From Deltaproteobacteria bacterium (lineage in GTDB: Bacteria; Desulfobacterota; Dissulfuribacteria; Dissulfuribacterales; UBA3076), in assembly GCA_027004715.1 (NCBI GenBank), contig JALTHG010000068.1, positions 1-56,967 of the forward strand: a stretch of DNA of 56,967 nucleotides, in the 5' to 3' direction. Numbering within the stretch: the stretch's first letter is position 1; each line of letters begins with the position of its first letter. Positions 1-56,967 of the stretch are shown here, piece by piece. The notes under the pieces were generated by a model. The model worked only from the letters and a program-made list of their open reading frames with translations, was not told where the DNA came from and did not search any database. The position numbers were made by a program, and so were the translations under genes.

Positions 1-1
1 C

Positions 2-682
2 AGAGGTCAGAAGACAGAAGACAGATGGGGGCATTTGGAGGGCCTCTTTAGAAGAGATATAGACATAGATATCTCTGAGAATCCCCACCTCCTTGTCATT
101 ACCTGGTGCCTCATCAGGCCATTATTCAGGCTGTACTTTTTGTTAGACCTCCAGGGGACAAAAGATATTCCCAGGCCTCCATATATCATGGCCCCAAACC
201 ACCAGAGCTACCTGGATGGCTTTCTGGTACTGGCCTCTCTGCCCCTCAGGCTGGTAAAGAGTACCTATTTTATAGCTACAGAGGAGCTCTTTAGATCAAA
301 ACTGAGGAAATATATTGCAAGGCAGGCCCATATACTCACTCTGGATATCAACAGAAATTTGAGGGATTCTCTGGAAAAGAGTGCCATGCTCTTAAAGGGA
401 AAGAGGGTGGTAGTGATCTTTCCAGAGGGTGCCAGGACAAGAGATGGGAATTTGATGCAATTCAAAAAGGCATTTGCCATACTCAGTAAAGAACTCAATG
501 TGCCCGTGGTCCCAATATGCATTAAAGGGGCTTATGAATCTTTCCCCATAGGTGCTATGTTTCCAAGGCCATATAAGATCAGGGTTAGATTTCTGCCTGC
601 TATATATCCTGATGTCATGGGATATCAAGAGATTGCCAATAGCACCAGGGAGGCGATAGAGAGATGCATGGGGACACTGTGA
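2..682 (+). CDS. PlsC-family acyltransferase (1-acyl-sn-glycerol-3-phosphate acyltransferase-like), 5' end probably cut by the window edge
   Basis: The frame is open from position 2, with no stop before the TTG at 35. Acyltransferase HX4D block NHQSYLD and FPEGARTRDG block are present. Confidence 0.8.
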   Translation, partial: RGQKTEDRWGHLEGLFRRDIDIDISENPHLLVITWCLIRPLFRLYFLLDLQGTKDIPRPPYIMAPNHQSYLDGFLVLASLPLRLVKSTYFIATEELFRSKLRKYIARQAHILTLDINRNLRDSLEKSAMLLKGKRVVVIFPEGARTRDGNLMQFKKAFAILSKELNVPVVPICIKGAYESFPIGAMFPRPYKIRVRFLPAIYPDVMGYQEIANSTREAIERCMGTL

Positions 683-960
683 ATCATATAAATAGCTATT
701 GGGTGACTATGGGCTTTATTGCCCAGATAATCTTTTCTTCAAGATTCTTTGTACAGTGGATAGCCAGCGAGAGGGCAGGCAAGAGCGTTGTCCCTGTCTT
801 GTTCTGGTATCTGAGTCTCATAGGCTCTATCCTGCTCCTGATCTATGCAATATATCGCCGAGATCCGGTCTTTATTTTTGGCCAGGGGGGTGGAGTAATT
901 ATCTACAGCCGGAACCTGTATTTGATCTGGCGTGAGAAAAAGCGATCTCGCACAGATTAA
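664..960 (+). CDS. Lipid-A-disaccharide synthase N-terminal (LAB_N) domain membrane protein
   Basis: 98 aa with three hydrophobic helices. FFVQWIASERAGKSVVPVLFWYLSLIGS...IYAIYRRDPVFI is typical of the LAB_N family. Overlaps the upstream gene by 19 nt. Confidence 0.7.
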   Translation: MHGDTVNHINSYWVTMGFIAQIIFSSRFFVQWIASERAGKSVVPVLFWYLSLIGSILLLIYAIYRRDPVFIFGQGGGVIIYSRNLYLIWREKKRSRTD

Positions 961-3038
961 TCCAGTGCCTGGGCAAATTGCCTCTGTACTTTCTCAATCA
1001 TCTTGGTCTGGCAGAGGACAGTGACCTGATCTCCGGGCATGACTATAGTATCTCCATCTGGGATGATCACGGAGCCGTCTTTACGCTCAATAGACACTAC
1101 AGTGGTATTTTGGGGCAATCTTATATCGGCCAGGCGCTTATTACTGCATACAGAATCAGGATGGACCTTAATTTCAGTAAATTCAACGCCACTTATATTA
1201 CGGAGTGCCATGCGTTCTCGGGCGTACTGTCTATGTTGTTTTCGTAAAAGCCCTATGTCATAGGCCCTCATAATGTCACTGAGACTGATGAGCCCAACCA
1301 GTTTGTGCTCATCATCTCGTGAGACCACAGGGAGCCTTGCAAGGTCTCTTGGCGCCATCTTGCGTATGGCAACCCAGATGGGTTCATCTGGAAATACTGT
1401 GACAGGTTCTGGTATGGCCACATCACCTATCTTTAGGTCCTGGATCTTGACGCCCTCTTTCGAGAGTGTCCGTTCCATGTCCTGCAGGCTGACCATACCA
1501 TAGAGGTCTCCATTATTGTCCATGACAGGAAAGGCGTAGAGATGGGTCTCATGGAAGAGGGCAAAGAGCTCGGATAGGGACTGGTCTTTTTGCACTGTGA
1601 CCGGTGCAGAGTTCATGACCTCTTCTACCAGGACTCCCTGCATAATATCCAGGTCCCTTCCCTGGTCAAACTGGATCCCCCTCTTGGTCAATTTCAAGGT
1701 ATAGATGGAGTCAGGGAATATCCACTGGGCAAGGCTTGATCCAATAATGGTTGCGGTCATAAGAGGTAATATCAGGTGGTAGTCACCGCTCATCTCAAAG
1801 ACAATAAGTATAGATGTGAGAGGGGCACGTGCCGCTGCGGCAAAGACTGCGGCCATTCCAACCAGGGCATAGGCCCCTAATGGTCCTGTAATACCTGGCA
1901 GGAATGCCCTGGCAATGTGCCCAAAGGCCCCACCAAGCATAGCCCCAGTAAATAGGGATGGCGAAAAGATGCCCCCAGAATTTCCAGAGCCCAGGGTGAA
2001 GGATGTGGCCAGGGGTTTGAGAAGGATCAAGACAGCGAGGAGCCAGAGGGATGGACTACCCTGCAGGGCAAGTTCCATAAATGGAAATCCTGTACAATAG
2101 ATGTGAGGCATATTATCTATCAGGGGCAGACCTATATGGAATGCCCTGGCAGAGACAGGCAAGACCATATAGAGATAGGGATACAGAAAGGCAAGGATAC
2201 CTAAAAGCAAGGCACCAACAGCAGGCTTTATGGCCTGAGAGACCCCCCAGTTATCAAATAGTTCCTCAAAGGTGTCAAGCATCTTGATAAACATGACACC
2301 AATCAGTGCAGATAGGAGGCCCAGGAGTACATATAGTGGGATCTCCCAGAGTGAACGCATGCTATAGCTTGGAATATCAAAGGCAGGGCTGGCCCCCAGA
2401 AAGATTCGGCTGATAATACTAGAGCATACGGCCGAGATAACCACATTGCCGAACATAACTATTCCGTGTTCGGTCATCAGTAGCTCTGCCGCAAAGGCCA
2501 CGCCAGCAATAGGTGCATTGAAGGTAGCCGCAATACCTGCTGCCGATCCACAGGCCACCAGATTTTTGATGCGGCTACCCGAAAGGTGCAGCCACTGACC
2601 AATAGAAGACCCCAGGGTAGCCCCTACCTGAACTATAGGTCCCTCTCTTCCGGCTGAGCCACCTGTCCCAATACAGAGAGCAGAGGCAAAGATCTTTGCT
2701 GCAGCGACCCTCGGACGGATACGACCGCTATGTAGGACCAGGGCCTGCATGACTTCAGGTACGCCGTGTCCCTTGGCCTCCATAGCAAAATAGGCAATAA
2801 TTGGCCCCCCTATGAGGGCACCCAATATAGGGATAATGACAAACCACAGACGCCCCAGGGATGGATAGAGACCCACTACTTTGATATAGGAGTAGTCCTG
2901 TATGATAGCGATAAGCTTGATAAAAAAGACAGCGGCAGACCCAGTCCCAATCCCTACTATGACAGCCATGACCATCATAATCAGCCCTTCCTTGGGGACT
3001 AAGCGGTCCAAGAGATCTGTCACGTAGTGTCTTGACAT
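957..3038 (-). CDS. ClC-family chloride channel / H+-Cl- antiporter with C-terminal CBS pair and TrkA-C domain
   Basis: GSAGREGP and GGIFSPS selectivity-filter motifs, multiple TM helices, two CBS-like repeats, and a C-terminal RLADIRLP...PGDQVTVL TrkA-C-like segment. Confidence 0.9.
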   Translation of the reverse strand: MSRHYVTDLLDRLVPKEGLIMMVMAVIVGIGTGSAAVFFIKLIAIIQDYSYIKVVGLYPSLGRLWFVIIPILGALIGGPIIAYFAMEAKGHGVPEVMQALVLHSGRIRPRVAAAKIFASALCIGTGGSAGREGPIVQVGATLGSSIGQWLHLSGSRIKNLVACGSAAGIAATFNAPIAGVAFAAELLMTEHGIVMFGNVVISAVCSSIISRIFLGASPAFDIPSYSMRSLWEIPLYVLLGLLSALIGVMFIKMLDTFEELFDNWGVSQAIKPAVGALLLGILAFLYPYLYMVLPVSARAFHIGLPLIDNMPHIYCTGFPFMELALQGSPSLWLLAVLILLKPLATSFTLGSGNSGGIFSPSLFTGAMLGGAFGHIARAFLPGITGPLGAYALVGMAAVFAAAARAPLTSILIVFEMSGDYHLILPLMTATIIGSSLAQWIFPDSIYTLKLTKRGIQFDQGRDLDIMQGVLVEEVMNSAPVTVQKDQSLSELFALFHETHLYAFPVMDNNGDLYGMVSLQDMERTLSKEGVKIQDLKIGDVAIPEPVTVFPDEPIWVAIRKMAPRDLARLPVVSRDDEHKLVGLISLSDIMRAYDIGLLRKQHRQYARERMALRNISGVEFTEIKVHPDSVCSNKRLADIRLPQNTTVVSIERKDGSVIIPDGDTIVMPGDQVTVLCQTKMIEKVQRQFAQALD

Positions 3039-3106
3039 GGGTATAGGTTAAATAAATCCTATGAATGGTCTATATTTAGAGCAATTTTCATTACTGACCT
3101 CTTTAT

Positions 3107-4414
3107 CTATTCTTCATTAGAGCTATTCATGCTAAAGAGGCGACGGGCAACATCCAAAATTATCTCTCCATCTTTATTCTGGGCCCCTTTCTTGAGACAG
3201 ATTATGGGATCATGGAGTATCTTCTGCATCATGGACCTGGTAAGTATGTCTAAGGCCTTTTGCTGCTCGTCATTCAGAGACTTTATGACCTTATAGCTGC
3301 GCGAGAGTTCTCTCTGTCTTATTGCCTCTGCCTTTTTCTGGAGAAAATGGATTACAGGTATTACGTCCAGAGTCTCCATCCAAGACATGAACTTGATTAC
3401 CTCAGCCTCCACCATACGCTCGGCCTTAATGGCCTCCTTCTTACGCTCGGCCTTATTGAATTCTATAACTCCCTTCAGGTCATCTATATCGTATAGATAG
3501 ACGTTATCTAGTTCATGGATCTTTGGGTCTATATCTCTTGGCACTGCAATGTCAATGAAGAACAGGAGACGATGGTGCCTTGGACGCATGATGCGCCTCA
3601 CCTGGTCTTTCTTGAGGATGAGGCCAGGGGCACCTGTAGAGCTTATGACTATATCTACGTCCAGGAGTGCATCCTCTATCTCTTCAAGAGATATGGCAGT
3701 CCCATCAAGAGACCTGGCAAGTTCCACTGCCCTACTGAGGGTACGATTGGCCACTACCAGTTTTTTGGCCCCATTGCTGATAAGGTGCTGTGCTGCCAGC
3801 TCTGCCATCTCTCCTGCACCTATCAGCATAGCATTTTTGTCTTTAAGGTCCCCAAAGATCTTTTTTGCGAGCTCAACCGCAGCATAGCTGATAGAGACGG
3901 CCTGGCTTGCGATCCTGGTCTCAGTTCTGATCCTCTTGGCTACAGAAAAGGCCTTGCATAACAGACGATTGAGAACCAGACCCGCAGTCTTTTCCTTTAA
4001 GGCCATGTTGTATGCATCCTTGAGTTGACCAAGGATCTGAGGTTCTCCTACGACCATTGAATCCAGGCTGGATGCCACTCTAAAGAGGTGCTTAATGGCC
4101 TCTGTGCCTTCATATTCATAGAGGCTTTTTGTGAGTGTGCCGGGATCTAATCTCCCCTTCTTTAGCCATAGCTCCTTTATAGACCTCTTGACTCCATCCA
4201 GGTGCCTGCTAGAGACCAGGACCTCTACCCTGTTACAGGTAGACAGGAATACCACCTCTTCGCATAGAGGGAGATCGGCGAACAGTCTCAAGGCAGGGGG
4301 ATCGCTATCGCGCAGGGCAAGATGCTCCCTCACCTCTACAGGTGCAGTCCTATGATTCACTCCTAAAAGGACTATCTGTGGTCTATTTGAACCAGGTGGC
4401 ATAGGAATGTGCAC
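3107..4414 (-). CDS. hemA: Glutamyl-tRNA reductase
   Basis: LSTCNRVEV active-site Cys motif, GAGEMAELAA NADPH fold and typical length. The first codon is GTG at 4414, with an alternative ATG at 4402. Overlaps the upstream ccsA-like gene. Confidence 0.92.
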   Translation of the reverse strand: MHIPMPPGSNRPQIVLLGVNHRTAPVEVREHLALRDSDPPALRLFADLPLCEEVVFLSTCNRVEVLVSSRHLDGVKRSIKELWLKKGRLDPGTLTKSLYEYEGTEAIKHLFRVASSLDSMVVGEPQILGQLKDAYNMALKEKTAGLVLNRLLCKAFSVAKRIRTETRIASQAVSISYAAVELAKKIFGDLKDKNAMLIGAGEMAELAAQHLISNGAKKLVVANRTLSRAVELARSLDGTAISLEEIEDALLDVDIVISSTGAPGLILKKDQVRRIMRPRHHRLLFFIDIAVPRDIDPKIHELDNVYLYDIDDLKGVIEFNKAERKKEAIKAERMVEAEVIKFMSWMETLDVIPVIHFLQKKAEAIRQRELSRSYKVIKSLNDEQQKALDILTRSMMQKILHDPIICLKKGAQNKDGEIILDVARRLFSMNSSNEE

Positions 4415-5210
4415 CAGAAAGTAATAGACTTACTCCTAAAAAGGTAAATATCAGCACTGCAAAACCTACTAAGGTCATAATTGCTGCCTTACGACCCCGC
4501 CAGCCCACTGTAAGCCGTTGATGTAAAAGGGCCGCATAGATAAACCAGGTAATCAGTGACCATGTCTCTTTGGGGTCCCAGCTCCAATAAGATCCCCAGG
4601 CCTCTTCGGCCCAGATGGATCCAGTGACTATCCCCAGGGTCAATAGGGGAAATCCCCATGTCAGACATCGCCTATTCATACTATCTAAGGCCTCGAGAGA
4701 GGGCAGCCTCTGGAATATGGCCCCCAGCCGTTTGTTCTTTATCTGTCTCTCCTGGATCAAGAACATGACAGCACCACAGGCTGCCAGGGCAAAAATGGCA
4801 TCTGCACACAGACAGATAATGGCATGAATGGGAAGCCAGATGCTCCTGAGCGCAGGAGGAAGGGGGACTATTGCCTTTGACTGGAGAGAGGATCCAGTCA
4901 TTATGACCATGGCAAGGGGCACTACAAAGGCCCCAAAGGACTTCAACTTGCTCTGCCATTGGAACAGGAGAAATAAACCAACTATGGCCCAGGCCAGGAA
5001 GGACAGAGAGTCATAGAGGTTGACAAATGGGGGATGCCCCCCTGCCAACCAGCGCATCAATAGGGATATGGTATGGAGTCCAAAGCCAGCGCCCAGGAAT
5101 ATAGTGGCAATCCTCTCTACATCCTTTCTGAGAGTAATGACCTGCATAAAAAAGCCAATCGTGCTGACGAAGTATATAAATATTGCAATTTGAAAAAAGA
5201 AATTATGCAT
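4383..5210 (-). CDS. CcsA/HemX-type cytochrome c assembly-family membrane protein (paralog inside the hemA operon)
   Basis: Polytopic membrane protein with the Trp-rich heme-handling motif WGSYWSWDPKETWSLITW. Its position directly upstream of hemA resembles hemX in hemAX operons. Confidence 0.8.
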   Translation of the reverse strand: MHNFFFQIAIFIYFVSTIGFFMQVITLRKDVERIATIFLGAGFGLHTISLLMRWLAGGHPPFVNLYDSLSFLAWAIVGLFLLFQWQSKLKSFGAFVVPLAMVIMTGSSLQSKAIVPLPPALRSIWLPIHAIICLCADAIFALAACGAVMFLIQERQIKNKRLGAIFQRLPSLEALDSMNRRCLTWGFPLLTLGIVTGSIWAEEAWGSYWSWDPKETWSLITWFIYAALLHQRLTVGWRGRKAAIMTLVGFAVLIFTFLGVSLLLSGAHSYATWFK

Positions 5211-5218
5211 ATGAGATC

Positions 5219-5911
5219 TCAGGGATCTGCTACTGATTCAAATTTCGAGACTATATTGGCGGCCTCTTTGCCACAGAGAGAGATTGCCCATCTCTCTATT
5301 TTATCCCATTTATCATCTTTAATCCAGACTAATACCCTGGGATCTGCAAGTGACTTGCATAGCCTCTTCCTGGTCTTTGGGTCTGAATAAGACCTCTTAA
5401 TCACCTGTCTGAGCTCTCCCAGAAGGGAGACATAGCCAACATAAAACGGACCCAGATTTTTCTCAATCTCTTTCCGGAGGTGCTGGGCAAGTGCAGGGCT
5501 CTTGCCACCAGTAGATATGGCCAGACAGAGGTCTCCACGCCTGACCATAGAAGAGACTATAAAGCTACAGAGTTCTGGTTGATCTACTACATTACAGAAA
5601 ATTTTGTGTTCCGATGCCTCTCTGTATATGGCCTTTTGTGTGGCAGGGTCATCCGTAGCAGCGATCACTAGCCAGGCGCTATCTAGATCCCCCTGGGTAA
5701 AGGCCCTTGACACATGGTCTATCAGGCCTTCTGAGGCCCATTGCTCAAGGGCCTTTGTGATCTTTGGACTTATGACCTTTATGAGGGCATGGGTCTCTAA
5801 GAGCCCTTTCACTTTGCGTTCAGCAACACCTCCCCCACCGACAACAACTACCTCTTTTTTTCTCAGATCGATAAATATGGGATAATAGACCTGGTGTAAG
5901 ACATCTTTCAT
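5219..5911 (-). CDS. Precorrin-2 dehydrogenase / sirohydrochlorin ferrochelatase (SirC / CysG N-terminal type)
   Basis: N-terminal Rossmann motif VVVVGGGGVAERKV, about 230 aa, with the siroheme synthase N-terminal domain architecture. Confidence 0.85.
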   Translation of the reverse strand: MKDVLHQVYYPIFIDLRKKEVVVVGGGGVAERKVKGLLETHALIKVISPKITKALEQWASEGLIDHVSRAFTQGDLDSAWLVIAATDDPATQKAIYREASEHKIFCNVVDQPELCSFIVSSMVRRGDLCLAISTGGKSPALAQHLRKEIEKNLGPFYVGYVSLLGELRQVIKRSYSDPKTRKRLCKSLADPRVLVWIKDDKWDKIERWAISLCGKEAANIVSKFESVADP

Positions 5912-5962
5912 AAAGACTCCTGTTTGGAAAAGACCAGAATCAGATTAGATGTAAGCGTCCGG

Positions 5963-5981
5963 AAGGATGTGAACAGTTACG
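5963..5981 (+). repeat. GTAAC-arm repeat family: solo right arm
   Basis: aaGGATGTGAACAGTTACg, between tatC and sirC. Confidence 0.7.
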
Positions 5982-6020
5982 ATCATATAATATCAGGACG
6001 CTATAGATGAGGCAACAGAC

Positions 6021-6764
6021 CTAATCACCTGGTCTGAACCACCTGGCAAACAATATCCCGATCTCATATATGCCTATCAGGGGGAAACTCAGCAGGATCT
6101 GGGAGAAGATATCTGTTGGGACGAGCAGTACTGCCAATAGATACAGGGCTATATAACTGGCCTTTCGGTGCATTATAAAATATCTTTCTGGCACAATGTT
6201 GCAATGGACGGCAAAGGCCATCAGAAAGGGTATCTCAAATATCAGACCAAATATAAGGATAGTCTTGAGAGAAAAGACCAGGTAATTTTGGAGCCTTGGC
6301 ATTGCCACCAGATCTTTGGTTGCAAAGCTGAGGGTAATAGAGAATGCAACAGGCATTATGACCCAATAACCAAACAGGCCTCCCAGGATGAAGAGCCCTA
6401 GTCCCCAATACACGAGGTGCCTTGTATACTTTTTTTCCCTGTCATAGAGTCCAGGGGCTACAAATTCCCAGATTTGATAGAGGATCATAGGAGTAGAGAG
6501 GATAATAGCGGTCCAGAATGCGACCTTCAGGTAGGTCATAAAGCCCTCTGTGAGGGCAGTAAATATCATAGGACTGCCAGGTGGCAGTGCCCTGCGGACA
6601 GGATAGAATAGCCAGGATACCAGGTAATCTGAGAAGAACCAAGAGATCACAAAGGCTATGGCTATTGTGACAGAACAGATTATCAGGCGACGCCTTAGTT
6701 CATTGAGGTGTACCTTGAGGGGGGAGTGACTGGAAGACATATCGTCGGGTATAGCATTCAACAA
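6021..6764 (-). CDS. tatC: Twin-arginine translocase subunit TatC
   Basis: 247 aa, six-TM profile, with HLNELRRRLI and FEIP..MAF blocks typical of TatC. Confidence 0.92.
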   Translation of the reverse strand: MLNAIPDDMSSSHSPLKVHLNELRRRLIICSVTIAIAFVISWFFSDYLVSWLFYPVRRALPPGSPMIFTALTEGFMTYLKVAFWTAIILSTPMILYQIWEFVAPGLYDREKKYTRHLVYWGLGLFILGGLFGYWVIMPVAFSITLSFATKDLVAMPRLQNYLVFSLKTILIFGLIFEIPFLMAFAVHCNIVPERYFIMHRKASYIALYLLAVLLVPTDIFSQILLSFPLIGIYEIGILFARWFRPGD

Positions 6765-6773
6765 TCTCTTCCC

Positions 6774-7049
6774 CTATTTACTCTCAGAGACTGGAGCCCT
6801 CTTTTTTTCTGTTCTGCTTCCTGTTGCATCCTTTCTGTCTGATCTCATGTTGCCCTGTAGTCCTGGATCCTCTATATCCTTCAAGGTCTCATTGAGGTCG
6901 AGCTGGTTCTTAAACTCTTCTGAGGCCTTTTTTAACTCCCCAACAAATCGCGCAATCTGTCTGGCAACTTGAGGGAGCTTATCTGGTCCAAATACTATAA
7001 GTGCCAGCACCAGGATCAGGAGTAACTCTGGCAGTCCTATATCGAACAT
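6774..7049 (-). CDS. tatB: TatA/TatB-family translocase subunit (TatB-like by length and position)
   Basis: MFDIGLPELLLILVLALIVFGPDKLP N-terminal TM helix plus amphipathic helix. 91 aa, immediately upstream of tatC. Confidence 0.75.
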   Translation of the reverse strand: MFDIGLPELLLILVLALIVFGPDKLPQVARQIARFVGELKKASEEFKNQLDLNETLKDIEDPGLQGNMRSDRKDATGSRTEKKRAPVSESK

Positions 7050-7052
7050 AGA

Positions 7053-8171
7053 CTATCTCCTCTTAAAGAATCTCTTGTTTCTAGTGCCCAACAGGCATAA
7101 GATCTCATAGCTTATTGTATTCCCCCACTGGGCAAGTTCTTCTGCTGTAATGGCCTCTATTCCCTGTCTCCCAAGGAGTACAACCTCCTCGCCAGGTCTT
7201 ACCCCTTCAAGCATTGATACATCTACCATAAAGGCCTTCATACAGATGCGTCCTATCACCGGACAGCGTCTCTCTCTGATAAGCACCCACGCTCTGTTAG
7301 ACAGGGATCTCAGATAGCCATCGTCATAACCTACAGGCACTACCGCGACCCTGGAAGGGCTCCTGGTATGGAAGCTGTGACCATAACTTACAGATGCGCC
7401 CTTAGGGAGGTGACGCACTGCTACAATCTTGCTATAGAAACTCATAGCAGGTCTTAATTCAAGCAATTTTCGGCTCTGAGGCCCTGGATAAGAACCATAA
7501 ATAGCCAGACCTGGACGGACCAGATCATAATGGGCAGAGGGAAAGTGTATCAGACCAGCTGAATTGGCCAGATGTACAAGCAGAGGACTCCAGCCCATAC
7601 CCCTTACCTCTTTCAGGACAGATGCAAAGGTATTGAGTTGTGTCTCATTGAATGTATCAGAGGGATCATCGGCAGAAGAGAGGTGGGAATACAGGCCTTC
7701 AGGCCGCAGATGTGGCCATCTACCTAGATCTCTGACGATCTCAAAGAGTTCATTGGGCAGAAATCCCATACGTCCCATGCCTGTGTCTACCTTTAGATGG
7801 ATCTTGCAGGTCTTATCTTCCCTGGCAGCTACGGACTCAAGCCTATCCAGGGAGGCAAGGTCTGTTATGCCAGGAGTGAGGTCCAGGGCCAGGGCCTCTC
7901 TCTCTGCCCCTGGAGGTAATCCTGCCATGAGCAAGATGGGAAGGTCTATACCTCCATTTCTGAGAGCGATTGCCTCTTCAATCTCTGAGATACCAAATCC
8001 CCACGCACCTGTCCTTTCAAGTACTTGACTTACCTCTAGCATACCATGGCCATAGGCATCAGACTTTACTACTGCTATAATGCCGACCCTGGTATCTACT
8101 AAGAGACTCTTGAGGGTCCTGAAGTTGTGCTCTATGGCCTTGAGGTCTATTTTGATATAATTGTAAGACAT
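7053..8171 (-). CDS. alr: Alanine racemase
   Basis: PLP-lysine motif AVVKSDAYGHG, C-terminal YGH...VPVGYDDGY block, 372 aa. Confidence 0.92.
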   Translation of the reverse strand: MSYNYIKIDLKAIEHNFRTLKSLLVDTRVGIIAVVKSDAYGHGMLEVSQVLERTGAWGFGISEIEEAIALRNGGIDLPILLMAGLPPGAEREALALDLTPGITDLASLDRLESVAAREDKTCKIHLKVDTGMGRMGFLPNELFEIVRDLGRWPHLRPEGLYSHLSSADDPSDTFNETQLNTFASVLKEVRGMGWSPLLVHLANSAGLIHFPSAHYDLVRPGLAIYGSYPGPQSRKLLELRPAMSFYSKIVAVRHLPKGASVSYGHSFHTRSPSRVAVVPVGYDDGYLRSLSNRAWVLIRERRCPVIGRICMKAFMVDVSMLEGVRPGEEVVLLGRQGIEAITAEELAQWGNTISYEILCLLGTRNKRFFKRR

Positions 8172-8354
8172 AATGTCTTTCAGACTGCCTTTTAAGAGCT
8201 ATATACTGCAAAACTATTTCTGCTCAACTATATGTCCATCTATGTATAAATGCATCAGGCCCTCTCTATTATATATAAATGCAAATCATTAACATTAACA
8301 ATATATTCAGTGACTCAATATTCCAGTCAATACAAAAAAATATAGATACTGGGA

Positions 8355-8382
8355 TTGACATCCAGCCTTATAGATTTATCAT
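8355..8382 (+). promoter_or_regulatory. Candidate sigma-70 promoter for the radical SAM / ORP-like operon
   Basis: TTGACA (8355-8360), 16-nt spacer, TATCAT (8377-8382), in an AT-rich divergent region about 180 nt upstream of the ATG at 8563. Confidence 0.4.
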
Positions 8383-8475
8383 ACTAAACTATAGATATGT
8401 ATCTTAATCGATTCTGATTTAAGATAACTGTAACTATACACTGATATAACAGAGACTGTCCTGGCTGGTGTATCA

Positions 8476-8503
8476 TAGCTGTTCACATCCCCGGCCAGCC
8501 GGC
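8476..8503 (+). repeat. GTAAC-arm repeat family: left arm plus GGCCAGC module (truncated)
   Basis: tagCTGTTCACATCCCCGGCCAGCcggc, in the 5' leader of the radical SAM gene. Confidence 0.7.
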
Positions 8504-8562
8504 AGAAGAGAGGTCATAGGGCCCCTGGTTGTGGATTGAGACCTCTTGAGGAATATTGAATT

Positions 8563-9543
8563 ATGACTGGAAGATATCTTTTTGGACCAGTGCCTTCCCG
8601 TCGCTTTGGAAGATCACTGGGTGTAGATCTGTCTATCTATAAGACATGTAGCCTGGACTGTATATTTTGTCAGTTGGGACGGACTACTAAAAAGACACTG
8701 GTAAGACGAGAATATGTACCTACAGATAGGGTAATTGCAGAACTCAGAGAATGGTTGGCAAGAGATGGCAGGGCAGATTATATTACCCTCTCTGGTTCTG
8801 GAGAACCGACGCTTCATTCGCATTTTGGGGATATACTGGAGTTTGTCCGTTCTAATACCACAATCCCTGCTGTGCTTTTGACCAATGGCACCATGCTCTA
8901 TCTCCCAGAGGTACGGGATGCGGCATCGCATGCAGATATAGTGAAGGTCTCTCTGAGTGCCTGGGATGAGACCTCATACTGTTGGGTGAACCGTCCCCAT
9001 CCACAGTTGCACTTTGATCAGCTAATCGAGGGACAAAAGGCCTTTCGTGCACAATTTAAGGGGAAATTATGGATGGAGGTATTCCTGGTCGCTGGTGTAA
9101 ACTCTATGCCCTCTGATGTCAGTAAGATTGCTGCCCTGGCAGAGGAGATCAGGCCAGATCGTATTCACTTAAATACAGTTATTCGACCGCCTGCAGAGGA
9201 ATTCGCCGTGGCCTTGCCTAAAGAACAGGTGGAGGCACTCACTCAGCTATTTCACCCAGTGGCAGAGGTCATTGGAGAATTTAAGGCAAAGTATCCAGAG
9301 CATATGGAGGTGAATCAGGAAACGATCTTTTCCATGCTGCAGCGAAGACCCTGTACAGCGAGACAGATTGCAGATACATTTGGTATGCATCTCAATGAGG
9401 TCTCAAAATACCTCGGAAATCTGATGCGTGGTGGGCAGATTCAGACAGAGCGAAGAGACAGTACTATATACTATGGAGTAGTGAAGACAGAGAATAGAGA
9501 TTATACATATACCTCTAGTACTCTAAGACAAAAAATTCATTAG
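8563..9543 (+). CDS. Radical SAM protein with C-terminal winged-helix-like domain
   Basis: CX3CX2C motif CSLDCIFC near the N-terminus, GSGEPTL SAM-binding block, and C-terminal LQRRPCTARQIADTFGMHLNEVSKYL HTH-like segment. Confidence 0.85.
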   Translation: MTGRYLFGPVPSRRFGRSLGVDLSIYKTCSLDCIFCQLGRTTKKTLVRREYVPTDRVIAELREWLARDGRADYITLSGSGEPTLHSHFGDILEFVRSNTTIPAVLLTNGTMLYLPEVRDAASHADIVKVSLSAWDETSYCWVNRPHPQLHFDQLIEGQKAFRAQFKGKLWMEVFLVAGVNSMPSDVSKIAALAEEIRPDRIHLNTVIRPPAEEFAVALPKEQVEALTQLFHPVAEVIGEFKAKYPEHMEVNQETIFSMLQRRPCTARQIADTFGMHLNEVSKYLGNLMRGGQIQTERRDSTIYYGVVKTENRDYTYTSSTLRQKIH

Positions 9544-9557
9544 GAGGCAAAAATATT

Positions 9558-10124
9558 ATGAAGATAGCAGTTACGTCTACAGGTCCTACACTTGATGATA
9601 TGGTAGAGGCACGTTTTGGACGATGTCCTTATTTCCTGATTATCGATCCAGATACCATGGAGTTTGAGGCCATTAACAATGCAAATATTGCTCTAGGTGG
9701 AGGAGCAGGGATACAATCTGCACAGCTTATGGCAAGCAAGGGCGTATCGGCAGTTTTGACTGGAAATTGCGGACCAAACGCCTTCCAGACCTTTGGGGCA
9801 ACCAACATTCAGGTAATTACTGGGGTAAGTGGGCCAGTGCGGCAGGCAGTTGAGCAGTATAAATCTGGCAAACTCTCCAGCAGTACTACTCCAAATGTCC
9901 AGAGCCATTTCGGCATGGGCGGAGGTGGCATGGGCATGGGCGGTTGCCGTGGCATGGGCATGGGCATGGGCAGAGGTATGAGATTTGTTACACCCAGTCA
10001 ATCTCAGCCTGGTCCTATGCCAGATAGCAGAGGAATTGAGTCTCTGAAGAGAGAGGCAGAGAGCCTGCGCAGCCAGCTCGAGTCCATCGAGGCCAGGATC
10101 AGGAATTTAGAAAAAAGTAGATAA
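9558..10124 (+). CDS. NifB/NifX-type (dinitrogenase FeMo-cofactor-binding fold, orange-protein-like) domain fused to a Gly/Met-rich DUF5320-like tail and coiled coil
   Basis: ARFGRCPYFLIID...GGGAGIQSAQ...TGNCGPNAF is the NifX/NifB-C fold. The tail MGGGGMGMGGCRGMGMGMGRGM is followed by heptad-like ESLKREAESLRSQLESIEARIRNLE. Confidence 0.8.
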   Translation: MKIAVTSTGPTLDDMVEARFGRCPYFLIIDPDTMEFEAINNANIALGGGAGIQSAQLMASKGVSAVLTGNCGPNAFQTFGATNIQVITGVSGPVRQAVEQYKSGKLSSSTTPNVQSHFGMGGGGMGMGGCRGMGMGMGRGMRFVTPSQSQPGPMPDSRGIESLKREAESLRSQLESIEARIRNLEKSR

Positions 10125-10146
10125 TTAGTAAAGAGAGGTTAGTATA

Positions 10147-11352
10147 ATGAAAAAGGTAGATCAAAAGACTCGGGAAGCCCAGTTAAAGCTACAGAACCAA
10201 GAGATTAAGGAGAGGCTCCATCACATAAAGAATAAGATTCTTGTCTTTAGCGGAAAGGGTGGAGTGGGAAAGAGCAGTGTGTCTGCCCATCTCGCTGTGG
10301 CCCTTGCCATGAGAGGCTATCAGGTCGGCCTCATGGACGTGGACCTCCATGGACCCAGTATCCCTCGTATACTAGGTCTGGAAGATAGCCCGCGTCCAGG
10401 TGGCCGGGGGGGCAAGATGTTGCCTGTCAAATATCTCCCCAATATGGAGGTGATGTCGATTGAGGTCCTCTTGGGAGACAAGGATGCAGCGACTATCTGG
10501 AGAGGACCCCTCAAGGCTGGGGTAATCAGACAGTTTATCTCAGATATTGACTGGATGGATCTTGACTACATGATCGTTGACTCTCCGCCTGGCACTGGGG
10601 ATGAACCCCTGACTGTGGCCCAGACCATCTCGGATGCCAAGGGAATAATTGTGACTACCCCTCAAGAGCTCTCACTGGCCGATGTCAGAAAGGCCATTAA
10701 TTTTTGTCGCAAGGTCAAGATGGAGATCCTGGGCATAGTTGAGAATATGAGCGGCCTCAAGTGTCCCTATTGTGGTAAGACCATCGAATTGTTCAAGCAA
10801 CATGGAGGAGAAATAACCGCAAAGAGGGAAGGCCTGAGGCTCCTGGCAAGCCTGCCTATAGAGTTAGAGGTGGTCTATAGCGAGGATGAGGGGACTATGA
10901 GCGCACTGCAGAACAGTCAGCTCCCATTCACCCAGGAATTTAACAAGATGGTGGACAAGATAGTGGAGTTGACGGCCCCTGAAAAGATCCCTGCCAGGGA
11001 GAAGCGTCCAAAGGCTATAAAAGTACTTGCTATACCTGTGTTGGACGGAAGACTCTCACCCCATTTTGGGCGCTGTGAGGAGTTTGCGTTTATCGAGACC
11101 CAGGATGGAAAGATAGTTAGGACAGAGATGCGTGCCTCTCCAGGCCATGAACCAGGTGTATTTCCTCAGTGGCTTTACGATCAGGGAGCAGATGTAGTGA
11201 TTGTGGGTGGAATGGGAGAGAATGCACAGAGTCTCTTGAAGGAGAGAGGGATAGAGGTCATTGTTGGTGCCCCAATGGATTCTCCTGAGTCCCTGGCAAG
11301 ACAATATCTCTCCAATACCCTGTCGACAGGTAATAATATATGTGACCACTAG
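10147..11352 (+). CDS. Mrp/NBP35 (ApbC)-type Fe-S cluster carrier ATPase fused to a C-terminal NifB/NifX-type domain
   Basis: Deviant Walker A GKGGVGKSS, CPYCG motif, and C-terminal LSPHFGRCEEFAFIE...GGMGENA NifX-like domain. Confidence 0.88.
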   Translation: MKKVDQKTREAQLKLQNQEIKERLHHIKNKILVFSGKGGVGKSSVSAHLAVALAMRGYQVGLMDVDLHGPSIPRILGLEDSPRPGGRGGKMLPVKYLPNMEVMSIEVLLGDKDAATIWRGPLKAGVIRQFISDIDWMDLDYMIVDSPPGTGDEPLTVAQTISDAKGIIVTTPQELSLADVRKAINFCRKVKMEILGIVENMSGLKCPYCGKTIELFKQHGGEITAKREGLRLLASLPIELEVVYSEDEGTMSALQNSQLPFTQEFNKMVDKIVELTAPEKIPAREKRPKAIKVLAIPVLDGRLSPHFGRCEEFAFIETQDGKIVRTEMRASPGHEPGVFPQWLYDQGADVVIVGGMGENAQSLLKERGIEVIVGAPMDSPESLARQYLSNTLSTGNNICDH

Positions 11353-11370
11353 CCCTGGGACTGATATATG

Positions 11371-11426
11371 GTGACCGTTCACATCCCCGAGACCCAGACA
11401 GTTCAATAGGGGGTGTGAACGGTTAC
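11371..11426. repeat. GTAAC-arm repeat family: short doublet (left arm, 20-nt loop, right arm)
   Basis: GTGACCGTTCACATCCCC...GGGGGTGTGAACGGTTAC, between the Mrp and MinD-type genes. Confidence 0.85.
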
Positions 11427-11442
11427 ACGAAAGGAGTAGATC

Positions 11443-12294
11443 ATGATTATCAGCGTAGCAAGTGGAAAGGGAGGTACAGGGAAGACGACTGTAGCCACAA
11501 ATTTGGCTCTCTCTCTTGGGCCTGATGTTGATGTCCAGGTACTGGATTGCGATGTAGAGGAGCCAAATTCCTCTCTCTTTATTCGACCCAGCATTGAAGA
11601 GGTCAAGACCATCACTACACCAGTACCAAAAGTAGATATGGAAAGATGTAGCCTCTGTGGAAAGTGTGGGGAGATATGCCAGTTTAAGGCCATTGTCGTG
11701 GTTGGCGAGAAGGTCTTGACATTCCCTGAACTCTGCCACAGTTGCGGTGGATGCATTGAGGTATGTCCTGAAGAGGCCATAAGCGAGACAGAGAGGGAAC
11801 TAGGCACGATCAAGAAGGGACATAGAAATGGGCTGGAATTCATCCAGGGAGAATTGAGGGTTGGAGAGGCCATGGCCCCGCCTATGATCAAAAGAGTGCG
11901 AGAATATACCCGACCTGAAAGCATAACTATAATCGATGCACCTCCAGGGACCTCGTGTCCGGTCATTGCCTCCATGAAGGGCGCAGACTTTGTGTTGTTA
12001 GTCACAGAACCGACGCCTTTTGGTCTGCACGACCTAAAATTGGCTCTAGGGGCCGTTAAGGTCTTGGGGATTCCATGTGGTTTGGTCATCAATCGTTCTG
12101 GAATAGGCAATAATGACGTAGAGAAATATGCAAGAGAGGAGGGTGTACCACTCTTGTTGGAGATCCCCCTTGATAGGCGGTTTGCAGAGGCCTATTCAAG
12201 AGGAGATATGATCGTAGAGCAGTTTCCAGACTGGAAAGAGAGGTTCAGAGATCTGTATAATAAGATCATAGAGCTCTCTTCTTCTGAGGATTGA
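11443..12294 (+). CDS. MinD/ParA-superfamily P-loop ATPase with inserted 2x[4Fe-4S] ferredoxin domain
   Basis: SGKGGTGKTT Walker A, and ferredoxin motifs CSLCGKCGEIC and CHSCGGCIEVCP. Confidence 0.88.
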   Translation: MIISVASGKGGTGKTTVATNLALSLGPDVDVQVLDCDVEEPNSSLFIRPSIEEVKTITTPVPKVDMERCSLCGKCGEICQFKAIVVVGEKVLTFPELCHSCGGCIEVCPEEAISETERELGTIKKGHRNGLEFIQGELRVGEAMAPPMIKRVREYTRPESITIIDAPPGTSCPVIASMKGADFVLLVTEPTPFGLHDLKLALGAVKVLGIPCGLVINRSGIGNNDVEKYAREEGVPLLLEIPLDRRFAEAYSRGDMIVEQFPDWKERFRDLYNKIIELSSSED

Positions 12295-12306
12295 GGAGGA
12301 TAAGAT

Positions 12307-12522
12307 ATGCCTATCTATGAATTTAGGTGTAAAAATTGTGGCAATGTCTTTGAATACCTATGCATCAGGAGTAAAGATAGAGATCAGGTGCACTGCCCTC
12401 AGTGCGGGTCTAAAGACACTGAAGCACTCCTGTCTACATTTTCTTCTATAAATTCTGGCAGTAACCTGAGAGGAAGCAGGAGTACATTGTCTTCATGTCC
12501 ATCTTCAGGTGGCTTTTCGTGA
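12307..12522 (+). CDS. FmdB-family zinc-ribbon protein
   Basis: MPIYEFRCKNCG...HCPQCGS is the canonical FmdB/CxxC_CxxC_SSSS N-terminus. AGGAGGA lies 7 nt upstream. Confidence 0.75.
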   Translation: MPIYEFRCKNCGNVFEYLCIRSKDRDQVHCPQCGSKDTEALLSTFSSINSGSNLRGSRSTLSSCPSSGGFS

Positions 12523-12660
12523 GCCTGATCCTGGCAGTTGGAAACTGCCTTGGGCATAACTTCTCAATAAGTTGCGGCAGGTCCTGCAACCGATCACTGG
12601 GTGCCAGGATGGGAGTCCCGACCTATTGAGTCAGGCATCTTTATTGAGAAAGGGAGTATT

Positions 12661-13521
12661 ATGAAGGAGATAGTTATCATAAGTGGCAAGGGCGGGTCAG
12701 GAAAGACCAGTATCCTTTCAGCATTTGCCTCACTGGCAGAAAATAAGGTCCTCTGTGATGCAGATGTGGATGCAGCAGACCTCCATCTCATTATGGATCC
12801 CCAGGTCAAGGAACGTCATGACTTTAAGTCTGGGCATACAGCCATCATCAATCAAGACAGGTGTGTACAGTGCGGTATGTGTCGTGATCTGTGTAAATGG
12901 GACGCCATCAGTGAGGATTTTGTGGTGGATTCCATAGACTGTGAAGGTTGCGGCGTCTGTTATTACTTCTGTCCTGAAAAGGCCATTGACTTTCCCCTGA
13001 ATACCTGTGGAGAATGGTACATTTCTGATACCCGTTTTGGGCCCATGGTCCATGCCAGGCTCTATATTGCAGAAGAGAACTCTGGCAAACTGGTGGCACT
13101 TATACGTGAGAGGGGCAAAAAGCTTGCTGAAGAGAAGGGCCTGGATCTGTTGCTTACAGATGGGCCTCCAGGTATAGGTTGCCCAGTCATTGCCTCACTT
13201 GGTGGGGCCTCGGCCGTCCTTATCGTGGCCGAGCCAACGGTCTCCGGCAGGCATGATATGGAACGTGTAGTAGACCTGGCCGAGTTTTTTAAGATACCTG
13301 CTATGGTATGCATCAATAAATTTGACCTCAATCCCGAGGAGGGTGAGGCCATAGAGGCCTTTTCGAGAGAGAGAAATGTGAGTGTGTTGGGAAGAATCCC
13401 TTTTGATCTTGGCTTTACTGAGGCCATGGTCCAGGGGAAGAACATCGTAGAGTTTGACAGCCACTCTAAGGGCTGTAAGGCAGTCCAAGATATATGGGCG
13501 AATCTGGCACAAAGTCTTTAA
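12661..13521 (+). CDS. MinD/ParA-superfamily P-loop ATPase with inserted 2x[4Fe-4S] ferredoxin domain (second paralog)
   Basis: SGKGGSGKTS Walker A, CVQCGMCRDLC and CEGCGVCYYFCP. Start moved to the ATG at 12661 (AAAGGGAG upstream) rather than the track ORF start at 12601. Confidence 0.88.
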   Translation: MKEIVIISGKGGSGKTSILSAFASLAENKVLCDADVDAADLHLIMDPQVKERHDFKSGHTAIINQDRCVQCGMCRDLCKWDAISEDFVVDSIDCEGCGVCYYFCPEKAIDFPLNTCGEWYISDTRFGPMVHARLYIAEENSGKLVALIRERGKKLAEEKGLDLLLTDGPPGIGCPVIASLGGASAVLIVAEPTVSGRHDMERVVDLAEFFKIPAMVCINKFDLNPEEGEAIEAFSRERNVSVLGRIPFDLGFTEAMVQGKNIVEFDSHSKGCKAVQDIWANLAQSL

Positions 13522-13537
13522 AAAGGAGGTAAATAAG

Positions 13538-13771
13538 ATGCCAAGAGGAGATGGAACTGGACCTATGGGCCAGGGACCTGGAACAGGCAGAGGAATGGGC
13601 GGAGGACGTGGAATGGGCGGAGGTGGTCGTGGCCGAGGTGGAGGTTTTGCTGCAGGCCCAGGGGGCTATTGTGTATGTCCTAACTGTGGCACAAGGGTAC
13701 CTCATCAATTGGGAGTGCCATGCTATCAGCAACAGTGCCCCAAGTGTGGAGCAGCCATGACTCGAGAATAG
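13538..13771 (+). CDS. DUF5320-family protein (Gly/Arg/Met-rich) with C-terminal zinc ribbon
   Basis: MPRGDGTGPMGQGPGTGRGMGGGRG N-terminus typical of DUF5320, with CPNCG...CPKCG. AAGGAGGT lies upstream of the ATG at 13538. Confidence 0.75.
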   Translation: MPRGDGTGPMGQGPGTGRGMGGGRGMGGGGRGRGGGFAAGPGGYCVCPNCGTRVPHQLGVPCYQQQCPKCGAAMTRE

Positions 13772-13789
13772 ACATAACCCAGGGAGCTG

Positions 13790-13946
13790 GTAACTGTCCA
13801 CGTCCCCCTGGTCAGGATAGCCTTTTTCAGGGTTTCAGGAGCAGTTGATGCATCAGGCACTCTGCCTATTAATTTGCACTGAAACCCTTTAAAGGGCCAC
13901 TGGCCTGCGACTAGACGGTTGTAACAGGAGAGATGTGGACGGTTAT
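13790..13946 (+). repeat. GTAAC-arm repeat family: long form with conserved core
   Basis: GTAACTGTCCACGTCCCC...CCTTTTTCAGGGTTTCAGGAGCAGTTGATGCATCAGGCACTCTGCCTATTAATTTGCACTGAAACCCTTTAAAGGGCCACTGGCC...AGATGTGGACGGTTAT. Confidence 0.85.
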
Positions 13947-13992
13947 GACATGGGTATCTGTAGGTGTAGATGAGTTCGTATGGGGTAGACAG

Positions 13993-14373
13993 ATGAGTGA
14001 GGATTATTACGCTACACTTGGTCTGAGTCCTGGGGTGTCCTCAGAAGAGATCAAAAAGGCCTATCGCAGGCTTGCAATGCAATATCACCCTGACAGGAAT
14101 GGAGGCAGTCTTGAGAGTGAGGAACGCCTGAAAAAGATCAATGAGGCCTATCAGGTCTTAGGAGATGAAGAAAAGAGGAGGTATTATGACCTCCAATATC
14201 AACAGCCCTTTAGAGACAATATATTTAAAGGTGATGCACCTTATGAGAGAGAAGTTGATGATCTGATTAGTGTCCTGTCCAGATTTTTTCAGGAGAGTTT
14301 TGATAGGAGAGGGACAGGATGCTGTAGAGGCAGGGGGTGTGGGTGTGGTAGATGGAAGAGAAGGTGTTTTTAA
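13993..14373 (+). CDS. J-domain (DnaJ-like) protein with Cys-rich C-terminal tail
   Basis: DYYATLGL...[17 protein letters not shown] (HPD motif) and tail [20 protein letters not shown]. The track ORF start at 13933 lies inside a repeat copy, so the ATG at 13993 is preferred. Confidence 0.75.
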
Positions 14374-14403
14374 GACTGGGCTTAATGGCATAGGAGGCAA
14401 TTT

Positions 14404-15165
14404 ATGAAGATATCTCTCTGTGGAAAGGGAGGGAGTGGCAAGAGTATCTTGACCACTTTATTGGCCAAACAGGCCGCATCTCGCGGTCTTCAGGTCCTTG
14501 TAGTAGATTCAGATGAGTCTAATTCCGGGCTCTTCAGGATGCTTGGCCTTGATGGACCTCCAGTCCCATTTATGGAACTCTTAGGGGGAAAGCAGAAGCT
14601 AAAGGAGAGGATGTCTCAAAAAAATGTACTCAGGACCGACGGGTTCCTCATAAGAGATATCCCCTCTCGATATCTGGTCAAGAGAGACAGTATTATGTTG
14701 GTCAGCATAGGGAAGATCCTTCAGGCCTTTGAGGGATGTGCCTGCCCTATGGGTGTATTGAGTCGGGAATTTCTAAAAAAGCTCTGTCTCAATAGTGATG
14801 AGATTGCATTTGTCGATATGGAGGCAGGAGTAGAGCACTTTGGTAGGGGGATTGATGAGGCCATAGACTATGTCTTCCTTGTAGTAGAACCCTCATTCGA
14901 GTCTTTGAGTGTGGCTGAAAAAATAAGAGGGCTTGCCTCTGGAATGGATAAGGCAGTCTATGCCATATTGAATAAGATAGATTCAGAAGAGACTGCCCGC
15001 AGATTGGGAGATGAAGTCAAGGCCAGGGGTCTGAAGGTCATTGGGACAGTTCCAATGGACCCTCTGATATTTGAGGCATGCCTGGAGGGCCGGGCCCTTG
15101 CCGAGGGAAAGGCATTCCATGCCGCTGGAAAGATCCTGGATAGTCTCCTTAAAGTACAAATTTGA
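14404..15165 (+). CDS. CooC-like (CO dehydrogenase maturation factor family) metal-binding P-loop ATPase
   Basis: MKISLCGKGGSGKS Walker A and a conserved CXC metal site (EGCACPMG), about 250 aa. Confidence 0.75.
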   Translation: MKISLCGKGGSGKSILTTLLAKQAASRGLQVLVVDSDESNSGLFRMLGLDGPPVPFMELLGGKQKLKERMSQKNVLRTDGFLIRDIPSRYLVKRDSIMLVSIGKILQAFEGCACPMGVLSREFLKKLCLNSDEIAFVDMEAGVEHFGRGIDEAIDYVFLVVEPSFESLSVAEKIRGLASGMDKAVYAILNKIDSEETARRLGDEVKARGLKVIGTVPMDPLIFEACLEGRALAEGKAFHAAGKILDSLLKVQI

Positions 15166-15182
15166 TATAGGGAGAATTTCCA

Positions 15183-16160
15183 TTGACAGACAGCTACTGC
15201 AGGGTTATCAATTATTTACGGCTTTCTGTTACTGACCGCTGTAATCTGAGATGTATATACTGTATGCCTGATAGGGCCCTTGACTTTATACCTCACAGTG
15301 AGGTCCTCACGTATGAAGAGATCCTTCGTATTGTCAGGCTCTGTATCCAACTGGGCATCCGTAAGGTCAGGCTTACAGGTGGAGAACCCTTGGTAAGAAA
15401 GGGCTTTATAGGATTTATTAACAGGCTCTGCCGCATAGAAGGGCTGAAGGAAGTCAGCCTGACTACTAATGGGGTATTACTCAGGGGACTTGCTGCTTAC
15501 ATCAGAGAGTGTGGCATCTCCAGAATCAACGTGAGTCTAGATTCCCTCAGGCCCGAGCGTTTTTTCTACATCACTGGCAGGGATTATTTTGCACGTGTAT
15601 GGGAAGGTCTTGAAGAGGCAGAAGGCCTTGGATTTAGTCCCATCAAGATCAATGTAGTAGTCATGAAGGGGATCAATGACGATGAGGTCTTGGATTTTGT
15701 CAATCTTGCCCTAAATACGTCCTATTGTGTCCGTTTTATTGAATTCATGCCTCTAGGTCAGAATGGGTGGACTCCAGAGAGATTTGTATCTATAGATGAG
15801 ATCTATCAACTTATTCAATCTAAATGGGATTTAATCCCTATAAAATCCGGTCCATATGATGGCCCTGCCCTAAGATTTAGAATTGGAGGGACTCAAGGAG
15901 AGATCGGACTGATCGGTGCCCTGAGCAACCCTTTCTGTCCCAGATGCAATAGATTACGTCTTACATCTGAAGGACATCTCAGAGGCTGTCTCTTTTCAGA
16001 TCAAGAGGTCGATCTCAAGACGCCATTGAGGCAGGGAAAAGGAGATGATTATATCCTTCGACTAATTGAATTTGCAATCAGAAACAAACCTAAAGATCAT
16101 GGGTTATTGGGATATGGCCCTCAAGGAAGTCTCCGTGAGATGTACAGTATTGGGGGTTAG
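15183..16160 (+). CDS. moaA: GTP 3',8-cyclase (molybdenum cofactor biosynthesis protein A)
   Basis: Radical SAM CNLRCIYC, GGEPL, and C-terminal auxiliary-cluster motif CPRCNRLRLTSEG. TTG start with AGGGAGA 8 nt upstream. Confidence 0.9.
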   Translation: MTDSYCRVINYLRLSVTDRCNLRCIYCMPDRALDFIPHSEVLTYEEILRIVRLCIQLGIRKVRLTGGEPLVRKGFIGFINRLCRIEGLKEVSLTTNGVLLRGLAAYIRECGISRINVSLDSLRPERFFYITGRDYFARVWEGLEEAEGLGFSPIKINVVVMKGINDDEVLDFVNLALNTSYCVRFIEFMPLGQNGWTPERFVSIDEIYQLIQSKWDLIPIKSGPYDGPALRFRIGGTQGEIGLIGALSNPFCPRCNRLRLTSEGHLRGCLFSDQEVDLKTPLRQGKGDDYILRLIEFAIRNKPKDHGLLGYGPQGSLREMYSIGG

Positions 16161-16199
16161 AGAAGAGTAACAAACTATTTAAAGAAAGGAGTGACTGAC

Positions 16200-17546
16200 A
16201 TGAAAAGCGATGTATTAATAATCGGTGGAAGTGCATCAGGTATTACAACTGCATTGACCGCTAAGGCCCATTATCCAGACAAGGAATTTCTTGTGGTTAG
16301 AAGGGAAAAAGAGGTCTTTATCCCCTGTGGTATTCCCTATATATTCGGTTCATTGGAAAACAGTGCTCAGGATGTCATCCCAGATCAGCTACTTACTGAT
16401 GCGGGTATAAAACTTATGCTCGATGAAATTTCTTCTATAGATTGTGATAAAAAGGTATGTAAGACAGCTAATAATGAGGAAATTAATTTTGAAAAGCTTG
16501 TCATTGCTACTGGATCTAGACCAGTAGTTCCAGGATGGCTAAAGGGGGCAGATCTTGAGAATGTATTTACTATACCAAAAGATAAGGAATATATCGATAA
16601 AGCTATAAGTACTCTAGAGAATGCACAAAAGATTGTGGTGATAGGTGGAGGCTTCATTGGCGTTGAGATGTCAGATGAATTGAATAAAAAGGGTAAAGAT
16701 GTAACTATTGTTGAAGTCTTACCTCACCTATTAGGTATAGTATTTGACGATGAAGTAACAGCTAAGGTAGAAGAGGTCCTCTCTTCTCGAGGTATACATA
16801 TAAAGACAGGCTCTGGCGTCAAAGAGATACTTGGTACAGATGGAAAGGTATCTGAAGTTGAGCTCCAAAGTGGAGAAAGGCTTGAAGCCGACGCAGTCAT
16901 TCTGTCTATGGGCTATAGACCAAATACAGAATTGGCCAAAGACTCAGGTATAGAGATAAATAAGTTTGGATTTATAGAAGTAGACGAATATATGAGAACA
17001 AGTAAACCAGATATAGTGGCAGTTGGTGACTGTGCTGAAAAGAGAGACTTTATTACCAGAAAGTTGAGCCGTGTTATGTTGGCCTCAGTTGCCTGTGCAG
17101 AGTCCAGGATTGCGGGCATAAATCTCTATAGATGGTCTAATCTAAAGACCTTCAGTGGTACGATCCCTGTATTCTCTACTGCCATTGGCAATAATGGTTT
17201 TGGAGCAGCAGGTATTACAGAGAACCTGGCCAGGAAAGAGGGACTTGATGTAGTCACTGCCATATTTCAGGGCATGGACAGGCATCCTGGAAAACTCAGT
17301 GACATGCATCCCCAGACTGTTAAGCTGATAGCTGCAAAGAAGACTGGCATGCTAGTGGGAGGAAGTGTCATGGGGGGCCTGAGCACAGGAGAACTGGTAA
17401 ACCTCATTGGGCTTGCTATCCAGAACAGGATGACCGTAAGTTCTATCTTTACAACCCAGATGGGAAGTCATCCTCTACTCACTGCATCTCCAGCGGCATA
17501 TCCTCTGATTAAGGCCGCTGAGATTGCCCTGGGAAAGATCGGATAG
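16200..17546 (+). CDS. Pyridine nucleotide-disulfide oxidoreductase (CoA-disulfide reductase / NADH oxidase-peroxidase type, single redox Cys)
   Basis: FAD fold VLIIGGSASG, single Cys in FIPCGIPY, and NAD fold VVIGGGFIGVE. The ATG at 16200 follows AAAGGAG. Confidence 0.85.
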   Translation: MKSDVLIIGGSASGITTALTAKAHYPDKEFLVVRREKEVFIPCGIPYIFGSLENSAQDVIPDQLLTDAGIKLMLDEISSIDCDKKVCKTANNEEINFEKLVIATGSRPVVPGWLKGADLENVFTIPKDKEYIDKAISTLENAQKIVVIGGGFIGVEMSDELNKKGKDVTIVEVLPHLLGIVFDDEVTAKVEEVLSSRGIHIKTGSGVKEILGTDGKVSEVELQSGERLEADAVILSMGYRPNTELAKDSGIEINKFGFIEVDEYMRTSKPDIVAVGDCAEKRDFITRKLSRVMLASVACAESRIAGINLYRWSNLKTFSGTIPVFSTAIGNNGFGAAGITENLARKEGLDVVTAIFQGMDRHPGKLSDMHPQTVKLIAAKKTGMLVGGSVMGGLSTGELVNLIGLAIQNRMTVSSIFTTQMGSHPLLTASPAAYPLIKAAEIALGKIG

Positions 17547-17553
17547 TTGTCAG

Positions 17554-17694
17554 GTAACTGTTCACATCCCCGGCCAGCAGTGGCCTCTCTCAGGGTTTCA
17601 GGAGCAGCTTGATGCACAAGACAGGCACTTTGCCCATTAATCCGACTGAAACCTTCAAAGGGCCAGGGCTGGACAGGAGGGTGTGAACGGTTGC
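17554..17694 (+). repeat. GTAAC-arm repeat family: long form with conserved core (best-preserved copy)
   Basis: GTAACTGTTCACATCCCCGGCCAGCAGTGGCC...CAGGGTTTCAGGAGCAGCTTGATGCACAAGACAGGCACTTTGCCCATTAATCCGACTGAAACCTTCAAAGGGCCAGGGCTGG...GGGTGTGAACGGTTGC. Confidence 0.9.
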
Positions 17695-17716
17695 CTTACA
17701 ATAGAGTTATAGGACC

Positions 17717-18439
17717 ATGAAAATCCTGGATGATCTGCTCTCTGTGTTGGACTTTGATGCCCAGGTAAGAGACATACGCCAGGGCATATTCCATACAGGG
17801 GTCTTGACTCGAAACTGTGGCCTGGCGGCAACTCTACCGCGAGATAGTCTGCGACAGGGTGCCCCGATGGGGAAAGAACCTGGTTTTTTGTTGGATCATA
17901 CCCCATTAGAACTTGCACATATGGCCTATTCTCATAGGCTTCTTGAAGCGGCTATTGGTATGGCTACTATCAATTCCCTCCTAGAAATAGATATGGATTC
18001 CTGTATTGAGCTAAATGCCGCAGAGCTCATTTTAGAGAGGGGTGCTGGCAAGAGGATATGCATTGTAGGGCACTTTCCATTCATCCCCAGGGTCCGTGAT
18101 CATTCAAAGGAGCTCTGGGTCATAGAAAAAAACCCAAGAGAGGGTGATCTTGGTGAATCTGAGGCAGAGATATTTATCCCTCAATCGGATGTTGTCGCCA
18201 TAACAGGCACTGCCCTGACGAATCATACACTTGAGCACCTGCTTAGCCTCTGTAGGCCAAATGCATATGTAATCTTGTTAGGTGATACAGTGCCTCTATC
18301 TCCTGTCCTCTTTGACTATGGTGTAGATGCCTTATCTGGCACGAAGGTAGTCTATCCTGATCTTGCCCTTCGATGTGTCAGCCAGGGGGCAAATTTTAGA
18401 CAGATTAAAGGCATAGAAAAACTGACCATGACGAAATAA
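17717..18439 (+). CDS. DUF4213/DUF364-family protein (putative heavy-metal chelation Rossmann-like domain)
   Basis: About 240 aa with GLAATL...AIGMATINSL N-domain and ICIVGHFPFI Rossmann-like C-domain, characteristic of this family. Confidence 0.7.
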   Translation: MKILDDLLSVLDFDAQVRDIRQGIFHTGVLTRNCGLAATLPRDSLRQGAPMGKEPGFLLDHTPLELAHMAYSHRLLEAAIGMATINSLLEIDMDSCIELNAAELILERGAGKRICIVGHFPFIPRVRDHSKELWVIEKNPREGDLGESEAEIFIPQSDVVAITGTALTNHTLEHLLSLCRPNAYVILLGDTVPLSPVLFDYGVDALSGTKVVYPDLALRCVSQGANFRQIKGIEKLTMTK

Positions 18440-18549
18440 AAATACCTATCTAGTCGGGTCGTAACTGTCTGCATCCCCTCCTGTTCGTTTACGTCACTGG
18501 TCAGGAAATGTGAACAGTTACGTCAGGTCTGATGGCTAGATAGGTATTT
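18440..18549. terminator. Compound hairpin between convergent genes (candidate bidirectional terminator)
   Basis: Outer perfect 14-bp stem AAATACCTATCTAG (18440-18453) / CTAGATAGGTATTT (18536-18549) encloses the repeat doublet at 18461-18521. T-rich sequence follows on both strands. Confidence 0.55.
18461..18521. repeat. GTAAC-arm repeat family: short doublet
   Basis: GTAACTGTCTGCATCCCC...GGAAATGTGAACAGTTAC, nested in a larger palindrome. Confidence 0.85.
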
Positions 18550-18558
18550 CTGTAGAGC

Positions 18559-18900
18559 TTATGTGCCCGAGGAGCCTGACTCAAGTTCCTGGATGCGTCT
18601 GTTTATGGCATCAAGTTGCTCTTTCATGGCATTGGCTTCATTCCTGAGCATAGTGGCTTCATCTTTGGCGCTTACGCTATAACCATAAGGATTCCCATAA
18701 TATGGTGCATAATATGGTGCTCCATACCATCCTGCTCTAAAAAATCTACCACGGAAGCCAAGGCCTCCCCTAAAGCCACGGCCCAGACCCAGGCCGAGCC
18801 TCGGCCAGCCATAGCTCACTCCAGCAGGGTTGCAATAACCTAGACCTCTTCCTGTCATGGGCCCTGCACCCATGGGCCCTGTTCCATCGAGTCCTGGCAT
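18559..18900 (-). CDS. DUF5320-family protein (Gly/Arg/Tyr-rich) with C-terminal coiled coil
   Basis: MPGLDGTGPMGAGPMTGRGLG N-terminus and C-terminal MLRNEANAMKEQLDAINRRIQELE. AAGGAGGTG lies upstream of the ATG at 18900, so the track ORF start at 18933 is rejected. Confidence 0.75.
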   Translation of the reverse strand: MPGLDGTGPMGAGPMTGRGLGYCNPAGVSYGWPRLGLGLGRGFRGGLGFRGRFFRAGWYGAPYYAPYYGNPYGYSVSAKDEATMLRNEANAMKEQLDAINRRIQELESGSSGT

Positions 18901-18926
18901 TATAATACACCTCCTTTTTTTTGATC

Positions 18927-19253
18927 TTACCACCAGCCACGGCGGCGACGTCCTCTTCTAGGTGGCATATCAAAATGGCCACCTTCAATCCTGAGTACCT
19001 TGCCCATAACCAGGGCGTCGGCGACAACTGCCCTTGCCTCTGCCAAGACCCTTCCAAAGGTCTGACGTGAGACATTCATCATCTTGGCCGCTGTCTTCTG
19101 ATCCAGACCCTGGAAATCACTCAACCTGATTGCTTCAAGACCTTCTATTGGGAGGACAACTTCATTCTTCCCCCAGGGGGGTACCCTGTCAGGGATAAAT
19201 GCCTCAACAATAGGGCGTCCTTGAACAAATCTCAGTTTTCTAGGCCTTGGCAT
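18927..19253 (-). CDS. DUF134 (UPF0251)-family predicted DNA-binding protein
   Basis: MPRPRKLRFV...LEAIRLSDFQGLDQKTAAKMMNVSRQTFGRVL is the canonical DUF134 HTH. GAGGG lies upstream of the ATG at 19253. Confidence 0.8.
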   Translation of the reverse strand: MPRPRKLRFVQGRPIVEAFIPDRVPPWGKNEVVLPIEGLEAIRLSDFQGLDQKTAAKMMNVSRQTFGRVLAEARAVVADALVMGKVLRIEGGHFDMPPRRGRRRRGWW

Positions 19254-19279
19254 CTCTACCCTCATTATGAGCCTGTGCC

Positions 19280-19308
19280 TATAAAATAGTCTCTTTTATA
19301 AAATAGTC
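19280..19308 (-). promoter_or_regulatory. Direct repeat pair in the DUF134 promoter region (candidate operator)
   Basis: TATAAAATAGTC occurs at 19280-19291 and again at 19297-19308 (17-bp period). On the minus strand it overlaps TTGACT-N16-TATTTT just upstream of the DUF134 start. Confidence 0.35.
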
Positions 19309-19330
19309 AAGAGTTTATTTTAAGCATAAG

Positions 19331-19456
19331 CTCAAATTTACCCCGGCCAGCGGTAGCCTTTTTCAGGGTCTCAGGAGCATAGCTTGTGCACAGGATCAGA
19401 CACTCTGCCTGTTAACCGCGCTGAAACCCTTCAAGATGCCACTCGTGAAGGGTTAC
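19331..19456 (+). repeat. GTAAC-arm repeat family: long form, degenerate arms
   Basis: tttaCCCCGGCCAGCGGTAGCCTTTTTCAGGGTCTCAGGAGCATAGCTTGTGCACAGGATCAGACACTCTGCCTGTTAACCGCGCTGAAACCCTTCAAG...GTGAAGGGTTAC. Confidence 0.8.
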
Positions 19457-19462
19457 GTCACA

Positions 19463-20425
19463 TTAAAGGAGGTCCCTATAACGGGCCAGGATTCCATCTA
19501 TCACCTTTTTACCTGAATTAAAGGCCGCCATGATAGTGCCCTTGCGAATTGCCAGGTCTCCTGCCAGGAAAAGTCTGGGTATGTTGGTCTCACCATATTC
19601 ATCAACAACAGGTCTGTCTTTATCAAACTTTATGCCTATCTTTTCAAGAAATACCTTGGGAGTCATGCCTCCAAGGCAATAAAATATGGCATCATATTCT
19701 ATATGCCTTCCGTCCTTAAAAATTACTACAACCTTATCGTCCTGTCTCTCCAGACCCTCTATATCTGTTGCCATCATCATATTAATAGCACCCTTTTCAG
19801 CATATTCTTTTATATTAGAGGCATTGATTTCATTCAGACGGAAGAATTCAGGACGTCTATAGGAGAGGCTTACTTCGTTATCTCTTGATAAGAGACATGC
19901 TGTCTCTGCAGCACTATTTCCACCTCCTACTACGAGTATTTTCTTTCCTTTTATTGGTGTATCAGGTAGGCTAAAATAGATATTTTGCTTTATTTCTTTT
20001 GGAATCGGATATCTTGGCTTGACCGGCCTTCCAAATATCCCTATAGCTATTACAAGCAGTGGGGCCTTGATCTCAAGCCCTCCTCCAGTAGATATATAGA
20101 AATCTTCTTTAGATACTCTTATCTTTTCTACGCCATTTTTATAGCGGATATCTATATCGTTTTCTTTTACGATATTTTTCATCCTCTCAAGAAAGGCCTC
20201 TTTACTCTCTGTATTGAAAGATAGTTTACCTATGGGTTCTAATTTGACTTTTAAGTGAACTGGATCTACGCGTTTTCCTGTGGGATACAGCCTTTCAATT
20301 GTAGCGCAGATATGATCTGTCTTTTCGAGGACTATGACTGGAGCGATGTTGGCCTCTTTTGCTTCAACAGCAGTAGAAATGCCAGCAGGACCAGCCCCTA
20401 TAATTGCTAATTTTGTCTGTTCCAT
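19463..20425 (-). CDS. FAD/NAD(P)-binding oxidoreductase (thioredoxin-reductase-like fold, no CxxC)
   Basis: LAIIGAGPAG and ILVVGGGNSAAE dinucleotide folds plus a C-terminal FLAGD motif. No redox-active CxxC seen. Confidence 0.8.
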   Translation of the reverse strand: MEQTKLAIIGAGPAGISTAVEAKEANIAPVIVLEKTDHICATIERLYPTGKRVDPVHLKVKLEPIGKLSFNTESKEAFLERMKNIVKENDIDIRYKNGVEKIRVSKEDFYISTGGGLEIKAPLLVIAIGIFGRPVKPRYPIPKEIKQNIYFSLPDTPIKGKKILVVGGGNSAAETACLLSRDNEVSLSYRRPEFFRLNEINASNIKEYAEKGAINMMMATDIEGLERQDDKVVVIFKDGRHIEYDAIFYCLGGMTPKVFLEKIGIKFDKDRPVVDEYGETNIPRLFLAGDLAIRKGTIMAAFNSGKKVIDGILARYRDLL

Positions 20426-20488
20426 TGTAATTACTCCTTGATCTTTTTTATATAATGATATATTTTAGGACAATCATAATACCTAGAT

Positions 20489-20674
20489 ATGGAAAAACAA
20501 CTCTTTTGTCAAAAAGATAACCAGGAGGTCGATATCAATAAGGGCTGTCCACATCCCAGTGGTTTTTGTCCCTATCGGAAGTCGTGCATGGTCCATTATC
20601 TAGAACAAGAAAAAATCAGATCTTTAAAAAAGAAGGATAGCGGTTCAGATAAACAGTTACCTTCAAAAGCCTGA
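20489..20674 (+). CDS. Hypothetical small Cys-containing protein (doubtful)
   Basis: 61-aa ORF with 4 Cys and no clear Shine-Dalgarno. Its 3' end runs into a repeat remnant (20648-20671). Confidence 0.25.
   Translation: MEKQLFCQKDNQEVDINKGCPHPSGFCPYRKSCMVHYLEQEKIRSLKKKDSGSDKQLPSKA
20648..20671 (+). repeat. GTAAC-arm repeat family: right-arm/core remnant (weak)
   Basis: GATAAACAGTTACcTTCAAAAGCC. Confidence 0.35.
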
Positions 20675-21171
20675 CGCCTTTGCTATTAGAACTTATTGCC
20701 ATTTGTGAGCATATCTCTTGTAGTATATTGATGATAATACTGAAATTCTTGATTTTTAATTTTTTATGCATCTTATCAAAATTAATAATATAACCTGATT
20801 GTATCTGCCAGCAATATCTTCTGCCTATTGACAAGTCCTGATGCTTTTTGTATCTCTACTTTAGATTTTAGGTAAATCCTATACTTTAAAGAAGATCGGG
20901 AAATCATTGCTTATCAATTCAGAGAGCTTTACTGCACTAGGACATTTTGGAATAGTTGCATAGGACTTTTATATGCAAGTTATATATCCTCAATATATCT
21001 ATGCTCTGGGTTAGTGGATTTCAGGTTCTTGCAGGGTGATTTATAATAGAGACTCAGGCTTGAAGCACCTGTAAGTTTGGTTTATATTTTTAAAGAGATA
21101 TCACCTTTATTTATTGAAAATTTACATAAATTTGACAGATTAATATCTCAAGAAATAGGAAGGAATTTACC

Positions 21172-21456
21172 ATGACAAGAAAAAGAAGTAGGCCTTATGT
21201 TGTAGACGATGTACGATATGTATATCAGAATTATGCAAATATGACGGCTTCTGAGATAGCTGAAGAGCTTGGTATCAGTAGATTCCAGGTATCAAAGATT
21301 GTCACTGAACTCAGAAAGCAGATAGATTTACCCAAGAAGGCTGTTCGTAGACCCAATCCGATCCTTAAGTTTTTAGAAGAGGAAGGCATTGAGCCAAAGG
21401 CAGTGCCTAGGCCAAAGACCGTTAAGGGTAGAAAGAAAAAGAAAAAGACTTCTTGA
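21172..21456 (+). CDS. Small basic HTH-containing hypothetical protein
   Basis: 94 aa. MTASEIAEELGISRFQVSKIV resembles a sigma-70 region-4 / HTH motif, with a Lys-rich tail KGRKKKKKTS. AGGAAGGA lies upstream. Confidence 0.5.
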   Translation: MTRKRSRPYVVDDVRYVYQNYANMTASEIAEELGISRFQVSKIVTELRKQIDLPKKAVRRPNPILKFLEEEGIEPKAVPRPKTVKGRKKKKKTS

Positions 21457-21512
21457 GGTCATTGCCCAGATTACGCTACATCAAATGCGTATGCATTTAA
21501 AGGGGTCTCTTT

Positions 21513-22943
21513 ATGGATTATGAAGCTGTTATAGGACTTGAAGTCCATGTCCAATTACAGACAGCAACAAAGATCTTTTGTCCCTGTCCAACTACATTTG
21601 GGGCACTGGCCAATACACATACCTGTCCAGTATGTATTGGTATGCCTGGGGTCTTACCTGTGCTTAACAGAAAGGTAGTGGAATTTGCCATAAAGATGGC
21701 CCTGGCTGTAAACTGCGATATAGCTCCATTTAACGTCTTTGCCAGAAAGCACTATTTCTATCCCGATCTCCCCAAGGGCTACCAGATCTCTCAATACGAA
21801 TCTCCTCTGGCTGAACACGGCTGGCTCGATATAGAAGTGGATGGCCGGACCAGGAGGATAGGTATTACTAGAATCCATATGGAGGAAGACGCTGGCAAAC
21901 TGATGCATGATGAGAACAGGCCAGTGAGCTATGTGGACCTCAATCGGACAGGTGTGCCCCTGATTGAGATTGTCAGTGAACCTGATATCCGTAGTCCTGA
22001 AGAGGCAGTTGCGTATCTCAAGAAGCTCAGGCAGTTGGTCCGTTACCTGGGAATCAGCGATGGTAATATGGAAGAAGGCAGCATGCGCTGTGATGCTAAT
22101 ATATCCTTGAGGCCCTCAGGACAAAAAGGATATGGGACCAGGTCTGAGCTCAAAAACATAAACTCCTTTCGTCATGTGCAAAGGGCATTGGAGTATGAGA
22201 TAAGGCGCCAGACTGCACTGTTGCTCGATGGCCAGGATGTAGTCCAGGAGACACGCCTTTGGGATGCAGCAAGAGGGGTGACCTTCCCTATGAGAGGCAA
22301 AGAAGAGGCACATGACTATCGCTATTTCCCTGATCCAGATCTGGTCCCTGTAGAGATCGATAGTGCCTGGCTGACCCGCATAAGAGAGGAATTGCCTGAG
22401 CTACCTGATGCAAAGCGTATCCGCTTAAAGAGACAATACGGCCTCTCAGACTATGACCTGGAGATCCTTACGGCCTCAAGGTCTATGGCTGACTACTTTG
22501 AAGGGTGTGTAGCCCAATTCCCGCATCCAAAGACTGTAAGCAATTGGATATGTGTAGAATTGGTCCGTCTGCTCAGACAGGGGGACCAAGAAATAGATAC
22601 CTGTCCAGTATCTCCTGCTGGTCTGGCAGGACTTCTTGAGATGATAGATAATGGCACTATCAGTGGGAAGATGGCAAAAGACATCCTTCAGCAGATGTAT
22701 CATACCAAGAAAAGCGCCAGGGAGATCGTAGAAGAGCAGGGACTGGCCCAGATGAGTGATGAGTCTCAACTCCGCATTGTGATAGAACGGGTAATGGAGG
22801 GCCATCCAAAAGAGGTAGAAAGGTATAGGGCTGGAAAGACAAAGGTCCTGGGCTTTCTGGTTGGACAGGTCATGAGAGAGACAAGGGGACAGGCAAATCC
22901 AAAAAAGGTGAATGAACTCCTGGAGAAGGCCCTGAACCCATGA
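21513..22943 (+). CDS. gatB: Aspartyl/glutamyl-tRNA(Asn/Gln) amidotransferase subunit B
   Basis: [13 protein letters not shown]...KIFCPC...NTHTCPVC...HMEEDAGK conserved GatB blocks, with a C-terminal GatB/YqeY domain. 476 aa. Confidence 0.95.
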
Positions 22944-24037
22944 AGAGAGAACCTGTCTCAGGATCTAGCTCGCCCTTAGACCTGCTCCGGGAAAGGGCTA
23001 ATAGCTCTGTAGTACCTATCAAGTGGGAAGGACACAGACTCTATCTCTTAGACCAGAGGATATTGCCCCATAAAGAGATATGGCTTGAATATAGTTCTGC
23101 CAGGGGCGTTGCTCAGGCAATAAGAGACATGGTCGTGAGGGGTGCACCTGCCATAGGGATTACTGCTGCATTTGGTATGGTCCTGGCTGCATTTGAACTA
23201 TCAGATAGTGACAGGACCACCTTTATAGAGAGGTGGCTTGGCGAGACAGAGTTTATGCTGCAGGCCAGGCCTACTGCAATAAACTTGAAGTGGGCAATAG
23301 AGAGACTAAAGGAGAAGATAGACAGGCATCCTGAGCTGGAGACAGATGGCCTTGCAATACTCTTAGAAAAAGAGGCCCTCTCTATCTGGTCAGAAGACAT
23401 ACAGGCCAATCTGGATATAGGGTCTTATGGTCAGGCCCTTCTGCCAGATGTAGGGAAGGTACTCACTCACTGTAATGCAGGGTCCCTTGCAACAGGTGGG
23501 TATGGGACGGCCCTTGGGGTCATCAGGGCCGCGGTCTCTAGAGGTAAAAAGATTGAGGTCGTTGCCAATGAGACCCGTCCCTGGCTTCAGGGGGCCAGGC
23601 TTACTGCCTGGGAACTCATCAGAGATGGGATACCAGTTACCTTGATAGTAGACGGGGCAGCAGGCTTTTTGATGCAGAGGGGAGAGATTGGAGCAGTAGT
23701 AGTAGGAGCCGATCGTATTGCAGGTAATGGGGATGTGGCCAATAAGATTGGAACCTATGCCATAGCTGAGCTTGCGAGGGCCAATGGTATCCCATTTTAT
23801 GTGGCTGCCCCAGTCTCCACCATAGATCCTGAGATATGTAGTGGAGATCAGATCCCCATTGAGGAGCGTGGAGCAAGAGAGGTTATCACACTTGCAGGGA
23901 AAGAGATTGCTGCCCATGGGGTGAGTGTAGAAAATCCGGTCTTTGACATCACTCCCCACCGTCTTGTGAGTGCTATAATTACTGACGCTGGAGTGCTTGT
24001 GCCCCCATATGACTCTGCCATCCATGCCTGTTTATAG
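22940..24037 (+). CDS. mtnA: S-methyl-5-thioribose-1-phosphate isomerase (eIF-2B alpha/beta/delta family)
   Basis: LLDQRILP...VRGAPAIG...THCNAG.LAT...GADRIA.NGD.ANKIGTY blocks. ATGA overlap with gatB. Confidence 0.88.
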
Positions 24038-24084
24038 CTTATAACTATTGAGTCAGCTCTGTAGTTATATAGTCTATAATCTAC

Positions 24085-25029
24085 TTGTCATGGAATGGAG
24101 GTTCTCTCTATTATAGTATGATTGCTATAAAGCATTTTGTGCAGGTAGTTGCAAATGTCTTTGATTCTTTCACTGCTGCCCTATTTGTCTGCAGGTCTAA
24201 TGGTGACTATCTAGACCTGGTAGCATGGGAGAGTCTTAGCCCTTACATAGTGCCAGAATGCAGAATAAAGATTGGCCGTGGACTGATAGGTTGGGTGGCA
24301 AAGGAAAAAAAGAGACTCCACGTTACCTGTTTCGACAGAGATACCAGAACACTTGGAATCTACAGCAGAGACGTTGATATAAAGGCCCTTCTTGCTGTCC
24401 CTTTTCCCAATGGGGAAGGAGTCTTGATGGTGGACAGCAAAAATCGCTATGCCTTTTCAGAGAAAAAACAGCGTATCCTTGAAGGCTGTACAACACTGGC
24501 CTTTGACCTGTGGTCCTTATGGAAGAATCATCAGAACTTGGACTTTTACCGCCACTGGTCTTACTGGCACCTTGGGCTATCAGGCGACATAAGGCACCTG
24601 CTGTCAGGCCTGGGAGAACTATTGGGCATGAAGGTTGGGTTCGTGGGGTTTCAAGTGAATGAGGCATCCTTTGTAATAGAGGCCAGTATAGGTGTGCCCA
24701 AAGATTCTGTCCTGAAGGGTCAGGTTTTTAGTATAGACAAAGGACTTATCGGTTGGATTTTGAGATACAAAAAGCATCTTATACTGACTCACTTTGGAGT
24801 AGACAGACACAGGTCTTACTTTCTATGGCCTGATGAGCCATTTGAGGCTGGGCCAGTAGTAATAGGGCTCTATCAGCCCCTTAAAAAGGGTGCACTGGCA
24901 TGGATACTTACTGGAGATGTAGACCTGTCAGGATGGCCAGGGGATTTTGCCGAATTTCTGATCAATTCTCTTGATAAAGCCATTTCTGAGAGGAATGCCG
25001 CTGTGGCCTTGCAGGGGCAGATATCGTAA
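24085..25029 (+). CDS. GAF-domain-containing protein (apparently two GAF-like repeats)
   Basis: Repeated GLIGWV/GLIGWIL...KK.L signature typical of GAF cores. Start uncertain: TTG at 24085 or ATG at 24118. Confidence 0.6.
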   Translation: MSWNGGSLYYSMIAIKHFVQVVANVFDSFTAALFVCRSNGDYLDLVAWESLSPYIVPECRIKIGRGLIGWVAKEKKRLHVTCFDRDTRTLGIYSRDVDIKALLAVPFPNGEGVLMVDSKNRYAFSEKKQRILEGCTTLAFDLWSLWKNHQNLDFYRHWSYWHLGLSGDIRHLLSGLGELLGMKVGFVGFQVNEASFVIEASIGVPKDSVLKGQVFSIDKGLIGWILRYKKHLILTHFGVDRHRSYFLWPDEPFEAGPVVIGLYQPLKKGALAWILTGDVDLSGWPGDFAEFLINSLDKAISERNAAVALQGQIS

Positions 25030-25033
25030 ATAA

Positions 25034-26056
25034 ATGAGGGGTCTCAAAAACATAATCAAGCAGGACCTGGCCATAGATTTAGGCACTGCCAATACCCTTA
25101 TCTATAGGCAAAATGAGGGCATAGTCCTAAATGAACCTACGGTGATCGCCTATTCAGATAATGCAGAGGTAATTAAGGCAGGCAGGGCAGCAAAGGAATA
25201 TCTGGGACGAACTCCAAGGGGTATAAAGGTCCTACGTCCCATGAAACACGGTATAATAGAGGATTTTGATGCAGTCACTCAACTAATCAAGGTATTTTTA
25301 GATTGTGCGCAAGAACGAAAGAGGATATTTTCTCCAAGGGTTGTAATCTGTATTCCCTCCAATATTACTCAGGTAGAAAAACGGGCCATACTGGAGGCAG
25401 CGCGTGGTGTTGGGCCCAAAAAAGTCTTTCTTTTAGAAGAGACCATGGCCGCTGCTATAGGTGCAGGTCTTCCTGTCCAGGGAGAGGAGCCGCAGATGGT
25501 GTTGGATATAGGCGGTGGTACAACTGAAGCGGCAGTTATAGCCGAGTGGGCCTATATATGCTGCGAGACCTTAAGGCTGGCAGGAGATGAGATGGATGAG
25601 GCCATTATCCAATGGTTGGCAGAAAATAGGGGCCTGGAGATAGGTGTGAATACTGCAGAGAAGGTCAAGTGGGAGATAGGTTCAGCCTGGGACGAAGGAA
25701 TAGGCCCAGATCTGGAGTGTAGCGTAGCAGGTAAGGACTCTCTGAATGGAATGCCCTTAACAGTCGTAGTTACTTCCAGGGAACTGAGACCAGCCTTAAA
25801 AGGACCTTTGGATGCCATCTCTAAAATGATAAAAGACTTACTGAATAGCCTGCCATCTGAGACCAGGGCCTCAATAGAGGCCAGGGGTATAACAGCCACA
25901 GGAGGTGGGTCATTGATAAGGGGCATTACACAATTTTTGGCCTCAAGGACAGGGATCCCATTTCACCTTGCCATCGATCCCTTAACTACTGTAGTCCAGG
26001 GCGCAGGGCGGACAATCGATGCCTTTAAGGATTACCAGAAGGTCTTTATTAATTAA
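25034..26056 (+). CDS. mreB: MreB/Mbl-family actin-like protein
   Basis: DLAIDLGTANTLIY, MVLDIGGGTTE and TGGGSLIRG phosphate/adenosine motifs. 340 aa. Confidence 0.85.
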   Translation: MRGLKNIIKQDLAIDLGTANTLIYRQNEGIVLNEPTVIAYSDNAEVIKAGRAAKEYLGRTPRGIKVLRPMKHGIIEDFDAVTQLIKVFLDCAQERKRIFSPRVVICIPSNITQVEKRAILEAARGVGPKKVFLLEETMAAAIGAGLPVQGEEPQMVLDIGGGTTEAAVIAEWAYICCETLRLAGDEMDEAIIQWLAENRGLEIGVNTAEKVKWEIGSAWDEGIGPDLECSVAGKDSLNGMPLTVVVTSRELRPALKGPLDAISKMIKDLLNSLPSETRASIEARGITATGGGSLIRGITQFLASRTGIPFHLAIDPLTTVVQGAGRTIDAFKDYQKVFIN

Positions 26057-26073
26057 TCGATTTAGACCTTTAG

Positions 26074-26802
26074 ATGGCTGATTCCATTATCTTGACTTTC
26101 CAGCAGGACAGGCCTATTTTAAAGATCATGCCGTTCAGCACTGCTTTAATCAGAAAACTCGAGATCGTTGAACCTCGATTAAGGGAGGTCTTATTGGCTA
26201 TCCTTGAAGAGGTAGAACGCAATCGAGAAGAGTCGGTTACAAAGAAGGAGTTCTCTGCCTTTGCCGAGAAGACTGAGAACAGTTTCCAGAGGGTCTGGAA
26301 GGCTATTGAGGAGCTGGCGCAGGCACAGAAGAGGACAGAAGAGAGGGTTGAGGAGCTGGCGCAGGCACAGAAGAAGACAGAAGAGACCCTTGTCAGATTC
26401 GAACGGCACTTTGATATGAAGCTAGGGGCCCTTGGGGCCAGATGGGGCCTGAACTCCGAGGCCTCCTTCAGAGAGGCCCTTATGCATATACTCAAAGATA
26501 CCGGCTTCACTGTAGAACATTACCTGGGATATGACCATCAGGGTAGCATCTTTGGCAGACCTGATCAGGTAGAGCTTGATCTTATCATCAAGGATGCAGA
26601 GGTAATTGTGGCCGAGATGAAGTCTTCAACTGATAAAGGGGATGTCTCTCTCTTTGAGAGAAAGGTCCGGTTTTATCAGGCCGAGACTGGTCGAAAGGTC
26701 TCTGAAAAGATGATCATTTCTCCCTTTATTGATCCTCGCGGCACATGGGAGATGGCCAGGCAATTCGGCATCAGGTTGGTCACCAGTCCTGAAGAGATAT
26801 AA
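26074..26802 (+). CDS. DUF3782-like coiled-coil protein with PD-(D/E)xK-like C-terminal half (hypothetical)
   Basis: Repeated EELAQAQK(R/K)TEE coiled-coil segment followed by VELDLIIKD...VAEMKSS, a nuclease-fold-like D...E.K arrangement. Family assignment is from memory. Confidence 0.55.
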   Translation: MADSIILTFQQDRPILKIMPFSTALIRKLEIVEPRLREVLLAILEEVERNREESVTKKEFSAFAEKTENSFQRVWKAIEELAQAQKRTEERVEELAQAQKKTEETLVRFERHFDMKLGALGARWGLNSEASFREALMHILKDTGFTVEHYLGYDHQGSIFGRPDQVELDLIIKDAEVIVAEMKSSTDKGDVSLFERKVRFYQAETGRKVSEKMIISPFIDPRGTWEMARQFGIRLVTSPEEI

Positions 26803-26896
26803 GTCTTGTTGAGGCCTCTGGTACCATGGAAAACAGCAAAGGCGGCCTCAAAAGGCCAATTTTTTATTGTCTGTTAACCCAATTTTTCACGCCTTC

Positions 26897-26956
26897 GTAA
26901 CTGTTTACATTCCCTCCAGCCACCAGTGGTCTTTTGACCTGCTCAGTGTCTGTTAC
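26897..26956. repeat. GTAAC-arm repeat family: degenerate doublet
   Basis: GTAACTGTTTACATTCCC...CCAGCCACCAGTGG...GTGTCTGTTAC. Confidence 0.6.
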
Positions 26957-27059
26957 CCCTATCTTATATGAAATAGGAAGTATTGAGGTTGATTGACAGA
27001 AAATTATATGGGCAGTACATTAATTAAATTTTTGAGGTATCTGGATAGGAGAGCAGAAG

Positions 27060-27230
27060 ATGTTTGGGTTGGGGATGCCGGAATTGCTAATTATTTTGCT
27101 TATAGTCCTCATCATGTTTGGTGCAGGCAGGCTTCCAAAGATTGGTGAGGGCCTGGGGAAATGTATTGGTAATTTCGAGAAATCCATAAAGGAGAAGGAT
27201 AAGGGCAAAAGTGATGACAGTTATGACTGA
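27060..27230 (+). CDS. tatA: Twin-arginine translocase subunit TatA (56 aa, below the ORF-track cutoff)
   Basis: My own translation gives [34 protein letters not shown]... AGGAGAG lies 6 nt upstream and the stop TGA ends at 27230. Confidence 0.85.
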
Positions 27231-27336
27231 AGGCCAGGTCATTATCTGATCAGAACTAGATTGGAGTATTGCTAACAGTGTTTGGTTTGGCAGGACAGCT
27301 CCAAGCTATAGCTCCCTATAGAACCCAAACTAGTTT

Positions 27337-28701
27337 ATGAAGGCATCATCCTCGAGTCACCGGTCCAACCCAATCTGGCGTTTTTTTTCATCAATCCACC
27401 TAGCTGTATTTCTCTTAATTACTCTGGCCATAACTTCTATAATTGGCACTGTAATACCTCAAGGGGAGTCCCCTCAGTTCTATCTTGAGCACTATAGATA
27501 CAATTTTTTCCTGATTTTAAAGACCCTTCACCTAAACGATACCTATCATTCCTGGTGGTATATGACCCTGCTTGGGCTCTTCAGCATCAACCTGATAGTC
27601 TGTACCCTGAGGCGCCTGCCATTTACGCTAAAGCTCTATAAAAGAGATAGCCTCTCCCTGGCCCCCGATCGCCTTCTAAAGATGCCCTTCAAAAAGAGTT
27701 GGAAGATAGAGAGATGTCTAGATAATATCTCTATTGAGAGGATTATCTCTGGCTTTAAGGAGTCTGTCGGTAAAGTCCGTGAAGCTCCAGATGTAGATGG
27801 GGGCAGGCTGTTTTTGGCAGAGAAAGGAAAGTGGAGTTATTGGGGGATATATGCACTGCATAGCAGTGTACTGGTCATCTTTGTCGGTGCCCTGGTAGGT
27901 CTATTTTTAGGGTTCAAGGGCAGTGTGATGCTATCAGAGGGAAAGACAATAGACTCTATTGTGGATAGAGAGACAGGGGTCTCTATACCACTCGGTTTCT
28001 CTGTGCGTTGTAATCACTTTTATATCTCCTTCTATGATAATGGAGCACCAAAGGAATATCGGTCTGATCTGACAATATTGAATGGTAAAAAAGAAGTCCT
28101 CCATAAGTCTATTGTTGTCAATAATCCCCTTAGATATAGAGGCATAACCTTTTATCAGGCCAGTTATCAGGCCATTCCAGAGGCAAGTCTACGTATCGTA
28201 TCTCCTGATGGCCGCCAGACTTCCCTGGATATCCCTGCATTTCAGACAGTCTTGTGGCCAGAGGCACGACTGACTTTTGGGCTGATGCGCTATGAACCTG
28301 GAAATATCCATGGAAGGCCTGCGGTCCAGGTCTGGGTAGAGAATCAGTCTGGTCAGGCAAGGGCCTTTTGGCTCCTTGCGGGAGAGGAGAGAGAACTTAA
28401 TGAGGGGAGGAATTCTTATAGGGTCTCTCTAGTAGATGTCAATGAACATTATCTGACAGGTCTGGAGGTCAAAAAGGATCCAGGGGTCTGGATAGTATGG
28501 TTGGGTTTTGCAATCCTGGTCTTTGGCTTTGGTGTGGTATTTTGGGTCCCGCATCAAAGGATATGGCTTTGGATAGGCCATAAAGATGGCAAGAGTCTCA
28601 TCATCCTGTCCGGCCAGAGCAATAAAAACAGACTCCGCTTTGAAAAAAATATCAAAAAAGTTGAAGAGGTATTAGATTCCAGCATAGGAGTGCAGAGATG
28701 A
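27337..28701 (+). CDS. resB: Cytochrome c biogenesis protein ResB/CcsB (System II)
   Basis: N-terminal FFSSIHLAVFLL TM, a large periplasmic domain and a C-terminal TM pair. ATGA overlap with the downstream ccsA. Confidence 0.88.
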   Translation: MKASSSSHRSNPIWRFFSSIHLAVFLLITLAITSIIGTVIPQGESPQFYLEHYRYNFFLILKTLHLNDTYHSWWYMTLLGLFSINLIVCTLRRLPFTLKLYKRDSLSLAPDRLLKMPFKKSWKIERCLDNISIERIISGFKESVGKVREAPDVDGGRLFLAEKGKWSYWGIYALHSSVLVIFVGALVGLFLGFKGSVMLSEGKTIDSIVDRETGVSIPLGFSVRCNHFYISFYDNGAPKEYRSDLTILNGKKEVLHKSIVVNNPLRYRGITFYQASYQAIPEASLRIVSPDGRQTSLDIPAFQTVLWPEARLTFGLMRYEPGNIHGRPAVQVWVENQSGQARAFWLLAGEERELNEGRNSYRVSLVDVNEHYLTGLEVKKDPGVWIVWLGFAILVFGFGVVFWVPHQRIWLWIGHKDGKSLIILSGQSNKNRLRFEKNIKKVEEVLDSSIGVQR

Positions 28702-29546
28702 CCTTCTCTAGTTCATATTTTCTCAGTCTTACCACCTTTATATATCTGGGTGCTGCTATACTCTATCTGACATATTGGGTCTTCAGGCTAGGAAAGGTGG
28801 GTCTGCTGGCCACAGTGGTCACTACTGCCGGCTTTATTGTCCAGACAACAGGCATAATCCTCAGATGGATCGAGTCATACAAATTGGGCTATGGACATGC
28901 ACCACTATCTAATCTATATGAGTCTCTGGTATTTTTCTCGTGGGTAACGATCCTGGTATATCTGATTGTTGAATGGAGAGTCAGGCGGCGAGTAATCGGG
29001 GCCTTTGTTACCCCTTTTGCCTCTTTTGCTATGGCCTATGCCTCTTTTAGCCCCAGGGTAGAAGATTCAATAGAGCCACTCATACCAGCGCTTAAGAGTA
29101 ATTGGCTTATCATACATGTCGTTACCTGCTTTCTGGGATATGCCTCCTTTGCCGTTGCCTGTGGACTTGGCATCATGTTCCTAGTCAAAGATAGGTCCAA
29201 GGGGGATCCAGACGGGATCCTTGGGGCCCTGCCTACATGCAGGGTACTTGACGACTTGATGCATCAGACCATGATCTTTGGATTCCTCTGGCTGACACTG
29301 GGCATAATCACAGGCTCTGTATGGGCCAATGATGCCTGGGGTACATACTGGAGTTGGGACCCAAAAGAGACATGGTCACTAATAACATGGTTTATATATG
29401 CGGCAGCCCTACATGCCAGATTCGTGAGGGGATGGACTGGCCGAAGAATTGCCTATCTATCCATATTGGGTTTTGTCTCAGTGATCTTTACATACTTTGG
29501 AGTGAATTTCCTGCTCTCAGGGCTACACAGTTATGCCTCGCCATAG
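28698..29546 (+). CDS. ccsA: Cytochrome c biogenesis protein CcsA/ResC (System II)
   Basis: WWD heme-handling motif WGTYWSWDPKETWSLITW with conserved His residues. 282 aa. Confidence 0.9.
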   Translation: MTFSSSYFLSLTTFIYLGAAILYLTYWVFRLGKVGLLATVVTTAGFIVQTTGIILRWIESYKLGYGHAPLSNLYESLVFFSWVTILVYLIVEWRVRRRVIGAFVTPFASFAMAYASFSPRVEDSIEPLIPALKSNWLIIHVVTCFLGYASFAVACGLGIMFLVKDRSKGDPDGILGALPTCRVLDDLMHQTMIFGFLWLTLGIITGSVWANDAWGTYWSWDPKETWSLITWFIYAAALHARFVRGWTGRRIAYLSILGFVSVIFTYFGVNFLLSGLHSYASP

Positions 29547-29648
29547 AGCTCTCAATGATTAGAATGATCTGTGAAATCTGTAGAGATATCCCTCTCTTGC
29601 CCTGTAGTCAACTCTGTAGTATCTCTGATTCAAGGGGTATTGAGACAG

Positions 29649-29698
29649 GGTAACTATTTCGGGGACGTGGATGGTTGCAACAGGATGTGAACAGTCAC
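29649..29698. repeat. GTAAC-arm repeat family: truncated left arm plus two tandem right arms
   Basis: GGTAACTATTTC GGGGACGTGGATGGTTGC..CAGGATGTGAACAGTCAC. Confidence 0.65.
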
Positions 29699-29751
29699 AG
29701 TACGAGAGAAGAGAATGCTTTTGTAAATAATATTTACTAAGGAGGGACACC

Positions 29752-29976
29752 ATGTTTGGTCTAGGAACACAAGAGCTCTTGATTATCCTGATAATTGCCT
29801 TCTTTGTATTTGGAGGCAAGAGGCTTCCAGAGATAGGGGCAGGACTTGGCAAGGGACTGAGGGCATTTAAAGACAGCCTAAGGGATCTCGATAAAGATGT
29901 AGATCCTAAACAGTCCCTGGCAACAGACCATGTCTCTGGCACCTCTTCAGATATAGGAGATAAAAAGGCCCAGTAA
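29752..29976 (+). CDS. tatA: Twin-arginine translocase subunit TatA (second copy)
   Basis: MFGLGTQELLIILIIAFFVFGGKRLPEIGAGLGK. AAGGAGGG lies upstream. Confidence 0.85.
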   Translation: MFGLGTQELLIILIIAFFVFGGKRLPEIGAGLGKGLRAFKDSLRDLDKDVDPKQSLATDHVSGTSSDIGDKKAQ

Positions 29977-30008
29977 GTCATGGAAGCAAGGGTTACATAT
30001 TGAGTGAT

Positions 30009-30046
30009 CGTAACTTCACATTTCCCCTGGCCGGTAGGCCTTTTTC
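30009..30046 (+). repeat. GTAAC-arm repeat family: left arm plus GGCC module, truncated 3 nt before a start codon
   Basis: CGTAACTTCACATTTCCCCTGGCCGGTAGGCCTTTTTC. Confidence 0.7.
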
Positions 30047-30049
30047 TCT

Positions 30050-30931
30050 ATGCAGGCCATGATCCTGGCTGCAGGTCTGGGTACACGCCTGCGGCCCCTG
30101 ACTTTACATCTGCCCAAACCCTTATTCCCTGTACTAAATCTGCCTTTGCTCTCTAGGACGATATCTCAACTTGAGAGACAGGGTTTTGGGAGAATTGTGA
30201 TCAATTCTTTCCATCTCGCCCATCTTATAACAGGAGAAATAGAGTCCCATGATACCAGGGCAGATATCACAATACTGGTCGAGCCATCTCTCCTCGGTAC
30301 AGGTGGGGCCCTCAGAAATGCGCTGCCTTATTTCTCTAAAGATGAGCCCTTGCTGGTCATAAATGGAGATGTGGTAACAGACCTGGACCTGGCCAGGATA
30401 GTCGATCTGCATAAGCACCATGGAGGAATGGCAACACTCCTGATCCACAAGAGAGCACCATGGAATAATCTGGCAGTAAGACAGGGGACAGTCACAAGAT
30501 TTCACTATATGGGACCAGATGCAAGGGCCTTTACTGGTATTTCTGTACTGGATCCACGTATTATTGATCTCATTCCCAAAGGCCGTGCTGGTTCATTAAT
30601 AGAGCTGTTTGAGGCCGCCATCAGTCAGGGCCTTGAAGTCAGGGCCCTGGAGGCCAGCCTTGTAACTGATCGTTATATATGGGAGGACATCGGTACACCA
30701 GACGGATATCTCCTGGCACACAGGGCACTTCTCAGATATAATAGGCTCTTGGTGGACAGAGAGACGGAGTTGCCTGAGGACCTCTTATGGGAGGACTGGG
30801 CAGTCATAGGTAGGAGAGTACATCTGGGAAGCAGAGTGGTCCTGGCCAGGAGCGTGATTTGGGAGGGAAGTGTTGTCCCTCCTGATACAGTCCTTAGAGA
30901 CTGTATCCTTACTCCATGGGCCTGCCTATAA
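30050..30931 (+). CDS. Sugar-phosphate nucleotidyltransferase (NTP_transferase family)
   Basis: MILAAGLGTRLRPLT...PKPL signature G-loop. 293 aa. No SD; a repeat arm abuts the start codon. Confidence 0.8.
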   Translation: MQAMILAAGLGTRLRPLTLHLPKPLFPVLNLPLLSRTISQLERQGFGRIVINSFHLAHLITGEIESHDTRADITILVEPSLLGTGGALRNALPYFSKDEPLLVINGDVVTDLDLARIVDLHKHHGGMATLLIHKRAPWNNLAVRQGTVTRFHYMGPDARAFTGISVLDPRIIDLIPKGRAGSLIELFEAAISQGLEVRALEASLVTDRYIWEDIGTPDGYLLAHRALLRYNRLLVDRETELPEDLLWEDWAVIGRRVHLGSRVVLARSVIWEGSVVPPDTVLRDCILTPWACL

Positions 30932-30943
30932 GGAGTTAAATTT

Positions 30944-31942
30944 GTGTTTGTCCTTGGACTACAGGGGAGTCCACGTCTCAAGGGGAACACCAGTATCCTC
31001 CTCTCGACATTTCTCAATGAAGCCGAGAGACTCGGTGCCTATACAAGACAGATAGATGTGGCCTCTATGGACATCGTGCCCTGTCAAGAGTGTGGTATCT
31101 GTGAGAGAGATGGTTATTGTCCCATTAATGACGACATGCAACAGATTTATCCCTTACTCCGCAGTGCAGACCTCATCGTCATGGCCACTCCTATCTTCTT
31201 TTATGGAGCTACGGCCCAGATGAAGGCATTAATAGATCGTTCTCAGGCCATGTGGGTAAGGAGATACGTACATAGGCTGACCGATCCCGGTAGGAAATGG
31301 AGGAAGGGCCTCTTGTTGTCTTTGGGGGCCACAAAGGGGAAACGTCTCTTTGATGGGCTGAATCTCATGGCCAAGTACTTTTTTGATGCAGTAGGGGCAC
31401 ACTTTGAAGATAGCCTTACCTATAGACAGATCGAAAAATCAGGAGAGATAAGGCAGCACCCTAAGGCCCTTATAGAGGCAAGGGAGAAGGCAAGGGACCT
31501 CGTGATGCCATATCTCCATAAGGTGAGAGTCTTTTTTGTCTGCAGCAGAGACCCCTGTCCTTGCCAGATGGCGAGTGCCTTTACCCAATTCTATGCTGGG
31601 GACAGGGTAGAGACCGAATGTATAGCTGATGTGTCAGGAGGGATAAATCCTCTCATGTCAGAGGTCATGAGAGAAAGGGGGATCGATATGGGGTATCGTG
31701 AATCGAGGTCGATAGATGAAGCAGTCCATTACAGGCCTCCAGACCTGGTTATATCCATGGGTCACAGGAAGGACCGCCCCATTTTCCCCTGGATAGAGAG
31801 CAGGGAGTGGCCAGTGCCTGACTCTATGAATAGATCTATTGAGGCCATGTGCCAAATGAGAGATAAGATAGAAGAGAGGGTCAGGGTATTCATAAATAGC
31901 CTGGAAAGATCAAAGGGGTCTGTCATTGAAGACAGAGATTAG
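30944..31942 (+). CDS. Fusion of an iron-sulfur flavoprotein-like NADPH-dependent FMN reductase domain and an LMW-PTP/ArsC-like domain with a non-canonical P-loop
   Basis: N-terminal half has GSPRLKGNT flavodoxin-like loop plus a compact Cys cluster CQECGICERDGYC. C-terminal half has VFFVCSRDPCPCQMASAF, resembling the LMW-PTP CX5R loop but lacking Arg at +6. GTG start with AAGGAG 8 nt upstream. Confidence 0.72.
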   Translation: MFVLGLQGSPRLKGNTSILLSTFLNEAERLGAYTRQIDVASMDIVPCQECGICERDGYCPINDDMQQIYPLLRSADLIVMATPIFFYGATAQMKALIDRSQAMWVRRYVHRLTDPGRKWRKGLLLSLGATKGKRLFDGLNLMAKYFFDAVGAHFEDSLTYRQIEKSGEIRQHPKALIEAREKARDLVMPYLHKVRVFFVCSRDPCPCQMASAFTQFYAGDRVETECIADVSGGINPLMSEVMRERGIDMGYRESRSIDEAVHYRPPDLVISMGHRKDRPIFPWIESREWPVPDSMNRSIEAMCQMRDKIEERVRVFINSLERSKGSVIEDRD

Positions 31943-32901
31943 GAGACCAGGGCAATTGTCCTGGAACTACATCTGTGAATTACATCTCTGCTTACACTCC
32001 CCATAAAGAGTCCTTTTATTCCTGACATTCCGCTCTTGCCCATAAAGATCATTGTGGCATCCCGTGTTTCGGCCTCTGCGGCAATGACCTCTGCTGGATA
32101 TCCGTATTGTACCTGAACATCAATCTTTGCCTCAGTTATACCCTCTTCAACTAACATAGTCTTTGTCTCATCAAGAAAAGACTTGGTCTCTGTCTCTGGA
32201 GACCTTCCTCCTGAGAGGCTGTTACTGTAATCTGCAAGGTCTATCACGCCTATAAGGGTCACCTGTTCTATCAGGTCTCTGCTGGCATTTAAGAGAATCG
32301 ATGCCTCTTTTGCCGCATTAAAGGCCCTGTCTGATCCATCCAGTGCTATAATAGTCCTGCCTATGGGACACCCTGCCCTTGATACTCCTCCATGTCCCAC
32401 CAGATAGACCGAGGCAGGGCCACTCCTCTCAAGCACTCCTGCAGAGACACTCCCTAAAAAGATCTGCTCTAGAGTAGAAAGGGCTCTTCTGCCCATAACG
32501 ATGGTGGAAAAATCTCCCTCTTCGCAGACAGACACGATCTTTTTCACTGGATCTCCGTCTTCCACCCTATATTCTATAGGGGCACTGATACCAGACTCCT
32601 TGATCCTGTTGGATACATCTCTCAGGACCGATTTTACCTCACCTTCTAAGTACTTTTCTCTGAGGTCACGGATTAGTTTGCTGTCAAGCACAAACTCTAC
32701 CCTGAAATCTATGTTTATCATGTGGCTCTTGAGATACCTCCCTGCCATGACATGGAGAAGGGTGATATTTTTTACCCTCTTACCCAGCATAGAGGCCATA
32801 GTGCCGGCAGTTGCTGCTGTGGCCTCTATGGTAGAGTCTCTGTCAATGGGCAAGAGGAACTTTGTGAGCCGTTCTATCTGCTTATTATCGTTCATGATCA
32901 A
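31939..32901 (-). CDS. Tandem universal stress protein (two UspA domains)
   Basis: Two repeats each ending in ...IVMG(R/K)...G...GSVS..V motifs. 320 aa. Confidence 0.8.
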   Translation of the reverse strand: MIMNDNKQIERLTKFLLPIDRDSTIEATAATAGTMASMLGKRVKNITLLHVMAGRYLKSHMINIDFRVEFVLDSKLIRDLREKYLEGEVKSVLRDVSNRIKESGISAPIEYRVEDGDPVKKIVSVCEEGDFSTIVMGRRALSTLEQIFLGSVSAGVLERSGPASVYLVGHGGVSRAGCPIGRTIIALDGSDRAFNAAKEASILLNASRDLIEQVTLIGVIDLADYSNSLSGGRSPETETKSFLDETKTMLVEEGITEAKIDVQVQYGYPAEVIAAEAETRDATMIFMGKSGMSGIKGLFMGSVSRDVIHRCSSRTIALVS

Positions 32902-32908
32902 CTCCTGT

Positions 32909-34729
32909 CTAATAGAAAAGCAATAGCCATATATTTGCCATTGTCACACTCAAGACCATATAGAGAAATCCGACCTTCATGTATTCAAGAAAACGAATAG
33001 GAAATCCAGCCGACTCGGCTATACCAAGGGTAACCACATTGGCACTGGCACCAATCATGGTCCCATTTCCACCAAAACAGGCCCCAAAGGCCAGAGACCA
33101 CCAGAGGACACCAGTCTCTGCCCCTGGAATGACCTTTGTGAGGTAGGCCACAATGGGGAGCATGGTGGCAGTAAAGGGTATGTTGTCCACAAATGCGCTC
33201 GTAATTGCAGATACCCATAGGATGAGGCAGACAGAAGCGACAAGGCTGCCATGGGCAAGGTGAAAGACCCCATCGGCTATCATGTCCAAAAGCCCTACCT
33301 CCTCGACGGCGCCGACGAGGATAAACAGGAATATAAAGAATAAGAGTGTGGCCCACTCAATGTCCCTTTCTATCAACTTAGTCAGCTCTACTTTCTTCGT
33401 GAGTAGGCCATATGTAAACAAAAGGCCTGCACCAAACAGGGCTGCAATGCTGACTTCCATGTGCCAATAGCCATGTGTCAGAAACATTGCAATAACTATT
33501 GACATTATGATAAGACCTACGGTCAGGAGATTACTGTCTGTAATCTTGTATTCCTCCCTGAGCTTTGCAATAAAGCCAGAGATATCCTCCACATGGGCCT
33601 TTGAATACTCTCTGCTGTATACAAACTTGGAATAGACAGCAAGTATGACCATTGATATTATACAGACAGGGGCAAGGTTTATGACAAAGTCCACAAAGGT
33701 GAGCCCTGCATAAGACCCGATCATGATATTTGGTGGATCACCTATCAGGGTAGCCGTGCCACCGATATTCGAGGCAAGGATCTCGGGTATCAGGAGTGTG
33801 ACAGGTGATATGCCAAGAGATGTTGCGATTTCTATGGTTACCGGGGTAAGCAGAAGCATGGTGGTGACGTTATCTAGAAATGCAGATACTACTGCAGTGA
33901 AACTCATGAGGATAATAGAGAGGATAATGACATTACCCCTTGCTATTTGGTAACACTTATAGGCACACCACTGAAATATGCCTGTATGCTTGAGGATGCC
34001 CACAATGATCATCATGCCCATCAAGAGGAATATCACATTCATATCAATGGCATGTATGGCACTTTCATATGAGAGTATATGGTATTCTGGATCAATAGTG
34101 CCAAGGGTATAGCTTATGACGAGCATGGTAACTGCCCCAAGCATGGCTGCCAGGGTCCTGTGCAGGAGTTCAAATGATATCAAGACATAGGCAAGGACAA
34201 ATATAACAGTTGCAATCCAGAATGCCGGCCCAGTACGTCTCTTTATTTTTAGATCTGCCTTCAGCAGATATCCAGAGCAGGTCTTTACAATCTGGCTACT
34301 GGCAAAAGAGATATCTTTCTCCTTATAGCTCGGTTTATAGACCTTGACTGTAATAGTCGATGTACTCAGTGTCTCTTTTGGTACCTGAAAGAGGCCTTGA
34401 AAGGTCCCATCTGACTCAGTGCAAATCTGGCCTGCTCTGTGACTATAATGTCCCCTGTGAAATGGCTTAAGGGCCTTCCCATTCAAGAAGACCTCTATCT
34501 CTGCATCATCAACGCCTGAATTGTGTGGATTTACGACCTTTCCGAAGACTTCAAGCAGATCCATCTCCTGACCCTGGAGATGACTTTCTTGACCTTTCTC
34601 TGCATCAAAGGCAAAGGAAAGCTGGGAAAATACAAGCAAAATGGCCAAGGCTACAAAACTGGAGACAGAAAGTATCTCTGTCTTACCTTCCCTAAACTTA
34701 TAGCCCTCCTCTTTCATGCTGTCCTCCAA
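32909..34729 (-). CDS. ArsB/NhaD-superfamily (citrate-transporter-like) permease with N-terminal extracytoplasmic beta-sandwich-like extension
   Basis: About 430-aa polytopic core with duplicated GGTATLIGDPPN / GGNGTMIGASAN hairpin motifs. An N-terminal extension of about 170 aa includes signal/TM and GKVVNP...DAEIEVFLNG...SDGTF, a carboxypeptidase-regulatory-like segment. Confidence 0.8.
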   Translation of the reverse strand: MEDSMKEEGYKFREGKTEILSVSSFVALAILLVFSQLSFAFDAEKGQESHLQGQEMDLLEVFGKVVNPHNSGVDDAEIEVFLNGKALKPFHRGHYSHRAGQICTESDGTFQGLFQVPKETLSTSTITVKVYKPSYKEKDISFASSQIVKTCSGYLLKADLKIKRRTGPAFWIATVIFVLAYVLISFELLHRTLAAMLGAVTMLVISYTLGTIDPEYHILSYESAIHAIDMNVIFLLMGMMIIVGILKHTGIFQWCAYKCYQIARGNVIILSIILMSFTAVVSAFLDNVTTMLLLTPVTIEIATSLGISPVTLLIPEILASNIGGTATLIGDPPNIMIGSYAGLTFVDFVINLAPVCIISMVILAVYSKFVYSREYSKAHVEDISGFIAKLREEYKITDSNLLTVGLIIMSIVIAMFLTHGYWHMEVSIAALFGAGLLFTYGLLTKKVELTKLIERDIEWATLLFFIFLFILVGAVEEVGLLDMIADGVFHLAHGSLVASVCLILWVSAITSAFVDNIPFTATMLPIVAYLTKVIPGAETGVLWWSLAFGACFGGNGTMIGASANVVTLGIAESAGFPIRFLEYMKVGFLYMVLSVTMANIWLLLFY

Positions 34730-34790
34730 GTTATGTAGATTACATAGATAGGCATTGACTCCAAATTATGCAATTAAAATGCCAAACAAA

Positions 34791-34918
34791 GGGATATTAC
34801 GTCCTGGCCAGCAGTGACCTCTCTCAGGGTTTCAGGAGCAGCTTGATACACAAGATCAGACAGTTTGCCCGTTAATCCGCACTGAAACCCTTCAAAAGGC
34901 TATCATGTGAACAGTTAT
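34791..34918 (+). repeat. GTAAC-arm repeat family: long form, degenerate left arm
   Basis: ...CTGGCCAGCAGTGACCTCTCTCAGGGTTTCAGGAGCAGCTTGATACACAAGATCAGACAGTTTGCCCGTTAATCCGCACTGAAACCCTTCAAAAGGC..CATGTGAACAGTTAT. Confidence 0.85.
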
Positions 34919-34940
34919 AACCTGGCTGCATAATATGGGC

Positions 34941-34978
34941 TGTGGCCATATCCATGAAAATTGATGGACATGGCCACA
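34941..34978. promoter_or_regulatory. 15-bp-arm palindrome (operator or terminator-like hairpin)
   Basis: TGTGGCCATATCCAT gaaaattg ATGGACATGGCCACA (14/15 complementary), between the PocR gene 3' end and the permease promoter region. Confidence 0.4.
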
Positions 34979-35093
34979 TTACAAAGGCACATAATTCATC
35001 TAAGTCTTCTTGGTCTTTGTGGGAAGATATTAGTATACCAAGATGAAAGAGGCACCTGGAGAGATAAATCTGTCTTTACTGGGAGTCTTCCCT

Positions 35094-35603
35094 CTAGTCT
35101 GAAGATTTTTTTGCCAGTAAGGATGCCAACTCGTCTTGAATAAACTTTATATGTCCATCAATTTCCTCTTTCGTGATGGTCTTTACGCTAGTGGCCTTGG
35201 ACTCGAGGTCCTGGAGGTCATGGGCAGTGGCCTTGTGGATCAAAAAGGTATCTACTTCTGTTCCTGGCAGACAATAACCACATCCCCCGACCGTACCCAG
35301 GAATTCATTATTCCAGAAAATAGGGACTGCAAACTTGGCAAAACCTGCATCGCATTCAATAATTACAGGTTGCCTTGTCTCTTTAGACTTATTAGTGGCA
35401 TGCTGGTTGGCTAGGGCACATATTGCACTTGCCCCCTGGGGTGTAGACTTTATAATCGGGCACAGGTCATTGGCCCAGGCGGTGAAAGAAGTTATGCGAA
35501 ATCCCTCTGTATTATATACGCTTGAGTTAAGGCCAGATCTCTTGTTTAAGGCCCTTTCCAGGGCCTCCCATTCTTCAACCGGTGCAATATCTGTCAGTTT
35601 CAT
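35094..35603 (-). CDS. Stand-alone PocR-type ligand-sensing domain protein
   Basis: 169 aa. LCPII...C...ECDAGFAKFAVPIF.NNEFLGTVGGCG matches the PocR sensory-domain core. Confidence 0.65.
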   Translation of the reverse strand: MKLTDIAPVEEWEALERALNKRSGLNSSVYNTEGFRITSFTAWANDLCPIIKSTPQGASAICALANQHATNKSKETRQPVIIECDAGFAKFAVPIFWNNEFLGTVGGCGYCLPGTEVDTFLIHKATAHDLQDLESKATSVKTITKEEIDGHIKFIQDELASLLAKKSSD

Positions 35604-35673
35604 ATTTTCTCCTTGAAGATTATGTCTGATATAGAAAGTCGATATAAATAATCACTTTTTGGTAAAATTCAAT

Positions 35674-35728
35674 GTAATTGTTTACATCCCCGTAGCCTCT
35701 TGACCGGGAGGGGAATGTGAACGGTTAC
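35674..35728. repeat. GTAAC-arm repeat family: short doublet
   Basis: GTAATTGTTTACATCCCC...GGGGAATGTGAACGGTTAC. Confidence 0.85.
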
Positions 35729-35830
35729 CTTTCAATAGGTCATGGCAACTTCTATAAGCGATCTCAAGACGATATTTTCTTTAAAATATCATATCTTTTC
35801 CAGTGTATCAACAGATAAATCGTATGACCG

Positions 35831-35868
35831 GAGACATGGACAGTTACAGAAGGGATGTGAACAGTTAC
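35831..35868 (+). repeat. GTAAC-arm repeat family: two tandem right arms
   Basis: GAGACATGGACAGTTAC aga AGGGATGTGAACAGTTAC. Confidence 0.7.
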
Positions 35869-35890
35869 GATAGATCCAGAGCCCTGTGAG

Positions 35891-35918
35891 TTGACATAAA
35901 TTCTGTTGACACTAAAAT
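35891..35918 (+). promoter_or_regulatory. Candidate sigma-70 promoter for DUF3842-cooT
   Basis: TTGACA (35891-35896), 16-nt spacer, TAAAAT (35913-35918). A second TTGACA lies at 35906-35911. Confidence 0.45.
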
Positions 35919-35966
35919 TTATTTAAAATATCTAGTCGACTCTGCCCTTCTGACTTGGGAAGGGCC

Positions 35967-36419
35967 ATGAATCGAATAGTCTCGAGGGATATATTGCCTA
36001 AACGGATCTGTATAATTGACGGCCAGGGTGGCGGCATTGGCGCAACTTTGATCAAGTATTTGAAAGAGGCCTATTGGGAGTCGATAGAGTTGATTGCCCT
36101 GGGGACAAATGCCATTGCCACGGCCCAGATGTTAAAAGCCGGGGCAAATAAGGGGGCATCTGGGGAAAATGCTATTTGTTGTACAGTACCTAAGGTAGAT
36201 TGCATTGTTGGACCAATCGCTATCACTTGGGCCAATGCCATGCTCGGTGAGGTGACCCCTCGCATAGCAGAGGCCATCATGTCCAGTCCTGCGATAAAGA
36301 TCCTCCTGCCGCTCTCGCAGGAAGAGGTTGAGATCGTGGGTGTGATCAAAGAGCCCCTGCCGCACTTAGTCCAGGCCGCAATGAAAGGAAAGCTCAGGGA
36401 GATATTAGACAATGTGTGA
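35967..36419 (+). CDS. DUF3842-family protein
   Basis: ICIIDGQGGGIGATLIKYLKE...ALGTNAIAT...GENAI signature recalled for DUF3842. ATG at 35967 preferred over TTG at 35955. Confidence 0.62.
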   Translation: MNRIVSRDILPKRICIIDGQGGGIGATLIKYLKEAYWESIELIALGTNAIATAQMLKAGANKGASGENAICCTVPKVDCIVGPIAITWANAMLGEVTPRIAEAIMSSPAIKILLPLSQEEVEIVGVIKEPLPHLVQAAMKGKLREILDNV

Positions 36420-36660
36420 AGCCAATGCATATTTAGTAAAAGATGGCCGAGAAGAATTGATCATGCAATCAGTGGATGTCATTGAGCCAGAAAAAGAAGA
36501 CGTCTGGCGTCTGGTCAACATCTTTGGTGATCAGAAGATCATCAAAGGGCACATCCAGAGGATGAACTTAGTAGACCACAGGATCTTATTCAAAGAATCT
36601 AGCCAGGCAGGCAACTCAAAGGCTGGACCAACAGACCCATCTGGGGAGACAACAAACTGA
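36412..36660 (+). CDS. cooT: CooT-family putative nickel-binding protein
   Basis: The N-terminal Met-Cys dyad MCEANAYL and small beta-rich protein (82 aa) are typical of CooT. 8-nt overlap with the upstream gene. Confidence 0.68.
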   Translation: MCEANAYLVKDGREELIMQSVDVIEPEKEDVWRLVNIFGDQKIIKGHIQRMNLVDHRILFKESSQAGNSKAGPTDPSGETTN

Positions 36661-36839
36661 GGTCCTTCGGCGTTTCATGTGGATTTCAGTAATCTACAGA
36701 AAACGTCGAGGACCCACAAGCACAAGAAGACTTTTTGTCAGATAGCAGTAGGTAAGCGGGTTATTCCAGGGCGGAAATTGCGAGCTTTTTGGAGGTGACA
36801 GGTTCATGTCCATGTGTAAATTTATTTTTTTGCCGATGG

Positions 36840-37265
36840 CTATTTAGTAGATCGTTGATAGTTGGGAAACTGGATTGTGATGATCTCTTTCTTGTTTATC
36901 TCTATGTTATTATTGTATAATAGCAGGCCCCTTCCAAAACAGTGCGGGAGGCGATAGATAACGCCACGGTAGTCCCTATTATTTACGGAAAATGTAACTT
37001 CTCTTCCACTATATTGCTTAAGACACTGAGAAAGCAGGCCCTGTCTCTGGACATCGGCATGGTGCAGGAGCAGGTAACGGATATTACATAGGTCTTTTGT
37101 TGTCTTGCCTATAGCAGGTCCACCTGCGTCCAATACCTCGCATCTAATTGTGATACTCTGAGAAACTGCGGGCGTAGATATGAGAAGAGGGAGTAATATC
37201 AAAAATATCCTGATTTTTAGGCCCCTGAGCCCTTGTCTTTTGTGTCTGCATGACGATATCTTCAT
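36840..37265 (-). CDS. Hypothetical secreted protein (signal peptide, AT-rich gene)
   Basis: 141 aa. N-terminal KIRIFLILLPLLISTPAVSQS signal-like segment. I recognise no family. Flanked by inverted repeats. Confidence 0.45.
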   Translation of the reverse strand: MKISSCRHKRQGLRGLKIRIFLILLPLLISTPAVSQSITIRCEVLDAGGPAIGKTTKDLCNIRYLLLHHADVQRQGLLSQCLKQYSGREVTFSVNNRDYRGVIYRLPHCFGRGLLLYNNNIEINKKEIITIQFPNYQRSTK

Positions 37266-37285
37266 AACTGTTCATGTTCTCCCCC
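37265..37285 (+). repeat. GTAAC-arm repeat family: left-arm-like remnant abutting a start codon
   Basis: TAACTGTTCATGTTCTCCCCC. Confidence 0.45.
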
Positions 37286-37355
37286 TCTAACTTGTCTTTT
37301 ATCACCTGAGACCAAAAGGCATGACCTTAGAAAGGCCATGCCCTGTACAGATTAT

Positions 37356-37474
37356 GCACTTCAAATGCCGAACAGAATGATTTCTTTTATAATTCCAGTA
37401 GATTATCGTGCATTTGAAGCCCAAGGGGCTCGCAATTTCACTGAATCTGCTGCCTTGTCGGGCATTTGAAGTAG
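37356..37474. promoter_or_regulatory. Three phased copies of a 13-bp palindromic motif GCA(C/T)TT(C/G)AA(A/G)(T/C)(G/C/A)(C/G)
   Basis: GCACTTCAAATGC (37356-37368), GCATTTGAAGCCC (37410-37422) and GCATTTGAAGTAG (37462-37474). Centres are 54 and 52 bp apart, upstream of the minus-strand 141-aa gene. Confidence 0.4.
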
Positions 37475-37546
37475 CATATACGTCTCATGCCCTCCGCTTG
37501 CACCTAACTGCGAGCTGCATAATCCGGGATTATAATTTCAATGGTA

Positions 37547-38821
37547 TTATAGACCTATATTACCTATATATGCCCTTTCCTTTTCTGATAAGATGCCTAG
37601 TGAGAGACAGATCACAGTCCAGAGATGGACGGTCTTATATTTACCACCATATTTCTCACAGAGATCCAATATCTGAGAAAGACAGTTTTCACAGGGGGTA
37701 ATGACTATATCTGCACCTGTCTCCATAATCTGATTAAATTTGGTCCTCCCATATCTCCTGCGTTCCTCAGAATAAGGGGCCTGCAATGCACCGCTTCCAC
37801 CACCACAGCAGTAGTTGTCTGACTTATTGGGGTACATATCCACAAAGTTCTCTTCCCCTACGCACTTTTTTATTACAAAACGCAGGTCCTCTGCAATAGG
37901 GTCTCCCAGGGACTGCCTCACCAACTTACAGGGATCTTGCACAGTAAACTTCAGGCCGTCTTTGTTCCAGTCAGCATTTACCTTTAGCTTTCCCTCCCTG
38001 ATCCATTTTGCATATAGCTCGATTATACTCTTAAACTCAAACCTGTGAGGTATGTTAAATTTCTTTAATCCGGCATACATTGCATGGAATGAATGACCAC
38101 ACTCTGTATTTACAAGTACCTTACATCCCAGATCATCTACCTTTTTGGCCAGAGTCCTGACAGTATATTCCCAGTTCTTATCGTCTGCAAGAAACATACA
38201 ATAGTTCTCTCCACCCCACATCTCTGAGGGATAAGTCCAGTCAGCCCCCACTATATGCAGGATCCTCCACAAAGGCACCATCTCTTCTGGCTCTGTAACA
38301 GGCTCTCTGGAGTTTTGATTGAGGCAATAATAGGCCCCCTCTTTATCTATAGGGGCCTGGAGGTCTTCCCAGCCAGGTTCTTGCCTGAATTCCTCCAGGA
38401 CATCATTTATTACAAATATCCAATCTTCTTTTGAGATACCCATGGCCCCGCCTGTCTTGACATGAAAATCACACGACCTACGGATGCCAGTGGGCCTCTT
38501 GTCTCTTGGCCACATCGCACGGACTTCATAGACTAATTTTGGGATATCAATCTTCATGGGGCAGGCGTATACACATCTGCTACATATAGTACACATCCAT
38601 ACCCATGGGGTACTGAGTATCTCATCATCTAGACCAAGAACTGCCATCCTCAGGAATTTCCTGGGGTCTAAACCCTCAAGACCTGAAGCTGGACAGCCAG
38701 ATACACAACATCCACAGGTAAGGCAAAGATCAAGGTTGCCACCTTCTGGCAAGATGGCCTTTACTTTGTCCAAAAGTTCTGTCTTTCTCTCTGATAAATC
38801 TATAGCCATTCCTACGTCCAT
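37547..38821 (-). CDS. HdrD/DsrK/GlpC-type (Fe-S)-binding protein with two 4Fe-4S motifs and CCG domains
   Basis: CLTCGCCVSGCP and CTICSRCVYACP ferredoxin motifs, and the CCG-domain signature YCCGGGSG...TPCENC. GGGAGG lies upstream of the ATG. Confidence 0.8.
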   Translation of the reverse strand: MDVGMAIDLSERKTELLDKVKAILPEGGNLDLCLTCGCCVSGCPASGLEGLDPRKFLRMAVLGLDDEILSTPWVWMCTICSRCVYACPMKIDIPKLVYEVRAMWPRDKRPTGIRRSCDFHVKTGGAMGISKEDWIFVINDVLEEFRQEPGWEDLQAPIDKEGAYYCLNQNSREPVTEPEEMVPLWRILHIVGADWTYPSEMWGGENYCMFLADDKNWEYTVRTLAKKVDDLGCKVLVNTECGHSFHAMYAGLKKFNIPHRFEFKSIIELYAKWIREGKLKVNADWNKDGLKFTVQDPCKLVRQSLGDPIAEDLRFVIKKCVGEENFVDMYPNKSDNYCCGGGSGALQAPYSEERRRYGRTKFNQIMETGADIVITPCENCLSQILDLCEKYGGKYKTVHLWTVICLSLGILSEKERAYIGNIGL

Positions 38822-38952
38822 CTCAGCCTCCCAATCTTTGTAAATCTATGACCTCTAAGTCAAATCTCTCTAACAGGATAACATAAATTGATCTCTATCT
38901 ATAACACACAATATGATCAAAAAAAAGATTTCATTTCTTATTTTTTAAGGTT

Positions 38953-39020
38953 GGCCCTTGAAGCGTTCATGTCCCTCCTGTTACCCCGTCCACATCTCTG
39001 GCCAGGAGGGAAATAGTTAC
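38953..39020. repeat. GTAAC-arm repeat family: degenerate composite copy
   Basis: GGCCCTTGAAGCGTTCATGTCCC..CTGTTACCCCGTCCACATCTCTGGCCAGGAGGGAAATAGTTAC. Confidence 0.5.
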
Positions 39021-39121
39021 CTTTTGACATATTGATGCTTAGAGGGTAACTTTTTGTAACTTTTCAGTAAATCAAGCACCTTGCAGGATGCTACTTCATT
39101 CTGTCCAGGAGGCTACAGACA

Positions 39122-39781
39122 TTGAAGGATAGGGTCGATATAGAGGAAGAACTCCGCTTTCTGGGTCTGCTTGATAAGGCCAGAGAGATCTATGCCGAGT
39201 TAGGGAGCAAGGCACTTTTATCTTACATAAAGTCTAGTTATCGCCTCTTGAGTAAGGTCTATCATCCAGACCTGAATCCAAAAAATATAGATAAGGCAAA
39301 GATTACTCAACAGAGACTCAATAGGCTCAGTAACATCCTCAGCCATATGAGAGATGAAGAGCTCATTGAATCGATCACAAAGGGGGCCAAAAAGACCAGA
39401 AAGAGGAAAAAAAAGATATTGATTGTCGAAGACGAGTTCGGTCTCCAGGAGACATTCAGAGATATATTCCTCATGGAGGGCTACGATGTCAGGATTGCTG
39501 TGGATGGACTGGATGGCTATAAAATTTATTGCCAATTTGAACCAGACCTGGTCTTTACTGATGTCATAATGCCAAAGATGAATGGCTTAGAATTCGTAAG
39601 GAAGCTCAGAGAACTAAATCCACATATCAAAGTAATCTATATCAGTGGCTTCTTTGGGATAGACAAACTAAAACGGGAACTTGATGAAGACATCCTGAGA
39701 TATGGATACCCCACTCTCTCAAAGCCATTTAAGGTGAGCCAGATGTTGGATCTGGTCAAAAACTACCTGGAGACCTGCTAA
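39122..39781 (+). CDS. J-domain-like N-terminus fused to a CheY-like receiver domain
   Basis: SYRLLSKVYHPDLNP (HPD) followed by KILIVEDE...LVFTDVIMPKMNG...YISGF...LSKPF receiver motifs. TTG start with AGGAGG 9 nt upstream. Confidence 0.7.
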   Translation: MKDRVDIEEELRFLGLLDKAREIYAELGSKALLSYIKSSYRLLSKVYHPDLNPKNIDKAKITQQRLNRLSNILSHMRDEELIESITKGAKKTRKRKKKILIVEDEFGLQETFRDIFLMEGYDVRIAVDGLDGYKIYCQFEPDLVFTDVIMPKMNGLEFVRKLRELNPHIKVIYISGFFGIDKLKRELDEDILRYGYPTLSKPFKVSQMLDLVKNYLETC

Positions 39782-39800
39782 AAATAGCATATCCAGCCGT

Positions 39801-39830
39801 GGGCCTTTGAGGGGTTTCAGTGCAGATTGA
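39801..39830 (-). repeat. GTAAC-arm repeat family: core fragment in reverse orientation
   Basis: GGGCCTTTGAGGGGTTTCAGTGCAGATTGA is the reverse complement of the TTAATCTGC.CTGAAACCCCTCAAAGG part of the long-form core. Confidence 0.7.
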
Positions 39831-39844
39831 CTGTGTATAGTATA

Positions 39845-40786
39845 TCACTTTATCCCCCTAAGATACTTCATCAGGTCCCCGTCTGTAGATATCACCAATG
39901 TAGTGTTGTTATCCAGGATCTTCAGATAGCTCTTCATAGTCCTGATAAATTGATAAAACTTGGGATCTTTCTTATAGGCATCGGCATAGATGTCTGCTGC
40001 ACGTGCATCGGCCTTGCCTCTTATCTCCTGAGCCTTGCGATAGGCCTCAGACCTGATAGTCCTCAGTTCTCGATCTTTTTCTCCTGAGATCCTTGCTGCC
40101 TCTCCTGCACCCTCGGAACGGAAGCGCTCGGCAATGCGTTTCCTTTCAGAGATCATCCTGGCGTAGACCTCTTTCCTTACTGCATCTACATAGTTGATCC
40201 GTTTAAACCTGAAATCCAGTATCTTTATGCCGAGCTCTTTTGTACGTGCAGATGCAGCCTTCAACACCTCTTTTGCCAGCTCTTCCCTGCCAAAGTGGAT
40301 AGGCCTTAAGGCCTCTGTATTGCTGCTCAATCCCCATGTGGAATTAGTACTGGTCAGACCCTTTGGATTTGTACTCCTTACCAGCTCTATCAGGTCATGT
40401 TTTGCCACGACATTCCTGGTCTCACCATCCAGGATGTCATCCAGTCTGGACTGGGCCCTGCGCTCGTCTCTCAGACGCTGAAAGAAGAGGAGAGGATCAC
40501 TTATGCACCAACGGGCATAGGTATCTACCCAGATAAATCTCTTATCCTTTGTTGGAATCTGGTTGGGATTACCATCCCAGGCCATAAAGCGCTTGTCAAA
40601 ATAATTGACTGTCTGAATAAAGGGGAGCTTCATGTGCAGCCCTGCCTCAGTTATAGGCCTTCCTACAGGTTTCCCGAACTGGGTGATGATTGCCTGTTGC
40701 GTCTCGTTTACAGTAAAAAAGGTGCCCCCTAATATAGATATGGCAATAATCGCGGCCATCAAAAGGATACTAGATAGAACCTTCAT
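39845..40786 (-). CDS. hflC: FtsH protease modulator HflC (SPFH/band-7)
   Basis: N-terminal TM, SPFH domain, downstream of and overlapping hflK. Confidence 0.88.
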   Translation of the reverse strand: MKVLSSILLMAAIIAISILGGTFFTVNETQQAIITQFGKPVGRPITEAGLHMKLPFIQTVNYFDKRFMAWDGNPNQIPTKDKRFIWVDTYARWCISDPLLFFQRLRDERRAQSRLDDILDGETRNVVAKHDLIELVRSTNPKGLTSTNSTWGLSSNTEALRPIHFGREELAKEVLKAASARTKELGIKILDFRFKRINYVDAVRKEVYARMISERKRIAERFRSEGAGEAARISGEKDRELRTIRSEAYRKAQEIRGKADARAADIYADAYKKDPKFYQFIRTMKSYLKILDNNTTLVISTDGDLMKYLRGIK

Positions 40787-41769
40787 GGCCTTACCCCTGC
40801 ATTCATGGAGAAGAGCGGAAGGAGACCCTTTATCTCTCTATCTACAATTATTTTGTGTCTAATCTTTGGATAGATAGCATCCATTGTCTCTAGATATATC
40901 CTCCTCTCAGTCACCTCTGGAGACCTCTCATATGCCTTTCTTATAGATTCAAAGAACTGGGCATCTCCCATAGCACGATTTATGCGCTCTGTGGCATATC
41001 CCCTGGCCTCTTCTATGATCTGGAGGGCCTTTCCTCTGGCCCTTGGAATAACCCGGTTATATGCCGCCTTGGCATTGTTGATCATTTTTTCTCGCTCCTG
41101 TTGCGCCTGATTCACTTCATTAAAGGAAGGCTTTACTGGATCAGGGGGATTTACATTTTGAAGCACGACCTGATCTACTGCTATCCCCATCTCATACTCA
41201 TTACAGAGCTTCTGAAGGCGTGTCTTTACTTCATCGGCTATTTCTTGTCTCCCTACAGTAAGGACATCATTTACTGTCTTGTCCCCTACGACCTCCCTCA
41301 TTATTGCCTCATTCATATCTCTAAAGGTAGCCCTCTGATCTCTGACCCTGACCAAAAATTTATAGGGATCTCTGATACGGTACTGAGTAGACCAGTCTAC
41401 TACAGCGACATTCAGGTCACCAGTAAGCATCAGGGACTCATTTTTGAGGTCACGTGAGGCATACCGTGTCCGGACACCAGCCAGTTCAGTACGAAAACCA
41501 AATTCTTCTTTTAGCTGGCGCTGTACAGGTACCTTGACGACCTTTTCTATTGGGTCAGGCAGCTTAAAATTCAGGCCTGGAGGTGCCTCTCTGACATATC
41601 TGCCAAAGCGAAAGACCACCCCAACCTCTTCTGGTTCCACTGTAAACCACAGGTTCCAGAAGATGATTGCTACCAGTACTACTCCAATTATCCCTATTAT
41701 AGAGCTCAACTTCAGACCAGAAGGTATAAGGTGATGTAGATCTGTATTACTCAGTCTTTGTGGGTCCAT
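40783..41769 (-). CDS. hflK: FtsH protease modulator HflK (SPFH/band-7)
   Basis: TM plus SPFH domain. GVVFRFGRY...GLNFK.P motif. ATGA overlap with hflC. Confidence 0.88.
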   Translation of the reverse strand: MDPQRLSNTDLHHLIPSGLKLSSIIGIIGVVLVAIIFWNLWFTVEPEEVGVVFRFGRYVREAPPGLNFKLPDPIEKVVKVPVQRQLKEEFGFRTELAGVRTRYASRDLKNESLMLTGDLNVAVVDWSTQYRIRDPYKFLVRVRDQRATFRDMNEAIMREVVGDKTVNDVLTVGRQEIADEVKTRLQKLCNEYEMGIAVDQVVLQNVNPPDPVKPSFNEVNQAQQEREKMINNAKAAYNRVIPRARGKALQIIEEARGYATERINRAMGDAQFFESIRKAYERSPEVTERRIYLETMDAIYPKIRHKIIVDREIKGLLPLFSMNAGVRP

Positions 41770-41807
41770 TAAAATCCTCCATCTTCTCGCTTGGCGAGAA
41801 ACAATAA

Positions 41808-43520
<1,713 letters not shown>

Positions 43521-43522
43521 TT

Positions 43523-43555
43523 AAAGGCCACTGCCTCGGGGATGTAAACAATTAC
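43523..43555 (+). repeat. GTAAC-arm repeat family: right end only (core tail plus right arm)
   Basis: AAAGGCCACTGCCTCGGGGATGTAAACAATTAC, between convergent pgm and the TPR gene. Confidence 0.7.
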
Positions 43556-43556
43556 A

Positions 43557-44873
43557 TTACATCTGGTGTAGGGCCCTCTCTGCAGTGTGTCTCTGCTCAG
43601 GATACCTTGCGGCACGGATAAAGGCCTGACGTGATCTTACTGTCTCCCTTGCATTCCAGGCCGCATAGCCTGCCATGAGCCAGGACCTACCTGGGTCTAT
43701 ACCCTTACGTGCTGCTGCCTCAAATGCATCTGCTGCCTCCCGATATCTTGCCAGCCCATAGAGTAGATCTCCCTTGAGGAGCATGAGCTTGGGGTCTCCC
43801 CTTTTTAGGAGGCCTTTTTCAACCCATTTGAGTGCATCTTTTGGTTGGTGGATCCGGATATAGCCCTGTGCAATCCTGTATGCGAGGTCTGAATCAAACC
43901 CCTTAGAGGCAATTTTTCTATAGAATCTCAGTGCCTGGACTGGAATACCCAGAGACATATTCAGGTCAGCGACTATCCTGGTCTCCTGCGGCATAAGGGG
44001 TCTAATAAGGCCCTTTACAGTTAAGGCCACCAGGGCAGGTCTGTATTGGTTTTTCCTGAGATATATATATGCCAGACCCTTCCACCACTCTGGCTCTAAT
44101 GGATACTCCTGGATCAGTTGATTTGCATATCTAAGGGCCCTGTCCTCCATACCAAGGGAGATATATTCCTGTAAGCGAATTTTCTGCCACTGCTTCTGCC
44201 TCTTTCCTGTGGTCTCTTCAGAGAGCTCTTCAATAAAGGGCAGGGCCTCCCTGGGACGATTACAGGCAAGATAGGCCTGGACGATTGCCTCTTTCCACTC
44301 CAGTTTTATTGCACTCGGATGGAGTCGCATGAGGCGCTCAAGGACCTCAAGGGCCTTTTTGTCCTCTCCTGCATTCAAGAAACAGATTGCTGCATAGTAG
44401 AGCCTCTCTGGCCTCTTTTTCTCAGCGGTCTTGTATCCCTTCAGAAATGCCCGTCCTGCCTCTGGATATGCCTTCATATCATAGTAACACTTACCCAGAT
44501 TCATCCATGCAGGGTCAAATTCAGGCCTGGCGGCAAGTGCCAGTCGGTATTGATCTATTGCATCTACATACCTTCCGGCCTTCAGATAACAATTACCCAG
44601 GACAAAGTCTACCATGTAATTCCTGTATTCCCTGGAATTGCGTGCTGTGAGTCTGCCCTTTCTCTGAAATCTCTCAAGGACCCTGGCTGCCTCTGTGAAT
44701 CTTCCTCTTTTCATGAGCTCTTGAGCCCTGTAAATGACCACACGAGCGTGTAGAGGGATGTCATCCACTCGATATCCATAGGTAGGTACAGAGACTAAAA
44801 GTCCCAATAGCATAAAGAAGATAGCTATATATCTCTGGCCAGGCATATACACTATCCTATTTTTTGAGCTCAA
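43557..44873 (-). CDS. TPR-repeat protein (TtpD-like last gene of the TonB2-type operon)
   Basis: Signal/TM plus multiple 34-aa TPR-like repeats. 17-nt overlap with tonB. Confidence 0.75.
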   Translation of the reverse strand: MSSKNRIVYMPGQRYIAIFFMLLGLLVSVPTYGYRVDDIPLHARVVIYRAQELMKRGRFTEAARVLERFQRKGRLTARNSREYRNYMVDFVLGNCYLKAGRYVDAIDQYRLALAARPEFDPAWMNLGKCYYDMKAYPEAGRAFLKGYKTAEKKRPERLYYAAICFLNAGEDKKALEVLERLMRLHPSAIKLEWKEAIVQAYLACNRPREALPFIEELSEETTGKRQKQWQKIRLQEYISLGMEDRALRYANQLIQEYPLEPEWWKGLAYIYLRKNQYRPALVALTVKGLIRPLMPQETRIVADLNMSLGIPVQALRFYRKIASKGFDSDLAYRIAQGYIRIHQPKDALKWVEKGLLKRGDPKLMLLKGDLLYGLARYREAADAFEAAARKGIDPGRSWLMAGYAAWNARETVRSRQAFIRAARYPEQRHTAERALHQM

Positions 44874-45585
44874 ATCGGACTGTTGTCTCTACCTGTGTCT
44901 TTACAGGTATGCCTTCTACTGTACCAGGAGAAAAACGCCAGGCAGAGATACAGCGAATCACGGCCCTGTCAAAGATCCTCCCTGGATAGTGGTCCAGGAC
45001 CTTGATGTCTCCTACCTTTCCGTTTTCCATGACCACAAAGCTCACCTTTACCCAACCCTCAATTCCCCTGCGTCTTGCCTCCATTGGATAGATAGGGGGA
45101 GTCTGGACATAGGGGATCAGAGGACGATCAATTTCATTCATACCATATATATGCCTCAGGCCAGATGGTCCAATAGCAACTCTCTCCACAGGCAGGACCG
45201 GCAGGGCACCAGATACAGCCGGCAGTCTTGGGTTGATCTCAAAGGGGAGATCTGGTGTCTGTTTTATGGAGTTCCTGATGTCCTTTAGGGCCAGGTCCTC
45301 TTTAGGGCTCAATGAAGACCTGAGAAGAGGTTTTGTCTTAGGGGGTTTGGGCCCTGGCTTAAGATCAGGCCGCCTGATATAGATAAAATTTACCCTCTCA
45401 GGGTGCCCTGAATACTCAGGCCCTCTAGGACTGGAGTCGACCAGACCAGTCATGGAGCCAAATAATACAATGTTTAGTGCAAGAGAAAGGACCAGGGCAG
45501 TCGTCCATAAGGACCAGGAATGATCCTGTTGTGGTCGGGATCTCTGTCCTCCTGTCAACGGTCTCATCTCTGCCTGCAGACTCAA
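44857..45585 (-). CDS. tonB: TonB-family energy transducer
   Basis: N-terminal TM, Pro/Lys-rich spacer KPGPKPPKTKP, and C-terminal YP.EARRRGIEGWVKVSF.V...G TonB-C domain. Confidence 0.82.
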   Translation of the reverse strand: MSLQAEMRPLTGGQRSRPQQDHSWSLWTTALVLSLALNIVLFGSMTGLVDSSPRGPEYSGHPERVNFIYIRRPDLKPGPKPPKTKPLLRSSLSPKEDLALKDIRNSIKQTPDLPFEINPRLPAVSGALPVLPVERVAIGPSGLRHIYGMNEIDRPLIPYVQTPPIYPMEARRRGIEGWVKVSFVVMENGKVGDIKVLDHYPGRIFDRAVIRCISAWRFSPGTVEGIPVKTQVETTVRFELKK

Positions 45586-45601
45586 AGCTCAGGGGCCATA
45601 T

Positions 45602-46024
45602 CTATTTCTCTTGTGAGGGGAGACTGGCCGCCAGGGATACATTTTTGGCACCAGCGAGTCGGCACTCATCCATCACCTTTATGACTATTCCCGTACGGCT
45701 CTCCCTGTCTGCAACGATGATCACAGACCCCTCAGGATTCTCTGCCAGGGCACGCTCTACATTGGCCCCTACTGCACGTGGGTCGATCTCCCGGTTATCC
45801 ATAAAGATGCGATTATCTTTGGTGATCCCAATGAGTATATTTACTCTCTTTTTGCTGACTGCCGTGGCCGCTATTGGTCGATTGATATCTACTCCGGTCT
45901 CCCTGACAAAACTAGTGGTTACCAGGAAGAAGATGAGCAATATAAATGTCATGTCGATCAATGGTGCTATATTTAGTTCAATGCCCTTCTTTCTTGCCTT
46001 TCTAGCTGTCGTGATGTTTAACAT
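45602..46024 (-). CDS. exbD: ExbD/TolR biopolymer transport protein
   Basis: NIAPLIDMTFILLIFFL TM motif. 140 aa. Confidence 0.88.
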   Translation of the reverse strand: MLNITTARKARKKGIELNIAPLIDMTFILLIFFLVTTSFVRETGVDINRPIAATAVSKKRVNILIGITKDNRIFMDNREIDPRAVGANVERALAENPEGSVIIVADRESRTGIVIKVMDECRLAGAKNVSLAASLPSQEK

Positions 46025-46033
46025 AATATTCTG

Positions 46034-46657
46034 TCATCCTGAGGCCAGGATACAGCGACTCAGATACATCCCTGTCGAGGAGATACGCTGTTTCAGGATC
46101 TCTGCACGGCGATTGAGAAAATTACTCATATAGAGCCCGGGGATCGCCACCAGGAGGCCTGTCTGGGTAGTAATCAGGGCCTCTGAGATACCACTGGCCA
46201 GGGCCTTCGCATTTCCAGTACCAAAAAAAGAGATGACATCAAAGGTAGTAATCATCCCTATCACTGTCCCCAAGAGGCCAAGCAAGGGCGCAATGCCTGC
46301 AAGGAGACCAATAACATCCAGATATCGGTCCATGGACGAGACCAGGACCATCACTGTCTCATCCAAAATGAACCGGTCTATATCAGGCCTGCCACTACGC
46401 CTCCTTAAAAAATCGGTCACCAGCATGGCAGTAGCGCCTCTATATCTTTGGGTGTCTGGAAATCTGCCTTCCCTTATATATCTCAGTGCCTTTTTTGGAC
46501 CCATGTTTTTCCAGTACATGCGTCTGAAAAAGAAAATCCTGTTGATGATCAGGGTCCACATCAGGACTGATATACCCACAAGGGGAATCATGACGGCACC
46601 GCCTGCAGAGAGATAGTCCTCAATACTGCATATGAAACCCTGAAAGACCTGGATCAC
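46034..46657 (-). CDS. exbB: MotA/TolQ/ExbB proton-channel protein
   Basis: APLLGLLGTVIGMI..F and GISEALITT motifs. 207 aa. Confidence 0.88.
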   Translation of the reverse strand: MIQVFQGFICSIEDYLSAGGAVMIPLVGISVLMWTLIINRIFFFRRMYWKNMGPKKALRYIREGRFPDTQRYRGATAMLVTDFLRRRSGRPDIDRFILDETVMVLVSSMDRYLDVIGLLAGIAPLLGLLGTVIGMITTFDVISFFGTGNAKALASGISEALITTQTGLLVAIPGLYMSNFLNRRAEILKQRISSTGMYLSRCILASG

Positions 46658-48093
46658 CTCTCCTTCCTCATCTTAAAGACTATATTCACCAGGGTAATGG
46701 CCTTTTCCTCCATTTGGGCAATGATATTCTCGACCCTCCTGGACAACAGGCTATGACAGACCATTATGGGAATGGCCGCAGTGAGGCCAAGCATAGTAGT
46801 CACTAAGGCCTCTGAGATTCCGGCAGACATCATCCTGGGATCACCTGTGCCATAGTATGTGATCACATGAAAGGTATTGATCATGCCGGTGACAGTCCCC
46901 AGGAGTCCCAGTAGAGGGGCAATGGCCCCAAGCATTCCAAGGGTAGAAAGAAAGCGCTCCAGGCCTGGAATCTCATTCAGTATGGCCTCCTGCAAGACAT
47001 CTTCCATGTCTTCTCGTTTCATGTCGCGGCTCCTGATCCCGGCCAGGAGTATCCTTGGAACTGACCTATTTTGTTCCTGTTCACAGAGCTCTATGCACCT
47101 CTTCCATTCCCCATTAGATGCATATCTATATATATTGTTGGCAAATGTCTCTATGTTACTTCCCTTTCTAAAGAGATAGATGGCCCTTTCAATAATGATC
47201 AATGTAGCCAGCACTGCAATAGCGATAATAGGCCATACAATAGGGCCGCCACGTGGGATCTCTTCCATGAGGCCGAGGCGGTGTGTCAATTGCCTCAAGG
47301 CCGCCCCTTTTGAGATATCAATAGGCACATCCTCTGATCTTCCAGACATATATGCCATTATCTTTCTTCTCATATGCCATGATGGCAGTTTTGAGAGGGC
47401 AAACAGGCGCTGGCTCTTTGGGGAGTATATCAAAAAGCCTGTCTCTCCAGAGATATGATAGGCCGCTGAAAAATTGCCCAGGACCAGGATATCCCCAATA
47501 GTCCCCTTACCTGAGCGGGTTACAAGTGGGGCCCTTACGATCCTCACCTGTCCTGAGAGAGCGATCTCATCAAAGAAGAGATTGACCATGGAACGGATGT
47601 CATCCATCCCAGGAAATTCGGTCTGGTTCAGGATTGGCTGGAGCACCTTTTCTCTCCCTGGCATAAATGCGCTCTGTAGGCTCTGATGCAGGAGGGTGTT
47701 GAGGTCTTTGGCATCTATGCGGATAAATCCCACCAGTTCACTCACCTCTCCTTCTCTCTTCTCAAGGGTCGTCCTGAGCCCCTTTAGACGGGTGCTGAGA
47801 GTCCCAAGCCGTGCGCCATATATCTGATTGGCCTTTTTAAGCTGACTGTTTTTTTTCCTCAGCTTAGATATGGCTGCCTCAAGGGCCTTTCTGTCAGAGA
47901 GTATCCTCTGCCTGCTCTCCATTGCCTCCTTTAAGGCGGCCTGCTTCTCTCTCGATGCCTTTTCGAGCAGCAAGGCCTTCTGCTTCTCAAATTCTATCTC
48001 CATTACCCGCATATCTTTTGCGTATAGGGTAGTCGAACAGGCCAGCAGGACCAGAACGATGCAAAAAAAATCACAGATGATCCCTGTCTTCAC
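46654..48093 (-). CDS. Long MotA/TolQ/ExbB-family protein with N-terminal periplasmic coiled-coil extension (TtpC-like)
   Basis: Signal sequence, a coiled-coil/periplasmic region of about 280 aa, then an ExbB core with APLLGLLGTVTGMI and GISEALVTT. Confidence 0.85.
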   Translation of the reverse strand: MKTGIICDFFCIVLVLLACSTTLYAKDMRVMEIEFEKQKALLLEKASREKQAALKEAMESRQRILSDRKALEAAISKLRKKNSQLKKANQIYGARLGTLSTRLKGLRTTLEKREGEVSELVGFIRIDAKDLNTLLHQSLQSAFMPGREKVLQPILNQTEFPGMDDIRSMVNLFFDEIALSGQVRIVRAPLVTRSGKGTIGDILVLGNFSAAYHISGETGFLIYSPKSQRLFALSKLPSWHMRRKIMAYMSGRSEDVPIDISKGAALRQLTHRLGLMEEIPRGGPIVWPIIAIAVLATLIIIERAIYLFRKGSNIETFANNIYRYASNGEWKRCIELCEQEQNRSVPRILLAGIRSRDMKREDMEDVLQEAILNEIPGLERFLSTLGMLGAIAPLLGLLGTVTGMINTFHVITYYGTGDPRMMSAGISEALVTTMLGLTAAIPIMVCHSLLSRRVENIIAQMEEKAITLVNIVFKMRKER

Positions 48094-48863
48094 TTGATGG
48101 CCAGCCTTCCAATAGGCAGTTCTAGGAGCTCAACAGGACGCCTCTTCAATCCTATCTCCAGTGCAGCTGTAATTGTCCTATTATACCTGGCAGGAAGTAC
48201 CTTCCATGTAGATGTAGCAATGTCAAAATACCCACTGGTCTCTCTATCAGGGGTCTGGAAGAACAGAGAGATTCTCCCAAGTCTGAAGATATTTACAAAA
48301 ATAGATCTGTTATTAATACTGATTTTTCTTTGATAGACCTCAACCGTATTGCCATATTCTGCCTCTATGGACAGGGCCTCCATTATCTTCCTGTATTTCT
48401 CACTGATGGAGACATCAGGGCTATCCAAGATGTGTCGCAGTGCCATTATGCGGCGAGTCCTCTCTTCCTTGAGAAATGGGAGACCGTCCTTGACGAGAGA
48501 TGCAAGCCGCTCATAGGTCTGTTCAAGAAATGGATCGAGCTCCTTTGTGATGCGTCCTATCTCTACAATCTGTCTCTCAGTAGACTCAATTGAAGACTGA
48601 CAGGCATCTATTTCTATTTTCAACTCTCTGTTTTGTGTAGCAAGCTCCCTGTTCTTTTTTTGCAAGTCTCTGTATTCTGCCTTGAGCCTCTCTCGCTCTC
48701 TGAACCATCTGTCCTCCTCTTTTTGGGTCTGTTGCCTTATGGATATGGATCTATCTATAGGCCTTTTGACCTGTATGGGAAAATCTCTGTCTATTGCCAT
48801 AGAGGTCCCAAGAGGCCAGAAGAGGCAGGCAATATAGAGGATAATAAATACAGAATTCTTCAA
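48090..48863 (-). CDS. DUF3450-family periplasmic coiled-coil protein (TtpB-like)
   Basis: Signal peptide and a long coiled coil. First gene of the TonB2-type operon; ATGA-type overlap with the next gene. Confidence 0.75.
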   Translation of the reverse strand: MKNSVFIILYIACLFWPLGTSMAIDRDFPIQVKRPIDRSISIRQQTQKEEDRWFRERERLKAEYRDLQKKNRELATQNRELKIEIDACQSSIESTERQIVEIGRITKELDPFLEQTYERLASLVKDGLPFLKEERTRRIMALRHILDSPDVSISEKYRKIMEALSIEAEYGNTVEVYQRKISINNRSIFVNIFRLGRISLFFQTPDRETSGYFDIATSTWKVLPARYNRTITAALEIGLKRRPVELLELPIGRLAIK

Positions 48864-48967
48864 TCTCTAGCCCTTCATGTAAAGAGATAGCAGGTCCTGA
48901 GTCTACTACTGAGTATTACAAATTTAAAAAAAATACTACTAATTAGAGAAATGTCAATAATCTGCCT

Positions 48968-49007
48968 GTAACCCTTACATTCTTCCTGGCCGAGATGGAA
49001 GGGTCAC
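48968..49007. repeat. GTAAC-arm repeat family: degenerate short doublet
   Basis: GTAACCCTTACATTCTTCCTGGCCGAGATGGAAGGGTCAC. Confidence 0.5.
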
Positions 49008-49046
49008 GAAAAACTTGACCTGACCTGGCCACTAAGTAGAATTAAG

Positions 49047-49172
49047 GTAACTGTTTATATCCCCGGCCAGCAATAGCCTTTCTCAGGGCTTCAGGGGCAT
49101 ATCTTGGTGCACAAGATCAGGCATTTTCCATTAATCTGCCCTGAAACCCCTCAAAAGGTCACTGCTGGCCAG
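49047..49172 (+). repeat. GTAAC-arm repeat family: long form lacking the right arm
   Basis: GTAACTGTTTATATCCCCGGCCAGCAATAGCCTTTCTCAGGGCTTCAGGGGCATATCTTGGTGCACAAGATCAGGCATTTTCCATTAATCTGCCCTGAAACCCCTCAAAAGGTCACTGCTGGCCAG. Confidence 0.85.
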
Positions 49173-49202
49173 ATCAAAGATCTGATTTTAAGGAGTAATA
49201 AT

Positions 49203-49748
49203 ATGAAGGTCAAGATAGGATCGTCTACACTCGAATTGGTACAGGGAGATATCACACAGCAAGATACTGAGGCAATCGTAAATGCAGCAAATCGCACTCT
49301 CCTGGGTGGAGGTGGGGTAGATGGAGCAATCCATAGGGCAGCAGGCCCAGATCTGCTCGCAGAGTGCCGAACTATTGGGAGCTGCGATACAGGAGATGCA
49401 GTGATCACTAAAGGTTACAGGTTAAAGGCCAGGTATGTGATACATACAGTGGGACCTATCTATCATAGATCTGGACTGAGGGCAGAGCGTCTGCTTAAGA
49501 GTGCCTATCAGAGGAGCCTGGAGGTTGCCCTGGCAAATGGAATCCGTTCAGTAGCATTTCCCTCGATCAGTACAGGGGCCTATGGATATCCCCTAAGCAA
49601 GGCGGCTCCCCTGGCCATTCGTACTGTAGCCAATTTTTTAGAAGAGCACCCTGAGATTGAACTGGTCCGGTTTGTGCTTTTTGGTCCAAAGGCCCTTCGG
49701 GCCTTTGAGGAGGCACTGGAGAGGCTCTATCCCTCAGAGAAGGTATAA
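49203..49748 (+). CDS. Macro-domain protein (O-acetyl-ADP-ribose deacetylase, YmdB-like)
   Basis: QGDITQ...AIVNAAN..LLGGGGVDGAIH...HTVGP...AFPSISTGAYGYP. The ATG at 49203 follows AAGGAG. The track start at 49104 lies inside a repeat copy. Confidence 0.88.
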   Translation: MKVKIGSSTLELVQGDITQQDTEAIVNAANRTLLGGGGVDGAIHRAAGPDLLAECRTIGSCDTGDAVITKGYRLKARYVIHTVGPIYHRSGLRAERLLKSAYQRSLEVALANGIRSVAFPSISTGAYGYPLSKAAPLAIRTVANFLEEHPEIELVRFVLFGPKALRAFEEALERLYPSEKV

Positions 49749-49772
49749 TCCCAAACATAGCTCACAATTGAG

Positions 49773-50603
49773 ATGTACTTATTTCATATCGTAAGGGGCA
49801 TGGTCTATGCTCCAGTACAGTGGACCCTGGTATTTATACGGCATCGAGACCTTTTTAAAGAATTTTTTTCACGTGAGATCCATGGACGCTTTGCCGGTTC
49901 TATCGGAGGTCCATTATGGCTTCTGATCACACCTCTGAGCCAGATCTTGGTCTACTCATTTGTCTTCAGTGTAGTTCTGAAGATACGCCTACCTCGACAG
50001 GAAGTTGGGACAGATAGCTTTGTACTATTTCTCCTTGCTGGCCTCTTCCCCTGGATGGCCTTCTCAGAAGGCCTTACACGTTGTACAGGTATCTTAATAG
50101 AGAATGCAAATATCATTACCAAGGTAGTCCTTCCGATCGAGCTCCTTCCTATGGTGGGCCTGAGCGGCATATTTTTTGTGAATGGGGTAGGAATGGCTAT
50201 CTTTGTGGCCTATCTGGTGTGGGCTGGCTTTATTTCTTGGGCCTGGCTCTGGCTTCCTGTGTTAATTTTGCTATTTTTTCTCTTTACAGTTGGCCTGGCA
50301 GCCCTTCTATCTGCCCTGTGTGTATTCTTGAGAGATACTCAGCAGCTCCTTCCAATAATCATCTTTATCTGGTTCTATTTGACCCCAATTATTTATCCTG
50401 TCTCTATGATTCCATCCCAATTCCGTGTCTATCTCTTCTTTAATCCAGTATTTCCCTTTATAAAACTTTTCCAGCAGACCCTGCTACATCAGACAATGGA
50501 TCCAGAGCTTTTGGCTATTGCTGCTGTCTGGACACTCATCTCACTTTTAGGTGGGACTTTTTTCTTTGAGCGACTCAGACACTCCTTTGCCGATGTACTT
50601 TAA
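49773..50603 (+). CDS. ABC-2-type (Wzm/TagG/KpsM-like) polysaccharide-export permease
   Basis: Six-TM profile with the N-terminal FKEFFSREIHGRFAGSIGG.LW signature of ABC-2 permeases. No adjacent ATPase gene. Confidence 0.8.
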   Translation: MYLFHIVRGMVYAPVQWTLVFIRHRDLFKEFFSREIHGRFAGSIGGPLWLLITPLSQILVYSFVFSVVLKIRLPRQEVGTDSFVLFLLAGLFPWMAFSEGLTRCTGILIENANIITKVVLPIELLPMVGLSGIFFVNGVGMAIFVAYLVWAGFISWAWLWLPVLILLFFLFTVGLAALLSALCVFLRDTQQLLPIIIFIWFYLTPIIYPVSMIPSQFRVYLFFNPVFPFIKLFQQTLLHQTMDPELLAIAAVWTLISLLGGTFFFERLRHSFADVL

Positions 50604-50616
50604 GAGTGGTATAGGT

Positions 50617-50656
50617 GTAGTCACTCACATCTCTGGCCTGAGATGTGAACAGTTAA
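50617..50656. repeat. GTAAC-arm repeat family: compact degenerate doublet
   Basis: GTAGTCACTCACATCTCTGGCCTGAGATGTGAACAGTTAA. Confidence 0.65.
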
Positions 50657-50757
50657 GGAGTTTTTGCTTGATTTCTTGGTCCTTTTTTGGCATCTTGCAT
50701 TAATAGTCTCTGGACCTGATGATAGGAACCACGATATAGTAATGAAAGGAAGACATC

Positions 50758-52419
50758 ATGCGTAGCGATTTAATGAAAAAAGGGTTGGAAAGGTCGCCTC
50801 ACAGGTCTCTGTTTAAGGCCATTGGTTATACAGATGAGGAGCTTCAGAGGCCTATAATAGGTGTGGCAAACCCCTTTAATGAGGTCATCCCTGGTCATAT
50901 ACACCTGCGTCAGATCACAGATGCAGTAAAGGCAGGGATCAGAATGGCAGGTGGGACCCCTGTGGAATTTGGAGGCATAGGCGTGTGCGATGGCATTGCC
51001 ATGAACCATCTGGGTATGCGCTATTCCCTGGCCAGCAGGGAGCTGATAGCTGACTCGGTTGAGGTCATGGCAGAGGCCCATCCATTCGATGGACTGGCAC
51101 TTGTATCAAACTGTGACAAGATCACCCCTGGTATGTTGATGGCAATGTTGAGGCTCAATATACCTGCCATATTCATAAGTGGTGGTCCCATGCTGACTGG
51201 AGACTGGATGGGGAGAAAGGTCAATCTGATCTCTGTATTTGAGGGTATAGGTCAGGTAAGGGCAGGTGATATGAGTGAAGAGGAACTCATTGATCTGGAG
51301 AATGAGGCCTGTCCTACGTGTGGTTCATGCTCTGGCATGTTTACTGCGAATTCCATGAACTGTCTCTCTGAGGCCCTGGGCCTGGCCCTGCCAGGAAACG
51401 GGACTATTCCTGCAGTAATGGCTGCCAGGATACGTCTGGCAAAGGCAGCTGGTGCACAGGCAGTCCGTCTGGTAGAGATGGACCTGAGGCCAAGAGATAT
51501 AGCTACACTGTCGGCCTTTAAAAATGCCATTGCAGTAGACATGGCCCTGGGCTGTTCCACCAATACAGTGCTCCATGTCCCTGCCATTGCACATGAGGCC
51601 AATGTAGACCTGCCTCTGGAGGTCTTTAATGAGGTCAGCCTCAAGACCCCTCACCTCTGTAACCTGATCCCTGTAGGTCCAGATAGCCTTGAAGACCTGA
51701 ACCTGGCAGGTGGCATACAGGCCATTATGAAAGAGCTCAGCAGGCTGGGGGTTATCGATACAGAGACAAAGACTGTTACAGGCGCTACAGTCGGTAAGAA
51801 TATAGAGGGGGCAGAGATAAGAGACAGAAATGTGATCCACCCTGTGACAGATCCACACCACAAAGAGGGTGGTATTGCTATACTCTATGGCAATCTTGCG
51901 CCTGATGGCTCTGTGGTCAAACAGTCTGGTGTAGTACCTAAGATGCTCACCCACAGAGGTCCGGCCAGGGTCTTCAACTCAGAAGACGATGCCTATAACG
52001 CCATCTTGAGGCACAAGATCAGGGCTGGAGATGTAGTGGTGATCCGATATGAGGGACCAAAAGGTGGACCAGGGATGCCAGAGATGCTTTCTCCTACCTC
52101 TGCCATAGTTGGCATGGGTCTGGATGAAGATGTTGCACTGATAACCGATGGTAGGTTCAGTGGTGGTACAAAGGGGGCAGCTATCGGTCACGTATCGCCT
52201 GAGGCCGCTGATGGAGGACCTATAGCCCTTGTGGAGGAGGGAGACATTATAGAGATCGACATCCCGAACAGGAAGATTACGCTCCAGGTCACGGACGAAG
52301 AGCTAGAAAAGAGACGGAACAACTGGAGGCCAATGGAGCCACGTGTCAGGCATGGATATCTGGCCAGATATGCAAGTCATGTGAGTAGTGGTGCCAGAGG
52401 TGCTATATTACTGGGGTGA
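50758..52419 (+). CDS. ilvD: Dihydroxy-acid dehydratase
   Basis: [27 protein letters not shown] and GRFSGGT conserved blocks. 553 aa. Confidence 0.95.
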
Positions 52420-53012
52420 TCTCTATGGCAAGGGAGGCAGAAGTCAAGAGGACTACACAGGAAACGGCCATAGAGCTAGGCCTCAGGATAGATGGTCAGG
52501 GAAGGGCCTCAATAGATACTGGTATAGGTTTTTTGGACCATATGTTGACATTGTGGACTGTGCACGGTCTTTTTGACCTGGATCTAATGGCCAGGGGAGA
52601 CCTGGCTGTAGGTGCACATCACACAGTAGAGGATGTAGGGATATGCCTGGGAAAGGCCCTGGCCCAGGCCATAGGAGACCTGAGCGGCATAAGGCGCTAT
52701 GGGAGTTCCTCTATCCCCATGGAAGATGCACTGGCCCACGTGAATCTGGATATCTGCAACAGGCCTTATCTGGTCTATAGGGTAAAATTCCTCACAGACA
52801 AGATAGGGGCCTTTGATACAGAGTTGGTTGAAGAGTTCCTAAGGGCCTTTGCAGTAAATAGCGGCATGACCCTCCATGTCCAGGTGGATCATGGAAAGAA
52901 CAGTCACCACATTGCAGAGGCAGTATTTAAGGCCCTGGGAAGGGCCGTTGATCTGGCAACACAGCTTGATCCCAGACTAGAAGGCCCTCTCTCTAGTAAG
53001 GGGATCCTGTGA
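52416..53012 (+). CDS. hisB: Imidazoleglycerol-phosphate dehydratase
   Basis: [19 protein letters not shown] and HHI.EA.FKA histidine-rich motifs. GTG at 52416 or ATG at 52425. Confidence 0.92.
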
Positions 53013-53034
53013 CAGAGGTCAGGACTTTTTAGGT

Positions 53035-53742
53035 ATGAGTAGGCCAAATTCTCAAAGAGACTACAGTATTTATGCCTGTAGGCTCTTATTCTGGCTGTTT
53101 CCGTATCTATTGCTCTTACAGGGATGCAATGCCTCTTTCCAGAGAAATAGGACAGAGGAGTTATCTCTGTCAGGGCTCAGCCGGATCCTGGTCCTTCCAA
53201 TGGACCGGGCATCTATCCAAACACGAGGACAAAAGGCGGCCTGTAACCTCAGCGATGTCCCATCCTATGTCTCTCCCATACCAGAAAAGGCAAGTGAGGA
53301 GATGACCCGACTCCTGATATATAACCTCCATGAAGACAAGAGGTTTGTATTTATATCCAGAGGGCGGTGTCTGGGTCTATTGAATTCCATTTTTGCAAGA
53401 GATATAAAGGCCTCTCAACTCCATCTGATTCAGGCCTTTGGTAGAGAGTTCAATGCAGATGCAGTCCTCTATGGCAAGATCTACAGATATGAGGATCGGA
53501 TAGGCAAGAAATATGGAGTAAAGAGACCTGCCTCTGTGGCCTTCACCCTCTATCTTATTCGGGTCAGAGACGGTGCAGTGCTCTGGCACAATACCTTTGA
53601 CGAGACTCAACAGCCCCTGATGAAAAACCTGTTTAAGATCAGGCTCTATAGAAAGACAGGCATACACTGGCTCACTGCCAGGGAACTAGCAGATTATGGT
53701 CTTACTGAGGCCACTGATGAGCTCAAGGGCCTCCTCCCCTGA
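53035..53742 (+). CDS. Putative lipoprotein (family not recognised with certainty)
   Basis: Lipobox-like LLLQGC after a hydrophobic segment. 235 aa. Confidence 0.5.
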   Translation: MSRPNSQRDYSIYACRLLFWLFPYLLLLQGCNASFQRNRTEELSLSGLSRILVLPMDRASIQTRGQKAACNLSDVPSYVSPIPEKASEEMTRLLIYNLHEDKRFVFISRGRCLGLLNSIFARDIKASQLHLIQAFGREFNADAVLYGKIYRYEDRIGKKYGVKRPASVAFTLYLIRVRDGAVLWHNTFDETQQPLMKNLFKIRLYRKTGIHWLTARELADYGLTEATDELKGLLP

Positions 53743-53750
53743 GTCTGCTG

Positions 53751-55766
53751 ATGGATATATCAATCAATCAGGGCCAAGTGGTAGAATTTCTGGAAGGTCA
53801 GCGCTTTATCTGTGCCCAGTGTATTGGCAAAAAGGGATCAAGATACCACCTCTTGACCCATCTGGGCAGGGAGATGAACCTTGCCTCCAGCCGTTTCATA
53901 TATGTATCCACACAACAGATATCGAGCGAGGCAAGAGAGAGGTGCCTCCAGGAGCTATCTGAGATCTATGGGCACAGAGAGGCCCTAAAGGAAGAGGTCA
54001 ACATCCCAGAACTCTGGGAATTGGTTAGAGATGAGCAAGAGCTCTGGAGTCCTAAGGAACTGGCAGACCTGGCCTTTAGCCAGGAGATAGGGCCTGACCA
54101 TGTGGCCGCCCTTGTTCGGGCAGTCATAGAGGATCATACCTATTTCAAATTTAGAGAAGGAATGATAAAGGTCCAGTCTCCTGAGGCAGTAGATCGCATA
54201 TTGGAGCAGAGGGCCAGAGAGGCAGAGTCCCTAAAGCGTATTGCCAGGGGAAGCGAGTGGCTTGAGGCCCTGTGGTCAGACGGCCCTCAGAGAGAAAAGG
54301 CCATAAAAGACCTCGAAGACCCACTGATCTCTTTCTGGATATCGGCCATCAAGGACTTTTGCATCAATCAGGAGGACTCAGAGTATGCCAGCCTGGTCCG
54401 TGGGCTCTTCTCTCAGGCAAGGCTCACAGCCACCAGTGCCCCTTTTGATACCCTAATCAGGGCAGGGATATGGCATGAAGACGAAAACCTGGAGTTAGCT
54501 CGATATGGGATAGAGAGCGTGTTCCCTGAGGCCGTACTTCAAGAGGCAGAGAGCCTGGCCCTATCCCCTATTGATCTCCAAAGAGAGAAGAGAGAGGACC
54601 TGACTGACCTCAATACCTTTACTATAGATGGGCCAGAGAGTCTGGATTTGGACGATGCCCTGAGCATCAGGGAGTGTGCAGAGGGATGGGAGCTCGGCGT
54701 ACACATAACCGACATAGGGCTCCAGATAGGACAGGATAGCCCATTATTTAGTGAGGCCGTCCACAGGGCAACTACTATATATCTGCCTACCCAGAAGGTA
54801 TCCATGCTCCCTGAGATACTCTCTCACGAGGCATGGAGTCTCAAGGTGGGAGAAGAGCGGAGGGCCCTGTCCTTTTTTGTGCGTCTGGATGATAGAGGGA
54901 ATATCCTGGCCAGGCGCATAGTCAGGAGTGTAATCAGGGTCCATGAACGCCTGACATATGAAGATGCAGAGGCAAGGATACCTGAAGGCCAGGCATTCCA
55001 CAGCCTATACAGGCTCTGCACTGTCCTCAAGGCCAAAAGGATCGAAAACGGTGCCCTTCCTCTGCCTATACCTGAGCTAGTCATACAGATCGATGGATCT
55101 GGAAATATAGAGATATCGCTCTCACAACCCGGTCCGGCCCGCTTTTTAGTGGCAGAGTGTATGATCCTGGCAAATTCTGTAGCGGCGCAGTTCTTGAGGG
55201 AACAGGATATCCCTGCCCTGTATCGAAGTCAGCCTCCACCAAGAGAGGTCATTATCTCTGGAGACGAGATGGACCTTATAGCCAACTTCAGGCAGAGGCG
55301 GCTTATCAGTAAGGGAAGTCTGGGGACTGAGCCTGAAATGCACCATGGTCTTGGTCTCAATGCATATACTACGATAACTTCACCCCTGAGGCGCGGACTT
55401 GATCTCCTTATGCAGCAACAGATTACCTCTGTCCTTATACATGGCAGACCGGTCTATACAAAGAGGGATCTCAACAGACTCGCCATATATCTCCAGCAGG
55501 GCCTCAATGCAGCAGCAGCAGTCCGTCAGGCAAGAACGCGTTACTGGCTATTAAAGTATATAAAGGGTCTGGGAGATAGGACTCTAGATGCATGGATCCT
55601 GGATATAGGTCCACGCAGGGTACTTGCTGTGCTCTCTGACTTCCTCTTGCCCATAGAACTTCCAATAAGACCGGGAGAGAGTTATTATCCAGATCAGAAG
55701 GTCAAGGTAGTGGTCAAGAAGGTGTATCCCAGGGAGAATGTCCTCAAGCTAGATTGGAGCGATTAG
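53751..55766 (+). CDS. RNB-domain exoribonuclease (RNase II/R family)
   Basis: FTIDGPESLDLDDALS RNB motif I, MLPE, ITSPLRRGLDL motif IV, and a C-terminal S1-like segment. Confidence 0.88.
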   Translation: MDISINQGQVVEFLEGQRFICAQCIGKKGSRYHLLTHLGREMNLASSRFIYVSTQQISSEARERCLQELSEIYGHREALKEEVNIPELWELVRDEQELWSPKELADLAFSQEIGPDHVAALVRAVIEDHTYFKFREGMIKVQSPEAVDRILEQRAREAESLKRIARGSEWLEALWSDGPQREKAIKDLEDPLISFWISAIKDFCINQEDSEYASLVRGLFSQARLTATSAPFDTLIRAGIWHEDENLELARYGIESVFPEAVLQEAESLALSPIDLQREKREDLTDLNTFTIDGPESLDLDDALSIRECAEGWELGVHITDIGLQIGQDSPLFSEAVHRATTIYLPTQKVSMLPEILSHEAWSLKVGEERRALSFFVRLDDRGNILARRIVRSVIRVHERLTYEDAEARIPEGQAFHSLYRLCTVLKAKRIENGALPLPIPELVIQIDGSGNIEISLSQPGPARFLVAECMILANSVAAQFLREQDIPALYRSQPPPREVIISGDEMDLIANFRQRRLISKGSLGTEPEMHHGLGLNAYTTITSPLRRGLDLLMQQQITSVLIHGRPVYTKRDLNRLAIYLQQGLNAAAAVRQARTRYWLLKYIKGLGDRTLDAWILDIGPRRVLAVLSDFLLPIELPIRPGESYYPDQKVKVVVKKVYPRENVLKLDWSD

Positions 55767-55809
55767 GCAGTAAGCAAAAAATGAGTTATACAAGACCAAC
55801 AGGAATTGG

Positions 55810-56661
55810 GTGGGTTTTGACATAATAATCGTCAATTACAGGTGTTATGAGGCACTAGCTGCCTGTCTTTCAGCACTTGAGAGGGAGACTGAAGGCCTGT
55901 CTAGGGTCTTTGTGGTAGACAATACCGGGCTCTCTGTACCTGACGATCTGGCTGAGAGGTTTCCAGAGGTCAATTGGCTGCTGAACAGGAGAAATCTCGG
56001 TTTTGCCAGGGCAGTCAATCAGGGCATTGCCCAAACTACTGCACCGTATATCTGCCTCTTGAACCCTGATACTGTGATATCAGGGCCCTTATTTGGGCCT
56101 ATGGAGGAGTGGCTGGAAGACAATCCCGATGTAGGGATAGTGGGCCCGAAGATCCAGGATGGCGATGGCTCTGTCCAGGGCTCTGCCAGGGCCTTTCCAT
56201 CCCTTGCCACTGCCTTTTTTGGCAGGACCACCCTTGTCTCCCGTCTATGGCCTGACAATCCCATTACCAGGCAGAATATCCTGACAGACCGGTCCCTGCA
56301 CGGGCCTATTGATGTGGATTGGGTCTCAGGTGCCTGCATGGCCATAAGGCGTTCGGCCATGGAGGAGATAGGGCCCATGGACCAGAGATTCTTTTTGTAC
56401 TGGGAAGACTGCGACTGGTGTACCCGCTTTCGTTCTGCAGGGTGGAGGGTAGTCTATCATCCAGGCCTTGGGCCTGTAATCCACTATGGAGGTCAATCCA
56501 GCAGGGATGCCAGGTGGATGACCCTCTATCACTTTCACCGGAGCGCAGTCCTCTTATATTGGAAATACGATCGTACACCGGCAAGGATTGGATCTCTATT
56601 GGCCGCAGTAGGGGCAGTATTGAGATGTGGTCTCCTGGGTCTCAGGCTGGTATTGAGGTAA
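55810..56661 (+). CDS. Family 2 glycosyltransferase
   Basis: IIIVNYR...VVDN...LNPD (DxD-like)...FFLYWEDCDWCTR, typical of GT2 rhamnosyltransferase-like enzymes. GTG start. Confidence 0.85.
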   Translation: MGFDIIIVNYRCYEALAACLSALERETEGLSRVFVVDNTGLSVPDDLAERFPEVNWLLNRRNLGFARAVNQGIAQTTAPYICLLNPDTVISGPLFGPMEEWLEDNPDVGIVGPKIQDGDGSVQGSARAFPSLATAFFGRTTLVSRLWPDNPITRQNILTDRSLHGPIDVDWVSGACMAIRRSAMEEIGPMDQRFFLYWEDCDWCTRFRSAGWRVVYHPGLGPVIHYGGQSSRDARWMTLYHFHRSAVLLYWKYDRTPARIGSLLAAVGAVLRCGLLGLRLVLR

Positions 56662-56792
56662 ATGACGCTCTCTGGAATATAATATACTATCATTCTCAAG
56701 TTTCGGAGTTGATATATCACCCTGCAATTAAAGGGTTTTTTATGCAACACACGAATTAGCTTTATATTTGCTATATTAAACGTATAATATAT

Positions 56793-56882
56793 GTAACTTC
56801 TCAATAAGTCCTGGCAATACAGTGTTTCCCCTCACCCAAACCCTCTCCCAGAGGGAGAGGGTTTGGGTGAGGGAGAAGTTAC
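56793..56882. repeat. Related GTAAC-terminated palindromic element enclosing a perfect 21-bp-stem hairpin
   Basis: Termini GTAACTTCTC / GAGAAGTTAC are perfect 10-bp inverted repeats. The inner arms CCCTCACCCAAACCCTCTCCC (56829-56849) and GGGAGAGGGTTTGGGTGAGGG (56853-56873) are perfectly complementary around loop AGA. Confidence 0.8.
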
Positions 56883-56967
56883 TGCAAGCTTTGCGCCTTC
56901 CCGCAATAGCCCGCCTGCCTTGCCTGGCACTGGCGGGCAGGTTGGTATTCCAGCCTTGGTATTTTCA

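Follow-up and report, generated by a model that had tools for sequence, protein, structure and literature searches.

The short palindromic sequences that recur between the genes of the analysed DNA very probably represent a MITE family with IS66-type ends, which would have been mobilised in trans by the IS66 family (ISBst12-like) and of which the copies found here are old. This mobilisation is inferred from the structure of the elements and from genome comparison. The window, i.e. the whole stretch of DNA that was analysed, comprises 56,967 nucleotides of a deltaproteobacterial genome and contains about 19-20 repeat loci, in good agreement with the figure of at least 20 given by an earlier, sequence-only reading. 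The loci are as follows, including two that are doubtful:

5963..5980, minus strand: solo terminal arm that reads GTAACTGTTCACATCCTT on that strand, two mismatches, in the gap 5912-6020
8475..8499, plus strand: solo left arm, after which the inner stem begins (GGCCAGC); arm search, repeat family D5, HMM
11371..11426, no strand: short 56-nt doublet, its two arms inverted and 20 nt apart; arm search; target-site duplication gone (3/8)
13790..13946, plus strand: long form of 157 nt, right end consisting of inner arm, AACAGGA and outer arm; nhmmer E = 2.6e-32; alignments A1 and A3
17554..17694, plus strand: long form of 141 nt, perfect left arm and one right arm; E = 9.5e-31
18453..18529, no strand: short 61-nt element (18461-18521) with the 8-bp duplication GTCGGGTC / GTCAGGTC
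19322..19456, plus strand: long form, left arm lost; E = 1.1e-27
26897..26957, plus strand: internally deleted copy that retains the left arm, the beginning of the inner stem and a decayed right arm; E = 7.6e-4
29659..29698, plus strand: right-end fragment with tandem inner arm, AACA and outer arm, located between the CcsA and TatA genes; E = 5.8e-4
30010..30044, plus strand: decayed left arm followed by CCTGGCCGG; five mismatches; E = 0.15, weak
34800..34922, plus strand: long form, left arm lost; E = 1.2e-26
35674..35728, no strand: short 55-nt doublet, flanks AATTCAAT / CTTTCAAT agreeing at 6/8 positions; arm search
35825..35868, plus strand: right-end fragment, inner and outer arms in tandem; E = 9.2e-4
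37264..37281, plus strand: possible decayed solo arm, doubtful; known from a match with five mismatches only, within the chance range
38953..39009, minus strand: reversed right-end fragment with outer arm, TCCTGTT, inner arm and GGCCAG; E = 2.6e-3
39793..39830, minus strand: core and inner-stem fragment; E = 1.8e-4; inverted repeats I2, I5 and I13
43538..43555, minus strand: solo arm, two mismatches
48968..49007, no strand: possible heavily decayed doublet, doubtful; read by eye, nhmmer E = 3.5
49047..49173, plus strand: long form, right arm lost, with a long hairpin; E = 3.8e-28
50617..50656, no strand: short 40-nt doublet with decayed left arm, GGCC and right arm; arm search, HMM

The 18-nt arm shared by these loci, GTAACTGTTCACATCCCC, matched both strands of the window 16 times with ≤3 mismatches, compared with 0.07 matches expected from 100 shuffles. 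A looser search (≤5 mismatches) yielded 24 matches, about four of which are attributable to chance by simple arithmetic. The match at 23729, found in this looser search, lies in coding sequence and probably arose by chance. Additionally, a nhmmer profile trained solely on copies from a sister genome detected the five long forms (13790, 17554, 19331, 34791 and 49047) with E-values of 1e-26 to 3e-32, and these copies align over a core of ~125 nt. Arm search or HMM recovered the previously listed loci at 5963, 8476, 11371, 18461, 26897, 29649, 30009, 35674, 35831, 38953, 39801, 43523 and 50617, whereas those at 37265 (five mismatches) and 48968 (E = 3.5) proved to be weak. The idea that the matches reflect chance or low-complexity likeness among intergenic sequences has a negligible probability: the weakest loci (37264, 48968, 52005 and 23729) do fall within chance expectation, but the number of arm matches over shuffles and the E-values down to 1e-32 from a model built on another genome refute it, and the motif is not confined to the window, related copies being present by the hundreds in other genomes.

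The left end of the element is an 18-nt terminal inverted repeat, GTAACYGTTCACATYCCC, and its interior is an imperfect palindrome of ~110 nt (GGCCAGCGGTAGCC...GGGTTTCAG ... CTGAAACCC...GGCTACCGCTGGCC). The right end carries either one arm, resulting in a total length of ~148 nt, or a tandem pair of arms in the order inner arm, AACAGGA, outer arm, resulting in ~171 nt. The elements measure 40-175 nt, which leaves no room for an open reading frame, and 18-nt arms are present in inverted orientation at both ends. The short doublets may be regarded as internal-deletion derivatives of the full element, and the solo arms, tandem arms and core fragments as its truncated remnants. Both the proposed relation of doublets, long forms and solo arms as variants of one element and their description as palindromic, interspersed, non-coding mobile repeats of the MITE type were upheld.

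Intergenic DNA makes up 9.5% of the window and contains all 19 tabulated loci, a tabulation that omits the weak locus at 48968, and the intergenic bias is accordingly strong. The statement that nearly every intergenic gap is occupied mildly overstates the case, since repeats fill 18 of the 29 gaps of ≥30 nt and 14 of the 17 gaps of ≥100 nt. Where copies clip the ends of doubtful open reading frames, as had been noticed before, the latter are over-long ORF calls (13933, 49104 and 29559-29981). The orientation of the elements with respect to the flanking genes is inconsistent, with plus-strand long forms located in ++, -- and divergent gaps. Copies would persist in intergenic DNA since selection would purge insertions into genes. 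Scans of the elements for promoters and terminators revealed nothing above shuffles, and a tRNA scan gave no hit. The element at 18461 lies between convergent genes, where it occupies the loop of a hairpin resembling a terminator, and the orthologous gap of the syntenic relative L123 contains a hairpin at the matching position but lacks the element. This arrangement is regarded as an anecdote only, because the empty sites, as reconstructed, give weaker folds than controls from nearby (-10.9 versus -14.1 kcal/mol); a preference for insertion into hairpins or terminators was rejected on the same grounds.

The flanks of related copies bear on the mode of insertion. The 8-bp flanks were identical at ≥7/8 positions in 57 of 98 complete arm-bounded elements (40 perfect), which derive from fetched loci of several MAGs and belong to several element families, and in 1/392 shifted controls. 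A recognisable duplication is present in only two copies of the window, 18461 (7/8) and 35674 (6/8), and of the five complete copies in the window, three are devoid of one (3/8, i.e. chance level). The earlier reading, which could find no convincing target-site duplications, thus holds for most of the decayed window copies, but not for these two, and in the sister genome such duplications are plainly visible. Terminal inverted repeats along with 8-bp duplications indicate an insertion of the DDE type. According to the proposed mechanism, a single-ORF IS66-family (ISBst12-like) DDE transposase, supplied in trans, would bind the terminal repeats and insert the element; in relatives, insertion does go with an 8-bp target-site duplication.

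The GTAA terminus had evoked the IS66 family in the sequence-only reading, and this hunch was confirmed by the occurrence of the same 18-nt end, with 8-bp duplications, on single-ORF IS66-family elements of cyanobacteria, alphaproteobacteria and metagenomes. The terminus bounds elements of 1,627-1,831 bp with one ORF of ~506 amino acids that matches DDE_Tnp_IS66 (Pfam PF03050; 1.3e-35) and the NCBIfam model transpos_IS66 (NF033517; 2e-71, 241 bits versus a cut-off of 180). Full-length insertion sequences with this end were detected in Roseiarcus, in Allosphingosinicella and in the MAG of a cyanobacterium, five loci of which include at least three full-length copies that are identical; the right end of a copy from Thermoanaerobaculia is degenerate. 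Moreover, the forward arm is present in 56 of 80 metagenomic loci encoding transposase relatives, the reverse arm in 59 and both arms in 43, with an arm spacing of 1.63-1.89 kb in the 39 full-length elements with measurable flanks; perfect 8/8 duplications were present at five full-length elements and at none of the controls. The terminal repeat is consequently common to autonomous, transposase-encoding insertion sequences of other phyla and of metagenomes. These features resemble the ISBst12 group of the IS66 family, of which ISDge4 is a published member with a single ORF, a direct repeat of 8 bp and GTAACTGCTCAGCA as its terminal inverted repeat (PMC12898284): the terminal repeats start with GTAAC, the target-site duplication is 8 bp, and the full-length elements with exactly the 18-nt end of the window encode one IS66-family transposase. 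In contrast to this group, the window elements are 10-40 times shorter, are devoid of a transposase and share no sequence past the 18-nt end with the insertion sequences sampled; neither the GGCCAG stem of the long form nor its TCCTGTT-plus-inner-arm structure was found in any of the 129 IS ends examined or at any of the 80 metagenomic loci. None of these insertion sequences therefore stands out as the direct parent, only the 18-nt terminus being common to them and the MITE. Neither tblastn nor Pfam nor the gene calls revealed an IS66-type transposase in the window, as stated previously. Nor did a cognate transposase of this type turn up in the fetched sister-MAG loci, with no tblastn match in ~370 kb of loci from the two most MITE-rich MAGs; across all fetched loci, tblastn matches occurred only in other phyla.

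Comparison with related genomes provided information on the age of the copies. The sister MAG JALTHV01, which shows 89.5% nucleotide identity to the window over one gene, contains many near-identical copies of 148 nt and 171 nt with a mean identity of 93% to their consensus. These copies are young, whereas the window copies, with 80-86% identity to the consensus, are old and decaying. A syntenic relative (L123/L124; 86% amino-acid identity in a DUF364 protein) lacks the element in three orthologous gaps, the surrounding intergenic DNA being also diverged, so that these are not clean empty sites; in L123 the left edge of the element at 19322 is precisely where homology ends. The anticipated presence/absence polymorphism at orthologous loci is thus apparent within this limit. 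A candidate orthologous insertion common to the sister MAG, beside the gene at 37547-38821, was rejected as the intergenic flanks do not align. The same terminal repeat with unrelated interiors characterises further MITE families in other MAGs and in cyanobacteria. A blastn search with a long form revealed no match in plasmids, and the arm gave three single matches in viral contigs, which were read as chance.

Known bacterial MITEs, such as Correia in Neisseria, Nezha in Anabaena/Nostoc and Chunjie in Geobacter uraniireducens, have been reviewed (PMC3184786, PMC10969869) and are likewise small and non-coding, with terminal inverted repeats common to autonomous insertion sequences, target-site duplications, a stable predicted hairpin, high copy number, intergenic location, and filled versus empty sites between relatives. 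The window family differs from them by ends that match the IS66 family, by two tandem arms at one end and by copies that are mostly eroded. Full-text searching of the literature, which was not exhaustive, retrieved no description of IS66-derived MITEs.

The leading analogy of the sequence-only reading was that of REPINs, i.e. REP doublets spread as single-stranded hairpins by a RAYT (Y1/HUH) transposase. Inverted, hairpin-forming doublets next to long hairpins, decay singlets, the strong intergenic bias and the pairing of the inner stem maintained by compensatory changes, as reported for REPINs, are all features in its favour. However, REPIN/RAYT spread is not known to leave target-site duplications, and 57/98 complete elements with arms at both ends are flanked by 8-bp duplications in the genomes fetched. 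Moreover, the ends are identical to those of DDE-type IS66-family elements, the window ORFs scanned contain no Y1_Tnp or RAYT domain, and no RAYT gene flanked by repeats is encoded in the window. The analogy therefore did not stand, and a REPIN origin is very improbable.

The stem pairing also bears on the quite unlikely alternative that the ~110-nt hairpin is a functional RNA or DNA structure (a small RNA, a terminator or attenuator, or a protein-binding cruciform), spread by or co-opted from a transposon and kept in the window for its function. For this view speak the pairing of 95.8% of the stem cells, eight pairs changed on both sides (30 cells), more than in any of the 500 shuffles or any slid control, the predicted folds of the copy at 49047..49173 (-44.7 kcal/mol on the plus strand and -61.8 kcal/mol on the minus strand; z = -3.7 and -6.6), and a core that, among the decayed copies of the window, has changed less than the arms. 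However, the compensated variants mostly mark subfamilies and hence represent few independent events, and a palindrome is just as much what extended inverted ends would produce. Syntenic relatives manage without the element, the promoter and terminator scan and the variable orientation towards genes also speak against this view, and Rfam yielded 0 matches in the window at the gathering threshold and 0 for a consensus-like copy even at E ≤ 1. A wider proposal, which is itself rather unlikely, is that one single-ORF IS66 clade with a near-invariant 18-nt end in cyanobacteria, proteobacteria, Acidobacteriota and Desulfobacterota repeatedly spawned unrelated MITE families, and that the ~110-nt hairpin in Desulfobacterota is itself under selection, as a transposition structure or a co-opted RNA/DNA element, and is not a passive extended inverted repeat.

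The MITE family with IS66-type ends is an ordinary kind of mobile DNA rather than a system of a new kind. It accounts for the presence of the same palindromic sequence in most intergenic gaps of an uncultured Desulfobacterota-like genome. It is also relevant to annotation, as spurious ORFs and over-long start-codon assignments overlap the copies, and it bears on the assembly and binning of related MAGs and on the reading of promoters and terminators in the gaps. Furthermore, it connects a MITE of high copy number with ISBst12, a little-studied branch of the IS66 family whose terminal repeat is conserved across phyla, from which several MITE families derive and which could serve in transposon classification and strain typing.

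The 18-nt terminal arm GTAACTGTTCACATCCCC was detected 16 times in the window with at most three mismatches on both strands, versus 0.07 times in dinucleotide-preserving shuffles. With up to five mismatches, 24 matches were obtained, of which about four could be due to chance by our own arithmetic; the match at 23729 is located in coding sequence. The arm families also emerged independently from a repeat finder, together with a family comprising five long copies that have an alignable core of about 125 nt. Moreover, an HMM trained exclusively on copies from the sister MAG JALTHV01 detected the long forms of the window with E values of 1e-26 to 3e-32 and most of the fragments with E < 0.01. The excess of arm matches over shuffles and the five alignable long copies confirm the repeat family that had been noticed in the sequence-only reading. 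Inside the ilvD coding region, 21 nt at 52005-52025 match the MITE core (ATCTTGAGGCACAAGATCAGG), probably by chance (E = 0.04).

With respect to the coding regions, a greedy ORF map corrected by the gene calls for the contig assigned 9.5% of the window to intergenic DNA, in which all 19 tabulated repeat loci are located; the copy at 48968 was excluded from this set as too weak. A copy is present in 18 of the 29 gaps of at least 30 nt and in 14 of the 17 gaps of at least 100 nt, and the strand of the elements relative to neighbouring genes is inconsistent. The copies had been described as clipping only the ends of doubtful ORFs, and the affected ORF calls indeed turned out to be over-long or spurious:

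29559-29981: spurious ORF; the real gene encodes TatA on the opposite strand
13933: over-long DnaJ-domain ORF, 15 codons longer than the ortholog at L123, a locus of the syntenic relative CAZJZK01
49104: over-long macro-domain ORF with a TTG start far upstream of the domain

The window contains ordinary genes of the housekeeping and anaerobe types, which encode a CLC channel, HemA, alanine racemase, Mrp/MinD-like Fe-S ATPases, a MoaA-like radical SAM protein, GatB, MreB, ResB/CcsA, Tat components, IlvD, HisB and RNase II. Neither a transposase nor a Y1/RAYT protein was found among them by domain scan and gene calls.

Additional features of this gene set were recorded. The region 9558-20425 represents an anaerobe-typical cluster of small Fe-S and cofactor-handling genes that encode Nitro_FeMo-Co domain proteins, Mrp/NBP35, MinD-like ATPases with ferredoxin inserts, a zinc-ribbon protein, a DnaJ-domain protein, a MoaA-like radical SAM protein, DUF364, DUF5320 and DUF134, and it is syntenic with the CAZJZK01 loci L123/L124 from the DnaJ-domain gene onward. 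Tat genes lie at two separate sites (TatC 6021-6764 with TatA 6774-7049; second TatA 29752-29976). The 125-nt inverted repeat 4531-4655/29280-29404 (78% complementarity) reflects paralogous cytochrome c assembly (CcsA-type) genes at 4383-5210 (-) and 28698-29546 (+). A 42-nt unit in tandem duplicate at 26306-26386 (97% identical over the 39 nt compared) is an in-frame coding repeat, since it lies inside ORF 26074-26802 (DUF3782 and PD-(D/E)XK nuclease, PDDEXK_10). The 235-aa ORF 53035-53742, between hisB and the RNase II gene, has no Pfam match.

A scan of the genome collection with the query GTAACYGTTYACATYCCC gave matches on many contigs of a few MAGs, among them JALTHV01 ('Deltaproteobacteria bacterium S016_metabat2_scaf2bin.123'), which has a gene in common with the window (89.5% nucleotide identity). 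This MAG contains well-preserved counterparts of the long form of the window, which fall into two size classes of the following composition:

about 148 nt: left arm, internal palindrome, one right arm
internal palindrome: CCGGCCAGCGGTAGCC-TTTT-NNAGGGTTTCAG ... CTGAAACCCTNN-AAAA-GGCTACCGCTGGCCGG, on either side of a roughly 45-nt asymmetric centre
about 171 nt: as the 148-nt class except for the right end, which consists of inner arm GGGGACGTGGACGGTTGC, AACAGGA and outer arm GGGGGTGTGAACGGTTAC

On the basis of this two-class anatomy, all categories of copies distinguished previously can be derived from a long form with a single or double right end. Double right ends account for the tandem arms at 29659, 35825 and 38953 and for those closing 13790 on its right, whereas the solo arms and the fragment at 39793 are truncations. 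The short doublets are internal-deletion derivatives; in the one at 18461, for instance, the order is outer arm, TCCTGTT, decayed inner arm, TGGTCAG and arm. In JALTHV01, a 148-nt subfamily (L033 2738-2884; also L108, L118, L061 and L087) is located inside a repeat of about 205-219 nt with the common flanks ...atcatttttg/gccagaactt..., which points to a MITE lying within, or fused with, another small repeat that later spread. Furthermore, a 210-nt composite on the reverse strand of locus L090 (7567-7776) consists of a full 171-nt MITE and, behind it, an additional partial right half (stem and arm); it resembles a rearranged or tandem insertion.

Single copies were predicted to fold much more stably than their shuffles (z = -3.7 for the plus and -6.6 for the minus strand). 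Among 36 copies, 95.8% of the stem cells are paired, and both-sided changes were observed at eight pairs (30 cells in all), more than in any of the 500 column shuffles or the slid controls. The covarying variants, for example CAGCGG/CCGCTG, CAGTGG/CCACTG and CAGAGG/CCTCTG, as well as GAAGGG/CCCTTC versus TCAGGG/CCCTGA, mostly mark subfamilies and thus represent few independent events. This covariation is compatible with selection for a DNA or RNA hairpin, with the symmetry that long inverted ends impose and with homogenisation inside the palindrome. The hairpin element has no match in Rfam.

The sequence-only reading had linked the GTAA terminus to IS66-family inverted repeats, which proved to be a good lead: the same 18-nt arm bounds single-ORF elements of this family. 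In a cyanobacterial MAG, a repeat opening with the same 18-mer was found at five loci, with at least three identical full-length copies of 1,627 bp that end in the inverted arm and contain a single ORF of 506 aa. The deduced protein is an IS66-family transposase (Pfam DDE_Tnp_IS66 1.3e-35; NCBIfam transpos_IS66 241 bits, cut-off 180). In Roseiarcus and Allosphingosinicella, homologs with 46-50% identity are likewise bounded by these arms, a Thermoanaerobaculia copy has a degenerate right end, and RefSeq plasmid relatives are annotated as 'IS66 family transposase'. When metagenomes were scanned with the aligned transposases of the cyanobacterial element and its homologs, 80 loci were obtained; the forward arm is present at 56 of them, the reverse arm at 59 and both arms at 43. 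The arm spacing is 1.63-1.89 kb in the 39 full-length ISs whose flanks could be measured. Perfect 8-bp duplications were present in five full-length ISs and in none of the controls; chimeric flanks are expected where repeats sit in short-read assemblies. A single ORF, the TIR GTAACTGCTCAGCA and a direct repeat of 8 bp also characterise ISDge4, a published member of the ISBst12 group (PMC12898284). In their ends and duplication length, the window repeats therefore correspond to the single-ORF branch of the IS66 family.

The flanking 8 nt match at seven or more positions in 57 of 98 complete arm-to-arm elements (perfectly in 40), which were taken from fetched loci of several MAGs and several element families, and in 1 of 392 shifted controls. 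At 59 insertion sites (loci L004-L121), the 8-bp duplications show a weak palindromic target preference, approximately S-T-Y-N-N-R-R-C; these sites have a GC content of 0.43, more AT-rich than the window average, and no hairpin enrichment. In the window, duplications were detected only at 18461 (GTCGGGTC/GTCAGGTC) and 35674 (6/8), and the flanks of 11371, 13790 and 17554 match at chance level. The long copies of the window have 80-86% identity to the sister consensus and 76% among themselves, versus 93% and 89% for the JALTHV01 copies; by this comparison, the window copies constitute an old, eroding population.

Orthologous gaps that lack the element were identified in L123/L124, in which the gene order is DnaJ – CbiA – radical SAM – Pyr_redox – DUF364 – DUF5320 – DUF134 – Pyr_redox and DUF364 has 86% amino-acid identity to that of the window. 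No copy is present there in the three gaps orthologous to those with 17554, 18461 and 19322. At 19322, the homology to L123 extends precisely to the left boundary of the element and picks up again at the gene end. The element at 18461 occupies the loop of a hairpin resembling a terminator, of which L123 has an unbroken counterpart at the corresponding position. The more distant relatives L126 and L127 also lack the family.

We infer mobilisation of the elements. The sampled ISs have only the 18-nt end in common with the MITE, whose subterminal structure was found at none of 129 sampled IS ends. Neither the window nor the roughly 370 kb fetched from the two most MITE-rich MAGs encodes a transposase, an absence that is weak evidence because MAGs often lose IS copies. 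With respect to the previous interpretation, the designations MITE and IS66-type ends are retained, whereas the analogy to REPINs, palindromic doublets that are moved by a Y1 transposase (RAYT), is not supported, given the terminal inverted repeats plus 8-bp duplications of the elements.

The same 18-nt end also bounds MITEs with unrelated interiors in several genomes:

about 82 nt: MAG CAZJZR01
about 61 nt: a Desulfobacterales MAG
about 80 nt: Leptolyngbya, Nodosilinea and Phormidium
more distant, long-form-like elements: other Thermodesulfobacteriota MAGs

An earlier description of IS66-derived MITEs was not found in a non-exhaustive search of the full-text literature. The window repeats belong to a well-known kind of element, the MITE, and their chief remaining interest lies in an IS end that is conserved across phyla, in the repeated birth of MITEs from this end and in the covarying internal hairpin.

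Follow-up and report, generated by a model that had tools for sequence, protein, structure and literature searches.

On sequence grounds, the gene cluster at positions 8563–19265 of the 57-kb window (the whole stretch of DNA analysed, 56,967 nucleotides) is a genuine orp locus of an uncultured Desulfobacterota related to sulfate reducers, in a "long form". Its core is an already described system, and the extended gene set is an addition to the known ORP cluster. A first-pass annotation had called the ensemble an undescribed system, which is too strong, as the ORP complex, the Fe-S carrier MrpORP and OrpR have been published (PMC6345978, PMC8359166). A literature search found no paper describing the extended gene set, and all 14 families occur together in no other locus among ~130 related Desulfobacterota loci. 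Accessory genes recurring beside orp are testable leads to the role of the ORP system.

Gene content of the locus

Fourteen genes were confirmed from the open reading frames at the positions and on the strands first annotated, twelve on the + strand (8563–18439) and two convergent on the − strand (18559–19265). Pfam and NCBIfam profiles, together with PDB sequence searches, bore out all of the earlier domain assignments; the start codons of several ORFs lie downstream of the first possible one.

g01, 8563..9543, +: Radical_SAM, CX3CX2C at C29/C33/C36, C-terminal wHTH (Pfam/NCBIfam)
g02, 9558..10124, +: ORP (Orp8) orthologue; Nitro_FeMo-Co (84 bits) and DUF5320 tail (31.8 bits)
g03, 10147..11352, +: MrpORP (Orp9); ParA/NUBPL and Nitro_FeMo-Co; NF041136, 505.9 bits
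g04, 11443..12294, +: MinD/CbiA ATPase, Orp3/Orp4 type, 2x[4Fe-4S] insert
g05, 12307..12522, +: FmdB-family zinc ribbon protein
g06, 12661..13521, +: second MinD/CbiA ATPase, Orp3/Orp4 type, 2x[4Fe-4S] insert
g07, 13538..13771, +: small protein, Gly/Arg-rich DUF5320 N-part, 6-Cys ribbon; Orp5 position
g08, 13993..14373 (probable start; longest ORF from 13933), +: DnaJ domain, HPD, C-terminal Cys/Gly/Arg tail
g09, 14404..15165, +: CooC-like SIMIBI ATPase; GKGGSGKS Walker A, CXC = CAC at residue 112
g10, 15183..16160, +: MoaA (GTP 3',8-cyclase), GG terminus; TIGR02666
g11, 16191..17546, +: single-Cys FAD/NAD(P)H reductase, CoADR/Nox/CoA-persulfide-reductase family
g12, 17717..18439, +: DUF4213 and DUF364
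g13, 18559..18900/18933 (likely start 18900), −: stand-alone full DUF5320, 90.8 bits
g14, 18927..19253/19265, −: DUF134 (UPF0251), predicted DNA-binding, 83 bits

Within g1–g7 and g8–g11 the intergenic gaps measure 12–30 bp except at repeat insertions, with g08, g09, g10 and g11 spaced 17–30 bp apart. Repeat-filled spacers split the locus into the blocks g1–g3, g4–g7, g8–g11, g12 and g14–g13.

The orp core and the cationic tails

Two matches identify the core as an orp locus of the D. vulgaris type, in agreement with the first-pass annotation: g03 exceeds the 450-bit cut-off of the curated MrpORP model, and the best solved-structure match of the g02 N-domain is the crystal structure of the D. 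gigas orange protein (2wfb, E 2.8e-21). The Mrp/NBP35 ATPase of g03 carries GKGGVGKS and CPYC motifs and its Di-Nase domain ends in CDH. In g02 the NifX fold continues into a cationic tail rich in Gly, Met and Arg and a coiled coil (DUF5320). Two CxxCxxCxxxC motifs apiece are present in g04 and g06, and the FmdB ribbon g05 has the same position in two related loci (L001 and L005). The DUF5320 N-part of g07 scores 24.7 bits, slightly below the cut-off of 27, and the protein is a probable Orp5-like, small Fe-S protein. MrpORP dimers hold a bridging [4Fe-4S] cluster that is transferred to the MinD-ferredoxin ATPases Orp3/Orp4, and the small protein Orp5 binds [2Fe-2S] (PMC6345978, PMC8359166). 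ORP binds an anionic metal-sulfide cluster, a Mo-Cu-S cluster, non-covalently.

Three DUF5320 copies are present as claimed, only two of them as stand-alone proteins (g07, g13) and the third as the tail of g02; a motif scan revealed no fourth copy. In g13, a cationic Gly/Arg/aromatic N-part precedes a coiled coil. The g02, g07 and g13 tails have a pI of 10.5–12, are composed of Gly/Arg/aromatic residues or Met, hold one Cys, and agree in composition and pI with the IssA tail as described in print (PMC5524996). In the same paper, mesophilic proteins with Gly-rich tails form an uncharacterised clade, "IssX".

g01 is an orphan radical SAM enzyme, with no match to the NifB family model and no conserved auxiliary-cluster ligands. 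Its C-terminal wHTH is conserved, the match itself (TrmB/ArsR/SdpR-like) being weak and below cut-offs. The top five Foldseek matches of the g01 model were all NifB structures, for a model of medium confidence (pLDDT 66) and with an E-value only ~tenfold better than for viperin/PFL-AE. Natural fusions join an Orp7-like domain to a radical SAM domain (P0241) and Nitro_FeMo-Co to radical SAM and wHTH (P0276). In one locus (L136), the orthologue of g01 (67% identity) shows translational coupling to a CoADR-type gene and converges on DUF134, apart from the orp core.

Accessory genes recur beside orp in other Desulfobacterota

The closest solved relative of g09 is CooC1 (3kje; E 7e-19, 72 bits, full-length alignment), g10 scores 365 bits against TIGR02666 with its cut-off of 284, the single active-site Cys of g11 lies within PCGIPY, and the Cys/Gly/Arg-rich tail of g08 is conserved. 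DUF134 (g14) shows 80–93% identity across Desulfobacterota.

Neighbourhoods were counted in 80 species-level loci around MrpORP and in a wider set of ~130 related loci, and the counts are inflated by shared ancestry, as all loci compared are from Desulfobacterota. In the 80 loci, core genes were represented by ORP with tail (62), the two MinD-ferredoxin ATPases (44 and 43), an Orp5-like gene (36) and OrpR (27). Accessory genes were found less often: the rSAM-wHTH gene adjoins orp in 12, DUF5320 occurs in 11, DnaJ in 7, DUF134 in 6, DUF364 in 5, a CoADR-like gene in 4 and MoaA in 3, with an estimated chance expectation of well under one occurrence for a single-copy gene in ~20 kb. None is universal, and their combinations are mosaic.

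Loci anchored on the CooC-like gene have DnaJ directly upstream in 6 cases and CooT directly downstream in 13 or more; MoaA or DUF364 comes next in at least 4, and orp core genes occur in at least 5. A block recurs in which DnaJ with a Cys/Arg tail is followed by the CooC-like ATPase, often with CooT, and then by MoaA or DUF364; in some loci the CooC-like gene stands at the MrpORP position. The locus L130 combines rSAM, MrpORP, two MinD-ferredoxin ATPases, DnaJ, CooT, MoaA, NifX, NifU, DUF5320 and a CoADR-like gene, and L096 combines DUF134/DUF5320, rSAM, ORP, two MinD-ferredoxin ATPases, a RACo-like reductase, a CooC-like gene and MoaA. Of the related loci, 31 have a NifU_N/IscU-like gene, and those of Desulfatiglans have genes for TusA/DsrE and rhodanese. 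Since the accessory genes recur beside orp elsewhere (~130 loci), their co-localisation is conserved, and the proposed tie of the extra partners to orp stands: they are recurrent orp neighbours and no passengers.

A connection with Mo/W or some other heterometal, also proposed at first pass, is plausible, given that MoaA, DUF364 and CooC-like/CooT genes recur beside orp, that DUF364 is tied to modABC in methanogens and that ORP carries a Mo-Cu-S cluster. A single heterometallic product, as in the first-pass annotation, is only a possibility.

Upstream region and regulation

In the nearest relatives, orpR (encoding a sigma54 redox sensor) and an Orp7-like gene lie between alr and the radical SAM gene; both are absent from the window, which is syntenic with contigs bearing orpR and Orp7 at ~81–84% nucleotide identity.

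Sigma70-like promoter, 8355..8382, +: TTGACA-16-TATCAT, 11/12 match; upstream of g01
Spacer, 8174..8537, strand not applicable: 364 bp in place of the 2.09-kb orpR and Orp7-like segment of the nearest relatives

The spacer holds a partial dispersed-repeat copy at 8475; the promoter aligns with L001 5144–5191 and is a homologue of the orpR promoter there. OrpR has been lost here, and the sigma70-like promoter, which is still in place, probably drives transcription. A sister-species MAG that has both ends of the locus in common with the window carries DUF134 together with two features that go with OrpR control, the sigma54 promoter and Orp7, and another close relative has orpR itself. DUF134 therefore appears to be an additional resident regulator and not the regulator of the locus, and the dedicated regulator of the first-pass annotation is doubtful.

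Proposed cluster assembly and rival explanations

Our best explanation, to which we give an even chance, is that the locus serves the ATP-driven assembly, holding and hand-over of metal-sulfur clusters, Fe-S based and possibly with a heterometal, under strongly reducing conditions. The Cys-bearing cationic tails of ORP (g02) and of the DUF5320 proteins g07 and g13 would hold anionic metal-sulfide, in parallel to the thioferrate-binding IssA tail. The radical SAM enzyme g01 might act on or with the species bound to the NifX fold, an architecture that is NifB-like since radical SAM domains are fused to NifX-fold domains in other organisms. The J-protein g08 may bring in Hsp70 for cluster release or transfer, like HscB, the CooC-like ATPase g09 (with CooT in relatives) could provide a thiophilic heterometal, and g11 reductant, or sulfide from persulfide. 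MoaA and DUF364 would either connect the system with the supply of Mo/W cofactors or be its clients, and DUF134 would be a DNA-binding regulator associated with the locus.

Several observations count against this assembly reading. CooC/CooT and MoaA are well known elsewhere, in CODH Ni insertion and Moco synthesis, and Orp7, fused to radical SAM domains elsewhere, is missing here. The mosaic make-up of the accessory set, the shared ancestry behind the counts, the medium confidence of the g01 model and its narrow lead for NifB, and the missing auxiliary-cluster ligands and NifB-family match of g01 weigh on the same side. The window holds no further Moco gene, cysteine desulfurase (IscS/SufS), IscU or client enzyme, which also speaks against the self-contained pathway first proposed.

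The main rival, which we consider rather unlikely, is a co-regulated "metallocofactor maturation island" whose separate factors are all needed only under anoxic reducing conditions and have no single product. The orp core would serve Fe-S and the CooC-like ATPase (with CooT) the maturation of Ni enzymes, CODH/ACS among them; MoaA and DUF364 would serve ordinary Mo/W cofactor synthesis, and the reductase general thiol/persulfide housekeeping. The full score of g10 as a housekeeping-type MoaA, the CODH maturase CooC1 as closest solved relative of g09 and the known role of CooT as a Ni chaperone are in line with it, as are the mosaic accessory set and sub-modules that stand separate from orp (L134, L136). 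Formate dehydrogenases of the Mo/W type and CODH/ACS are employed by many Desulfobacterota, and in L134 the DUF134, DUF5320 and CoADR-like genes adjoin an FDH-Hdr cluster. However, in all inspected loci CooC-like/CooT genes lie beside DnaJ, MoaA and orp genes, not cooS/acs, and in inspected CooC-like loci no other moa/moe genes ever stand beside MoaA. The tight spacing of g08–g11 and the return of the block in varied gene orders across lineages argue in the same direction.

Clearly improbable is Fe-S storage or buffering of the IssA type, in which tailed ORP and DUF5320 proteins would keep Fe and S in the form of thioferrate-like polymers, loaded and unloaded by the ATPases. It would account for the composition and pI of the three tails, for the Gly-rich IssX clade and for sulfur-trafficking genes in related loci, but the likeness to IssA is one to its published description, D. 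gigas ORP is tail-less and binds a discrete Mo-Cu cluster, and the rSAM, MoaA, CooC-like and J-protein genes are left unexplained.

A MinD-like positioning or cell-division system, with metal clusters merely regulating the ATPases, is very improbable. The cell-shape defect of an orpR mutant and the polar localisation of MrpORP in the literature are suggestive, as are four SIMIBI/MinD-class ATPases in the locus, yet MinC/MinE/FtsZ partners are absent, every conserved neighbour encodes a metal, sulfur or redox protein, and cluster transfer by MrpORP takes place in vitro. That unrelated operons came to lie beside an ordinary orp cluster by chance, as the repeat-filled spacers and the housekeeping genes flanking the locus in the window might suggest, is hardly credible, as every accessory family is found near orp genes again in independent species and differing orders.

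Comparison with known systems

Like HscB of the ISC system (HscB/HscA/IscU), g08 is a dedicated small J-protein in an Fe-S-related operon, with the NifU_N/IscU-like genes of related loci as a further parallel; it falls outside the HscB family, to which it has only weak matches, and a Cys/Arg tail replaces the HscB C-domain, and no dedicated Hsp70 is encoded. With CooC/CooT, which insert Ni into the CODH C-cluster (PMC6006190), g09 has in common its deviant Walker A, CXC motif and full-length CooC1 alignment, and its relatives are paired with CooT, whereas here no CODH gene is nearby, J-protein and MoaA flank g09, and identity to CooC1 is at family level. IssA of Pyrococcus furiosus likewise consists of a NifX fold (IPR003731) followed by an unstructured cationic Gly-rich single-Cys tail (PMC5524996), in an anaerobic host under sulfidic conditions; unlike IssA, g02 has a Met/Gly/Arg-rich tail with a coiled-coil end, a globular domain closest to ORP among solved structures, and a place inside an ATPase-rich operon.

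FeMo-co assembly (NifB/NifX/NafY/NifH) resembles the locus in the genetic coupling of radical SAM to NifX-fold domains (fused in homologues), in NifX-fold carriers, in SIMIBI ATPases with bridging or attached [4Fe-4S], in its Mo connection and in the NifB matches of the g01 model. Differences are that the locus has no NifEN/NifDK-type scaffold or nitrogenase genes, that g01 has no K-cluster ligands, and that the fused NifX domain is N-terminal in homologues, the reverse of the NifB order.

The closest comparison is with the orp operons of D. vulgaris Hildenborough and D. alaskensis G20 (Fievet 2011; Pardoux 2019, PMC6345978; Fievet 2021, PMC8359166). Two-domain MrpORP, NifX-fold ORP, two MinD ATPases with 2x[4Fe-4S], a small Cys-rich protein at the Orp5 position and an anaerobic Desulfobacterota host are common to both, and the nearest relatives retain OrpR and a sigma54 promoter. 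Unlike the two divergent operons described there, the present locus is a single co-directional array, without OrpR and Orp7 and with a sigma70-like promoter left; g03 has no N-terminal Cys motif as in the Hildenborough MrpORP, and g02 bears a DUF5320-type cationic tail. To the known orp set it adds eight families: rSAM-wHTH, FmdB ribbon, J-protein, CooC-like ATPase, MoaA, CoADR-like reductase, DUF364 and DUF134/DUF5320.

The orp core belongs to a known system

ORF listing and profile searches recovered every gene that the first-pass annotation had named, in the order and orientation it gave.

8563-18439, + strand: twelve genes in one direction, encoding a radical SAM (rSAM) enzyme with wHTH (g01), an orange protein (ORP) with tail (g02), MrpORP (g03), a MinD-type ferredoxin-motif ATPase (MinD-Fd, g04), FmdB (g05), a second MinD-Fd (g06, likely start 12661), an Orp5-like protein (g07, likely start 13538), a J-protein (g08, likely start 13993), a CooC-like ATPase (g09), MoaA (g10), a CoADR-like reductase (g11) and DUF364 (g12)
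18559-19265, - strand: DUF5320 (g13, likely start 18900) and DUF134 (g14) genes, convergent on the twelve

Of the three DUF5320 proteins counted earlier, only g07 and g13 are stand-alone; the third is the tail that ends the NifX-fold protein g02 at its C-terminus. No further copy in the window was detected by a motif scan in six frames.

g03 scores 505.9 bits on NF041136 (cut-off 450), the curated NCBIfam equivalog model for "iron-sulfur cluster carrier protein MrpORP", and consists of two domains, an Mrp/NBP35 P-loop with a deviant Walker A (GKGGVGKS) and a CPYC motif, and a Di-Nase domain ending in CDH. The best PDB match of g02 residues 2-113 is the Desulfovibrio gigas orange protein (2wfb, E 2.8e-21), which identifies g02 as the ORP (Orp8) orthologue. 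g04 and g06 are paralogous MinD-type ATPases with two CxxCxxCxxxC ([4Fe-4S] ferredoxin) motifs each and correspond to Orp3/Orp4. Right after these two, in the Orp5 position, lies the small six-cysteine protein g07, which by position and composition looks like Orp5; its homologues occur in 36 of 80 comparison loci. MrpORP binds a bridging [4Fe-4S] cluster and hands it to Orp3/Orp4 and to apo-aconitase, the Fe-S redox sensor OrpR turns on the orp operons at low redox potential only, and the physiological role of the ORP complex is still unclear in published work (PMC6345978, PMC8359166). The D. alaskensis Orp5 counterpart is reported to bind [2Fe-2S], and ORP to accept S2MoS2-M-S2MoS2 clusters in vitro, with M being Fe, Co, Ni, Cu or Cd. 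The MrpORP model, the ORP structure match, the Orp3/Orp4 motifs and this published work together identify the core as a known system. The locus had been proposed as a candidate for an undescribed system; this does not hold for the core, as g03 passes the MrpORP model and g02 matches 2wfb, whereas the proposed linkage of the extra partners to the orp genes stands.

Accessory genes form a conserved yet mosaic guild around the orp core

Gene neighborhoods were compared in 80 species-representative loci anchored on MrpORP (relatives at 51-84% identity, all Desulfobacterota), whose six-frame ORFs were assigned to window proteins by best phmmer score. Core genes are frequent in these loci (ORP with tail 62, the two MinD-Fd ATPases 44 and 43, Orp5-like 36, OrpR 27), and accessory genes recur in smaller numbers: rSAM in 12, DUF5320 in 11, the J-protein in 7, DUF134 in 6, DUF364 in 5, the CoADR-like reductase in 4, MoaA in 3 and the CooC-like ATPase in one. 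By our estimate, a single-copy gene would be expected by chance in windows of ~20 kb well under once. All counts refer to Desulfobacterota loci drawn from the best 80-120 matches listed, which are close relatives and not phylogenetically independent. Unbiased clustering of all ORFs revealed further recurrent neighbors, namely Orp7-like (40 loci) and NifU_N/IscU-like proteins (31 loci), as well as thioredoxin, DUF1638, a zinc-ribbon/wHTH protein, an ArsP_2 permease, ARMT1-like and CGGC-domain proteins, with TusA/DsrE and rhodaneses additionally present in Desulfatiglans loci.

In metagenome loci anchored on g09, relatives of at least 55% identity are nearly always found in the same gene company, whereas more distant ones (~46% identity) have unrelated neighbors. 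The J-protein gene directly precedes the CooC-like gene in six of these loci, and cooT directly follows it in at least 13. At least four have MoaA or DUF364 as the next gene, and in at least five the contig also carries orp core genes. The following comparison loci resemble the window especially closely.

L130: thioredoxin, ORP with tail, rSAM, MrpORP, two MinD-Fd, DnaJ, CooT, MoaA, DUF1638, NifX, NifU, DUF5320, ArsP_2, CoADR-like
L009/L010 (a sulfate reducer of an ethane-oxidising consortium): content similar to L130
L096: DUF5320/DUF134 divergent from rSAM, ORP, two MinD-Fd and Orp5-like; then a RACo-like ATP-dependent reductase, ferredoxin, methyltransferase, zinc ribbon, CooC-like and MoaA

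Parts of the accessory set are also found apart from the core. In one MAG (L136), a CoADR-type gene and an overlapping g01 orthologue (67% identity) run convergently to DUF134, and that MAG has its orp core on another contig. In another locus (L134, 10001-17161), DUF134, a DUF5320-like gene, DUF1847, an unknown gene and a CoADR-like gene stand beside a Mo/W formate dehydrogenase-Hdr cluster, a placement that may point to a client of the guild's Mo-linked genes. The Mo/W formate-dehydrogenase-like gene of this cluster appears to be interrupted by a stop codon that may encode selenocysteine, with FlpD and HdrA-like genes alongside. The full complement of 14 families was found in none of ~130 other loci, and literature text searches returned no published description of the extended gene set. 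The neighborhood counts from both anchors bear out the co-localization of the extra partners with orp genes in other genomes, and the accessory families are a conserved yet mosaic guild around the orp core.

Layout, dispersed repeats and the regulatory end of the locus

The locus is embedded between housekeeping genes, with glutamyl-tRNA reductase, ccsA, a siroheme synthase domain, tatC, tatA/B and alr upstream, and a YpdA-like flavoprotein, gatB, an IF-2B-family gene, a GAF protein and mreB downstream. Genes are separated by 12-30 bp within g01-g03, g04-g05, g06-g07 and g08-g11. The wider spacers (g03/g04, g07/g08, g11/g12, g12/g13 and that between g14 and the next gene, g15) are occupied by copies of a dispersed palindromic repeat and are not necessarily promoters. 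No convincing terminator was found within g01-g12, and an Rfam scan of 8000-21500 (E<=1) for riboswitches or other known RNAs, aimed at the GC-rich leader and spacers, gave no match. Several further genes of the window were recorded.

19463-20425, - strand: YpdA-like flavoprotein (putative bacillithiol-disulfide-reductase family), directly upstream of DUF134-DUF5320 on the same strand
20489-20674, + strand: 61-aa Cys-rich ORF without family match, between the locus and gatB
21172-21456, + strand: 94-aa HTH protein, sigma70 region-4-like with weak DUF134 similarity, between the locus and gatB, kept in L132/L133
35955-36606, + strand: DUF3842 gene overlapping a CooT gene (Ni-chaperone family, 84 bits), 17 kb from the locus
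39122-39781, + strand: response-regulator receiver domain after a weak J-domain-like segment (26 bits, under cut-off), an unusual pairing

The YpdA-like gene may be co-transcribed with DUF134-DUF5320; it is syntenic in the sister MAG (L132, L133), and its proximity to orp genes is not conserved elsewhere. The CooT gene of the window adjoins a PocR-domain gene and an HdrD-like CCG/Fer4 gene, whereas in relatives CooT directly follows the CooC-like gene within the extended orp locus.

The repeat is intergenic. The 57 kb contain 16 copies of its terminal motif GTAACTGTTCACATCCCC, compared with 0.07 expected, and eight of these are located in spacers of the orp locus. Its core of ~110 nt is conserved, present in five copies, folds as a long hairpin and has no Rfam match. 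The element, which looks REP/MITE-like, is common to the sister MAG (L005, L132, L133) and absent from L001/L002. Conserved spacer sequence had been considered as an RNA element and proved to be this dispersed repeat, the Rfam scan being empty.

Repeat sites (position in the window): 5963, 8475, 11371/11409, 13790-13950, 17554-17700, 18461/18504, 19340-19446, 26897, 29681, 34801-34908, 35674-35868, 43538, 49047-49165, 50639

The nearest relatives are two contigs (L001/L002) and a sister-species MAG, GCA_027004315.1 (contigs L005 and L132), syntenic on both sides of the locus with ~81-84% nucleotide identity. In L001/L002, the interval from alr to the rSAM gene contains orpR, whose product has PAS, sigma54-activator and HTH_8 domains, and, preceded by a sigma54-type promoter, a gene for an Orp7-like NifX-fold protein of 122 aa. 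Orp7 and the sigma54 promoter are also present in L005, a contig that begins downstream of the expected orpR site. The same interval measures only 364 bp in the window (8174-8537; counterpart in L001 5096-7185). The relatives' 122-aa Orp7, present in L001, L002 and L005, was unmatched by tblastn in the whole 57-kb window, which likewise contains no OrpR homologue, and no sigma54 consensus was found near the locus. The sigma70-like promoter of orpR is retained at 8355-8382, where it agrees with the consensus at 11 of 12 positions; it is now directed at the rSAM gene g01, which lies ~180 bp downstream. Since the 8174-8537 junction holds a partial repeat copy, an assembly artefact is possible: the absence of orpR and Orp7 may mark a natural orp variant that lacks its regulator, or may result from assembly collapse at the repeat. 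A natural variant would suggest that the system is able to run without its redox sensor.

Two explanations of this gap were rejected. The missing gene is not the orange protein itself, as g02 is the ORP orthologue and the absent gene is the Orp7-like paralogue. Replacement of OrpR by DUF134 fails as a rule, because in the sister MAG a single locus has Orp7 and the sigma54 promoter at one end (L005) and DUF134 at the other (L132). OrpR and DUF134 occur together in none of the 80 species loci (27 with OrpR, 6 with DUF134; one-sided p ~0.08, own calculation).

The radical SAM enzyme is linked to NifX-fold proteins

The family of g01 is large and unnamed, comprising 1022 clusters (50% identity, E<=1e-30); g01 itself is 70-75% identical across Desulfobacterota. 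It has one CX3CX2C cluster site (C29/C33/C36) and a highly conserved wHTH; among 24 homologues just four cysteines are invariant, three of them forming the SAM cluster, and the K-cluster Cys/His ligands of NifB are missing as a conserved set. g01 does not match the NifB family model of NCBIfam. A close solved rSAM relative was sought by sequence search of solved structures, which gave E>=0.01 only. The five best Foldseek matches of the AlphaFold model, itself of medium confidence (pLDDT 66), are NifB structures (E 7e-7 to 6e-6), NifB scoring only modestly better than viperin and PFL-activase, which follow closely along with lipoyl synthase. Homologous proteins include a fusion of an Orp7-like domain to a g01-type rSAM (P0241) and one of a Nitro_FeMo-Co domain to rSAM and wHTH (P0276), and g01 constantly adjoins NifX-fold genes. 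These fusions and this adjacency argue that g01 may act on or with NifX-fold-bound species, following a NifB-like logic. Members of the g01-type family are also fused to a class I methyltransferase, a Maf domain, an HD domain or a ZIP-transporter fragment (P0268, P0346, P0390, P0306); a methyltransferase gene is also present in loci L003 and L096.

Cationic tails, chaperones and reductases

The g02 tail (~75-83 aa, pI 10.7) contains 15 Gly, 9 Arg, 8 Met and 1 Cys. Together with the N-terminal parts of g07 and g13 it is Gly/Arg-rich with Met or aromatics (pI 10.5-12), and a single Cys is found in each of the cationic parts of g02 and g13. In composition these parts agree with what has been published on the IssA tail. 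The J-protein g08 has an intact HPD and a C-terminal motif of two Cys in Gly/Arg context that is conserved across 12 homologues, which would suit a dedicated co-chaperone analogous to HscB.

g09 is a SIMIBI ATPase with a deviant Walker A (GKGGSGKS) and a CXC motif (CAC112) that matches CooC1 (3kje) over its full length (E 7e-19), and its relatives pair with CooT, a Ni-binding protein. No CODH gene was detected in the window or in a tally of the families recurring near g09-type genes, a count of recurrent families rather than a CODH-specific search. In L101 the CooC-like ATPase directly follows rSAM and ORP, the usual MrpORP position, and L089, L096 and L101 all have a CooC-like ATPase and no MrpORP on the contig; this suggests that the two SIMIBI ATPases may be interchangeable.

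g10 is assigned to MoaA (TIGR02666, 365.4 bits, cut-off 284), with CNLRC...C and CPRC...C motifs and a SIGG terminus, and g11 to the single-Cys CoADR/Nox/CoA-persulfide reductase family. The place of g11 is taken in other loci by non-homologous reductases (OYE-PNDR, RACo-like, thioredoxin), suggesting that the conserved requirement is a reducing or sulfide-generating step. In Methanococcus, DUF364 shows genetic linkage to modABC and co-fitness with nifH, and one member is a SAM-derivative cyclase; DUF364 and MoaA give the locus a recurring Mo/W flavor. Neither client enzymes nor further Moco or Ni genes were found elsewhere in the window.

A proposed long form of the orp system and its alternatives

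We favor, at about even odds, the reading of the locus as a long form of the orp system: a machinery driven by ATP that would assemble, store and deliver metal-sulfur clusters when conditions are reducing. As shown for orthologues, scaffold and carrier roles would fall to MrpORP and the MinD-ferredoxin ATPases; the NifX-fold and DUF5320 proteins could hold an anionic cluster, and the rSAM enzyme, J-protein, CooC-like ATPase, reductase and Mo-related genes might contribute accessory steps. The main alternative, which we consider less likely, is that the neighbors serve the maturation of Fe-S, Ni and Mo/W enzymes as separate factors and share no more than their regulation. The roles of MoaA and CooC/CooT established elsewhere and the mosaic nature of the accessory shell are in line with it, whereas the absence of CODH, acs and other moa genes beside MoaA and CooC/CooT, the conservation of the DnaJ-CooC/CooT-MoaA block and the tight gene spacing are not. 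An IssA-like storage role, a role in cell division and chance juxtaposition rank below both the long-form machinery and separate maturation factors.

A more far-reaching proposal, which we consider improbable, sees the extended ORP set as a previously unrecognised cofactor-biosynthesis pathway: in strict anaerobes, a NifB-like rSAM enzyme would act on clusters held by NifX-fold carriers, after which a client enzyme would receive a complex heterometallic sulfide cluster, built by SIMIBI ATPases together with a J-protein dedicated to the pathway, a metal donor of the CooC/CooT type and a Mo/W link.

The orange protein was reportedly found in 2000 and the orp operons are said to have been described in 2011; since its discovery the ORP complex has been without a defined biochemical role. 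A specific partner set that travels with the orp core across many Desulfobacterota offers a handle on function: the rSAM enzyme (NifX-fused elsewhere), the Cys/Arg-tail J-protein, CooC-like and CooT chaperones, MoaA, DUF364, CoADR-type reductases, IscU-like scaffolds and DUF134/DUF5320. It makes concrete the questions of which metal is handled, whether Hsp70 is involved, whether the rSAM enzyme changes a cluster once it is bound, and whether Mo/W or Ni enzymes require the system. It also provides a first functional context for DUF5320, DUF134, the rSAM-wHTH family and part of DUF364.

Comparison with known systems

The HFGRCE motif of g03 equals the published CXHFGHCE motif of MrpORP apart from the first Cys. 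In both g01 and NifB an rSAM core is linked to a NifX fold, whereas the auxiliary-cluster ligands of NifB are absent from g01. g09 keeps the CXC site of the Ni chaperone CooC1. IssA combines an IPR003731 domain with an unstructured cationic Gly-rich tail containing one Cys, proposed to wrap anionic thioferrate (PMC5524996); judged by composition and this published description, g02 resembles it in both its NifX-fold IPR003731 domain and its cationic, Gly-rich, one-Cys tail.
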